This document shows positions 1-64,000 of a DNA stretch of 64,000 nt, one piece after another. Source of the DNA: Mobula birostris. Its lineage: Eukaryota. Numbering within the stretch: the stretch's first letter is position 1; each line of letters begins with the position of its first letter. The stretch covers positions 70,429,717-70,493,716 of the forward strand of contig NC_092380.1 of assembly GCF_030028105.1 (NCBI RefSeq), written 5' to 3'. Position numbers and translations under genes: made by a program. The notes beneath the pieces are model-generated. The model worked only from the letters and a program-made list of their open reading frames with translations, did not search any database and was not told the DNA's origin.

Positions 1-514
1 AGTAAGAGGGTGAACAGGGTAGACATCAGGCCCTGTGAGAACCATCCCACTCCAGCTACCCGAAGGAGACTGCAAACTCCAGTAACCCAGGCCAGCTCAC
101 CCCTGGGGCATGAATCAGATTCTGAGGATTCAGAAAATGGTGTTATTGTGATACAAGATATGTCAGAACAGGGTGCACAGAGTCTTGACCCTTGCCTAGA
201 CAGCATAGCTTCCGAAAATATGACACCTTCTGGAACTGAGACCGGGGAGCCGAGGACAGCTAATGCAGGGGCAGAGGTCGGAAGCCCTCTTGTAGCAGCA
301 CCCCGCAGGAGTAAACAAGTAAATGCTGGACAGCACCCTAACCCACATCGTGAACCAAGGTCAGTCCTTGATGAGGTCTCCATAAGTCCGGCAGCAGTGT
401 CTGGGATACTGGCTAGTCTCAGTTCAGTTCTCTTTAGAGAAGCAGTTAAGGAGGTTAAAAGTACCCTTGTAGTGAGTGAGTAATCGAGGATGATTACTTG
501 AATGCAGGGGAGAA
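1..514 (+). mobile_element. 3' end of a Gypsy-type LTR retrotransposon internal region (post-integrase tail and polypurine tract)
   Basis: ORF 10-483 contains RRSKQVNAGQHPNPHREP, resembling the RRSxRxxAGxHxNPH tail of fish Gypsy pol. The purine tract GCAGGGGAGAA (504-514) abuts TGTAAC. Confidence 0.7.
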
Positions 515-1399
515 TGTAACCGGGTGACTGTCGGATCTTCTTCAGTATCGTTAAAAGTGTACTTAGGTATCCATCCGGGTAATGCTAGAATAGCTGTCTG
601 TGCCTTTAGTGGAGACAGTGATGTCATTACACCCGCGCAGGATAGTGGGGAGACCATTTTGTTTTCTGCTGAAGATGCAGGTGGGGCGTTGGAATTGAGT
701 TCCTCCCCGAGACTAGGCATGGTGAGGAAAGGTGAGCATTAATTGACAATATCCATGTGAATTCATTTATGCTTGTTGGCAAATCAAAAATATCAGTAAT
801 TTGACATGTTTTACATGTGGATGCTTTAGATTTTCACGAGTAAAGGCATCGACGCTGGATCGCGTGGATTATGCAAAGTTCCTCCCATCCAAGTAGGTCA
901 GTCTTCCTGTAATTTAACTACCAGGCAATACCTTGTAAAAGTTGAGCCAAAGTGAACCTATTCTCTAACTTTATTGTATCGGGACTGATTGTGCATGTAA
1001 CCGCGTAACGTGAATGTTTAGTCTCTGTTTGGAAGTTCAGCACGTGTGTACGTCGTAGATGAGATGTATTCGCTTACCTTTTTCACTGTTATGTATAAGA
1101 TGCAGGGTGGGTGGGATTCTAATGTTGTTTGTATTGTGTTCCTTCAGAATTGCCACTACCGTATTAGTACCGTATGAGTTCTGGTATTTTTTATACTGCA
1201 TACACAATTCTGTCCATACGCAATTCTGTCCATAAACTGAGATTGTAACGGCAAGAACTGGTTGTAAATTCATTCGTTTTGTTTTGCGACCCTCTTCTGG
1301 CACGTAAACATCTAAATTAGTGGACTAGACCGTCTTCAAGGAATCATCTTCAGATAATCTGAGGACCACTTTATTGGCACCTTCATTATGACCGTCACA
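515..1399 (+). mobile_element. 3' LTR of the Gypsy element
   Basis: Starts TGTAAC directly after the PPT and ends GTCACA at 1399 (TG...CA). Confidence 0.65.
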
Positions 1400-1486
1400 A
1401 TGAACAGAATTTCCCAGTGCCCACCCTTTTAATTGTTCTTGCCATTCCTGTTCCAACACGAAATTCTGCAAATGCTATAAATCTTC

Positions 1487-1695
1487 AGCACACACACAAA
1501 ATACTGGAGGAACTCAGCAAACCAGGGAGCATATATGGAGGTAAAAAAAAGTCAACATTTTGAGCCAAGACATATGCAGTGAAGAAAATGACATAAATTT
1601 GTCTTATGATGTGCAATTGATCTGAAATTAATGAAACATCAACAGTTACAGACGCTGCTTGACTTGCTGAGTTCCCCCGAATTTTGTGTGTATTA
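1487..1695. repeat. Penelope terminal-repeat-derived hairpin element
   Basis: Inverted arms cacacaaaatactggaggaactcagc / gctgagttcccccgaattttgtgtg. The same family recurs near 5450, 25435, 41345, 47270 and 58925. Confidence 0.7.
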
Positions 1696-1888
1696 CTCAT
1701 TTCATTTCTTTCCTGTGCAGTCATCCTTAAACAGAATTTACTGCCTTGACAATAAAGGAGCTTTTTTTCCTCAAGCTTGGGAATGTCAAAGCTGTGTTTA
1801 ACCCATTTATATAATTTTGTGTGTTCAGAGTGCAACATGAAAAATGGACATTTTGCCTTTAATATAATCAGACATGTCAATCACTTAC

Positions 1889-1981
1889 CTATTGGAATTT
1901 GGGGATCCTGACTGGTTAAGAGCAGTTGGCAGGTTTGATCTCTGCTTTCCATTGGGTCACACTGACTGGTATCTACAGATG
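1889..1981 (-). CDS. Candidate internal cytoplasmic exon of the B7-H6-like gene (ASVDTSQCDPMESRDQTCQLLLTSQDPQIPI)
   Basis: Acceptor atctttttaaactag| and donor AG|gtaagtg; 93 nt, phase 1 to phase 1; open in the frame compatible with the TM exon. Confidence 0.55.
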
Positions 1982-2830
1982 CTAGTTTAAAAGATATTTA
2001 ATTTTATATATGAATCTAAGCTTTCTACACAATATATATAACGTATGAACACTTAATTCAGAGTGCAGGTTTTGAATTTTCACACCTTTCCACATTAAGC
2101 TATTCTGTATTTGTTGCAAATAACTACAAAATGTTCAAAGTAAATTTACTGTAAAAGTTCATACTGTATATGTCATCATATACTACCTGGAGAATTGTTT
2201 TCTTGCATACATTCAGAGTAGAGTGAAGAAAAACAGCAGCTATACACAATCAAAAACTGACAAACAACCAAAGTGCAAAAAAAAGATGCGCTGTGTAAAT
2301 AAAAAAAATAAGTAAACAAACAATACGGAGATCATGAGTAACATAGTCCTTGGAAGTGTCCATTGGGTGTGGAATCAGCTCAGAGTTGGCATGAGTGAGA
2401 TTATCTACCCTGGTTCACGAGGATATTTAAATTTTAAATATTTTAATATTTTAAGTCTTTCCACATCTTGCTTTGATAATTACTTGTAATGTATATTCAC
2501 ATAGAGAATTTTATTTCTTGATATAGAGCCAAGTTAATACTAAATGCTCTCTTTTAGTATATCAAGTGCTGTCCATATCTGAACTTAAAAGTTCTTTGTT
2601 TTAACACCAAACTATAATTTCTGTCCAGAAATTATATTTCCTGCATTTTTGTTACACTTGTACGTTCTGCATTTATGCAATTAGCGGAAATGCTAAAAAT
2701 CGGAGTTCTGGTGAAATTTATTTCTAAAAAACATTTAGATTAGTTTTTGCACATTTTGGTTCAAAAGAAGATTTATGTAAATATCCAATGATGGCTGCCT
2801 GCAAACGCTGCAGGTGCCAGGTCATTGCCA

Positions 2831-2880
2831 CTAGGGATCATGGGAAACGTGACTCGGCTTCAAAGTAGACTCTTCAATCG
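2831..2880 (-). CDS. Candidate alternative terminal exon C (AIEESTLKPSHVSHDP*)
   Basis: Acceptor ttcactgcag|CG ATT, phase 1. Paralogous to 5054-5101, with homology starting at the acceptor and continuing into the putative 3'UTR (to about 2690). Confidence 0.45.
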
Positions 2881-2977
2881 CTGCAGTGAATCAGAGTGAA
2901 GGAAACATCTTCAGCATCAGCAATGGGAAATGAGGCAGGCCTGATCAGAGAGTAACTGCTGTGTACATACATCTATT

Positions 2978-3825
2978 GATGCTTCTGGACACATCTTCAG
3001 TGATGTTCCTGGAATCATCGGGTGTTTCGGGTCTTTCAACATCACACAACCTCCTCCAGGTGACCCAGCCAGGGCTGATCAGACCCCAGCTTTTGTCTAG
3101 ATAGCTAGCTACTTATGACTCCATGGCTCCCCTCTTTTGAGCCACAGCCATCTTGAGGCCCTCTCTGCCGCATCGGTGGTACTGCGGATGGCTCTCCTCT
3201 TCCTCTCTCCCTCGATGCCCAAAATGCTGAAGGCTCTAACTAAAGAACGGGCTACGAATCTCCTACAACCAACCTCCACTGGGAGACACCTCGCTCTCCA
3301 TCCAGCCTGCTGACAGTTGCTGACCAGTCCTGCGTACTTGGAGAGCTTCCTTTCAAAGGCCTCCTCCAAGCTATCTTCCCATGGGACTGTCAGCTCCAGC
3401 AGCACCACTTACTTAGTAGACTCAGACACTAGGACAATGTCTGGTCGCAGGGTGGTGGCTGCTATATGGGTGGGGAACTTCAGCTGCCCTTTGAGGTCCA
3501 CCAACAGCTACCAGTCCCTTGCAAAGGTCAGAATGCCTGCAGATGTTCTTTTGGCAGGTATTGGCTGCTCCCCAGCTCTGACAAAGGCAATGGTCTGCTT
3601 GGAGGGTTGGGACCGCTTCGCCCGCTCAACTCCTGCGCTAACGGCTTCAGTGATGGTCTTCAGGACCTGATCATGCCTCCACCTGTACCGTCCCTCACCA
3701 AGTGCCCTTGCACAGCCGCTGAGGATGTGCTCCAGGGTTCCTCGCTTGGAGCACAGTGGGCACGCAGATGACTCTGCCTTGCCCCATGTGTGCAGGTTTG
3801 ATGGGCTTGGAAGCACATAATATTC
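2978..3825 (-). mobile_element. R2-Hero clade non-LTR retrotransposon, 3' fragment (REL endonuclease)
   Basis: Zinc finger CPLCSKRGTLEHILSGC and the motifs RPD...ELTVPWEDSLEEAFERKLSKY and RASRWLWLKR. Confidence 0.8.
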
Positions 3826-4496
3826 TTTCCCTGTTAGGACGTATCATGCTATGTGTGGTTTACACTTGAGTGCAGGGCTTGCTGTTTGTTTTACTGTAAA
3901 TGAAAAAAGTAAGTTATATAGTACAGAATTGCCACATTTATCAATTAAAAATGAGCTGTCAACACCATAGTGATGTCAAATTGTGTTGAATTACACACAA
4001 AAAATGGCAATTGAGCTGAAGTTATTTGCATATTGAAGTATTTGATCCCATTTCATGACTAGTGAGACATCTCCATGAAATTTGAACAACTTAAAGGATA
4101 TTGACACACTATTTTTGTGCATTTCACACATAAAGCACACTGAAGGTTTTCAATTAGATATTAAATGGTATTTTATTAGATCTAAAATAATACTTGATAA
4201 CTCTTCAGTGGAAATGTTTTCACCACCCAAGTGCAGTGAACAGGAAGCAAGTGCTGATTATTGTATTTGAATAGTAAGATGTTAAATGTTTTCATGACCA
4301 TTAATGATTGCTTTCGAACATCATGTTAACACTATTTAATTTGTACTAAATATACACAATATTAGCTAAATGTACAATGACTTTGTTTTAAAAAAATAGA
4401 ACCCAACACAACAATTTGATTTTTGAAACCTAAATAGAAAATTGTGAAATAGTGGTGTGCTAGTTATATTTACTATCTATATTAATAATTTCATTC

Positions 4497-4870
4497 GGGC
4501 TCGTCAGCTGTGGTTGGTAACTCATCTAGGAGAAGGAAAGCTCTGATCTCAATCCTCTGCTGTCTTGCAGCTACAGTATATCTGCTCACAGGAATGCTTT
4601 GGGAGTAAACCCCATGGGAAAAATCTGCAGCTGGAGTCCCTAAGGCAGTCCTGTATTGAGTTCAATGCTGACTGGCAACTCCTGCGATGCTGCTGCTGGT
4701 GCCAAACTGTATCAGTCTCTGCAGTTCCTTCAGTTTCATCAGATGTGTGGAGAGGGTGAGCTTGCTACATGGACAACAGCTTTCTCTCCGTATTGTACTG
4801 CCCGGGCTTGCACATCAAGACAACTAGCATGTAACATCCATGGTCAACCCTGACCAACAGAGACCTCATC
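4497..4870 (+). mobile_element. Unclassified retroposon fragment, probably RTE-related, inserted in module B
   Basis: Interrupts the otherwise continuous homology with 11640-11690 and ends in tcatcatc. Confidence 0.45.
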
Positions 4871-5053
4871 ATCAATGGAGGGAACATAGTATGAGTTACT
4901 TAAGTTCATCTAAAAGTCAGAGTACTGGTGAACTTTATCTCTTTAGAAAATATTAGGTTGTTTTTTTCACGTTTCGGTTCAAAAGGAGATCGATGTATAT
5001 ACTGTATCCAACGATGGCTGCCTGCAGACGCTGCAGCCGCCAGATCCTTGCCA

Positions 5054-5101
5054 CTAGGGATCATGGGAAGTGTGACCCAGCTCTAAAGTATTTTCTTCAA
5101 T
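5054..5101 (-). CDS. Candidate alternative terminal exon B (IEENTLELGHTSHDP* in phase 0; D* if spliced in phase 1)
   Basis: Acceptor tctcttgtgtcag|ATT. Paralog of exon C with the same stop position (CATGATCCCTAG). Confidence 0.4.
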   Translation of the reverse strand: MEENTLELGHTSHDP

Positions 5102-5619
5102 CTGACACAAGAGATTATGTCTGCTGGTTCATCTATAAATTCAGGTGAATTACAGAATTTTATCCAGTTTTAAATATAGACCAAAACATAATTTAACTGG
5201 GAATGTTGGTGTCTATTTTTGTGCCTGAATTACAAGTAATAATAATGTAATGACTTACTAGTCAGTACCAGTATAGACAATTGAATTGGTTGCCATCATG
5301 TTAGACTTACAGTGGGTGGATGAAATTGCCCATACAAGGTTGTATTTTGTTTCAATTCCTTTTCAGTTTTGATGAGTCTTTTAAGAAATCATTCTAGTGG
5401 TAGGTCAGATGTATTGTTGGAGGCTCAAACATTATTTTAGATACAATGTCACAAAGTAGAGAAAATCTGCAGATGCTGGGAATCCAAGCAACACACACAA
5501 AATGCTGGAGGAACTCAGCAGGCCAGGCAGCATCTATGGAAAAGAGTACAGTCGATATTTCAGGTAGAGACCCTTCGGCAGGGTCTGCCAAAGTCCTGCA
5601 ACTCTCTGCTACAACTTTC

Positions 5620-7890
5620 TGGCTTCTCAATGTCACATTACATTTACTACCTCATCCTGAATGCTGAGTGACTGAACCTTCTTGACCAGCCTCCCATGAG
5701 GGACTTTGTCAAATGCCTTATTGAAGTCCATGGAGACAACATCCACTGCCTTACCTTCATACATTTTCCTGATAACTTGCTCGAAATACTCTACAAGATT
5801 GGTTAGACATGACCTACCACGTACAAAGCTCTGCTGACTGTCCTTTATTAGTCCATGACTATCCAAATACTTATATGTCCAGACCCTAAGAATACGTTTT
5901 GCTAATTTTCCCACAACTAATGTCAGACTCACCGGTCTATAATTTCCTGTTTTCTGTTTAGAGCCTTTTTAAATAGTGAAACAATATTGGCTATTCTCCA
6001 ATCCTCTGATACCTCTCCTGTCACTAAGGATGCTTTCAATATTTCTGCTGGGGCTCCAGCAATTTCTGTACTTGCCTCCCTTATCTTCCAAGGGAACACC
6101 TTCAGTGTTGGGGATTTGTCCACCCTGATTTACCTCATGACAACATGCACCTTCTCCTCCGTAATCTGTACAGGGTCCATGAAGTTGAAGCTGCTTTGCC
6201 TCACATCTATAGACTTTGTATCCATCTCCAAAGTAAAAATAGATGCAAAGAATGCATTTAAGATCTCCCCCATCTGCTTTGGCTCCACACTTGGATTACT
6301 ATTCTAGTCTTCCAGAGGACCAATTTTGTCCCTCGCAATCCTTTTGTTCTTAACATATCTGTAGAATCCCTTAGGATTCTCTGTCACCTTGTCTGCTAGA
6401 GCAACTTCATGCCTTCTTTTAGCCTTCCCGATTTCTTTCTTAAGTGTTTTCTTGCATTTCTTGTACTCCCTTAAGCACCTCATTTGTTCCTACTTGCCTA
6501 TACCTGCTATGCATCTTTTTCTCTTAACCAATATCTCTTGAAAACCAAGGTTCTCTACGCTTGCTATATTTTACCTTTTATTCTGACTGCCATGTACAAG
6601 CTTTGCACTCTCAAAATTTTGCTTTTGAAGGCCTGCCACTTTCCAAATACACCTTTGCCAGAAAACAGCCTGTCCCAATCCACACTTGCTGGATGATTTC
6701 TAATATCATCAAGATTGGCCTTTCTCCAATTTAGAATCTCAACCTGCAGACCAGCCCTGTCTCTTTGCACATTTCCTTTGAAAATAATGGCATTGTAGTC
6801 ACTGGATGCAAACCCTACACAAACCTCTGTGACCTGACTTGTCTGATTCCCTAATAGCAGATCCAGTATTGTATGCTCTGTCATTCGGACTTCTACATAC
6901 TGATGAAGAAAACTTCCCAGAACACGTTTGACAAATTATCCCATCCAGTCCTTTTACGGTAAGGGTTTCCCAATCAATATGTGGAAAGTTAAAGTCACCT
7001 ACTATAACAACTTTATGTTTCTTGTAACAGTCTGCAATCTCTTTACACATTTGGTCCACTAAATCCCGAGCACTGCTGGGTTGTCTGTAATATAGCCCCA
7101 CTAACCTGATTATAGCTTTATTTCTCAGTTCCGCTCATAAAACCTCACTAGTCGAGTACTCCAGTCTGTCCTGACGGAGCACTGCTGAGACATCTTCCCT
7201 GACTAATAATTTCACCACTTCTCCTTTAATCCCACCCCCCACTCTGTCACATCTAAAACAATACTACCCCAGAATACTGAGTTGCCAATCCTGCCCCTCC
7301 TGCAACCAGGTTTCACTAATGACTGCAATGTCGTAATTCCAGGTGATGATCCATGCTCTGGGCTCCTGTGATATTTCTTGTGTTGAAATATGTGCTCAGG
7401 ACACTAGTGGCAGCACGCTCAAACTTTTGATTGCTGACTTTGTCTGAGGTCTTACGAACATCTGCCTCCAGAACCTCTCCACTAACTGTTCTGGTACTCT
7501 GATTTCCATTGCCCTGCATTTCTAGTTTAAACCCCACCACGCAGCATGAGCAAACTTTCCCACTAGGATATTAGTCTCCCTCCTGTTCAAATGCAAACCA
7601 TTCCTTCTGTACAGGTCGCACCTTCCCCTGGAAGTAGCCAATGATCCAAAGATCTTATGTCCATCCTCTACACCTACTCCATAGCACATATTAAGTTATA
7701 TAATATTCCTAATTCCAGTCTCAGAAGTGCATGGCATGGGTAGAAATCCTGAGATCACAGTCCTGGAGATTCTGCCCTTTAGCTTAGCTCCTAACTCCCT
7801 GAACTCCCTATGCAGAACCTCATCACTCATCCTACCCATGTCATTAGTACCTACAGGGACCATGACCTCTGACTGTTCACCCTCCTTATT
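5620..7890 (-). mobile_element. Decayed CR1 LINE (ORF1 remnant, endonuclease and 5' part of RT)
   Basis: Fragments VVIVGDFNFPHIDW, ILDLLLGN, GRSCLTNL and MDFNKAFDKVPHGRL. Confidence 0.85.
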
Positions 7891-7969
7891 TCTCTATGAG
7901 AAATCAACTGTTTCAAGATTTTGCATTTCCATGGGAAGTTTTAAAGAAGAGGAGTACAGCCTGGGATTT

Positions 7970-8458
7970 TGTCAGGGCACTGGAGCAGGGATCTAATCAT
8001 AGACCCAGTACTGTACAAACAGTGATATTAACTGTGTAACAAATCCCAAGGTGCAAACAAAGTCAGCATCAAAGTTCAGGCAGAGATCAAAAGACACAGA
8101 GAAATCCAAAAAATGCAGAATAGGGAAACAGGCAGAATTGATATTCAGACAGACAGAGTATAGATACGAATGCTGGAAAGGCTCAGGAAAATTAACTAGC
8201 ACTATCTGGCAACAAACAACTGAAACCACAGGACTGAATTACACGGAGCAATAAACAGAGAGGCAGATGATAGGTGGAGCACAATGAGGCACAGGTGGCA
8301 GTAATACAGGTAATAATGAGAAACAGACGGAGTACTCAGTAATACAGGGGCCAGAGTAGAGCAGGAGTGGCGACAGGAACACATGGCAATACAAAACCAC
8401 AGACTGACAGCTAGGGGGAAACACACAAAAAGACAGAGTTCAACTGGAGGTACTGACA
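7970..8458. mobile_element. Solo LTR with 5-bp TSD
   Basis: TGTCAG...CTGACA termini flanked by GATTT (7965-7969 and 8459-8463). Confidence 0.8.
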
Positions 8459-9394
8459 GATTTATGCTTTGCATTTAATCAGTTACTCTGTTTCTTGATT
8501 CCATTTAGTCAGTTACTTCCTTTCTTCTTTTCTAAATCTGTTGCATGTTTACTGTGTCTTAATATGTTACTTTGTTACTTGTTTCCCCATATTATTGGTT
8601 TAGGGTGACCCATTTCATACTGGCCGTATGAAATTTGAGTTGAGATTTAGTAGAAATTTGGGCAACTTTATTCTGGATATCGGATGGCCACATTTCAGAG
8701 AAAATTTAGCACTTGGGGACCAATTCTTGTAGTACTATTGTATTTTCTAAATATACAGTGGCGAATCAGGAGCAGTGCATTTGTATCTCCCTGCATTACA
8801 GAATAGCAAAGTGTTGGATGGTGATTTGTGGTGGGAGATCGTGTGGTACATTTCTGGGGATGGTGTTCGAATTTGCACACTGGATTAACAGTCAGATTGC
8901 TAAATTTGTATGAAGACTCCTTACATCATCAAGGAAGGGGAGCCACTGACATTGATCCTTTTGACAAGGAAAAGACTGTGAGGGTATTATCTGGCTTCTC
9001 GGGTTTTTGTACTCTGTTTTGGGGGAGCTGGCAGGGAGCAGTCTTCCAGCCAAACCCTGACCCAGAGTATGGTAACAGCCTTAAAGAGACTTGAGCCTCA
9101 ATAGCCTTGGTGGAGTGAATGTTTTAGGGGCTGGTCTATACCTGTGTACCATTTGTATAATTAGAATGTCCTGACTCTTAGTGATTTCCCCAGCTGACAG
9201 TTGGTGTAGCTGGTATGTTGAGTACAGGAACAAGGTGCAAGGTGGATGGCAAGTGTGAGAAGGAACAGTGTCCTTGGACAGCTGTGTCTATGCCAAATGG
9301 TGTTGTGAAGCTGGGCACTGGTTGGATGCTGAATGGTACTTCCTGGATATGCAGTCCCAAGCCTACCTGTGGTTCCCATAGGGTGGTGTGATTA

Positions 9395-10480
9395 GACAAT
9401 AGACAATAGGCAATAGGTGCAGAAGTAGACTATTCGGCCCTTCGAGCCTGCACCGCCATTCTGAGATCATGGTTGATCATCTACTATCAATACCCAGTTC
9501 CTGCTTTGTCCCCATAACCCTTGATTCCCCTATCCATAAAATACCCATCTAGCTCCTTCTTGAAAGCATCCAGAGAATTGGCCTCCACTGCCTTCTGAGG
9601 CAGCACGTTCCACACCTCCACAACTCTCTGGGAGAAGAAGTTCCTCCTCAACTCTGTCCTAAATGACCTACCCCTTATTCTTAAACCATGCCCTCTGGTA
9701 CTGGACTCTCCCAGCATCTGAAACATATTTCCTGCCTCTATCTTGTCCAATCCCTTAATAATCTTATATGTCTCAATCGGATCCTCCCTCAATCTCCTTA
9801 ATTCCAGCATGTACAAGCCCAGTCTCTCTAACCTCTCTGTGTAAGACAGTCTGGACATCCCAGGAATTAAGCTAGTGAACCTACGCTGCACCTCCTCCAC
9901 AGCCAGGATGCCCTTCCTTAACCCTGGAAACCAAAACTGCACACAATACTCCAGGTGTGGTCTCACCAGGGCCCTATACAAATGCAAAAGGATTTCTTTG
10001 CTCTTGTACTCAATTCCCTTTGTAATAAAGGCCAACATTCCATTAGCCTTCTTCACTGCCTGCTGCACTTGCTCATTCACCTTCAGAGACTGATGAACAA
10101 GTACTCCTAGATCTCTTAGTATTTCTCCCTTACCTAACTCCACACCGTTCAGATAATAATCTGCCTTCCTGTTCTGGTCCCAAAGGAATAACCTCACACT
10201 TATTCACATTAAACGCCATCTGTCAAGTTTCTGCCCAGTCACCCAGCCTATCCAAATCACCTTGAATTCTCCTAACATCCTCATCACATGACACTGCAAC
10301 CCAGCTTAGTATCATCAGCAAACTTGCTGAAGTTATTCACAATGCCTTCCTCTAAACCATTGACGTAAATCGTAAACAGCTGTGGTCCCAATATAGAGCC
10401 CTGTGGTACCCCACTAGTCACCACCTGCCATTCCGAGAAACACCCATTCACTGCTACCCTTTGCTTTCTATCTGCCAACC
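9395..10480 (-). mobile_element. CR1 LINE 3' fragment
   Basis: GVPQGSILGP, KFADDTKL and LVRPHLEYCVQFW; 3' tail cctattgcctattgtctattgtc. Confidence 0.9.
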
Positions 10481-11099
10481 ATTGATATGTGGTGCCATTT
10501 GTATGCCACCCCAGTTACCTGGATGAGCACCTTGCCCATGCTGGTCAGTAAGAAAGCTATGACGAAGGAAGGATATTTTGAATGATAGTCTTTCTCAGCA
10601 TAGCATGACCAGACTGTCCCAGGAACTGATTTTGATGGATTACCTGTTCACAAGGGAAGGTGGCACCTGTCCTGTTGTTGGTTAAGAAAGCAGCACCTAC
10701 ATTCCTGATGGGTTGGTGAACATCACTCACCTGGTAGATCATACCTCAGAGTCCATGGATAAAAGTAAATGGGGTCCAGCTTATTGGCTATTACACTCCA
10801 GGGTGGGGCTGGTGAACTTTTGGGGCACAGGGGGGCTGATGGACTCCTATAGCACACTGGAAGTGACTACTGGGTTTACAGTTCTGAGTATTGTGCCTTT
10901 GTGGTTTATATATAAGTTAGGAGTCCGTGAGAGTCATACTAGTCTGAGGGTTGGATCATCACATTTGGAACTTTCGAAGGATGCTGTGTCCTGTGGGGGT
11001 GAGCCTTATTCTGATTGTCGAAAGTCGATTCCATTGTGATTGGTTAGTTTAGAAGCTGCAGCAGCTTCTCCCAATGGATAACTGTCTGGTGTCCAGTTT

Positions 11100-11690
11100 G
11101 AAATATCCTGGATGTATAAAATAGCACATTGAAGGGGTGAATATTGTGTAGTCTCACACACAGAAGATGATAATTCAGCTGAGGTTATTTGCATATTGAA
11201 CTGTTTGATCCCATTTGCTGAGTGGTGAGATATTCCCTTGAAATAGGTGTAAACAACTTAAAGGATATCCAAAAACATTTTATGTGCATTTCATACATAA
11301 AACAGACTAAAGGCTTGCAATTAGATTATAATCGGTATTTTATTAGATCTAAAATAATATTTGATAACTGTTTAGTGGGAAGGTTTTCTCCACCCAAGTG
11401 TAGTAAACAGGAAGCAAGTATTGAAAATTGTATTTGCATAGTAAAATATTGAATGTTTTCATCACCATTATTGATTACTTTCCAACATTATGTTGACTTT
11501 ATTTAATTTGTATTAAGTTACGCAATATTAGCTGAATGTACTGTGTCTTGTTTTAAAAAAATAGAACCAGACAAAATAAATGTTCATCCAAAGCTTAACA
11601 GAGAAATGTGAAATAGTGGGGTGTTATTTATATCTACCATCTGATAATTTAATGAAGGGAACACTGAGTTATTCAAGTTTGTCTTTAATA
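11100..11690 (-). repeat. Duplicated 3'-end module A (3'UTR-like segment, paralog of 3960-4900)
   Basis: Shared blocks gttatttgcatattg, aacaacttaaaggata, ggtattttattagatctaaaataa and caggaagcaagt. Minus-strand AATAAA at 11339-11344. Confidence 0.75.
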
Positions 11691-11704
11691 TGAAGGTAGA
11701 CTTA

Positions 11705-12375
11705 TGAAGGTAGATATGTTGTGTTGAGAAACACAGTGTGGCCTCCTCTATATCAATGATAGCTGATGTAGATTGGAGGTTTGTTCTGACTGCCACAACA
11801 GGCTGGTTTTCCTGGCGGCCTACTCCCCATTCCCATTTCAACATGTTGATTAATGGCCTCCTCTACTGCCTCAATGAGGCCAGTCTAAGCTTGGAGGAGC
11901 AACACCTCATATTCCATCCGAGGGGTCTCCAGCCTGAGAACATGAACTTGAATTCCCTGACTTCCACTAATTTCTCCTCGTCTCCTTCTCTTTGCTTGCA
12001 TTCCCCAATCTGACTCCTCACTTATCCCATTTCTTCTCCTCACCTCCCTCTGGTGCCCGTCCTCCTCCTTCTCCCGTGATCCATTATCCTTCTTTCCTTC
12101 TTTACCTTTTCCACGTATCATCTCCCAGATTCACACTTCACTGATCCACTAAACTTCCCCCCTCACCTGGCATCTTTTATTTATCACCTGCTAGCTTCTA
12201 TTCCTTCTCTTCCCCACTTATTCTAGCTTCTATCCCCTCTCTTTCCAGTCCTGATAAGTCATTCTTGTTCCAAACATCAGCTGTTTATTCTTCTGCATGG
12301 TTGCTGTGTGGCCTGCTGAGTTCCTTCAGCATTTTGTGTGTGTTACTCTGGATTTTCAGCATCTCCAGAATCTCT
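11705..12375 (+). mobile_element. Penelope-like element 3' fragment (GIY-YIG end plus terminal repeat)
   Basis: Translates to LEEQHLIFH...LQPENMN; degenerate terminal repeat ending gctgagttccttcagcattttgtgtg. Confidence 0.75.
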
Positions 12376-12379
12376 TGTA

Positions 12380-12845
12380 TCTCTGATGGGAATGTTTGGA
12401 CTCAGCAGTAGGAGACGGATAAGTTAAGTAAATGAGTGAAAACAAGGGAAATGATGTTTAATGTGGGCACTTGTGAAATCATGCACTTTGACAAGAGGAA
12501 TCAAAAGGAAGGCTCTGATTTAAATAGAGATTGTTTATAACTGGGGGAGTATAGAGGGATCCAGGTGTTCCTGAGCACAAACAGCATGAAGTTAGCAGGC
12601 GGGTGCAACAAGAAGTGAGAAAGGCAAGTGGCATATCGGCCTTTGTTACCAAGAAGTTTAGAAACACAGACTATTATGACAGAATATAAAGAATTGGTGA
12701 GGCTACACCTGGAAGACTGAAAAAAGACTTCCTAGCATTGGAGGTAGCCCAGAAGAGATTGACTATGTGAATATCTGGAATGAAAGGGTTTCTTATTACA
12801 AATGGTTAAAGCAGTTCAATCTTTATTCTTTGGAGTGCAAAAGAA
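12380..12845 (+). mobile_element. Old CR1 RT fragment
   Basis: Degenerate match to the FNVxxCEIMHF...VRLHLE region. Confidence 0.6.
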
Positions 12846-13122
12846 TATGGCGCGGCACAAAACTCAGAAAGCACAAAATCAGAAGGCAGTAAGTCATCCT
12901 TGACCCCAAGGCACTGCTTATGAAGTAACAAAGTAAAAGTAATTATTGATTATTGTGTCTGAATTTAAAATACAAAATGATGTGTCCACAATTAATGTAT
13001 ACATTCCAATATTCACCAGCAACTTTAATGTGTGTTCCAATATTTCAGATAGGTTTACCTAATTTAATTAGTGTTTAATTATCAGAATACTAGTGACTTT
13101 TGTTTAAATCACTAAGATGGCA

Positions 13123-13163
13123 TCAGTAACCCGTTAATAGTTCATTCAAAACCGAATTGAAAA
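13123..13163 (-). CDS. Candidate proximal terminal exon (VFNSVLNELLTGY*)
   Basis: Branch and acceptor gattaacattttcatcacag|TT, phase 1, about 230 nt after the TM exon donor. No independent support. Confidence 0.35.
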
Positions 13164-13391
13164 CTGTGATGAAAATGTTAATCCGTGAGAATCATAATAA
13201 GACTAGTGGATGATATTGCAGAAGAGAGAAAAAAAGTCTTCTAATTCTGATTAAATTTTAAGAAATTATTATAATTTCAACTTTGAGTTAAGCTCCAGAT
13301 AACAAATAGATTTTAATAAATTATCAACAGATAATTAAGCATTTTATTTTTCATACTCCAGTCAACCTTTATAAACCGAGAAAAGCGTTAC

Positions 13392-13493
13392 CTTTAGATA
13401 TTTTCTTCCAGATACAAATTCCAAAACCCAGAACAGAAAGTAGTATGATAATGCCAAAGATAATTCCAGCAATCAGCTTACTTTGTTCTTGTT
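13392..13493 (-). CDS. Transmembrane exon of the B7-H6-like gene (EQEQSKLIAGIIFGIIILLSVLGFGICIWKKISK)
   Basis: Acceptor cttgttttaacag|, donor AAAG|gtaacg; 102 nt, phase 1-1; hydrophobic helix followed by basic stop-transfer residues. Confidence 0.85.
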
Positions 13494-13982
13494 CTGTTAA
13501 AACAAGCATGTTTTTGAAAACTTGAAAAATGAATAAACTATGTAATTTACAATATTCATGAGAATGTGAACTTATTTGACTTATCAGTTTGATATATCCC
13601 CTGCATGAATTAGTGGTACAAATTATATGCATTATATTTATTTTCAAGATGTGAAATAGCTGAAGATTGACACCTTTATGAATGAATGTTACATGTGTAT
13701 TTGGGCTAATTCTAATTGTCTCTGTACTACATTTTTATCAGCTGAAGCATATACCTAAAAATATTTCTATCTCTTTGGATTTTTCAATTAGAGGCAAATT
13801 AGAATCAATCTCAAATTACTCATTTTCACATCTTCTGTATAAACAGTGTGATTGCTGGTTGAGCTGATAATAATATTTGCTCCACGGTCAATCTGCATAT
13901 CTGAGGATTATCAGGGAAGCTTGAATATTGCGGGGCAACATATTAGAAATAAATTCTGTATACTTTTCCAATTGGATCTTAC

Positions 13983-14279
13983 CTTTAGCCATGTTGCTTG
14001 CCAGTGTAAAATTTCCATGGAACTCTTTGTGCTTCACTGTACAGATGTACTTGGCAGAACTACTCGCCATCGGTTCTACTCTTACTTTAGTGATAAGACT
14101 AAATGTCCCACTTTGGTCCATAACGATATCATCAATAGACTGATCTTTTGAAATATCTTCCACTTTTTCATCTAGTACTTTTAACCATCTGACTGTAATT
14201 TCCTTTGGATAAAATTCCTTCACTTCACATATTGCAAAGTTCTCCTCTTTTTGCATAAATACGTTGACTTTTGGTTTGA
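13983..14279 (-). CDS. Ig C1-set domain exon of the B7-H6-like gene
   Basis: CEVKEFYPKEITVRW...GTFSLITKV...YICTVKH. Acceptor ctcttccacag|, donor AAAG|gtaaga; 297 nt, phase 1-1. Confidence 0.92.
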
Positions 14280-15099
14280 CTGTGGAAGAGAGAACAGAAT
14301 AAGTTCATGATTAATATATATTATCAAGTACTCTAGTTAGAGCTTACTGACATCAGCAATGAGGGACCAGAAAACTATATTCTATGCATTCAGGCTTTAA
14401 GCTGTTGTTCTTTTTGTTTATTTACATATTTCTTACTTTTTTTTACTTTAACTGTTAAAAATGCGGTGGAGTGTCTACGTCATTTAATTATCATTCAACC
14501 ATACATGAGTACCCATGAAAACAGCAAAATGAAACAGTATTCCTCTGGGATCAAGGCACAAAACACAATACAAACAGTCATGCACAACACAATGCTCATA
14601 TTGCACATATGGATAGCAGTAAACATACAGTCACACAAAAATATATATAGAGAGAGCTCACGTCCCTGAGTGACATGTTCTATAAATAGTGTTGCTGGTA
14701 CGGACAGGCAGTTCTCAGCAGTCCAAGGATGGGAGGGGCCAATCCCCAAATACAACAATACAATCGTTATAGAGAAAGGTATTAATTAAAAAGAATGAAC
14801 ATGCATTTATGTAGACGCTCTAACGCACTGCAATTTCCCAAGGAATTCTGAATTGAAATTATTCACTATTGGAAAGCATTCTGATGATTGCACACTTAGA
14901 TCTACCTTAAGTATGCAAAAAAGAGAGGGCCTGACATTATTGAACGGAATTGAATTGAATTGACTTTTTTTTCTTACATCCTTCACATGAGTAAAAATCT
15001 TTACGTTACGTCTCCGTCTGAATGTACTATGTGCAATCATATTAATTTATAATAATTTATAATAAATAGAACAGTCAATGTAACATAGATATACACTCA

Positions 15100-15440
15100 G
15101 ATCAGTGTGAGTTAATCAGCCTGATGGCCTGGTGGAAGAAGCTGTCTCGGAGCCTGTTGGTCCTGGCTTTTGTGCTCTGGTACCATTTCCTGGATAATAG
15201 CAGCTGGAATAGATTGTGGTTGGGGTGACTCGGGTCCCCAATGATCCTTTTGGCCCTTTTTTCACATCTGTCTTTGTAAGTGTCCTGAATCATGGCAAGT
15301 TCACAACTACAGATGTGCTGGGCTGTCCACACCATTCTTTGCAGAATCCTGTGATTAAGAGAGATACAATTCCCATACCAGGCAGTGATGCAGCCAGTCA
15401 GGATGCTCTCAAATGTGCCCTTATAGAAAGTTCTTAGGAT
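15100..15440 (-). mobile_element. Rex1/Babar LINE 3' fragment
   Basis: ESILTGCITAWYGNC...DPSHPNHNLF...RLRDSFFHQAIRLINS. Confidence 0.8.
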
Positions 15441-15630
15441 CTGTGGGCCCATACCAAACTTCCTCAATTGTTGCATGTCAGTGTGAAAAGGTGATTCAAT
15501 TCTAAAGTTACAAAATTGGAATTCCACTCATTAGCCAAAGCTCACATTTGAACAGATCTAACTGGCCCATGACCTCCAGAACAAGCACCAGATATGAAGC
15601 CTTCAGTGTGTGTCATTGCAGAAAGCCATC

Positions 15631-15636
15631 TTTATT
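15631..15636 (-). terminator. Candidate poly(A) signal for the V-only isoform
   Basis: Minus-strand AATAAA about 270 nt downstream of the TGA at 15903-15905. Confidence 0.45.
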
Positions 15637-15902
15637 TGAGTTGCCACAGTAGGTAAAAGGCTGGCTCCAAGGCCAGATAGTTGTGACACACAATCCAAGC
15701 ACATGCAATCACCATAAAAATATAACGTATGTGCTTCACGTGAAGCATGATGGAGTGGGTCAGTGGCCTACTGGACTAAAACATCCATCACTTGAACTGT
15801 TCTACAAGATATGACTGGGTGTCAAAATTAGTGATGGTCTACTGCACACTACACAAGATTGTTACTTTTTAGAGCCAAACTTTATCAAATGCAACATAAC
15901 AA

Positions 15903-16003
15903 TCAGTTGAGGGAGAAGAACAAGAAGATCAAAGGAATGACAAGAAGGAAGAGGAGAAAGAAGAAAAGAGCAACACAGACAGGAATCCCTTTCCTTGGGA
16001 TGC
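15903..16003 (-). CDS. Candidate alternative terminal exon after IgV: hydrophobic tailless anchor (GIPRKGIPVCVALFFFLLFLLVIPLIFLFFSLN*)
   Basis: Branch-like ctgat and acceptor tcattctgcacag|GC, phase 1, in frame with the IgV donor across a 171-nt intron. Confidence 0.6.
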
Positions 16004-16174
16004 CTGTGCAGAATGAATCTGACTGATATCAGTAATTGTAACTCTTATTCCCTATTCACAGACACTTCTGGTAGCAGGCAACATGGGATCTGGTTGTTTA
16101 CGTTGCAAAGTCATCAGCAAATAAACATGACTAATAATGTTATTAATGAGCAAAGTGAAAGATCCTTTTCTTAC

Positions 16175-16513
16175 CTGAAACAAGCATCTTTGAAGTCTTT
16201 TCACCTTTATTTGGGGTTAGGTAAACAGTGCAGGTATAATTTCCTTCTTCATTAAGTTGTACTTTCGGGAGGTAAAGTGAAGCATTTCCATTCTGTAATG
16301 CATCTTCAAAAATCTGTGCACCTCTTCTGTTGGGTTGATGAATCCCTCCATTAAATATATACAGTTCCTTCTGAGATGTTTGAGATTTATAAGACCATTG
16401 AACAGCTACATGTCTGAGATCATGTTCTGGTTTACTGTATATGCATTTTAGAAGAACATCTTCATTTACTGAAACTTCCAGTGGAGAGGAAAATATCTCC
16501 AATTTCAAACCAC
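16175..16513 (-). CDS. NCR3LG1: Ig V-set domain exon; NCR3LG1/B7-H6-like (family-level call)
   Basis: LKC...VQW...GNASLYLPKVQLNEEGNYTCTVYLTPNKG parallels human B7-H6 [28 protein letters not shown] (recalled, not aligned computationally). Acceptor ttattttaaag|, donor TCAG|gtaaga; 339 nt, phase 1-1. Orthology versus a tapasin-like or other B7 paralog is not proven. Confidence 0.8.
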
Positions 16514-17054
16514 CTTTAAAATAAGTTAAAGTAGTAAGTCATTGATTAGCTTTAATATCACAAATAGACAGAAGAATATATGATGAATGCTTAATCCATT
16601 TGTTGTTCAAACATGGTAGATTTGTCTGGATAGTGAAATTACGAAGGTTCAGGACAAGGCAGCTAACTAGTTACAAAATTGGTTGGGTGGAAGAAGTCAG
16701 AGGTCGCCAGTGGAGACTAACAAACAATCTGCAGAAAGAACTCAGAGGATCGAGCAGTATCTGTGGTAGAAAAGGAACTGTCAACATCTTGGGTCTAAGC
16801 CCTATATCAGGAGGGATGTTGTGGATGGCTGTGTTTCAGAATGGAGGCCTCTGACCAGTGTGAATGAAATCCAATCACCCTCTGATTTTCTTTCTGCTGT
16901 TCTGCATCGGCAGATATTGAAAAGGGACTATGGCTGAGCAGTAGGAGGAATTGTAATAAAAATATTCTGCTTTCCTTATGTTACATAGGTGTTAGAACTT
17001 GTCAACGTGAAAAACTTTTACATTGTATAAAATACATGGAACTACCTTCAGGGC

Positions 17055-19350
17055 ATACACACAAAATGCTGGAGGAACTCAGCAGGCCAGGCAGCTTCTA
17101 TGGAAAAAAGTACAAATGACGTTTCAGGCTGAGACCCTTCGGCAAGACTGGAGAAAAAAATCTGAAGAGTGGATTCAAAACGTCAGGGAGGGGAGAGAGA
17201 CACACAAGGTGACAGGTGAAACCTGAAGGGGGAGGGATGAAGTAAAGAGCTGGGAAGTTGACTGGTGAAAGAGATACTACAGGTTTAGAGAAGGGGGAGT
17301 CCGATAGAAGAGGAGAGAAGGCCATGGAAGAAAGAAGAGGGGGGTTTAGCACCAGAGGGAGGCAATGGGCAGGGGAGTAGATAAGGTGAGAGAGGGAAAA
17401 GGGGATGGGGAAAGGTGAAGGGGGGAGGCATTACTGGAAGTTCGAGAAATCAATGTTCATGCCATTATCCAAACAGAATAAACAGCTTACTCGCTGTTGT
17501 TCCTCCAACCTAAGTGTGGCTTCATCAGGATAGTCGGGAAAGCTATGGATGGACATATTGGAATGGGAATGGGAAGTGGAATTAAATTGGGTGGCCACTG
17601 AGAGATGCTGCTTTTTCTGGCGGATGGAGTGTAAGTGCTCGGTGAAGCGGACTCCCAATGTACATCGGATCTCACCGATATACATGAGGCCACACCAGGA
17701 GCACCAGACACTGTATATGACCCCAACAGACTCACAGGTGAAGTCTCGCCTCCCCTGGAAGGACTGATTGAGGCCCTGAATGGTAGTGAGGGAAGAGGTG
17801 TAGGTGCAGGTGTAGCACTTGTTCTGCTTGCAAGGATAAGTGCCAGGAGGGAGATCAGTGGGGAGGGACTTTTCCTACACTACATCGATGACTGCATTTG
17901 TGCTGATTCCTGCACCCATGCTGAACTTGTCGACTTCATTCATTTTGCCTCCAATTTCCACCCCGCCCTGAAATTTACCTGGTCCATTTTTGATACCTCA
18001 CTCCTCTTTCTTCATCTCTCCTGTCTCTGTCTCTGGAGACAGCTTATCTACTCATGTCTATTACAAACCCATGGACTCTCACAGCTACCTGGACTATACC
18101 TCCTCCCATCCTGTTACTTGTAAAAACACCTTCCCCTTCTCTCAATTCCTCCGTCTCTGCCACATCTGCTCTCAGGATGAGGCTTTTCATTCCAGAATGT
18201 AGGAGATGTCCTCCTTCTTCAAAGAAAGGGTCTTCCCTTCCTCCACCATCAATGCTACCCACAACCGCATATCCTCCATTTCATGCACATCTGCTGTCAC
18301 CCCTTCCTGCTGCCACTGTACCAGAGATAGGGTTCCTTTTGTCCTCACCTACCACCCCACCAGTCTCCGTATCCAGAACATAATACCCCATAACTTCCAC
18401 CATCTCCAATGGGATCCCACCACCAAAAACATCTTTCTGCCCCCCACTTTCTGCTTTCCACAGGGGTCATTCCCAAAGCGACTCCTTTGCCCATTCGTCC
18501 CTCTCTATTGATCTTCCTTCTGGTAATTATCCTTGCAAGTAGAGCAAGTGCTACACCTGCCCCTACACCTCTTCCCTCATTACCATTCAGGGCCTCAATC
18601 AGTCCTTCCAGTGAAGGTGACACTTCATCTGTGAGTCTGTTGGGGTCGTATACTGTGTATGGTGCTCCCAGTGTGGCCTCCTGTATATTGGTGAGACCCA
18701 ACGTAGATTGGGAGGGTTTCACCGAGCAACTACGGTCTGTCCGCCAGAAGAAGTGGGATCTCCCGGTCGCCAACCGTTTTAATACCACGACCCATTCCCA
18801 TTCCGATATGTCCATCTATGGCCACCTCCACTGTCGTCATGACGCCACATTTAGGTTGGAGGAACAACACCCTATATTCCGTTTGGGTAACCTCTAACCT
18901 GATGGCAGAAACTTCGATTTCTCAAACTTCCAGTAATTCCCCCCCTTCACCTTTCCCCATCCCCTTTTCCCTCTCTCACCTTATCTCCTCTCCCGCCCAT
19001 TGTCTCCCTGTGGTGCTCCTCCTTCCTCTTCTTTCTTCCATGGCCTTCTGTTCTGTTCTATAAGACTCCCCCTTCTTCAGCCCTGTATCTCTTTCAACAA
19101 TCAACTTCCCAGCTCTTTTCTTCATCCCTCCCCCTTCAGGTTTCACCTATCACCTTGTGTGTCTCTCTCCCCTCCCCGATGTTTTAAATCCAGTCCTCAG
19201 CTTTTCTTCTCCAGTCCTGCCGAAGTGTCTCATCCCAAAACATCGACTGTACTTTTTTCCATAGATGCTGCCTGGCCTAATGTATTCCTCCAGCATTTTG
19301 TGTGTGTTGCTCGGAGTTCCAGCATCTGCAGATTTCCTCTTGTTTGCGAT
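17055..19350. mobile_element. Penelope-like element with inverted duplicated 3' end (about 2.3-kb imperfect inverted repeat)
   Basis: Right arm (+): FLHYIDD, YKPMDSHSYLDYTSSHP and GIY-YIG (YIGET...LEEQHPIFRLG). The left arm (-) carries the same GIY-YIG and terminal repeat; junction near 17870. Confidence 0.85.
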
Positions 19351-19439
19351 TGGATTCCTTCAGGGTATTATTATTCTATGGATAGGTTGGTAGGACTGTC
19401 CTTTCAGAACAGTGGAGTCAAAGGGCCATAGAGATATAC

Positions 19440-20350
19440 ATCAGAGGGCAAAAGCCTCTTGCACGTGATGAACAAGGTGTCCTCCTGAGTTAGTCCCTTT
19501 TTTCCGCATTTAGTCCACATCCCTCTCAGCCTTTCCTATCCATGAGCCTATCCAAATGTCTTTTAAACATTGTAATTGTACCCTCGAGCAGCTTGACTCG
19601 TATACCGACAACCCTTTGTGTGAAAAACTTGCAGCTCAGTTCCCTATTAATTTTTCCTCCTCTAAACGTAAACCTATGCTCTGTAGTTTTAGACTCCCCT
19701 AACCAGGGCAATGGGTTTATCCATGCCCCTTGAGCTATAAAGTCACAATTCAGACTCCTTCACTCCAGGGAAAACAGTTCCAGCTTCTACAGCTTCTCCT
19801 CATGAATTGCCTCCAGGCCTAGCAATATCTTTGCAAGTTCTTTTGGTGCTGTTTTTGCTTATCATATACCTGCTGTAGTGTGGCAACCAAATGGCACACA
19901 AGTCCCAGGAGCAGTCTCACTAATATTTTGTAAAGCTGCAACAGGGCATCAGAACTCTCGTACTCAATACCCCATGTGCTGAAGTAAGGCATGCCCAATG
20001 CCTTCTTTGTCATATAGTACACAGTACCTGTGTCACCATTTTCAGGAAACTGCTATATGTACTCGTACCTCTAGGCCTCTCTATTCCACAACAAGCCTCA
20101 GGTCCCTGTCGTTCACTGTTCATGTACTGCACTGATTTACCTTTTCAAAATGCATTACCTCAGACTTCAAGTATAAAACATGAAACATACTGTAGAACAC
20201 CACAGCACAGTACAGGCCCTTCATCCTACAATGTTGTACCAATCTTGTAAGCTTTTCTAAGATCAATCTAACCCTTCCCTCCTACATAGCTCTTCATTTT
20301 CTAGTCATCCATGTGCTTACCTAAGGGTTTCTTAAATTGCCTTAATGTAC
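19440..20350 (-). mobile_element. Decayed CR1 3' fragments
   Basis: Translates to FFTQRVVGI...FKRHLDR and YKILVRL; CR1-type tails. Confidence 0.6.
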
Positions 20351-20669
20351 TTGATTCTACCACTGTTATGTTTTGTGATTCCAAACAACGCAGAGATTTT
20401 TACTCCCTCACACTGCGGGATGGATTTAAGACTGAAACAAACAAATAAATAAACATAAAACTAATAGAAAGACAAGCAAGGGTACTTGAGAGATGTGTGT
20501 AAACTTTATCAAGTTAAATTCCACCTGCCTTTCCTTTGCTCATTTTGCTAGTTGGTTAAGTTCCTGAGGTAATCTTAGACAAGCTTCATGACTGTCTACC
20601 ACATTGATTTTGGTGTCGCCCACAAACTTACTACTCGTGCCACCTACCTCCTCATCTAAATCATTAATA

Positions 20670-21226
20670 TACACCCAGTGGCCACTTTACCAGGTATCTC
20701 CTGTACCTAATAAAGTGGCCACTGAGTGTATGTTCATGGTCTTCTGCTGCTGTAGCCTATCCTCTTCAAGGTTTGACGTGTTGTGCATGCAGAGATAACT
20801 TTCTGCACACACTATTGTAATGTGTGATTATCTGAGTTACTGTCACCTTCCTGTCAGCTTGAACCTGTCTGGACATTCTCCTGTGACCTCGCTCATTATC
20901 AAGGAGTTCCCACCCACACAGATACCACTCACTGGATGATTTTTTTGATTTCGTACCACTCTCTGTAAAGTTTAGAAACTGCTGTGCCAGAAAATCAGGG
21001 ACGATCAGCAGTCTCTGAGATACTCAAACCACCCCATCTGGCATGAATAATTACTCCACTGCCAAAGTCATTTAGGTCACATTTCTTCCCCATTTTAATA
21101 TTTGGTCTGAACAACAACTGAGCACTTTGACTATGTCTGCATGCTTTTATGCATTGAGCTGCTGCCATGTGATTGCATTAGAGAGCAGGTGTACAGGTCT
21201 ACCTAATAAAATGACAACTAAGTGTA
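20670..21226. mobile_element. Tc1/mariner-type MITE
   Basis: TIR-like cacccagtggccacttta / taataaagtggccactgagtgta and a terminal acctaataaaatgacaactaagtgta. Confidence 0.5.
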
Positions 21227-22596
21227 TTCGACAAATAGCAGAGGACCCAGCCATCAATCTCTCAGCATACCACTGGTCATACCAACTTAAAGAAACCGAA
21301 ATGGAATGAGTTTTATCGATACTATTTAGAAATAATAAACTTACACTGTCCTACAAGCATCAATAACCCTGAACTTTTATTTAAAACGACACTTGTATCA
21401 GGATGAGGACTTCTCTCAGGTGAAAATTCCACAGCTCCAATTTATGGTTAACTTGCAGAATGCCACATTTCTTCACTCTCATTCCAGTACCAAACCTCAT
21501 CATGCTGGTAAACTACAAGCACCAAGGTCACAATATTTGCTGTCGTAACTCATGAAGTCAGATGCTTTGACATTGACAATTGCAGCACTGAGTAAGACAC
21601 GTCAGGCAAGAGATGGGCAATTTGAACAAGGCCATGAATAATCTTTTATCTGAAAGCATGAAAAGGAAGAGGAAAATTGGCTTATGTGCATCCAGAAAAC
21701 TTGCCACTGATTTGGAACAGTTTTCTTGGGGAAGTCAGGGTTTTACCGATGAAGATCATTTCAGTTCCATGCAATTTGATTACACACTGAAAATCTATCT
21801 ATCGTTTACTTACTCAAGACACCAAGAAATATTTATCATTGTCTAATCCTCAACCATTTAAGTGCTACAGAGTTTAAAAAATCAGTAAGAAAAGTTAGTG
21901 ACATTATTACAGTACACATTAAAAGGTAACTTTATGATTATGCATAATTAAGCAATACTTTTATTTTTGTAATTATTAAAGGAATAAAGGGAAATGTACA
22001 GAGAAAATATACATTCATTTTTGTGCATACGTTCATGTATGCATAGATTTAAGTACCTGAAATTGTAAGTTAAGTAATACTGAACTAATGACTGGAATTG
22101 TAAGCAACACAACTGGCATAGAGATCAAATTCCACCATTTGTGTAATTTTCTTATGTATAGCTTACAGATCGTGAATTTGGCAACAATACAGTATGGATT
22201 TGTTGATATAGTACAAGATATATTTCCCTGAAATTGTATACATAGTGTGGTATAACGAAGAGGAAGGAGATTGAGAAAGCATAAACTAGCTCTCTTGCAT
22301 GTAACGTCTATATTTTGATGAGATTTTCAAAATGAATATCCTTAAACCTTATAGTTTAATGGTGCCTTGAAATTGTTGGAAACTTTTTTTACTAGTTTTT
22401 AATTAATAATATCTGAAGTTTTTAAAATTTTGATAAATCACTCAGATCGATGCATGCTGTGGCAAAAGGCAGGTTTTACAAGTGTGTTGGAAAACCGGCC
22501 TAAAGGAAAACAGCAATTCATGATCCACATTTGATTGTCCAGGCTAACAATGTTTTTAACTTTGACCCAAGAGAATGCAAACCTCTGGTGTCTTAC

Positions 22597-22648
22597 CTGA
22601 ATATAAAATGGAAGACATCACAAGGGCGGACAGACTTAAGATTCCCAT
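22597..22648 (-). CDS. Proximal leader (signal peptide) exon (MGILSLSALVMSSILYS)
   Basis: ATG at 22648, 52 nt, donor TCAG|gtaaga in phase 1, compatible with the IgV acceptor. Confidence 0.75.
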
Positions 22649-22716
22649 TATTAAAACAGAAGATTTTCTTTCCTGTGCTGCCGGTTCTTGCAGATCTTTA
22701 GTTTCAAAAAGTTCTT

Positions 22717-22728
22717 AGTTTCACTTTC
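22717..22728. promoter_or_regulatory. ISRE/IRF-binding element upstream of the proximal leader
   Basis: AGTTTCACTTTC, a perfect AGTTTCNNTTTC match about 70 nt upstream of the ATG. Confidence 0.65.
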
Positions 22729-23049
22729 ATCATTTCTGCACCTTAGTTTGTGGACTATGGACTGAACCAATATAACAATAAAGTCTTTGTAGACTGAAAG
22801 ATATTTTATTCGTGGAGATATCAAATATGGTAAGGTTCTCCCGACTGATTTCTATCAGATTGTAAGTTTCTACACAACAATTCTTTAAATCACTGTCTAG
22901 AGATATTTCTGGAAGGAACGCCCACATTCCTCAAAACAGCTGAACTTTCTCTGCCTCAGTTTGGTAGATACGGATTCACTTATTAACACTGAAAGAAAAC
23001 ATGTTCAGGCAGGGCAGGCGACAGTGAATATTGAGAATTGCCCTTTCTT

Positions 23050-23860
23050 TTTGCTGATGATCACATGCACTGACATTCACCAATTTAAGCAGTATACAAG
23101 TTTGCTGGTCACATCACTGCCAAATCAAAAGTGGTGATGAATTGGCACATAGGAAGGGGATTGAAAATCTGGCTTTATAGTACCACAACAACCTTCTCTC
23201 CCAACATCAGCAAAACCAAAGGGTTGATTATTAACTACAGGAGGAAGAAATTGGAAGTCCATATTCCAGTTCTCATTAGGAGATCAAAGGTAGAGAGGTC
23301 AGTAACTTTAAATTTCTGGGTGATACCATATCAGAGGATCTGCTCTGGGACCACCACCTAAGTACCATTGCAAAGAAGGCATGATGGTGCCTCTGGTTTC
23401 GTAGAAATTTGCTCAGATTCAGCATGTCATCGAAAACTTCAACAAACATCTATAGGTGTACAGTGAAGAATACCCTAGCTGGTTGCATGAAGGCCTGGAA
23501 TGGAATCACACAAGCCCAATTACAGAAAAGTGTACAAAAATCAGTAGAATCAGCCCAGTCCATCACAGGCAAATCTCTCCCTACCACTGAGTGCATCTAC
23601 AAGGATCACTGCCATGATAAAACAGTATCCATTATCAAGGACCTCCACCAGTCAAACTATGTTCTCTTCTCGTGGCTGCCATCGGGAAGGAGGTACAGGA
23701 GCTCAGGTCCCACTCTACCAGGTTATTACCCTTTAGCCATCAGGCTCCTGATCTAGTGTGAATAACCTCAACACTATACTGATGTCACAACCAATGGACA
23801 CATTTTCAAGGACTCATGTTCACAGTATTACTTATACACCCATTTATTATTATTATTATT
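23050..23860 (+). mobile_element. Rex1/Babar LINE 3' fragment with (att)n tail
   Basis: YRCTVKNTLAGC...LPSGRRYRS...AIRLL, ending in attattatt. Confidence 0.7.
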
Positions 23861-23861
23861 A

Positions 23862-25020
23862 CGTGTGCTTGCCCCCACCCTGTTCGGCATCTTCTTTGCA
23901 GTCATGCTGAAGCACGCCTTTGGAACATCAACTGATGGTGTCTACCTCCACACCAGATCGGACGGGAGGCTGTTCAGTCTGTCCCGGCTGAGGGCGAAAA
24001 CTAAGGTTCATGAAGTACTCATCAGGGACATGCTGTGTGTAGACGACACGGCACTGGCAACACACTCTGAAGAGCAACTGCAATGCCTCATGGACAGCTT
24101 CTCAAGAGCCTGCCAGGACTTCAGCTTGACCATCAGCCTGAAAAAGACCAACGTGTTGGGCCAAGGTGTTGAGCGCCACCCCCTGCCATTATCATCAACA
24201 ACTACGAGCTGGAGGTAGTTCTCAAGCTTACATACCTTGGCTCCACCATCACGGACAGTCTCTCCCTAGACCTCGAAATCAACAGATGGAACGGACGAGC
24301 AGCCTCAACATTCGCCAGGCTGACAAAGAGAGTCTGGGAGAACAGAAAGCTGATGACGCACACCAAGGTTGCAGTCTTCAGGGCCTGCGTTCCCAGCACA
24401 TTGCTTTACGGCAGCGAGACCTGGAGCCTCTACTCCAGACAAGAACGGCCTTACACCTTCGCAGCCTGAGACGAATCCTAGACATCAAGTGGGTTGATCA
24501 AGTCGCTAACAATGAGGTCCTGGCCCATGCCCAGATACCCAGCCTCTTCACCCTGCTCCAACAACGCCGTCTCCGCTGTCTGGGCCACGTAATTGCAAGT
24601 CAGATGGGAGGATCCCGAAAGATCTGCTGTACGGGGAACTGACCTCCGGCAAGAGAGCACAAGGGCGGCCCCATCTTTGTTTCAAAGATGTCTGCAAGAG
24701 AGACATGAAGTCACTGAACATGAATGTTGAGAGGTGGGAGGACATTGCAAGCGATTGCTCTCGCTGGAGGCTGGAACTACGCAGAGGTCCAAAAAGAGAA
24801 GAGAAGCTGAGGCTTGCTGCTGAAGAAAAGTGCACTGGCTGAAAAATCAGCACCAAGACAACACTGGAGGACAGCGCCTTCAAGTGCAGTCGCTGCAGCC
24901 GAGACTGTCACTCCCGTGTGGGCCTCTACAGCCACAACAGACGCTGCTCTAACACAGACTGAAGCAAGACTTTCCAGGCACAGAACCATGGTCTCGCAAG
25001 ACTAACGGACGCCACCAATA
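23862..25020 (+). mobile_element. RTE (BovB-like) LINE, 5'-truncated
   Basis: VLAPTLFGIFF, RSDGRLF, ISLKKTNV, QRRLRCLGHV and LYGEL motifs across frameshifts. Confidence 0.85.
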
Positions 25021-25599
25021 TATTTTTTCAGAGCTCAAGCTGGTAAAACTTGAGATATGGGCAGAGCCAAGCATACTCATTTCTCAATTGCTCAAAACCT
25101 TTGGACTGTTCTAGTGCTGTTTAGTATTGTGGCTTTCTAGCTACTTACATAAATATTGCTGTGTAGGCCTAATTGTTTAATGTTATTTTGTAGTGAATTT
25201 GGACGATACCACTTGCAGATGTTACAACTGAGAGCATGTGTACCCTGTTCATGTTCCACTGTCTCTCAATTTCATCTTTTAATTCAGCATATTTCTTGTG
25301 TTTTTCACTTATTGATTTCTGTATGCTATGTGAGTTTGGAAGTAAGTTGTTCTTGCTTGTTTATCCTGTAATATCCGGTTAATTATTATGGATTGTCCTT
25401 TATGTAATCAAGGATTGCCTGTAATATCCAATCACAAACAAGAGAAAATCTGCATATGCTGGAAATCCAAGATGTTGGAGGGTCCTTCCAAAGGGTCTCT
25501 GCCCAAAACATCAACTGTACTCTTTTCCATAGATGCTGCCTGGTCTTCTGAGTTCCTCCAGCATTTTGTGTATGTTGCTTGTAATATAGTTTAATTTTA

Positions 25600-26690
25600 G
25601 AACTCTGACTATAAAACTGGATCAGGCTTGTATTTATAATAAGGTATGGTGTCTTTTATGAGTTTGTACCTTAAAGCAAGATTTTGATGAATGATGTGTC
25701 TCTGTAAGTAATCAGATTGTGTTAAACTGCTACAGGATCCTGTAATGTGTTGTGTTGTTTCTGGTTTCTCTTGGCATTTTCTGCACTTATCATCTTGAGT
25801 TTGTTGGGTTTTTAACATATTTTTGATTTTTATGTGTGTTAACCACCTGGTCCTATTTTGTTACAAGGAACCCCTCTGTTTCTGGGAAGCGGTCTCCAAC
25901 TCTGATCCAGGTGTTTGACACTTCATTGTCGACATCTAGTCTGCTCAGATTGTGGGGATGTCTTCCATTAGGAGTCATGCTCATCTACAGTGATAACTTC
26001 TTCATCTTTCTGTGTTGTCCTTTCATTTAAGTTTAGTGGCATGTTCTTCTTATCAGAATTGCATATATTCGTATGGAGTGCGGAATTCTGCTTTTGTTGA
26101 TGAAAATATATCCTGAGAAGTTTTATCTGACTGTTGTGTAAATGTTTTGTGCCTGTTATTCCTCTTCCTCCTTCTGTCCTAGATGGTGTTAATCCAAGTG
26201 CGCTCGAGTGTACATTGAGTTTGTCATTTCATTTCTTATTTTTCTTTGTAAATTTTCCAGATTGGTTTTGGACCAAGATATTATGCCAAAGGAATGTGTT
26301 AATATGGGTATATTGAAAGTGTTTATTGCCTTTGTTGTATTTTTTCTATTGAGCTCTGTTTGGCAGATTTTCTTCAGCCTGATGTAAATTCTTTTCAAAG
26401 TTTCCCCTTTATTGCAATATGATCTAGTTACTTTGCTTGTTGATATCCCAGATACTTATATGTTTCATTTTCATCCATTGGTTGTACTGTATCCTGCTGC
26501 TCTTGTTTTATATTCCACCAGCTCTACTGCACCTTTCTTTATGTTTAAGTATAAAGTTCATGTTGATATCTTTAGTTCTACTCTATGAATTAATTGCTTT
26601 AGATTTACTGATTAAGGAGCATATAATTTCAAATTATCTGTGTTTACAAGGTGTGTCAAGGTATAATTCATTTAGTTGTTTCTGATTTGT
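25600..26690 (-). mobile_element. R4/Dong (Rex6-like) REL-endonuclease LINE fragment
   Basis: CRKCQEKPETTQHITGSCSSL...YKYKPDPVL and KAINTFNIPILTHSFGIISW. Confidence 0.7.
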
Positions 26691-27285
26691 TACCCTATTT
26701 TCACCCAATTCAGTAATTTAGGGAGTGAGTTTAAAACTAAACAAAACCATGGAAACCCAGGTGCAGGCTTTCGTAAATAAAACAGCCGAGGTGCTTCTCG
26801 TTTAAGGAAAACCGTAACAACAACTTTATTCTTAACCAAGCACAGAACACGAAGTGCAGTAAAAAACTTGTCATTACCTCATCACGTCAGAGCAGACTCT
26901 TAAAGTGGACCCCAGCTCAATGTAGACGGTTCTGAATTATGTACGTTTCCACCCATTATGTTACCCTACGCAGGCCCCCCAGGATCCACCAGAACCGGCA
27001 TTGTGAGCCTGTCTGGAGCCTGGACAAGCTGCCCGGCTCAGGTCTGATGTCCCAAGGGTGGAGGAGCAGCAGGTGCCTCTGGCTTGTCCAGACATATGGT
27101 GACTTGCTCATGGTCATGTTGTCATGGTCCGATCCGTGATGTCCGCATTCCGGATCACGGTCCAGTCCGTGGACTCAGGACACCGGGTCTTCCAGCTATC
27201 CCTTGTTTGAGTTAATCATTGGCACCTGATTCCCATCTTTGGGCTTGCAATATAAGTAGCCTTGGGATTGAGTGTGGGCTGCTGG

Positions 27286-30200
27286 AGGTGTGACTGGAAG
27301 CTGGCTGTGTTTTGCTTGATGTGTGAGTGTGTTTTGGAACCTGTTGAGGGAAAGAGAGTGGGGAAGGAATGGAAATTGCTGGGAGGGGGTCGTGTGGGTC
27401 TGGTAATGGTGGACAAGATAAGAGGTGGGGTTGAGGGAAAGAAAGTGGAGAAGGAGAGGGATAGAGACTTGGGACCAGAGGTAGGTAGCTGGGGAGAGGT
27501 GGATTATCGTGAAGGGAGAAGTAAAGGGAATGAGGAGGTAGTGAGGGGTCAGATGAATAAAAACCAAGACAAAGGGAATAAAAGAATAAGAAATGATAGT
27601 GGAGAAAGCTCTGAAAGTGAGGAAGATGAACAAGCTCAGAGAGGAGGTGTTGTCATAATTAGGTTTAATGAGAAGGCTCAGGGACATATGAAGAAAATTA
27701 ACCTGTTTGTGCTAACAACAACTCTGACAAATAAGGTAGGGGAAATAGTATTTGCAAAAGTCCTTAATGATGGCAACTTATTGGTAAGATGTGTGAATGA
27801 GGAACAACTTGAGAAAGCACTCAAAGCTAAAAGAGATAGGAAAATGCAAGGTGGAATACACTGGGAGGGTGGGAGCACAAAACAGTGGTTGTAAAGGAGT
27901 GATCACGGGGATACCAATGAGTATAAATATGGAGGAGATAAAGAGGAATATCAAAGGAGGGAAAATAATGAATGTTCAAAGACTGAAAACAACAAAGGAG
28001 GGAGTGAAAAAGGAAAGTGAATCAGTATTGATTGAATTTGAAGAAGAAAGAGTGCCAAGGAAGGTGTTCCTGGGTTTCATGAGTTACCCAGTAAGGGTGT
28101 ATGTGCCAAAGCCACTGAGGTGCTATAATTGTCAAAGGTTTGGACACGTGGCTAAAAACTGTAAAAGGCAGAGGAGATGTGCTAGATGTGGGGGTGATCA
28201 TGAATATGGAAAGTGCAGAACAGGAGTTCAACCAAAATGCCGCAATTGTGGAGGAACTCATAATGTTGCATATAGTGGGTGTGAGGTTGTGAGACGGGAG
28301 ACTAAAATTCAAGAAATAAGAGTGAAAAGAAAGATCACTTATGCAGAAGCTGTAAGAATGTCAAGAGAACAGAATAATGTTCCTAATGAACAGGGAGCAA
28401 TAGGGATACGAGAGATGCAACAAAGAACAAATGACAGGATTTATGTAGACAAAAAGGCTCTAGTAACATTCATTGCAGGAGTGATTAATAGTACTGCTGA
28501 GATAAAGTCAAAAAGTGACAAAATTCAGCTGGTGGTAAAAGCAGCAGTAAATCATTTAGGGTTAGTAGGACTGACATGGGAGGAAGTGGGGCAGAACCTC
28601 AGTAATCAGTCAAGCCAGGAAGTGTCATGTGTTGGTTAATACTAATTATGGTGATTCTTTTACAATGGAATGCAAGGAGCTTACTGGCCAATAGCCAGGA
28701 ATTCAAGCACTTTATTAAAGAAATGGTTGTAAAACCGGATGTAGTGTGTATTCAGGTAACTTGGTTGAAACCAACTTTAGACTTTGTGGTATATGGGTAT
28801 ACAATAATAAGGAAAGATAGAAATCTAGGGGGAGGAGGGGGTTGTGCTATGTTAATCAAGCAAGGTATACCAAATAGGGTACTGGAAAAAGGAGATGATC
28901 AGGAATACATAGTGGTGGAAGTGTGGGAGAGAGGGGAGGGAGTGGTTATAATTAACTACTACAATCCATGTAAAAGGTTGGATTTGGACAGCCTATTAAA
29001 GATACAAGGACAAAACAGACATAAAGTAGTGTGGTGTGCAGATTTCAATGCTCATAGCACAATATGGGGGGATCAGATTACAGATCCAAATGGAAAGGTA
29101 ATTGAAGATTTGATGAAAGAAAGGGATTTGGTGTGTATGAATGATGGTAGCGGCACAAGGATAGATATAACAACAGGAACTGAGTCAGTGTTAGATATTA
29201 GGTTAGTGTCTAATACCTTGGCTGGCATTAGTAACTGGGGAGCTTGGACTGCTTCAACAGTAGGCAGTGATCACTACCCAGTTTTGTGTTCAGTGGGTGA
29301 AAGAGTTGAAGTAAGACCAGGTGGCGGAACCCCAAAGTGGGTGTTTGAAAAAGCTGATTGGGGTAAGTTCCAGAAGTTGAGTGAAGAAGGGTTGACAAAG
29401 ATTGATATTTCTGGAAATGTAGATGAATGAAACAGTCAGGTGACTTCAGCAATTATCATGGCAGCAGAAGGATCTATACCTAGGAGTAAAAATAGGATGA
29501 ATAGAAAATTGGTACCATGGTGGACAGAGGAATGTTGTCAGACTGTAAAAAACAGAAATAGAGCATTCAGGCTAGTTAAAAGAACCCATAATATGCAGCA
29601 TTTGGTTCAATATAAGAAAGCACAGGCAGTGGTGAGAAGAACTATACGTCAAGCTAAAAGGGCAAGTTGGAGGAGTTTTTGCGACAAGGTAGGAAGAACA
29701 ACACCTGTGGGAGAGATATGGGGAATGATTAAGAGGATGGGAGGAGATAGAAGGGAATGGGAATATCCAGTAATGATATCTGAGGAGGAAACTGCAGTCT
29801 CCAGTAGGGATAAGGCTGAGGTCATGGCCAAGTCATTTGTACTGATACACAGTTCAGAAAATTTGTCTGAAGAAGGGAAAGAATAATGAGCCAACACCCA
29901 GGTGTGTTAAGCAGGAGGGAAGGAACAGATGATATAATTGATGATCCATTTACATTAGCAGAAATGGTGAGAGCAATAAAGAGATCGAGACCAACCTCCC
30001 CAGGGAAAGATCTGATATGCTCTGTGATGCTAAAAAATCTAGGAGAAGGAGCGCTCTTGAATTGCTGCATTTTTATAACAGAGTGTGGGAGGAGGGAAGA
30101 TTACCAAGTGCATGGAAAGAAGCAGTAGTAATTCCAATAAGGAAGCCTGGCAAGGATCTGTCAAAACCCACTAGCTACAGACCAATTGCATTAACATCAA

Positions 30201-32570
30201 GTATATGTAAGATAATGGAAAGGATGATAACAAAAAGGTTATCATATGAGCTTGAGAAAAGGGGAATGCTGGCAAGTTATCAGAGTGGTTTTAGAAAGGG
30301 AGGGAATTCCATGGAGTCAGTGATTATGTTAGAGACTGAAATAAGGAAGGCCCAGGCAAATAGAGAGTCAGTAGTGGCAGTGTTCTTTGACATTGAAAAG
30401 CCGATGATATGATGTGGAAGGAAAGATTATTAATTAAACTGCACAAGATGGGGGTTGGTGGGAGAGTTTTTAATTGGATTAAAGATTTTTTGTTTGGTAG
30501 AAAAATTCAAGTTCGGATTGGATCAGAATTATCAAAACAGTACATAGTGGAAAATGGCACACCTCAAGGTAGTGTGATTAGCCCATTACTGTTCATGATT
30601 ATGATCAATGATGTCTTCACAAAGGTACCAGTGGATATAGGTAGGTCATTGTTTGCGGATGATGGGGCCTTGTGGAAAAGAGGCAGGAACATGGACCATA
30701 TAATCAGGAAACTACAAGAAGCAATTGATGAAGTGGTGGAGTGGGGTTATGATTGGGATGTAGATTTTCAGTAGACAAAACTCAAACTGTATTTTTTATC
30801 AGGAAAAGGGTTGAGGTAGGGAAGAAGTTAAGGATGTATGGGGTTGAATTAGAAAGGGTTGCATCATTTAAATTTCTGGGAGCTATATTTGATTCACGAT
30901 TAACATGGGCAGACCATATTAGGAAAGTTGAGGAGAAATGTAAAAAAGTAACAAATGTGATGAGATGTTTGACTGGTAGGGAATGGGGAGCAAGTTGTTC
31001 AGCTTTGAAGAGAATGTATGTGGCTTTAGTAAGATCTGTACTGGATTATGGAAATATAGTATATGGATCAGCAGCTAGGTCTCTTATAAGGAAACTGGAT
31101 GTGATTCAGGCTCAGGCCTTGAGAGTGTGCAGTGGGGCTTTTAAAACGTCACCAGTGTCAGCCCTACAGGTAGAAATGGGAATAATGCCTTTGGAACTAA
31201 GAAGGATGCAACTGATGGCAAACTACTTTGCTAACTTGCAGGGGCACAATGATTCTCACCCTACTAAAGGAGTGTTGCAGGAGTGCTGGGAAAATGGGAG
31301 GTTTCAGAGGGATACCTTTAGTCGGGTAGGGAATGATATTGCGAAAGAATGTGGAGTATTTGATCTGAGGATAAGTCCTTCAGTAGTTTATCCGGTTGTA
31401 GCTCCATGGAAGCTTGTATGGCCTGACATAGACTGGCATTTGTTAGAGGTAAAAAAGATATAAAACAGATTTGGTAAATGCATTTAACTGTCATGTGATG
31501 GAAAAGCATAGAGATTATACTCACATTTATACAGATGGTGCGAAGGAACCTGCAACAGGAGTGATAGGGTTTGGGGTGGTCATACCAGCAAAAGAAATTG
31601 GAATCAGCAGAATAACATCTAATAAGTTAGGAGTGTTTACAGTGGAGATGCTGGCGGTGTTGGTTGCGTTGCAATGGGTGCAGAAAGCCAGACAAGTCAA
31701 AGCATTGATATGTTCAGATTCATCCTCCGTTCTAGCAAGTTTAAGGTCTTTTCACACAAACAGTCGGCAAGATGTACTTTATGAAGTCCTTCAGTTAGTT
31801 ACAAGGATTGCAAATCAGGGAGGTCAGGTAAAATTTCTATGGGTTCCAGCACATGTAGGGGTGAAGGGGAATGAGAGGGTGGATGAGTTGGCAAAGAGGG
31901 CGTTAAAGAAAGAAAATGTGGAAATGCACATTAGTATCAGTAAAGCAGAGGTTAAGTGTGTAATCTGGGGAAAAAGTCAACCGAATGTGGCAAGAAAGAT
32001 GGGACAGGGAGGGGAAAGGGTGGCATTTATATCAAATACAAAAGAGTGTTGCAGTTACTAGGCTAGGTAATGGGAACAGAAGAGAGGAAATTGTGTGGAC
32101 TAGGTTAAGGCTGGGGCATTGTGCATTAAACAAAACATTGAAAATGATAGGGAAACACCAGACAGGATTGTGTGAGGAATGTCAGGAAGAGGAGTCAGTA
32201 GAACATGTAGTTCTGAGTTGCAGGAAGTATGGGATACAGAGAGAGATGATGAGAAATAAATTAAGGGAGTTGGGGATGCAGGAATTCACATTAAAAGGGT
32301 TGCTGGGCATGGGTGAGAGAGCACAAGTCCGGGTATTTTTAGCATTTTTAAGGGGTACAGGGGTTTTTTATAGAATATGACGAATAAACAGGAATAGGAT
32401 ACTAGGATGGTCAAAGATGGGAGGGTGAAGTGCGCGCGTGTGTGTGTACATGCGCGCGATTGAGTGAAGGGATTTAGAATGTATGTCTAGTGCACATTCT
32501 GGAGCAGAGGGTGGCGGTAATGCACCATTAAGCTGGATGCCAACCGCCGTAAAACAAGATACAGACAGAC
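27286..32570 (+). mobile_element. Full-length Nimb/I-clade LINE with 15-bp TSD; ORF1 (3 zinc knuckles) and ORF2 (APE-RT-RNase H-CCHC), disrupted
   Basis: TSD AGTGTGGGCTGCTGG at 27271-27285 and 32571-32585. Motifs CYNCQRFGHVAKNC, QWNARSL, SDHYP, LFADD, YTDGAK and CEECQEEESVEHVVLSC. One in-frame stop (29428-29430) and several frameshifts. Confidence 0.92.
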
Positions 32571-32879
32571 AGTGTGGGCTGCTGGTTTGTCTTGTCAGTC
32601 CCCCCGGAGCAACCTGCTGGTGGAAGGCTAGAACAGCCAATTGCCATCTTTAGGCTGTGTTGGGGAACCATCTCCTCATGGAGCCTTGCTGTCAGTAGTC
32701 GGAGTTGTCTTTGTGGTATGGATTTGGCTGTTTCCTGGGCCAGCTGAGTGGCTGCCAGCCACTCCAAGCTAGGTAGGGATCCGGCTGTTTCTGTAGCCAG
32801 CTGAGGTTGCTGGCTGAACTGAGACTTGGAGCTACCCCAGAGCAGAGATGGAACTGTCTGTTGTTCTTTGGTGTTTGTC

Positions 32880-33280
32880 TCCTCTTGTCCTTGCCTCTGT
32901 GGGGTAAGTCAGGCCGTCTTGCTGTTGCCCTGCGGGGGATCATGTCTTAGTTTGTCTCGTCCTCACCTCCATGGGGTAAGTCAGGCCGTCTTGCCATTGC
33001 CCCGCAGGGGGTCGTGTCTTGTCTTGTCCTTGCCTCTGTGGGTAAGTAAGGCCGTCTTGCTGTTGCCCCGTGGGAGGTCATGTCTTGTCTTGTCCTTGCC
33101 TCTGTGGGGTAAGTCAGGCTGTCTTGCTGTTGCCCCGTGGGGGGGTCATGTCTTGTCCTTCCCTTTGTGGGGTAAGTCAGGCTGTCTTGCCGTTGCCCTG
33201 CAGGGGGGGTACATGTCTTGTCTTTGCCTCTGTTGGGTAAGTCTGGCGGTCCTGCCGTTACCCAACAGGTGGACCTGTCC
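32880..33280 (+). repeat. About 6 imperfect tandem units (about 55-70 bp) inside the solo LTR
   Basis: Recurrent ctctgtggggtaagtcaggccgtcttgc. Confidence 0.85.
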
Positions 33281-33494
33281 CACCTTGGTGTGGAGATGAA
33301 GTTGAGTCCCGGCTTGTCGAAGGATAAGTCCCAGCTCTGTCTATGTTCTTTCCTGTCTCATGTTAGTGTTGTGTTAAAGATGAGTCCTGGCTTGTCGAAG
33401 GATAAGTCCCAGCTCTATGTTGATGTTCAGTTCCCAGTCTGTCTCTCAGCTGTAGCCTCTAAGTTATCAGCCTCCGCATTTCAAGATGACGATC

Positions 33495-33635
33495 CCCCAG
33501 TCAAGCTCCAAGAACCCAAGCCTCGAGGATCCCAAGCCAAGCTCCAAGAACCCAAGGCCCCAGCCTGCAGCCAAGCTCAAGAACCCAAGGCCCCAGCCTG
33601 CAGCCAAACTCAAGAACCTGGACCCCAAGCCTCAA
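33495..33635 (+). repeat. About 30-bp tandem units inside the solo LTR
   Basis: Recurrent ccaagctc(c)aagaacccaag. Confidence 0.8.
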
Positions 33636-34226
33636 GTCATGTCATGTCCTTGCCTGGTTCCGGGGTCCGAGCCCGAAGCAAGACCCAGGTTCCGAGTCCT
33701 TGTCCAGTCTCGGGCTCGGAGTCCAAGCCTTCTCTCCTAGTCCATGGTTCCTAGTCCTGGTCCTGCTTTCTCTAGCCGAAGTCTGCATTCTTGTCCCTGC
33801 TCCTGGTCTGAATCCTGTCATGTCCCTACTCTGGTCAAGTCCTGTTCGTTGTACTTCAGTGTCTGTGTCTTGCATCTGGATCTGTTTCCAGCACCCCATT
33901 TCTGACACATGTTGACTCTGGGAGCATGGGAGCAGAATCCTTCAAATGTTGGTGGGCTAATTGAAGGCTATCTACTGAAATACATTCCGATTTAACTATC
34001 TTATCTGTGATTAAAGTACTTTCTCTCTGTTTCAAAATGCAGAACAGGCCATCATAAGGGGATATTGGTGTGCATCATGGTCGATGAAAATGAATGAGGC
34101 AGAACGTAGGTCAACAGGAATCCAAGAGTACTGTCTATCATAATGGAAGGTAGGAATAGGTACAAAGGAATTGAGTTTACAGAGAAGGGCAGAAATTAGG
34201 AATAAAATCACCTGGCAAGGAAACCA

Positions 34227-34970
34227 TGTTTCTCAGGCTCCGTACGTCTAGGGTGTATGCAACTTTGGTCCTGCTAAACCCATGAGGTTGGGATATCTTG
34301 CCCACCCAAATCCCAGTTTGTGTGAATACTGTGAATTACTGTCCCCAACCCATCGTCATTGGCAAGAAATAACAGACCGTACACTGCATACAATTACAAA
34401 GAATACATAATTAAGAATGTTAACTTAAGCTACCCATTATTAAAGAAGAAAAACAAAAGGGCCCACCATAACTAAACAGTCAAATGTGCACATAAGTAGG
34501 ACCTCATCTTGCAGTTGTCTAACTCACGTGCTGGACCCTTAGTCTGCGTGAAAGGACACACCACCTTCCAAATGTCGCTCGAAATCCATCTCGAACAAAT
34601 GGGTTCTCCCACGGGAGTATTGGTCCTTCCTCTTTGAAACCATTCGTCTGCACAAAGCACCTTGTGCAACAGGGACGGCATCCTCAGCCATCTTCCCTCC
34701 TATCTTCTCCCAGCTCCTGCCAAAAAGAGGTCGACCCACACCTGTGTCCCTCTATATATTTAAAAAAAAATCCTCTCTGCCCAGCATTCTCTACAACCGT
34801 CTCCCAATTCCACCATCCTGATTGGCTGACACCACATTCGTAAGTTGAAGAGCAAAGCCCCTTATTTCAGCCCATACCCAAAAAAGGCTGACAGCAGAAC
34901 AGACTGCTCTTATAGAACTGCTAAGATGAAATATTGACAGCACAGCAATTAAAAACTTAATGGTGTTACA
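34227..34970 (-). mobile_element. Probable solo LTR
   Basis: Minus strand reads TGTAAC...AAACA. I could not confirm a TSD. Confidence 0.4.
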
Positions 34971-34999
34971 CCAGTAACTGTAAGTCTGAGGTTATAGAG

Positions 35000-35400
35000 G
35001 GAGGTTGACCAAGTTAGGACTTTATTTCTTGGAGCCTAAGAGACTGAGAGGAGCCTTATGGAGGTGGACAATATCTTGATGGCTCTGGATATGGTGAATG
35101 CACAAAGCCTTTCTCCCAAGGAAAGGGGATCAGAGAGAAAGACATCGGTTTAAGATGGGAAGGGAAAGATTTAAAAGGGACCCGAGGAGCAACTTCTTCA
35201 GAGTCAAATGTGTATGGAACAAGCTGACAGAAGTTGTTCAGGCAGGTACAATAACAATTTAAATAAAATTTGAACAGGTCCATGGATAGAAAATGTATAA
35301 GGGATACAGACCAAACAGGCAAATGGGATGAGCTATGATGGGCATCTTGGCACGAGATGGACTGAAGGACATGTTTCTGTACTGTATGGCTGCCGTGTAG
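35000..35400 (+). mobile_element. Old CR1 3' fragment
   Basis: Degenerate RRLRG.L.EV...RG.FF region and CR1-type tail. Confidence 0.5.
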
Positions 35401-37879
35401 CAACGTGCCAGAAGCTATATTCAAATCAGCCTTGGGCTACAGCACAGGTCCCATCTTTGCTTTATTTGGTAGTCATCTTACCGAACTACTTACAGCAAAT
35501 TATGGTGCACCCCTGCAATACAGGAGGAATGCATACCTAGAGAGCTATTCAAAATGATATTTTCCATAATGTCTAGGAAGTTTTTACTCTCTGCCCCGCT
35601 GGTTGCCCAATCTGTAGACAAGAGAATGTGGACTGTATTGTAGACAGAAGTGAAGGTTGCTGTTGTAATTATTTCTGTTACCCAAGCTGTATAATGTGGT
35701 AGCTTTGCTAAGCCAGAGTCAATTTAACAGTTGTTCACTTCAGTGCTGGACTGTGAATAAGATTTTCTATTTAAAGCAAAAAGGTATTTTTAATGCCAAT
35801 CTGAAAGAAAATGTCATTTTTGTTAATATATAAATCTCAGATAACCTGGCATCCTCGGGACTTTGGTGGTGTAAGCCTCACAGATGCTTTAAATTATTTG
35901 ATGCTTGTCTATTATCATGAAAGCAATTTCATTTCTTTGTTTCACATGTTACATAGTATTATAAAATTTTTCCAATGAAAGAGTACAGGGAATAGAACCC
36001 AAGCAATTTCAGATTGACTACGGGTATCCCAGCACTTTCTCACATTGGATCCCCAGCTTTGGCCACATAACACAAACCAACTCACACTCTTTAGAGTGTA
36101 GATGGTGCACAAGCATTAGGATTTCTGAACAACTGCGTGTAGCCTTTTCAGTTTTAAATGTATTAGTACTTGGTAATCCTTGCATTTACATAGTGAAATG
36201 AAGGAAAGAGCCTCCCAAGGTATTCTGAAAGAGTGATTTTGTCCAAATTCAATACATTAAATCACAGAAATCACACAAATGACTTAGAATCTAAAATTAA
36301 GTCATTGGCTACTTTCTCAAATCATCCAAAAGAACCCCAACCTTGACGTGATTTGGAGGCTCATGTGCCTTAATGACCTGGAGAACTACAGCGGCTGAAG
36401 TCAGGGCTTTAAGCATTGGCTATTTGTTGGATCAGCCATGTTATACAGGTCAAAGGGTGGAAGCCAGACTAAGAGTGGTCCACTGATCCTCCAGGTTTGG
36501 GGGTTCAGCTCAGGGCTAACAACCTTGACTGATCAAACAAAACTGTTTGAAACAGCAATGAAGAATCCTTCTACATCTGAGTGCGACAGTATTCCTGAGT
36601 CTCCAGCTGGGACTTGCCTAACTGACAGTAAACAGAGATGAAGCTACTGCCATGATGAAGGAAGCCCTGAACACTACTAGAGATGGAGGACCTTCATTGC
36701 CGGCCAAAACGCCAGTGGCGTAACATGCAAAACAAGATCTTCTTTTACTCAAATAAATGAAGTAAAACCTCCCAAACAAAGTTTTAAGCACTACTTTAAT
36801 CTATATACTACTAAAACTCTCATGCTCTGTCTGTCTGTTTGTGACCTCCAATTAGGGCAAACGGTGCATTACAGCGGCTCTTATTTTGGCTAACTCGAAT
36901 TAAAATACGCTAACTTAAAGAATGCAGGCGAAGTTCAGGGTTATATATCCGTATAAAATTGCTCATTCGCCAAAATCAACAGGCTCGCTTTCACCCGAGA
37001 GCCAATGTGCCATCATGGAAATAGGGACGCGACAGCCCGACGCATGCACACGGCCAGTCTCAGCAGCGACACCTACCGGAGCAAAAGGGCAGGGCAGCTC
37101 TATTTCGAGGGGTCACATTCTGCTAATCACCATCAGCATGTGCAGGATTGGGACAGATCTAATTGCCACCCATCAATATGAGATAATTAAATCTTATTGT
37201 AATGACGTACTTTGAGACACCCATAAAACCCTTTGCCGCAGTCAAAGGACAGTGGTAACTATATCATGTCCATTTAGGGTAGCGCCAACCACATCATCAA
37301 GAACAGCGGTCCCCAACCACCGGGCCGCAAAGCATATGCTACCGAGCCGCAAGGAAACGATATGAGTCAGCTGCACCTTTCCTCATTCCCTGTCACGCAC
37401 TGTTGAACTTGAGCATAGGGTTGCCAACTGTCCTGTATTTGCTGGGACATCCCATATATAGGGCTAAATTGGTTTGTCCCATACGGGACCGCCCTTGTCC
37501 TGTATTTCCTCCACTATGAAACCTTCCGTGCCGAAATGGCATAAAGCAAAGAAACAATTACCATTAATTTATATGGGAAAAATCTTTGAGCGTTCCCAGA
37601 CCCAAAAGATAACCTACCAAATCATACCCAATAACACAAAACCTAAAATAACTCTAACATATAGTAAAAGCATTAATGATATGATAAATACACAGCCTAT
37701 ATAAAGTAGAAATAACGTATGTACAGTGTAGTTGGGAAGATTAAGCCAAAACTGATTTGTGGAAAAAAAAAACTGGCATGTACGCGCACGTCACATATGC
37801 GAACGTCATTCATGCGCACACAGGTGCCTGTGCAAGGCTTCATGGTCATGGTAGTCTTTCTCAGGGAAAGACAAGTGTC

Positions 37880-38460
37880 CCGTCAACACACAAAAAATGC
37901 TGGTGAATGCCGCAGGCCAGGCAGCATCTAAAGGAAGAGGTACAGAAGATGTTTCGGGCCAGGACCCTTCATCAGGTGCAGTCGACATTTCAGGCCGAGA
38001 CCCTTCGTCAGGACTAACTGAAGGAAGAGTGAGTAAGGGATTTGAAAGTTGGAGGGGGAGGGGGAGATCTAAAATGATAGGAGAAGACAGGAGGGGGAGG
38101 GATGGAGCCAAGAGCTGGACAGGTGATTGGCAAAAGGGGATACGAGAGGATCATGGGACAGGAGGTCCGGGAAGAAAGACGGGGGGGGGGGGGGGACCCA
38201 GAGGATGGGCAAGAGGTATATTCAGAGGGAGAAAAAGGAGAGTGACAGAAAGAATGTGTGCATAAAAAAGAGTAACAGATGGGGTACGAGGGGGAGGTGG
38301 GACCTAGCGGAAGTTAGAGAAGTCGATGTTCATGCCATCAGGTTGGAGGCTACCCAGACGGAATATAAGGTGTTGTTCCTCCAACCTGAGTGTGGCTTCA
38401 TCTTTACAGTAGAGGAGGCCGTGGATGGACATGTCAGAATGGGAATGGGATGTGGAATTA
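37880..38460 (-). mobile_element. Penelope-like 3' fragment (GIY-YIG end plus terminal repeat)
   Basis: HFNSTSHSHSDMSIHGLLYC...LEEQHLIFRLGSLQPDGMNIDFSNF. Confidence 0.85.
37945..38015 (-). ncRNA. Tandem minimal type I hammerhead ribozyme motifs (Penelope-associated)
   Basis: agtc-CTGACGA-agggtctcggcct-GAAA-tgtc-gact, followed by CTGATGA-agggtcctggccc-GAAAC-atc. Confidence 0.65.
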
Positions 38461-39289
38461 AAATGTGTGAGAAAGTTGGCAACCCTAACTGTAAAGGACA
38501 TGTTGAGGTGAGTTTAACCCTACTTGAACAACCACCCCCGCCACCCCCGCTGTCAGCCGGTCCACAAGAATATTGTCAATATTAAACCAGTCCGCAGTGC
38601 AAAAAATGGTTGGGGACCCCTGATCAAGAATAATCAGCATCCTTTGATGTTACTGCTTCGTATCTTCTATCCAGCATTAGGGTAAAAAAAAAAGGTAGCC
38701 TAATTATGCTGCTTTGATATGCATCGTTCTTCTTTAATAAACTCAGGTTTTCTACTTCGGTTTCCAAAGCAAAACAATACCAATAGCATTAAGGAAAATT
38801 TAATGTTCATTCTGGTCACATCAGACTGCACTACCCTTCTCTCAAAGGGTGCCCCAACGGGTTACCCCGTTGTCCAATTTTTGATAATTTTCTGATTCTC
38901 AGCTTTTCCATGGTCTCACTCCACCCTTTCTGTACTTTTCTATAAACCCACCAACCCTCTAAAATATTAACACTTAAACACTTCCCATGTCTCCCTAATT
39001 TTTTGAGATAATTCTAAAGTGAGAACATCAGCAGCTGAAAATGCAACCACTATCCATGCAGTGAGTAAACTCTCGGATAACTTAGAGCCAAAACTGAAGA
39101 GCTGGAGATATTTCAAAGTGTATGGGGTTGGGAAAGAGTAGAATAAGGGAGAGAACATTTTGAGAAAAAGGAAAAGCAGCAAAATTTAAAGTTCTGATTA
39201 ACAATTGATTGTCACCACACTACCAAGAAGGATATCAAAAAATTTTTCTTCTGATTATAACTTAACCAGAGACAATTTGATTCAATGAG

Positions 39290-40810
39290 CACAGACAATA
39301 GGCAATAGGAGCAGGAGTAGGCCATTCAGCCCTTTGAGCCAGCATCGCCATTCACTGTGATCATGGCTGATCATCCACAGTCAGTACCTCGTTCCTGCCT
39401 TCTCCCCATATCCCTTGACTCCACTATCATTAAGAGCTCTATCTAGCTCTTTCTTGAAAGCATCCAGAGAATTGGCCTCCACTTCCTTCTGGGGCAGAGC
39501 ATTCCATAGATCCACAGCTCTCTGGGTGAAAAAGTTTTTCCTCAACTCCGTTCTAAATGGCCTACCCCTTATTCTCAAATTGTGACCTCTGGTTCTGGAC
39601 TCCCCAACATCAGGAACATGTTTCCTGCCCCTAGCATATCCAATCCCTTAATAATCTTATCGGTTTCAATCAGATCCCCTCTCATCCTTCCGAATTCCGT
39701 TGTATACAAGCCCAGTCACTCCAATCTTTCAACATATGACAGTCCCGCCATCCCGGGAATTAACCTCATGAACCTACACTGCATTCTCTCAACAGCAAGA
39801 ATGTCCTTCCTCAAATTTGGAGACCAAAACTGTACACAATACTCCAAGTGTGGTCTCCCCAGGGCTCTGTACAGCTGCAGAAGGACCTCTTTGCTCCTAT
39901 ACTCAACTCCCCTTGTTATGAAGGCCAACATTCCAATAGCTTCCTTCACTGCCTGCTGTACCTGCATGCTTACTTTCAGTGACTGATGAACAAGGACACC
40001 TAGATCTTGTTGTACTTCCCCTTTTCCTAACTTGACACCATTCAAGTAGTAATCTGCCTTCCTGTTCTTGCCACCAAAGTGGATGACCTCACATTTATCC
40101 ACATTAAACTGCATCTGCCATGATTCTGCCCACTCACCCAACCTGTCCAAGTCATCCTGCATTATCACAACATCCTCCGCACATTCCGCACTGCCACCCA
40201 GCTTTATGTGATCTGCAAATTTGCTAATGTTTCTTTTAATCCCTTCATCTAAATCATTAATGTATATTGTAAATAGCTGTGGTCCCAACACCGGGCCTTG
40301 TGGTACCCCACTAGTCACTGCCCACCATTCTGAAAGGGACCCGTTAATCTCTACTCTTTGTTTCCTGTCTGCCAACCAATTTTCTATCCATGTCAGTACC
40401 CTACCCCCAATACCATGTGCTCTAATTTTGCACACTAATCTATGTGGGACCTTATCAAAGGCTTTCTGAAAGTCCAGGTACACTACATCCACTGGCTCTC
40501 CCTTGTCCATTTTCATAGTTACATCCTCAAAAAATTCCAGAAGATTAGTCAAGCATGATTTCCCCTTCGTAAATCCTTGCTGACTCGGACCGATCCTGTT
40601 ACTGCTATCCAAATGTGCCGCTATTTCATCTTTTATAATTGAATCCAGCATCTTGCCCACCGCTGATGTCAGGCTAACCGGTCTATAATTCCCTGTTTTC
40701 TCTCTCCCTCCCTTCTTACAAAGTGGGATAACATTAGCTACCCTCCAATCCTCAGGAACTGATCCTGAATCTATTGAACATTGGAAAATGACTACCAATG
40801 CGTTCAATCA
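39290..40810 (-). mobile_element. CR1 LINE, 5'-truncated, 363-aa RT ORF
   Basis: YRPVSLTS, YLDFQKAFDKVPH, GVPQGPVLGP and ISKFAD; tail cctattgcctattgtc. Confidence 0.92.
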
Positions 40811-41485
40811 CAGGGATGAAGGGTGCAAGCTTTAATGGGAATACTTCACCCTTCACCAATTAAAATAGGGAAATCACTTGGAGTCCAGTCACTTTGGGAG
40901 TAGGCTAAAGCCAGGATCAAATCTAGAAGGAGTATAATACCTCTAGTCCAACCAACCAAGCTGTCAAAGCAAGCACCTCCTACTCCATCTGGGTAGAGTT
41001 TGCAGGTACCACATTGGCCTCAACAATACCTCAGAAATACAGGGGTTGCAAGTTAGCTTCAACCCCGAAGAATTGCCAAAGAAGGGGTAAGAACGGGCAG
41101 AGAGGGGAGAGGAATTCATCAAGACAAGCTACAGCAAACAAAAACCACTTCACAATCCAATCTGGAATCATGACAAATTTTGACTGGTGTCAACCAAATC
41201 CGTAAGTGGCCCAATTATGTAAATTTAACAAACATAAATGAAACAATAACCTGAACATCCTGTTTCAGAGGCGGAAAACATTTTTATGGGTGGGGCACTC
41301 TAGTTAGGGCGTACTTTAAAATGTATAATCATACCACAAAAGAAATATCACAAACAAGAGAAAATCTGCAGATGCTGGAAATCCAAGTAACACACAAATT
41401 GCTGGAGGTACTCAGCAGGCCAGGCAGCAACCATGGAAAAGAATACAGTCGACGCTCCTGCTGAATGGTCTCGGCCCGAAACATC

Positions 41486-43846
41486 ACAAGGTCACAAGAC
41501 AAAGGAGCAGAAGTAGGCCATTCAGCCCATCGAGTCTGCTCCGCAGCTCCCCCATGAGCTAAACTATTCACCCATCTAGTTCCAATTTCCGGCTTTCTCC
41601 CCATATCCCTTGATACCCTGACTAATTAGATACCTGTCAATCTCCTCCTTAAACACCCTCAATGATCGGGCCTCCACAGCTGTATGTGGCAACGAGTTCC
41701 ACAAATCCACAACCCTCTGGCTAAAAAACTTCTCCTCATCTCTGTTTTAACTGGGTACCCTCTAATTCTAAGACTATGGAATCTTGTCCTGGACTCACCC
41801 ACCAAGGGAAACAACCTTTCCACATCTATTCTGTCCAACCCTTTCAATATTCGAAATGTTTCTATGAGATCCCCTCTCATTCTTCTATACTCTAATGAAC
41901 ACAGTCCAAGAGCCGACAAACGCTCCTCATATGTTAGCCCCTGCATTCCAGGAACTATCCTCGTAAATCTTCTCTCAACTCTCTCCAACATCAGTACTTT
42001 GGGGCCCAAAACTGCACACAGTATTCCAAATGAGGTCTCACTAATGCCCCATAGAGCCTCATCAACACCTCCTTACTCTTATACACTATTCCTCTTGAAA
42101 TGAATGCCAACATAGCATTCGCTTTCCTTACCGCCGATCCAACTTGGTGGTTAACCTTTAGGGTATCCTGCACGAGGACCCCCAAGTCCCTCTGCACTTC
42201 CGATTTTTGAATTTTCTCCCCATCTAAATAATAATCTGCCTGATTATTTCTTCTTCCGAAATGTACAACCGTACATTTGTCAACGTTGTATCTCATCTGC
42301 CATTTCTTTGCCCACTCTCCTAGACTGACTAAGTCTCTCTGCAACCTTTCCGTTTCTTCAACATTTCCTGCTGTTCCACCTATCTTGGTGTCATCCGCAA
42401 ACTTAGCCACAAAACCATTTAATCCATAATCCAAGTCATCGATATACATTGTAAAAAGAAGCGGCCCCAACACCGACCCCTGCGGAACACCACTAGTAAC
42501 CGGCAACCAATCAGAATAGGATCCCTTTATTCCCACCCTTTGCTTTCTGCCTATCAGCCAATGCTCCACCCATTTCAATATCTTTCCTATAATTCCATGG
42601 GCTCTCATCTTATTAAGCAGCCTCATATGCAGCACCTTATCGAAGGCCTTTTGAAAATCCAAATACACAACATCGACAGCCTCTCCCTTGTCAATCTTAT
42701 TCGAGATTACCTCAAAAAATTCCAATAGGTTGGTGAGGCAGGATCTTCCCTTCATGAAACCATGCTGGCTTCGGCCTATCTTGTCATGCACCTCGAGGTA
42801 TTTCATAACCTCGTCCTTGAGGATTGACTCCAATATCTTTCCAACTACTGATGTCAGACTAATAGGTCTGTAATTTTCTTTTTGCTGCCTCCTTCCTTTC
42901 TTAAATAGCGGAACTACATTTGCGACCTTCCAGTCCTCCGGAACCATGCCAGAGTCTATTGATTCCTGGAAGATCATTTCCAATGCTTCCACAATCTCCA
43001 AAGCCACCTCTTTCAGAACCCTTGGGTGCACCTCATCTGGACCGGGAGACTTAACTATTCTTAGTCCACTTAGCTTCCCAAGCACATTCTCTCTAGTAAT
43101 CTTGACTGTACCTAATTCTATACCCTGATACCTCAGGCTATCAGGTATATTACTGATGTCTTCCACTGTGAAGACTGATGCAAAATACTCATTCAGTTCC
43201 TCCACCATCTCTTTGTTATCCATTATAATTTCTCCAGCATCATTTTCAATCAGTCCCATATCTACCCTTGTCATTCTTTTACTCTTCATATATTTTTAAA
43301 AAAACTCTTAGTATCGTTTTTTATGTTAATCGCCAACTTCCTTTCATAATTCATCTTTTCTTTCCTAGTGACTTCCTTAGTTTCCTTCTGTAAGTTTTTA
43401 AAAGTCTTGCAGTCCTCATTTTTCCCACTAATTTTTGCTTCCTTGTACACCGTTTCTTTTGCTTTTATTTTTGCCTTAATCTCTCTCGTTAGCCACATTT
43501 GTGCCATTTTTCCAGTCACGATTTTCTTTTTACTTGGAATATATTTTTCCTGCATTTTCCTTATTTCTTGTAGGAATTTCATCCAATTCTGCTCTGCTGT
43601 CCCTCCATTTAACTTACTTTTCCAATCGACTTGGGCCAGTTCCTCTCTCATACCACTGTAATTTCCCCTGTTCCACTGAAATATCGATACACCTGATACC
43701 AGCTTCTCCTTTTCAAATTTGAAACTGAACTCAATCATATTATGATCACTACTTCCAAGGGGTTCCTTTACCTCCAGCTCCCTAATCACCTCAGGTTCGT
43801 TACACAGCACCCAATCCAAAACAGCCGGCCCCCTGGTGGGCTTCTG
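41486..43846 (-). mobile_element. Young CR1 LINE, 5'-truncated, 432-aa open RT segment
   Basis: ORFs 43286-43819, 41991-43289 and 41659-42009 with KFADDTK. Inserted into a Penelope terminal-repeat hairpin. Confidence 0.92.
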
Positions 43847-44039
43847 GACTGCACCTTAATCCCTAACCGGGTTGGCCTGCTGAGTTCCTCCAGCATTTTA
43901 TGTGTATTGCCGCAAAATAAATAACCCATCGGCGTTTTACTTGGAAGAATTGACAATAAGCACATTTCAAAAGTTTTAAGCTTCTTTGTCCAATTCTCGA
44001 GAATGATCTTTTAAAGGAAACCTTAGCCAGACTCCATTT

Positions 44040-44640
44040 TATGCCCCGCCGTTTAAACCAGTTTTACCCAGAGGAGAGGAGTAACCGCACTCTGACACCT
44101 TACCTGCCGCAGGGGTGAGCCACACAACAATCAGAAACAACACCAGGGGTCCCGAAGCCCCTGACCACCGGTATCGCCGCGACCTCGCCCAAGCGCGGCT
44201 GGAAGAAAAACCCAGCTCCGCCACCATTTCAGATGGAAAAACAACTGTTTTCACTTTCGTATTCTTCACGTGGTTTGTTCGGGTAAGTACCCATCCTATC
44301 ATAGAATATGTTTTAATTTAACCATACTGTCTTGACAACCGTTGTCTCCACAAGACTGGCCGTATACATTGCATTGCTCTTCATGTTGTAAGGACGTATC
44401 GAAAACTGAGGCTGCAGTCTACAGAGATGGGCGGAAAGCGGTGTCTGGGAAACGAGCTGCAGGGTGACGGTGACCCTGCTCATCCTTGGAGAGAGAGAAT
44501 CATTCAGCGCTTCAGGAGGCGGCGACTGCTGCCGATCCAGCGCCTCTCATGCTCGACCCTTTACCAAAATAAAACCTGTGACCAGAGCCCGCCAGGGACC
44601 CCTGCGTTCCGTGATGGGAATTTTTAACATTAGCTTGCCC
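44040..44640. promoter_or_regulatory. CpG-rich promoter-like island with ISRE (44247-44259) and E-box CACGTG (44267-44272)
   Basis: CpG density is visibly higher than in the flanks. GTTTTCACTTTCG lies about 20-30 nt upstream of the distal leader ATG. Confidence 0.65.
44104..44227 (-). CDS. Distal leader (signal peptide) exon (MVAELGFSSSRAWARSRRYRWSGASGPLVLFLIVVWLTPAA)
   Basis: Kozak gaaATGG; basic n-region, hydrophobic core and small-residue end; donor GCAG|gtaagg in phase 1; lies in CpG-rich unique DNA. Confidence 0.7.
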
Positions 44641-45189
44641 TGAGACCTTTCTACTGGCAATCCGTAACCAATCTACCCAGTCTGGCTCTTGTTCTTCATT
44701 TGTTTGCCTGCCCTTGACCTATCTAAATGCATCACTATAAAATGCATTCTGTTATTTTTGCAACCTGAATATACTTATTTATGGAATGATATGTCTGGAT
44801 GGCTTCCAAACAAAAGCTTTTCACTAAATCTTGGTGTTGGTGTTATTGTCACATATCAATACCAGTGGTAGCAATAATGGTGTTGATAAAACGCAAGGGT
44901 CTCTGATGTTCAGCAACATTATAGCCCTGGTGGTATATTCTGGCTCTCGAGGTCAAGTCTTGGGAGCTCCCAAGTGCAGGCATGAAATAAAGGAAATCAA
45001 GTGGTGAAACCTTTCATATTTCATGTGTCTGTCAGATGACAAGCAAATCTGTCTTCCTTTGGGTTTTTTTTTGTTTTGAGAGAAAACAAATAAAAGTGCA
45101 GATACTGGAACACAAAACAAACAACATCTGCAGAAAGAGAAATCACTTAATATTTTGGGTCAGGAATGAGAATCCTTGCCAAAGTTGAA

Positions 45190-45980
45190 GGATGAGGGAT
45201 GTATTATCATCATCTGGCATTGATGTAGTTTTGCACAACAACCTTGCTCTCAATATCAATAAGACCAAGGAATTGACTCTGGACCTCAGGAAGGGGAAGG
45301 ATGAAGAACACACTCCCGTCTTTGTCAAGGGGTCAGCAGTGGAAATGGTAAGTGGTTTCAAGTTTCCAAATGTCAACAACTCTGAAGATCTATCTTTGGC
45401 CCAACGTATTGATGTAAATAAGAAGAAAGCATGCCTGCGGCTATATTTCATTAGGAGTTTGAGGAAATTTTTTAATGTCACAAAGACTTGAGAAAATGTC
45501 TACTGATATGTGCTGGAGAGCATTCTGACTGGTTACATCACAGTCTAGTATGGAGGTGCCAATACACAGGATCAGGAAAAGCTGCAGGGGGTTGTAAACT
45601 CAGCCTGCTCCATCATGGGCACGAGCCTCCTCACCATCGACGACATAAGATCATAAGATGTAGGAGCACGATTAGGCCATTTGGCCCATGAAGTCTGCTC
45701 TGCGATTTCATTATGGCTGATCCATTTACCTCTCAGCCCCAATCTATAAGAACATAGGACATCTTCAAAAGGCGATGCCTCCATCGTTAAGGACTCTCAC
45801 CACCCAGGACATGCCGTCTTCTCATTACTACCACCAGGGAGCAGGTACAGGACCCTGAAGCCACACACTCAGTTTTAGGAACGGCTTCTTCCCCTCGGCC
45901 ATCTGAAATCTGAATGGTTGATGACCCATGAATACAACCTCGCTATTTTGCCTTCGTTTTGCAGGGCTTGTTTATTCTTA
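45190..45980 (+). mobile_element. Rex1/Babar 3' fragment with an inserted CR1-tail fragment
   Basis: NLALNINKTKELTLDLRK...RLYFIRSLRKF, and cataagatcataag...ggccatttggccc insert. Confidence 0.65.
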
Positions 45981-47232
45981 TATTTCTTACTGTAACTTAT
46001 TGTTTTTTAAATGTTTTGCACTAAAATGCTGCCGCCAAACTGCAAATTTCAGGACCGATGTCAGTGATGATAAACCTGATTCTGATTCTGGGATTGAGCT
46101 GTTGATGAACTGAAACCATTAGTCATGAGCTTTTTAGGCTATCCAGCCCCCACCCTGCTCCCCATTCTCTCTGCTGCTCGATGGCAGAATGGGTTGCAAT
46201 GACACGTCCAAATGCCGGGTTGGGCTGAGGAAGTAGAATATGTGCAGGAGCAGCCTGTGCCCCAAACATTTCCATGCAGCATAGAATGGCACGGAGAGCA
46301 TATGTGAGAGATGGGATTAACTCCCAAGAAGGGTTTCAGTGCCGGTGTCTAATAACAATTCCATCTGAATGAGGTTCAGCCTGATCAAGCCTGACCAATC
46401 ATGACCCCCATGAACACCTAGTATTGTCATGCCATGTCTATGTCATTTGTACACTCTCGTATTACAATTGACAATTGATACATAACATGAGAGAATGGAA
46501 GTAACAATAAAGCTGCAGGGGGTTGTAAACTCAGCCTGCTCCATCATGCCCACTAGCCTCCTCACCATCAACGACATAAGACCATAAGAGGTAGGAGCAC
46601 GATTAGGCCATCTGGCCCATGAAGTCTGCTGTGCGATTTCATTATGGCTGATCCATTTCCCTCTCAGCCCCAAACTATAAGACATAGGACATCTTCAAAA
46701 GGTGATGCCTCCATCGTTAAGGACTCCCACCACCCAGGACATGCCCTCTTCTCATTACTACCACCAGGGAGCAGGTACAGGAGCCTGAAGTCACACACTC
46801 AGTTTTAGGAACAGCTTCTTTCCCTCGGCCATCTGAAATCTGAATGGTTGATGACCCATGAACACAACCTCGCTATTTTGCCTTCATTTTGCAGGCTTGT
46901 TTATTCTTATATTTCTTACTGTAACTTATTGTTTTTTTAATGTTTTGCAGGAGCAGCCTGTGCCCCAAACATCTCCATGCAGCACAGAATGGCACGGAGA
47001 GCAGATGTGAGAGATGGCTCATATTGTATGGGATTAACTCCCAAGAAGGGTTTCAGTGCCAGTGTCTAATAACAATTCCATCTGAATGAGGTTCGGCCTA
47101 ATCAGGCCTGACCACTCCTGACCCTGGCCCCCTGAACTCCTAGTATTGTCATGCCATGTCAACGTCATTTGTACACTATCATATTACGATTGACAATTGA
47201 TACATAACATGAGAGAATAGAAATAACAATAA
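45580..47232. repeat. Local tandem duplication (45580-46510 and 46510-47232; the second copy lacks about 225 bp)
   Basis: Both copies start (a)aagctgcagggggttgtaaactcagcc and end gatacataacatgagagaat..aacaataaa. Confidence 0.85.
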
Positions 47233-47949
47233 ATTATTTTACTTTGAGCAAGAATATTGGGAAATCATGAATACAAGAGATTCTGCAGATACTGGTAATC
47301 TTAAGCAATACACACAAAATGCTGGATGACCCCAGCAAGTCAGACAGCATCTATAGAAGGGAATAAACATTAAATGTTTTGGATTTGAATGAAGGGTCTC
47401 ATCCTAAAACATCGATTGTACATTATATTCCCCTCTACAGATGCTGCCTGACTTGCTGAGTTCTTACCACAATTGAGAAATTGCATTTTTATAGTAATAA
47501 ACAGAAGAGATTCTGCAGATGCTGGAAATCCAGAGCAACACACAAAATGCTGGAGGAACTTAGCACTTTCACAGTATCTTTTCTGATCATACAAAACAGT
47601 ATCGCAGCTAATACAATACTTGAGATCTTTAGTCACTACAATGTTGTGGAAAGGAAATAGTTGATTATTTTACTCTTTGCTTGACAGTTCAGATCAAGAA
47701 TTTAATTATTAGACAAGCTTAATTAGTAAAGAACAACATTATGCTCTGAATCTTGGCTAAATTTGTTTCAGGATTAATTGTAAAATATGTTTGAATAAAT
47801 GTACAATTTCGGCCTTAACCTCACAGAAGGAAAATAATCTGAATGTGAAGGAAATGATTAATTCTACACTGGCATACTGAGTGCATCAATAGCCTTGTTT
47901 TTTTAAAAAATTATAGTACTGAAATGAAATAACAATTGTTAGACTGTTT

Positions 47950-48460
47950 GAAAATGTTCTGAGGAAAAGATATTATTTTGGAGTCATCTGACTTGCATTT
48001 TGGCTTTTATGTCTCTTATGGCCAGAAGGACACTCTTGCTCAAATGGAAAGATGCGGCCCCTCCTATTCACACCCAATGGTTACGTGATGTCATGTCATG
48101 TTTAAATTTAGAGAAGATTCGATGTTCAATCTCTGAATCTAGTCAAGACCATCAAACATTGTGGGGATCTTTTCTGAATTATTTTCAAAACCTTTGATTT
48201 GCTGTTAAAGCACAGATGATGACTAATAATTTTTTTCCTTTTTTTCTTTACTAATCAGCTTCGGTCTTAGTAGTGGGTTAGATTTTTTTAATATAATAAA
48301 ATTACTATATTTCAATGTTACGAATTAATTAATTTGTATGAATAAAGGGTTAGGAGCCTTTATATGCGATTTAGTATAATGTATTGATATATATATATTT
48401 TTTTTTCCTGTACTCTGTATTCTTGTATGTAAATTAATAAAAATATTGGAAAAGAAAATG
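47950..48460 (+). mobile_element. L1 (fish-type) 3' fragment
   Basis: LMARRTLLLKWKDAAPP...LNLEKIR...LWGSFL; A-rich end aaattaataaaaatattggaaaagaaa. Confidence 0.8.
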
Positions 48461-48989
48461 TTCTTTTCAATTATGAAGATGGGAAATTGTACAAGTTTCA
48501 TGTTGTTCAAACAGAATTGTAGTTGAAATGTTAGCCCATTTGGCCAATTGCATTATTTGATTTGTAGACCTTATTGATGTTCAGCTTTAAATTCATTTTC
48601 ATATGTTCATGATTTCTTCAAGCAATAATGGTTTTTATTATTCTGTTCTACTCTTTTATAATTTTCAATTTTAATAAAAATCCATTCTTCATATGACTCC
48701 ATTTTAAAATTTATGCGAACAGTACTTCTGGTTTGTCTTTCCACATTTTCTTTCATTTTGATGCCTCATTAACACAAATGAAAGAGCTTAATAATCAATG
48801 TAAGACAATATTAAAAGCTGCAAAATATTCCATATATGATTTACATAATTCACGTGTGAATTAAGTGGATCTAATTCAAATCACAACCAATTTAAACAGA
48901 ATATATGCTTTGATCTGCTAATTCTGTTGAGATAAAAAGCAAATATAATGGTTTAAAATTTCTTTGCCATTCTTAAAACCATCACTTCA

Positions 48990-49520
48990 TTGTTGAGAGA
49001 GGATATCCTCAAAGTATCCAAAAACCAGGCTTTGGAGAGGTGCAGAAGAGGTTTACCAGGATGCTGCCTGGATTAGAGGGCATGTGATATAATGAGAGAT
49101 TGGACAAACTTGGGTTGTATTCTCTCAAGCAGAGGAGGCTTAGGGGAGATCTGATAGAGGTTTATAAGATTATGTGAGCCACAGAGTACTGTATATAGAC
49201 AGTATCTTTTTCCAAGGCTTGAAATGTCAGATACCAGAGCCCATTTAAGGTCAGAGAGTTTAAATTCAAAGGAGATATGAGGGGCAAGAACTTTTTACAC
49301 AGAGATTGCTGGGTGCCTGGAATGTGCTGCCTGGGGTAGTGGTAGAGAGTGATACATGTGGGAATTTTAGGAGACATGGGGACATGAAAGTGAGGGAAAT
49401 GGAAGGATATCGCCATTGCGTAGCAGAAGCAAAAAATTTAGTTGGCCATTTGATTACTAATTTAATTGGTTTGGCATAACATTGTGGGCTGAAGGGTCAG
49501 TTCCTGTGCTGTACTGTTCT
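48990..49520 (+). mobile_element. CR1 3' fragment
   Basis: gagaggtgcagaagaggtttaccaggatgctgcctgg...ggcataacattgtgggctgaaggg. Confidence 0.7.
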
Positions 49521-49725
49521 ATTTTCTATATGGGTATGAATTAGGAACAAAAAAGGGTGTTGTCATTTGACTGGGGATGTATTACAGACATTCAAACGGT
49601 CAAAAATAAATTGAAGAACAGATATATAGGCAGATGACAGGGAGGTGCAAGAAAAACATTGTAGTATCAGGGGGTTTTAATTTCCTGAATAATAATAATA
49701 GGAATTATCTTCAAATAAAAGGCTT

Positions 49726-50182
49726 TGTGAAGGAACCTTGTTTTTTTTTTCAGATCTATACAAGAGATTGTTGGATTGGGGTATAGAATTGTTAATTTTC
49801 TTGCTTTTTAACTTTGTTTTGCTTGCTTATATTTTTATATAATCAGGTGTATAATGTAATTTTTCAATGAATTTTCCAACAATTACAGCACAGTTGGCTC
49901 TGGATTTTTCTAGAAACTTTTCAGATTCAGCAGCAAGTGTCATACAACCTGAATCTGGATATTTTATTAGTTAACTGTTATCAGTACAATTTCCTTTACC
50001 TCGTTTGGTATAAGAAGACCATTATTACTTTTTAGTCTGGTCTTTTCTTTGAACTCTGAACACTTCTTCTTGTTCTTCTTTGCTATTATAACATTTAATA
50101 AAACAATAGTAAGCATCAAGTTCTATGCTTCATTCTTGTTTTCCGAAGAACCTTTAAATTGCTTAAACATCGGGATCCAACA
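49726..50182 (+). mobile_element. 5' LTR of a decayed ERV (left boundary tentative)
   Basis: TG start, TATA-like TATAAGA near 50008, AATAAA near 50097, ending AACA 3 nt before the PBS. Confidence 0.55.
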
Positions 50183-50185
50183 GCT

Positions 50186-50203
50186 TGGTGGAGTCAGCAG
50201 GAT
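50186..50203 (+). other. Primer-binding site, tRNA-Ser-like
   Basis: TGGTGGAGTCAGCAGGAT matches 15/18 with TGGCGTAGTCGGCAGGAT, the complement of the vertebrate tRNA-Ser(AGA) 3' end. Confidence 0.7.
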
Positions 50204-53200
50204 GGTTGCGAAAATTTAAGGGGTAGAATAATCCCAGATGAAGGGAAATATTTTGCTCCACACATGCGACCTTCCTCCTTACTTTCCTAACAGTCAGAGA
50301 AATCTCATTCTTACTTCAATACAGCATCTAAACAAAGGAAATGTAGGATAAAGTTAAATGTGTATAAAATTAAATTTGGTTGCAAATCTCGTGATAAAAA
50401 ATGGAAGTAACAATTAAAGTGTTCTGCATAACAAAAATTGTTACAAGCTGGAAGAGTATCAATGAGATTAAAATTGTTACAAGCTTGTTGAGTGCCAATA
50501 AAATTATCAGATCATTAAGTTCACAAATTAAGCGTTATGTGCAGCAAAGCAGTGTCCAAAGTAGTGCAACGCACGACAGAACAAGGAACTGATCCCCCAG
50601 TTGTTAGGTGTGAACAGATGACTGAGAGTTATGGTTCTTACCTGTACAAAATATTTCAATTTGACAAGATTAATGAAGAAATCAGAGTGAAATATTCTGT
50701 CAGTGTTGAGTCTCATGAAATTTGGCTGCTGGTAAATATTTAAAAAATCATGAGAAAAACCTTGGGAATGCTTGAGGGAAAGAAAAAAAAACTGCATGTG
50801 TGTTATCACAGTTAAAAGAGAAATGAACATGCTGAGTTGGACGATCAAATATGTGGTTTTAAATGTGAACACGTTGAGTCAGAAGACAACATGTAAGTTA
50901 ACAGAACAAGTAAAAAAGTTAACTGAACAAGTGGAAAAGGAAAACTGATGAACTACAGAAACTGCATGACGGAGACAATTAACTGAACGAGTGAAAGAAC
51001 TACGGACTAAGTGTAATTGCATGAAATTGCATTGCATGGAGCTTCAATATGAAATGAAGCAGTATCAGAAAATCCAGCAGGGACCTCAAGTGGAGTGATG
51101 CGCCTCCTTGGAAAACACTCCCGATATTGGACAGTCTTATGGGGCAATGCTACATGCCGAACTCAGAGGAATTAGGAGATGGAAATTGCATGGATTCTAC
51201 AGAGACCTAAGGTGACACAAGTGAAGATGGCAATAATGGAACAATAGGTTAGCCAACCATATAATGATTTGCCCCAATAAAGACCAAGGAAGTGATAACA
51301 CCCAGAACTGAAGATGGGAATTATGAAAAGAGACAGGTTTATCATCAACCAGCTGAATCGGAAAAGATTGATAGATGGTCCAAAGAGTTTTCACATCCTG
51401 AAAAAGGAGGTTTAAAGTCTTGGGCTGAATTTCAATGTATTAAGAACCTATACAACACCCATATGATTGGAGAAAGGTGGTTGAGTGCAAGCAGAAGACT
51501 TTTGAAAGCATTTCTGAATATTAGTAACACTACAGAACAGTGTGGTTGAGTTACTCAGGAGTTAATAAGAAGTCAACCATCCTCTAATGGCCAATCCACC
51601 AACAATTTTCAATGCCCTAAAGCCATCGTGCAAGTGGTTTACAATTATCAACGTGGCCAGTGGATTTTGGTTTCTACCACTGGCACAGGACTGTCAGCCA
51701 TATTTGGCTTTTCCACTTAATGGACAACACTATCCCACTGACTACCACATGGCTCTGAGACAACATCTTAGGGACCTACCAGCCATAAATTTGACTATCA
51801 TACAGTATGTAGATGACGAACTAATTGCACTTGACAATGCAGACCAAGATGAACGTAAAGTGTTTTATTTGCTTGATTTATCCTCCAAAGATTCACAAAG
51901 CAAATTTGGACAAGGCACAATTGCAACGATATGAAGCAATTTATTTGGGACAGGAAGTTTCAAAAGTTCAAAGTAAAATTTATTATCAGAGTACAGACAT
52001 TTCACCATGTACTACCCTGAGATTCTTTTTTTGTGGGCATACTCAGAAAATCTATAGAACTGTAACTGTAAACAGGATGAATGAAAAACAAACAGTGCAA
52101 ATGCAAATATAAATAAATAGCAATAAATAACGGGAACATGAAATAACAAGATAAAGAGTCCTTAAAGTGAGATCACTGGTTGTGGGAACACCAGATGTAG
52201 AATGAGTATAGTTACCCTCTTTTGTCAATAGCCTGAAGCTTGAGGGGTAGTAAGTGTTCTTGAACCCAGGGGTGTGAGTCCTGAGGCACTGATGGCAGCA
52301 GCTGGAAAAGTACGTGGCCTGGGGTGGTGAGGATCTTTGATGATGGATGCTGCTTTTCTTACAATGTTACATGTAGATGTGCTCAATGGTTGGGAGGGTT
52401 TTACCCATGATGCTCTGGGCTGAATTCATGACTTTTCGTAAGATTTCCCTCTCAGAAACATTGGTGTTCCTCTACCAGGTCATAACGCAGCCAGTCAGTA
52501 CATCACACCACACATCTATTGTCTTTTTTTGTCAATTTTTGAGCACATGCCAATTCTCCGCAGACTCCTAAGGAAGTAGAGGCACTGTCATGCTTTCTTT
52601 GTAATTACAATTATATGATGACTCCAGGACTGGAACTATGAAATAGTGACAGCCATCAATTTAATATTTCTGACACTCTCCACCTCTGCTCCTCCAATGA
52701 ATTCTGGCTCATGGAACCTCTGGTTTCCTTCTCCTGAAGTCCACTATCAGTTCCTCAGTTTTGCTGACATTTAGTAAGAGGTTGTTGTTATGACACCACA
52801 CCGCCAAATCTTCAATCTCCCTCCTGCAAAGGCCGGCAAATCTGCAACCGCCTACAACAGTCCAGCAACTGTGATAATTTCTGGGTTTGTGTAACTACAG
52901 CAGAGCGTGGGTTGAATCATCTCCTGAAATTGGACAACCACTCAACATCTCTTGAAGGGGAGAAACTGCTTAGATGATCGTGTGATTCTGAATGAAGAAC
53001 AACTGGAAGCATTTCAAACTTTAATAGTGACAGGATGTGCAGGTCCTGCATTAGGAATCCACGATATGTGTAAACCATTTACCCTGTACGTCAAGGGGAA
53101 ACATGGCTGCATGATGGCAGTCATAGCTCAAGAACATGGAGACCTGCAGCATCATTCTGGTTATTACTCTGCCAAATTGGATAATGCAGTATTAGGATGG

Positions 53201-53790
53201 AGTTCGGGTTTATGAGTAGCGCAGGCAAACTGTCTGGCTGTCATGGCTGTTTCTCGCTTTGTGCTCAATGTTAATGTCTTTAAATTTTCAATGTCTTCAC
53301 TTAGTACATACATTACTGACAATGAATCAGGCCTTTCAAGTAACAGCTGCTCAGTGGTCTAAATGGTCAACTGCTCTAGACTCACCTAATATCATCATCA
53401 AGTGAGAAAGTCCAGTGGATACAGCTACACTGTTACATTGGGTTAGGAGGGCTATAATGATCATGACTGTGCAAGCCAAATAACATGCCAAGGAGAGCAA
53501 ATCATTACAAGTAAATGCCTCTGTTGAACCCAGATCAGGTATTGTACACCAATAACTCCTCAACAACTGAGTACAGAGTCTGAATGCCTGAATGGACTAT
53601 TGTTTCTGAAACTATTGGCATCAGGAAGCATGATTCCTGGTACCTCTACACAGATATGAAAGCCCTGACTGAAGCCTGTAAAATTGCAGAAAGAAGATCA
53701 GCTAATATCTACATGGATTCTTGTTATGCATTTGGAGTTCATGACTTTGGAAACATGGAAGCAAAGAGGATTTAATGTATGAGGAATGGC
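50204..53790 (+). mobile_element. Decayed class I (epsilon/gamma-like) ERV internal region: gag remnant, RT, connection and RNase H
   Basis: FTIINVASGFWFLPLA...IQYVDD, EAFQTL...PALG...KPFTLYV...YYSAKLD and ALTEACKIAE...NIYMDSCYAFGVHDFG. Confidence 0.8.
52050..52820 (-). mobile_element. Rex1/Babar fragment inserted in ERV pol
   Basis: Same family sequence as 15100-15440 and 23050-23860; splits the RT from the connection domain. Confidence 0.6.
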
Positions 53791-53899
53791 TCTGGACCTA
53801 TCCTTACTGGAATTTAGAAGAATGAGGGAAAAATGGCCTGATTCTGCTTCTATGTCTTATGGTTTTGTTATGGCTTCAGGAAACATAACTGTGATTGTC

Positions 53900-55790
53900 C
53901 AAATAGTACAAGAACTCATGGATGTTACTGGGGGACATGAAAATGGCGGATGAACTAACTAAGTATTTTTGCATCAGTCTTCAGTGTGGAAGACACTAGC
54001 AATATGGTGGAGGTTCCAGATGTCAGGGGTTATGAAGTGTGTGAAGTTGCCATTACTAGATAGAAGGTTCTTGGGAAAGTGAAAGGTCTGAAAGTAGATA
54101 AGTCACCTGGACCAGATGGTGTACACCCCAGAATTCTGAAAGAAGTGGCTGAAGAGATTGTGGAGGACCTAGTAATGATCATTCAAGGATCACCAGAATC
54201 TGAAATGGTTCCAGAACACTGGAAAATTGCAAATGTCACTCCACTCTTCAAGAAGGGAGAGAAATGGAAATTATAGGCCAGTTAGTCTGACTTCAGTGGT
54301 TGAGAAGATGTTGGAGTTGATTAAGAAGGATGAGGTCTCAGGAGGCACATGATAAAATAGACTGTAGTCAGCATGGTTCCTCAAGGGAAAATATTGCCTA
54401 ACAAATCAGTTGGAACTCTGAAGAAATAACAAGCACAATTGAAGAAAGAGAATCAGTTGATGTGTACTTAGATTTTCAGAAGGCCATTGACATAGAGTCA
54501 CATATGAGGCTGCATAACTAGCTACAAGCCCATTGTATTACAGGTCGACCTTCACTAATCTGGCACCATTGGGACCTGAGGAGTGCCAGATTAGTGAAAA
54601 TGCCGAATTACAGAAGGATCACATTAAGCATAATCAATGCCAGATTATCAAACGAACCGGATTACAGGTAGTCGGATTGGTGCAGGTCGAACTGTACAGG
54701 AAAGATTCTAACATGTATAAAACAGTGGCTGATTAACAGGAGGCAAAGAGTGGAAATAAAGGAAGCCTTTTTGGCTGCCAGTGACTGGTGATGTTCCACA
54801 GGTGTCTGTGCAGGGACTGATACTTTTTACATTATACGTCAATGATTTGGATGATGGAATTCATGGCTTTGTTACAAAGCTTGCAGATGATACAAAGACA
54901 AGTGTAGGGGCAGGTAGTTCTGAGGAAGTAGGGAGGCTACAGGAGGACTTAAACAGACTAGGAGAATGGGTAAAGAAGTGGCAGATGGTATACAGTGCAA
55001 GGAAGTTTCTGGTCATGTGCTCTGGTAGAAGAACTGAAAGGGTTGACTATTTTCTAAATGGAGAGAAAATACAAAAAACTGAGACCTAAAGGGTCCCTAA
55101 ATGTTAATTTGCCAGTTGAGTCTGTGGTGAGGAAGGCAAATGTAAAGTTAGCATTCATTTCAAGAGGATTGGGATATAAAAGCAAGGGTATAATTTTGAA
55201 ATTTTATAAAGCACAGGTAGGGCCTCGCTTGAAGTATTGTGAGCAGTTTTGGGCCCCTTATCTTAGAAATGATCTGCTGAAAATAGGAAGGGCTCAAAGG
55301 AGGTTTACGAAAATGATTCCAGGATTAAGCGGCTTGTCATATAAAGAGCGTTTGGTGGTTCTGGGCCGCTATTCATTGGAATTCAGAAGAGTGAAGGGTG
55401 ACCGAATTGAAACATATTGATTGCTGAAAGGCCTTGATAAAGTGGATGTGGAGAGGATGTTTCCTATGGTGGGAGTGTCTACAACCAGAGGATACAGCCT
55501 CAGAATAGAGAGATGTCCTTTTAGAATGGAGATGAGGAGGAGGAATTTCTTCAGCCAGAATTATTTGGACTCCTTTGCCACAGGCAGCTGTGGAGGCAAA
55601 GTCTTTATGTATATTTAAGGTAGAGGTTCATAGATTGTTGACTGGTCAGGGAATGAAGGGATATGGGGGGAGGGGAAGACAGGAAATTGGAGCTGAGAGG
55701 AAAAGTGGATTGGCCATGATGAAATGGCTCAGCAGACTGGATGGGATAGATGGCCTAATTCTGCTCCTATATTTTATGGTCTAAAACAGA
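53900..55790 (+). mobile_element. Decayed CR1 RT region
   Basis: KSPGPDGVHPRILKE, GDVPQVSVQG, KLADDTK and YCEQFWAPY. Confidence 0.88.
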
Positions 55791-55879
55791 GCAGACAGTG
55801 AAGGGAAACTTACACAGAGCAATGCTTTATAGACTGTCCAAATATAATAAAGAAAACCAATTAAATTTCCGAACGTTCT

Positions 55880-58800
55880 CTGACCGGGGTGGGGGGGAAT
55901 CAACAGTTTAACATTTCCCCTACTATGGGAAATAACTTTGTCATAGCTAATCTGTTCAGGCCTTTTAACTTTCGGGATGTTTCTATGAGTTCCCCCCTCA
56001 TTCCCCAGAACTCCAGGGAATTCAGCCCAAGAGCTGTCAGACGTTCTTCATATGGTAAGCCGTTCATTCCTGGAATTATTCTCGTGAATCTTCTCTGAAC
56101 CCTCTCCAATGTCAGTATATCCTTTCTAAAATAAGGAGCCCAAAACTGCACACAAAATACTCTAAGTGTGGTCTGACGAGTGCCTTATAGAGCCTCAACA
56201 TCACATCCCTGCTCTTATATTCTATACCTCTAGAAATGAATGCCAACATTGCATTTGCCTTCTTCACCACTGACTCAACCTGGAGGTTAACCTTTTGGGT
56301 ATCCTGCACAAGGACTCCCAAGTCCCTTTGCATCTCTGCATTTTGAATTCTCTCCCCATCTAAATAATAGTCTGCCCATTTATTTCTTCCACCAAAGTGC
56401 ATACCCATACACTTTCCAACATTGTATTTCATTTGCCACTTCTTTGCCCATTCCTCTAAACTATCTAATTCTCTCTGCAGGCTCTCTGTTTCCTCAGAAC
56501 TATCTGCTCCTCCACCTATCTTTGTATCATCCACAACTTTAGCCACGAATCCATTAATCCCATAGTTCAAATCATTGACATACATCGTAAAAAGCAACGG
56601 TTCCAACATTGACCCCTGTGGAACTCCACTGGTAACTGGCAGCCAGTCAGAATAGGATCCTTTTAATCCCACTCTCTGTTTTCTGCCGATCAGCCAGTGC
56701 TCTGCTCATGCCAGTAACTCCCCTGTAATTGCACAGGCTCTTATCTTGCTAAGCAGCTTCACGTGCGACACTTTGTCAAAGGCCTTCTGAAAATCAAAGT
56801 ATACCATATCTACTGCATCTCCTTTGTCTACCCTGGTTGTAATTTCCTCAAAAAATTGCAGTAGATTAGCCAGGCAGGATTTTCCTTTCAGGAAACCATG
56901 CTGGCTTTGGCCTATCTTGTCATGTGCCTACAGGTACCCTGTAATCTCATCCCTAACAATCGATTCCAACAACTTCCCAACCACTGATGTCAGGCTAACA
57001 GGTCTATAGTTTCCTTTCTGCAGCCTCTCACACTTTTTAAATAGCAGAGTAACATTTGCAATTTTCCAGTCATCCGGTACACTGCCAGAAATTATCAATT
57101 CTTAAAAGATCATTGTTAATTCCTCTACAATCTCTCCAACTACTTCCTTCAGAACCCAAGGGCGCATTTACCAACATTGTACTCCATTTGCCAGACCGAT
57201 TGCCCACACACTTAACCTATCTATGTCTCTCTGCACACACTCCTTAACTTCTACACAATTTGCTTTTACACTCAATTTGGTATCATCAGCAAACTTAGAT
57301 ACACTACACACGTTTCCCTTTTCCAGATTGCTATGTACAGTATATCGTGAACACTTGCAGGCCCAGCACTGATCCCTGCTCACCACTGATTGCCGGCCAG
57401 AGAAACACCCTTGTATCCCAACTCTCTGCTTTCTATTAGATAACAAATCCTCTATCCATGGTAATACATCACCTACAACTCTATGCATCCTTATCTTATG
57501 TCTTTTATGTGGCACCTTATCGAATGCCTTCTGGAAATCCAAGTAAGTAACGCCCATCTGTTCCCCTCTATCCACGGCACTTGTTATATCCTCAAAGGAC
57601 TGCAGTAAGCTTGTCAAACAGGACTTGCCTTTGCTGAGTCCATGCCGTGTCTGCCTGATGGATCCATTTCTTTCCAGATGCCTCGCTATTTCTTCTTTAA
57701 TGATAGCTTCAAGCATTTTCCCAACTACAGATGTTAAACTAACTGGCCCATAGTTACCTGCCTTTTGCCTACATCCCTTTTGGAATAGTGGTGTGACATT
57801 CACCATCTTCTTATCAACCAGGAACTGCCCAGAGTCCAGAGAGTTTTGGTAAATCATCACCAAAGCTTCTACTATAACTTCTGCCATTTCTTTCAGTACC
57901 CTGGGATGCATTCCATCAGGAGCAGGGGACTTATCTATCTTCAGGCCCACAAGTTTGCTCAACACTACCTCTTTAGTGATAGCTATTGTATCAAGGTCCT
58001 CACCTCTCATCGCATCCATAACATCTCTCTTTAGCATGTTAGATGTGTCCTCCACCGTGAAGACCGACACAAAATAGTCATTCAAAGCCTCGGCCATGTG
58101 ATTATTTCCATTATCAATTCCCCCTTCTCGACCTTCAAGGGACCTACATTCTCTTTAGCTACCCTTTTCCAATTTATATTATTATAAAATTTTTTACTAT
58201 CCATTTTTATAGTTTGTGCTAGTTTATTTTCATGATCTAGCTTCCTTTTCTTTATCGCTCACTTAGTGGTACCATGTTGCTTTTTAAAGTTTTCCCAATC
58301 TTCCAGTTCCCCAGTATTCTTGGCAACTTTGTATGCATGAGCTTTTATTTTGATGCCTTCTTTTAGTTCCTTAGTTATCCAAGGCTGGGTCTCCCCACCC
58401 TTACTGTCCTTGCTTTTAACTGGAATATACTTTTGTTGAGCACTGTGAAAAATATCTTTGAAAGTCTTCCACCGTTCCTCAACTGTCTCACATGTAGCCT
58501 GTGTTCCCTGTCTACGCTAGCCAAATCCTCCTTCATCCCATTGCAGTTTCCATTGCTTAGGCACAATACAGTGGTTTTAGATTGAATTATTGCACCCTCT
58601 ATTTTTATGAGAAACTCAGTCATACTATGATCACTCTTTCCAAGAGGATCCCTATCTACAAGATCACTAATTCTACCTGCCTCATTGCACAGGACCAGAT
58701 CTAAGATAGCATGTCCCCTTGTTGGTTCAGTAACATGCTGTTCAAGAAGGCCATCACAGATGCATTCTATGAAGTCCTCCTCAAGACTGCCTCGACCAAC

Positions 58801-61190
58801 TTGATTCACCCATTCTCTGTGCAAGTTAAAGTCCCCCATGATAACTAGTGTTCCATTCTTACATGCGTCACATATTTCTCTCTCTTTTGCCTGTGTACTG
58901 TGATGTTATTATTTGGTAGCCAATAGTCAACTCCCACCAGTAAACACGAGGAATTCTGCAGATGCTGGAAATTCAAGCAACACACATCAAAGTTGCTGGT
59001 GAACGCAGCAGGCCAGGCAGCATCTCTAGGAAGAGGTACAGTCGACGTTTTGGGCTGAGACCCTTCGTCAGGACAAGAGTCTCGGCCCGAAATGTCGACT
59101 GTACCTGTTCCTAGAGATGCTGCCTGGCCTGCTGTGTTCACCAGCAATTCCCGCCAGTGATTTTTTTTTCTTTTATTATTCCTAACCTCTAACCAGATGG
59201 ATTCATCATTCTGCTCCTTATATCTTATATTGTCTCTCACTATCGCCTTGATCTCATCTTTAATTAAGAGCGCCACCCCACCTCCCTTACCTTCCTGCCT
59301 ATCCTACTTCATTACCTGATATCCTTGAATATTTAATTCCCAATCCTCTCCACCCTGCATCCACATCTCTGTAATGGCCACTGAATCATAGCTCTTTGCA
59401 CTGATTTGAGCCACAAGTTCACTCACCTTGTTTAGAATATTATGGACTTCAAATAAAGTGCACTTGTACTCATTGTGTTTTAAAAATCTTGTAATCTTTT
59501 ACTCTTTTGCTCTTGACTTTTCTTCACTATACTCTTACTTTTTTTTATCTTTTGTTTTTCCTTTATCTTTGTAGAAACATAGAGAACCTACAGCACAATA
59601 CAGGCCCTGCGGCCCAAAGCTGTGCCGAATATGTCCTTATCTTAGAACTACCTAGGCTTACCCATAGCCCTCTATTTTTCTAAGCTCCATGTAGCCATCC
59701 AGGAGTCTCTTAAAAGACCCTGTTTTTTCCACTTTCACCACTGCCGCCGGCAGCCCATTCCATGCACTCACCACTCTGCGTAAAAAACTTACCCCTGACA
59801 TCTGCTCTGTACCTACTTCCAAGCACCTTCAAACTATGCTCTCGTGCTAGCCATTTCAGCCCTGGGGAAAAAGCCTCTGACTATCCACACGATCAATGAA
59901 CATAGAACATAGAACAGTACAGCACAGTACAGGCCCTTCGGCCCACAATGTTGTGCCGACCCATAAACCCTGCCCCCCATATCACCCCCGACCTTAAATT
60001 CCTCCATATACCTGTCTCGTAGTCTCTTAAATTTCACTAGTGTATCTGCCTCCATCACTGACTGAGGCAGTGCATTCCAGGCACCAACCACTCTCTGAGT
60101 AAAAAACCTTCCTCTAATATCCCCCTTGAACTTCCCACCCCTTAAAGCCATGTCCTCTTGTATTGAGCAGTGGTGCCCTGGGGAAGAGGCGCTGACTGTC
60201 CACTCTATCTATGCCTCTCATTATCTTGTACACCTCTGTCAGGTCACCTCTCATCCTCCGTTGCTCCCAGGAGAAAAGGCCGAGTTCACTCAACCTATTC
60301 TCGTAAGGCATGCTCCCCAATCCAGGCAACATCCTTGTAAATCTCCTCTACAGCCTTTCTATGGTTTCCACGTCCTTCCTGTAGTGAGGCGACCAGAATT
60401 GAGCACAGTAATCCAATTGGGGTCAATACTTTTCTTTTTTACTTTATCCATACTTCACCAATCTGTTGAACCCACCCCACTACTATTCAGTTTGAAACCC
60501 TATCCACAGCCCCAGTAATGCAATTCACTAGGATCCAGGTCCCATCACGGTTCAGCTGGAGCCCATCCCATTGGTGCAGCTCCCTCCTTCCCCAATACTG
60601 GTGCCAATTTCCCATGAATTCAAACCCACTTCTCCCACACCAATCCTTGAGCCATGCATTCAGCTCTCTAACCTTCTTGACCCTCTGCCAATTTGCATGT
60701 GGCTCATGTAATAATCTAGAGATTACAAGCTTTTTGGTTCTGCCTTTTAAATTTAGTCCCTAGCCGCTCAAGTTCACTCAGCAGAACCTCTTTCCTCGTT
60801 CTACCTGTGTCATTGATACCCACATGGACCATGACAACTGGATCTTTCCCCTCCCACCATAAACTCCTCTGCAGGTCAGATAAGATGTCCCAAATCCGGG
60901 CACCAGGTAGGCAACACAGCCTTTGGGATGCTCCGTCCTTGCGACAGAGAACTCTGTCTATTCCCCTGACTATACTATCCCCAATTACCACTCTATTTTC
61001 CTTCTTTCCCCACTCTTGAATGCTCCCTGTACTACGGTGCCACAGTTAGGTTGCTCACCCTTCCCATCGCCCCCACCGTCATCCACACAGGGAGCAAAAA
61101 CCTCAGACCTGTTGGATAAGCTCAAGGGCTGAGGCTCCTCCAGCACTGTCTCTTGGATCTCACTACCCTCCTCACACTCAGTCATATCAC
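55880..61190 (-). mobile_element. Near full-span CR1 (ORF1 SGNH esterase, APE, RT) with nested CR1 tails and a Penelope hairpin
   Basis: VIGDSIVRG...VHVGIND (60716-60991), MGDFN...ILDLVLCNE...SDH, YLDFQKAFDKVPH and SKFADDTK; insertions near 58925-59150 and 59570-60420. Confidence 0.85.
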
Positions 61191-62160
61191 AGGAATCAAC
61201 ACTCATCATACACCCATGTCCTCTTGTTTTAAACATCCTTACCCAGGAGAAGGACAGTCACTACCTACCTTATCTATGCCTCTCATAATTTTACAGACTT
61301 CCATGAGGTCACTTCTCAGCCTCCATCTCTCCAGGGAAAGCAGCCCCTCGATATCCAGATTCTCCTGATAACCTCACCCCTCCAAATCCAGGCACAGTCC
61401 TGTGACTCTTTTCTGCGCCCTGTTCAGCTTAATCACATGCTTCCTGTAGTGTGGCGAACCGAACTGCTCATTTGTATTCCAGGTGTAGCTGAACCAACAA
61501 TTTGTAAATTTTAACGTGACATCCCATCCCCTGTGCACAGTGCTTCAGCTCCTGAAGACAAATGCCTTCTTTACAACTCTACGATCTACTTGTTTTACCA
61601 GTTTCAAGGCATCGTGTGCTTGTACTCCAGAGTCTTGCTGTTCATTTATATTCCCCAGTGCCCTGTGCATGCCTTGGCCTGTGTTAACTTCCCAAATGCA
61701 TCACTTCATGCTTACCTAAGTTCAATTAGCTATTCCTTTCTCACTTTCACAGTGGATCTACATCCTGTTGCAATCTGAGGCAATCTCCTGGACTGCCTGC
61801 TAGAGCACTAATTTTGACATAATCTGCAAAGTTATTAATCATACCACCGACATTCATGATCATACATTATTAAATTATATGCAAAATGTTAATGGAACTT
61901 GCACCGAACACTGGCTACAGAACACCACTTCAGGCATCCAATGTGAAAAACAAACCTTCACCACCATCTTTGCCTTCTACCATCAAGCCAGTATTGTATA
62001 CAATTTACTATCCATCACTGGATCCTATATGTTCTGACCTTCTGGATCAGCTTACCATGTGGGGCCTTATCAAAGGCCTTTCTAAGGTACATATAGAAGA
62101 GAGGCTCCCAACATTTTTTTATATCATAGACCAATACCATTAAGCAATAGGTCCATGGAC
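61190..62160 (-). mobile_element. Older CR1 3' portion
   Basis: KAFDKAPHGKLIQK and degenerate downstream RT. Confidence 0.65.
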
Positions 62161-64000
62161 CCCAAGTTGGGAGCCCCTGATGTAGAAAGAAGACACTCAG
62201 CTGATCAAGCACCATCTGAGGAGGCAGAGGGCTGATTGACATTTAGGGTCATGACCCATCATCACAACAGAGAGTAGAGACAGGGGTGACAGGGGTGGAA
62301 TCTGATAGGTGGAACCAGGTGAGGTGGGGGCTGATGGGAGAAGAGAACGAGAGAGGCTGACGGATAATGGGTGGAAGCAGCTGAGGGAGAAAAGGGGGGA
62401 CAAAGACAGGTGAGGGTGAGGAGAGGAAAAAGGCAGACGAAAAGGATGAAAGGTGATTAAAAATAACCAGAAATGGTGAAATGATGGGTAGGTGAAACTA
62501 GAAGCAGTTGGGATAAGAAGAAAGTGTGAGCCTCATTCTTCTCTGCCATTTTAGATTTTGTTATATTTAAATATATCCAAACAAGCTTCTATCCTTTATC
62601 TTGCATTTTTCCCAGATTTTATTCATACTTGAAAGCAAATGTCTCTGCAATGAAAGAAATTAATATGGTACAACCTTTAATGGATTATGGTGGTGATGCT
62701 GACTTCACATAATGTACAATGGTTTCAAATGACATGCGTTATCAAGTCCTGGTAGGGAAGGTGAATAATCCGAAATCTCCTGTGTGTGATGGTAACTGAG
62801 TTATGTAGATATCACAGGAATTAACTATTGGGAAGCAAATCTCATGAAGCTTTAAGCAATTCTCTGTGTGTTCCACCAGATCTATTACCTTCACTCTCTC
62901 CTATATTTTGATTAACTAACTTCTCTTCTTCCTTTTCATGTTCACCATGCTTTGCTGGGGTGACATCTGAATTGGGCGTTGTATTCAAACAAAGGAAGTT
63001 CTCTCAGATGTAAAATGTCAACACACCTCAGATAAAGTATGGGAAACCATTCTGAGCTGCTGGATGAAGAGTCTTGAATTCCTGCTGAATCCTCGGCCAT
63101 TTTGACAAAACAGTAGGGAAAAATTAATTTGCCGGAAGACCTGCATCTCACTGTGGCACAAATTACCCACTCTTTACCTCAGTTAGATGTCCTTCACAGC
63201 ACATTGGACATAAAACTTTCCACTGATCCAGCTTCTGATGTAAGCCAAATGTTTGGTAAACTTCAGAATGAACATTCCTGGGCTTCTGGCCAAAATGTGT
63301 CTCCGTCAACTTAGAGAATATAAAATTGAAACAATAATGCTGTGGTTGATAGCCACAGATCCTCTGAAAATGAAATCACGTGGCAGGAACAGAACTTGAA
63401 TAAGTGGGTTCCAAATCAAAATTCCACAAATTATTGATTTTAAGGAATTGGGGAATAATTCAAATCTGATAATGGTGATGACATCAATTTGGCTTGTTCC
63501 CATCTACGATACACAGAGATGTACAGAAGAGACTCATGCTTCAGTCCCAGTGGCAAAGTTGAACAATCTACATTCCACTAGGTGAAAGGTGTACAGTATC
63601 TCCCAGGAATTTTCCAAGGGTTAAGCAGCCAATAGCTGCAGAAATTTTCCAGGGATTAAGAAAGATGGTGACACAGACTTTACATGTTTACATCCATGAT
63701 GTACAATGCTCTCAAATAACATGTAAACTCAAGTGCTGGTATGAAAGTTGAATGCTCAAACAACCCACTGGGTGTGCAGGTTACCGAATAGCATTGACAG
63801 CATTTAGATTAGATTAGATTCAACTTTATTGTCATTGTACCGAGTACAGATACAAAGCCAACGAAATGCATTTAGCATCTGACCAGAATAGTGTTATTTA
63901 CAAAATAACTGCGTATAAAAAAAGTGCTGCAGCACACAAATATTAAAGTACTGAGACAGAACAATACGGATACAATACTGCTTAGCGCTGTGATGAGAGG

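Follow-up and report, generated by a model that had tools for sequence, protein, structure and literature searches.

Human B7-H6 (NCR3LG1; PDB 3PV6, 4ZSO, 6YJP) is a ligand of NKp30 and consists of an IgV and an IgC1 domain on a type I membrane anchor, followed by a cytoplasmic tail that has been described as gag-like. The butyrophilins combine a V-C ectodomain and a transmembrane segment with a cytoplasmic B30.2 domain. Here we report the exon map of a B7-H6-like gene of the manta Mobula birostris, which was reconstructed from a stretch of 64,000 nt of contig NC_092380.1 (hereafter the window). The manta gene shares the IgV-IgC1 ectodomain and the type I anchor with human B7-H6, but its tail, which comprises acidic repeat exons and a degenerate Ig-like domain, is unrelated in sequence to the human one. 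With the butyrophilins it shares a B7-related ectodomain combined with a folded cytoplasmic domain; the likeness concerns the layout alone, as the manta gene is without a B30.2 domain, and the sole butyrophilin-like match was marginal (E 6.5e-4).

The closest described sequences are database predictions from other elasmobranchs, in which the relatives of B7-H6 are arranged in a tandem cluster that evolves fast and comprises two subfamilies. The RefSeq-predicted proteins of elasmobranchs that are named NCR3LG1-like or uncharacterized have the leader, the exon order, the tail modules and the exon-skipping isoforms in common with the family of the manta gene, and Scyliorhinus canicula XP_038661991.1 and M. 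hypostoma LOC134353700 and LOC134353701 (NCR3LG1-like or uncharacterized) belong to the same clade (support 100/99). The long genes of the second subfamily (M. hypostoma LOC134353704 and LOC134353705; Hemitrygon XP_072905585-591) have a related V-C1-TM front, and their first post-membrane domain is homologous to the tail domain of the short manta gene; unlike the latter, they form a separate clade, have another type of leader, which is the one present at 44.1 kb in the window, and encode 5-10 tail Ig domains instead of one.

A preliminary description of the window had proposed a single gene with two leaders, an IgV exon followed either by a hydrophobic terminal exon or by IgC1 and transmembrane exons, and several terminal exons in 1.9-13.4 kb. 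We consider it probable that the locus is one member of the tandem elasmobranch B7-H6 (NCR3LG1)-like family, to which the second leader, the hydrophobic exon and the exons at 2.7-5.1 kb do not belong.

Gene structure and affinity to B7-H6

The 5' part of a real, RefSeq-predicted M. birostris relative of B7-H6 lies in the window, on the minus strand (Table 1). Five exons match the predicted protein XP_072128570.1 (708 aa) at 100%, all of them in phase 1; the remaining 414 residues are encoded left of the window, and the RefSeq gene range is 55.6 kb, annotated with a single isoform. Each domain occupies one exon and all junctions are in phase 1 (exon ends from spliced contigs and sequence), as is usual for genes of the Ig superfamily. 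A signal peptide and a single transmembrane segment after the C domain, both read from the sequence, give a type I layout. The first tail exon is also kept in the paralogues of M. hypostoma and Hemitrygon. At the other end of the window, the last tail module of an upstream tandem paralogue matches the C-terminus of the Hemitrygon protein P0006 (tblastn, E 9e-8). An Rfam search of the whole window yielded no match.

Table 1. Features of the B7-H6-like locus in the window (positions are those of the window).
Feature	Position	Strand	Remarks
First cytoplasmic (tail) exon	1889-1981	-	31 codons, phase 1-1; 100% to XP_072128570.1 residues 264-294
Block X copy B (proposed terminal exon)	2693-2879	-	16 codons in phase 1; unsupported
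Block X copy A (proposed terminal exon)	4910-5102	-	In phase 1, one codon, then TGA; unsupported
TM-donor read-through	13292-13391	-	7 added codons, stop 13369-13371; contig end 13292
Transmembrane exon	13392-13493	-	Phase 1-1; tblastn; 23 hydrophobic residues, then WKKISK
IgC1 exon	13983-14279	-	Phase 1-1; Pfam C1-set 5e-11
CT-rich hydrophobic ORF	15903-16003	-	Behind AG
IgV exon	16175-16513	-	Phase 1-1; Pfam V-set 2.7e-13; 100% to XP_072128570.1 residues 19-130
Leader-1 exon	22597-22695	-	CDS 22597-22648 (17 codons + 1 base), phase-1 donor
ISRE core GAAAGTGAAACT	22718-22729	-	About 70 nt 5' of leader-1 ATG
Leader 2, intact leader exon of long-subfamily type	44104-44227	-	ATG 44227, donor after 44104
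Upstream tandem paralogue (separate gene): last tail module and read-through stop	62842-62966	-	tblastn

Three runs from two organisms (X1, X2 and X3) contain the spliced joints V>C1 (14279|16175) and C1>TM (13493|13983), whose minus-strand ends are GT..AG. The runs were only guessed to be RNA, and the exact removal of the introns argues that they are. The data consist of assembled contigs of low depth (ca. 5-8 in M. birostris), at which rare junctions would drop out, and the joints given here are those among the joints listed, beyond which there are 41 joints and 765 loose ends. Expression of the gene was low and was found in only some samples.

Residues 1-18 of XP_072128570.1 match the leader-1 exon at 100% (tblastn). 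Its 5' limit is the end of a contig of run X1 (record 7), which carries 97 (+2) nt 5' of the IgV exon; because this contig stops directly after an AG at 22695, a further exon upstream is possible. The ISRE core is perfect and precedes the contig end by about 25 nt; another GAAACT stands 12 nt beyond it. A looser ISRE pattern has four matches in the 64 kb, where 1.8 are expected, a count that is not significant; the argument is therefore one of position. Judging from this promoter motif, the gene may be induced by interferon.

The assignment as a B7-H6-like V-C1-TM gene is borne out by the Pfam domains, the structure-library match, the score of the V domain and the tree. Among proteins of solved structure, the best match over V + C is human B7-H6 (E 4e-22, 82 bits), followed by CD276 (1e-13, 55 bits) and TAPBPR (1e-12, 52 bits). 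The V domain by itself gives its best single-domain score with B7-H6 (50 bits vs 33 for single-V CD276), and a marsupial NCR3LG1 ranks within the first 30 library matches of the V exon; the C domain by itself matches classical C1 domains. In a tree that contains no other B7 family members, the gene groups with a catshark protein named NCR3LG1-like, apart from the long clade (support also 100/99); branches to the tetrapod proteins are long and identity is low. The manta product is predicted to be a type I membrane protein with an ectodomain of the B7-H6 type, which is presumably shown to a receptor of the NKp30 type.

Tail and isoforms

The real modular tail exons of the gene lie outside the window. 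The long cytoplasmic tail encoded there is made up of acidic repeat exons of ca. 26 residues and one degenerate Ig-like domain, whose predicted fold is an Ig-like sandwich (pLDDT 91.6) with top PDB matches that are all Ig domains. In M. hypostoma, the RefSeq models of three paralogues comprise 11 + 4 + 4 isoforms. The differences among them lie in skipped tail exons, in C1 skipping and in the two C-termini; the set includes a V-TM form without C1 and many tail combinations. Isoform diversity of the manta gene would likewise be generated by skipping phase-1 tail exons and sometimes C1, as annotated in the sister species; C1 skipping is known only from the M. hypostoma model and was not among the joints listed for M. 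birostris.

In addition, a nearly tail-less form may be produced by reading through the donor of the transmembrane exon to an intronic poly(A) site. One contig (X1 record 3; 486 nt, 0 mismatches) runs unbroken from C1 through TM to 13292; the read-through stretch contains AATAAA (13343-13348) and ATTAAA (13312-13317), and the contig ends 20 nt past the latter. The read-through is therefore a likely candidate for a short-tail isoform, a form that is absent from the examined RefSeq models of the elasmobranch relatives. Of the modular isoform set put forward in the preliminary description, the tail variants hold in view of the M. hypostoma models and the read-through contig, whereas no support was found for the second leader, the V-only ending and the extra tail exons.

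Rival readings of the additional modules

All features named in the preliminary description exist on the minus strand and in the phase given, and five of the nine modules are backed by the annotated protein, with V, C1 and TM also present in spliced contigs. The observation that every module joins in phase 1 does not discriminate, however, because phase 1 was the selection criterion and is not rarer than chance. The 11.4-kb intron between the TM and tail exons holds 450 formal internal candidates (AG...phase-1...GT(A/G); ca. 205 in shuffles) and, with a minimum of 10 codons, 526 terminal candidates in phase 1 (ca. 394 in shuffles). A single gene comprising all proposed modules is consequently opposed by the mere number of formal candidates, and we regard it as highly improbable, even though its modules are all compatible in phase, the leader-2 exon is intact and accompanied by an ISRE-like motif, both blocks at 2.7 and 5.1 kb begin near an AG, and copy B ends ca. 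25 nt after AATAAA. All 19 M. hypostoma isoforms of the three paralogues begin with leader 1, none of them ends in the proposed terminal peptides, and the runs that hold leader 2 are without V. The V-only hydrophobic ending is contradicted by coverage and divergence: no joint from V to 16003 is among the joints listed, the depth over the ORF is 0 in X1 and X2 and ca. 5 in X3 (vs 862 on the exons), and a contig spanning 15874-16096 runs colinearly over the putative acceptor with 5.4% divergence (2-3% on exons). A collection of 5.8 billion proteins contained no short V-only proteins (62-196 aa). That the hydrophobic exon might encode a GPI or TM anchor was also considered and rejected: it is a CT-rich tract with no listed junction, and ORFs of this kind occur more often on the opposite strand (28 hydrophobic terminal candidates across the locus described, vs 10 on the gene strand). 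The extra terminal exons at 2.7-5.1 kb fared no better. The two copies of block X are 79% identical, and a search revealed no third copy; in phase 1, copy A runs into a stop behind its first codon, neither copy matches any tail of the family, and a relaxed tblastn search with nine family tails against positions 1-13392 recovered the first tail exon as its sole match. Both the hydrophobic exon and these blocks are probably intronic sequence.

Leader 2 requires a different explanation. It is 38/41 identical to the N-terminus of M. hypostoma LOC134353705 and matches the Hemitrygon proteins P0187 (E 2e-21) and P0040 (E 5e-21), and because of this homology to long-subfamily leaders a mere chance ORF was ruled out. 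An ISRE-like motif (GAAAGTGAAAAC) lies ca. 30 nt 5' of its ATG; DNA similarity between leaders 1 and 2 was looked for, and none was found. Runs X8, X9 and X10 contain ca. 0.22 of positions 43850-44450, although these leader-2 words could also stem from a nearly identical exon of a paralogue at another site in the genome. Run X9 contains the leader-2 stretch and has a depth of 0 on V, C1 and TM; conversely, X1 and X3 contain V and next to no leader-2 words. Two leaders for one gene are hence not supported, as leader 2 is of the other subfamily's type and occurs in X9 apart from the Ig exons. It appears to derive from the long subfamily and does not seem to be joined to the Ig exons of the gene in the RNA examined.

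We see a little less than an even chance that leader 2 is an orphan, a duplicated remnant of the promoter and leader of a long-subfamily gene left between two short-subfamily genes and perhaps transcribed unproductively, or else that its RNA words come from a near-identical paralogous exon. Leader 2 is located between the 3' end of the upstream short paralogue (62.8 kb) and the gene, the 21 kb below it consist of LINE copies without an Ig exon, and the family is a tandem, fast-changing cluster; yet its ORF, donor and ISRE-like motif are intact, it is 93% identical to the leader of the sister species, and its divergence is no greater than that of the working exons of the family. The intact leader, its strong donor and the conservation of a 5' stretch in Hemitrygon would fit a working first exon of a long gene downstream on the same strand, with the short gene inside its first intron. 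Of the 601-nt stretch, the runs contain only about the length of one exon, an indication of splicing, and no long-type V or C1 exon was found between 44.1 and 22.7 kb. We nevertheless consider this arrangement unlikely: the Hemitrygon gene with a leader of this type spans 52.5 kb with no gene called inside, the locus table of XP_072128570.1 lists no other gene, and it would be unusual for a first intron of at least 60 kb to enclose a gene on the same strand whose acceptors are compatible. It is very improbable that the leaders act in series, with the leader-1 exon as an internal exon (99 nt, phase 1-1) behind leader 2 and the promoter upstream. The X1 contig does end exactly at 22695, just after an AG, and the 47 nt before the leader-1 ATG form an open frame that agrees with entry in phase 1, but the acceptor is weak, an open frame with a length that is a multiple of three is expected by chance in ca. 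15% of cases, and the RefSeq protein begins at the leader-1 ATG, although including leader 2 in the model would give a longer open frame. The separate occurrence of leader 2 (X9) and V (X1 and X3) speaks against it as well.

Two subfamilies of B7-H6 relatives in elasmobranchs

This study establishes the exon map for a single B7-H6-like gene of the manta. Its real parts (a single leader, V, C1, TM, the initial tail exon, the ISRE and, probably, a poly(A) form with a short tail) are told apart from look-alike exons, which arise by the hundred in TE-rich introns. Both subfamilies carry Ig-like domains behind the membrane anchor, in tails that are shuffled by exon skipping. The preliminary description knew of no account of the architecture; the layout of the subfamilies already exists in the RefSeq predictions, and no paper describing it was found in the literature searched.

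It is very doubtful, but formally open, that leader 2 serves as a shared upstream first exon that is spliced either into the short gene, whose 99-nt leader-1 exon and V exon are in phase and open, or into a long-subfamily V exon downstream. If true, one interferon-responsive promoter would drive two B7-H6-like subfamilies by acceptor choice. The position of one subfamily's leader ahead of a gene that belongs to the other raises a small but testable question of birth-and-death evolution in this cluster.

A B7-H6-like gene on the minus strand

The window is TE-rich vertebrate DNA with several LINE copies carrying endonuclease, reverse-transcriptase and RNase H ORFs, and its minus strand encodes an immunoglobulin (Ig) V-set and a C1-set domain. 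A HMMER comparison of the V exon with the full protein library returned a 708-aa match at 100% identity, P0002 (RefSeq XP_072128570.1), recorded as "uncharacterized protein [Mobula birostris]", and five exons of this protein (leader, V, C1, TM and a tail exon) were placed inside the window at 100% by tblastn. Residues 295-708 had no tblastn match within the window, and the recorded range of the gene measures 55.6 kb; the gene therefore extends past the window's left end. The B7-H6-like gene at the core of the preliminary description is real and already predicted in RefSeq.

Among all PDB sequences, human B7-H6 was the best match to the V-C1 ectodomain and spanned both domains (E 4e-22, 82 bits), followed by CD276 (55 bits) and TAPBPR (52 bits). 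With V alone, B7-H6 was the top single-domain match (50 bits vs 33 bits for single-V CD276; the 57 bits of 4-Ig CD276 are the sum over two V domains), and the C domain alone behaved like a generic C1 domain. Catshark and basking shark relatives carry the name NCR3LG1-like, and wallaby NCR3LG1 was among the best 30 matches. In a maximum-likelihood tree of V-C1 sequences, the gene fell inside a shark and ray clade (100/99) containing the catshark NCR3LG1-like protein, a membership that stops short of strict B7-H6 orthology because the tree held no other B7 families. In the same tree, the "long" proteins formed a second clade (100/99); these have a V-C1-TM front and then several Ig domains.

Features of the window, in window coordinates
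Feature	Position	Strand	Remarks
31-codon tail exon	1889-1981	-	tblastn of P0002 (1890-1982), 100%; real
Duplicate blocks	2693-2879; 4910-5102 (copy A)		79% identical to each other
Second low-copy pair	3980-4486; 11143-11653		~80% identical; in TM-to-tail intron
Short element	12201-12400		summed contig depth ~50,000-140,000 in 4/4 runs
TM-donor read-through	13292-13391	-	seven codons and stop, then AATAAA and ATTAAA
Hydrophobic exon (TM)	13.4-13.5 kb	-	next after C1-set ORF
C1-set ORF	13.9-14.3 kb	-	Pfam E 5e-11
Proposed hydrophobic terminal exon	15903-16003	-	ORF within CT-rich tract
V-set ORF	16.1-16.5 kb	-	Pfam E 2.7e-13
Leader exon (leader 1)	22595-22648	-	tblastn of P0002, 100%
ISRE core	22718-22729		perfect; ~70 nt 5' of leader-1 ATG
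LINE	27200-32400	+	near-complete; zinc-knuckle, endonuclease, reverse-transcriptase, RNase H ORFs over several frames
Tandem array	32876-33279		~70-bp units ~80% alike; GC-rich stretch
Leader 2	44104-44227	-	ISRE near-copy ~30 nt 5' of ATG
Direct duplication	45578-46020; 46509-46949		~440 bp, 95% identical
Acidic tail module	62842-62966	-	last of upstream tandem paralogue, with read-through stop; resembles Hemitrygon XP_072906167.1 C-terminus

The short element, which had no Rfam match, is presumably a very abundant SINE-like repeat.

Splicing, 5' end and a candidate short tail

The sequencing runs are recorded as guessed RNA, but in their contigs the V-C1 and C1-TM introns are removed exactly at GT..AG. 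This excision was found in three runs from two organisms, and the joints (14279|16175 and 13493|13983) fix the exon ends. In run X1 (M. birostris), the contig with the V exon ends exactly at 22695, directly after an AG; the exon bounded by this position is 99 nt long and open in phase 1, so that the leader-1 exon may be an internal phase 1-1 exon with a further exon upstream. Judged from the ISRE core, interferon induction of the gene is plausible.

A 486-nt X1 contig with zero mismatches extends from C1 across the TM exon and on, unbroken, past its donor to 13292, with the ATTAAA 20 nt before its end, and X1 has no further intronic coverage beside the Ig exons. This one contig (depth ~6) represents a candidate short-tail isoform arising by intronic poly(A). 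The ending is absent from the RefSeq model, and in run X3, from another organism, the stretch is at ~1% of exon depth, level with other introns.

Proposed second leader and alternative endings

In the preliminary description, two leaders and several endings were joined into one gene by their common phase 1. Phase 1 is the rule in Ig-superfamily exons and had been the selection criterion; since the 11.4-kb TM-to-tail intron alone holds 450 internal and 526 terminal formal phase-1 candidates, compatibility alone carries no weight. Leader 2 is no chance ORF, as it shares 38/41 residues with the N-terminus of M. hypostoma LOC134353705. When the upstream stretch with the ISRE-like motif is included, leader 2 also matches the N-terminal end of a protein family in Hemitrygon (E 2e-21). 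These homologues fall in the separate long clade, whose type of V and C1 exon is absent from the interval between 44.1 and 22.7 kb. Five runs cover ~0.14-0.22 of 43850-44450, about one exon's worth, and none of them holds the V-C1-TM stretch (in X9, depth is zero on V, C1 and TM). Sequence upstream of V amounts to 97 nt in X1 and 222 nt in X3, yet both runs contain next to no leader-2 words, and every one of the 19 RefSeq isoforms from the three short paralogues in M. hypostoma starts with leader 1. In the available data, leader 2 is therefore not an alternative leader of the P0002 gene.

The hydrophobic V-only ending was likewise rejected. Its Leu and Phe codons come free because the tract is CT-rich, and hydrophobic phase-1 terminal ORFs number 28 on the opposite strand vs 10 on the gene strand. 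Depth was 0 in X1 and X2 and ~5 in X3, vs 862 on exons; an X3 contig (15874-16096) spans the putative acceptor colinearly and diverges from the window by 5.4%, as compared with 6.5% in an adjoining intron contig and 2-3% in the V and C1 exons. No V>16003 joint was among those listed, and a collection of 5.8 billion proteins contained no V-only protein of 62-196 aa.

The terminal exons proposed at 2.7-5.1 kb did not hold up: the duplicate blocks matched none of the tails of nine family proteins, relaxed thresholds included. The phase of their common ORF relative to the nearest AG differs, with the result that phase 1 in copy A reads a single codon before a stop, and the best-conserved part of the pair comes after the stop. 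The blocks are low-copy intronic duplicates, as is the second low-copy pair, over whose 11.1-11.6 kb copy the contigs of two runs both end at 11082.

Tail modules of the gene family

No description of the gene layout was found in the searched literature, which comprised papers citing the 2012 B7H6/NKp30 work. Left of the window, the gene encodes a conserved tail segment of 142 residues behind the membrane anchor (P0002:377-518). The segment aligns as a C1 domain without the canonical cysteine pair and with an added insertion; its predicted fold is an Ig-like sandwich (pLDDT 91.6), whose top PDB matches consist entirely of Ig domains. Relatives in sharks, rays and a newt carry one to seven copies behind the TM, with up to seven repeats in those from Heterodontus.

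The modular isoforms envisaged in the preliminary description thus stood only in part, its observation being partly confirmed and its interpretation partly supported. The second leader, the hydrophobic ending and the 2.7-5.1 kb terminal exons found no support; the RefSeq models of M. hypostoma do show modularity, with ~26-residue acidic repeat exons kept or skipped, a choice of two C-termini, an acceptor shifted by one residue and a C1-less V-TM isoform, and the exons of this modular tail lie outside the window.
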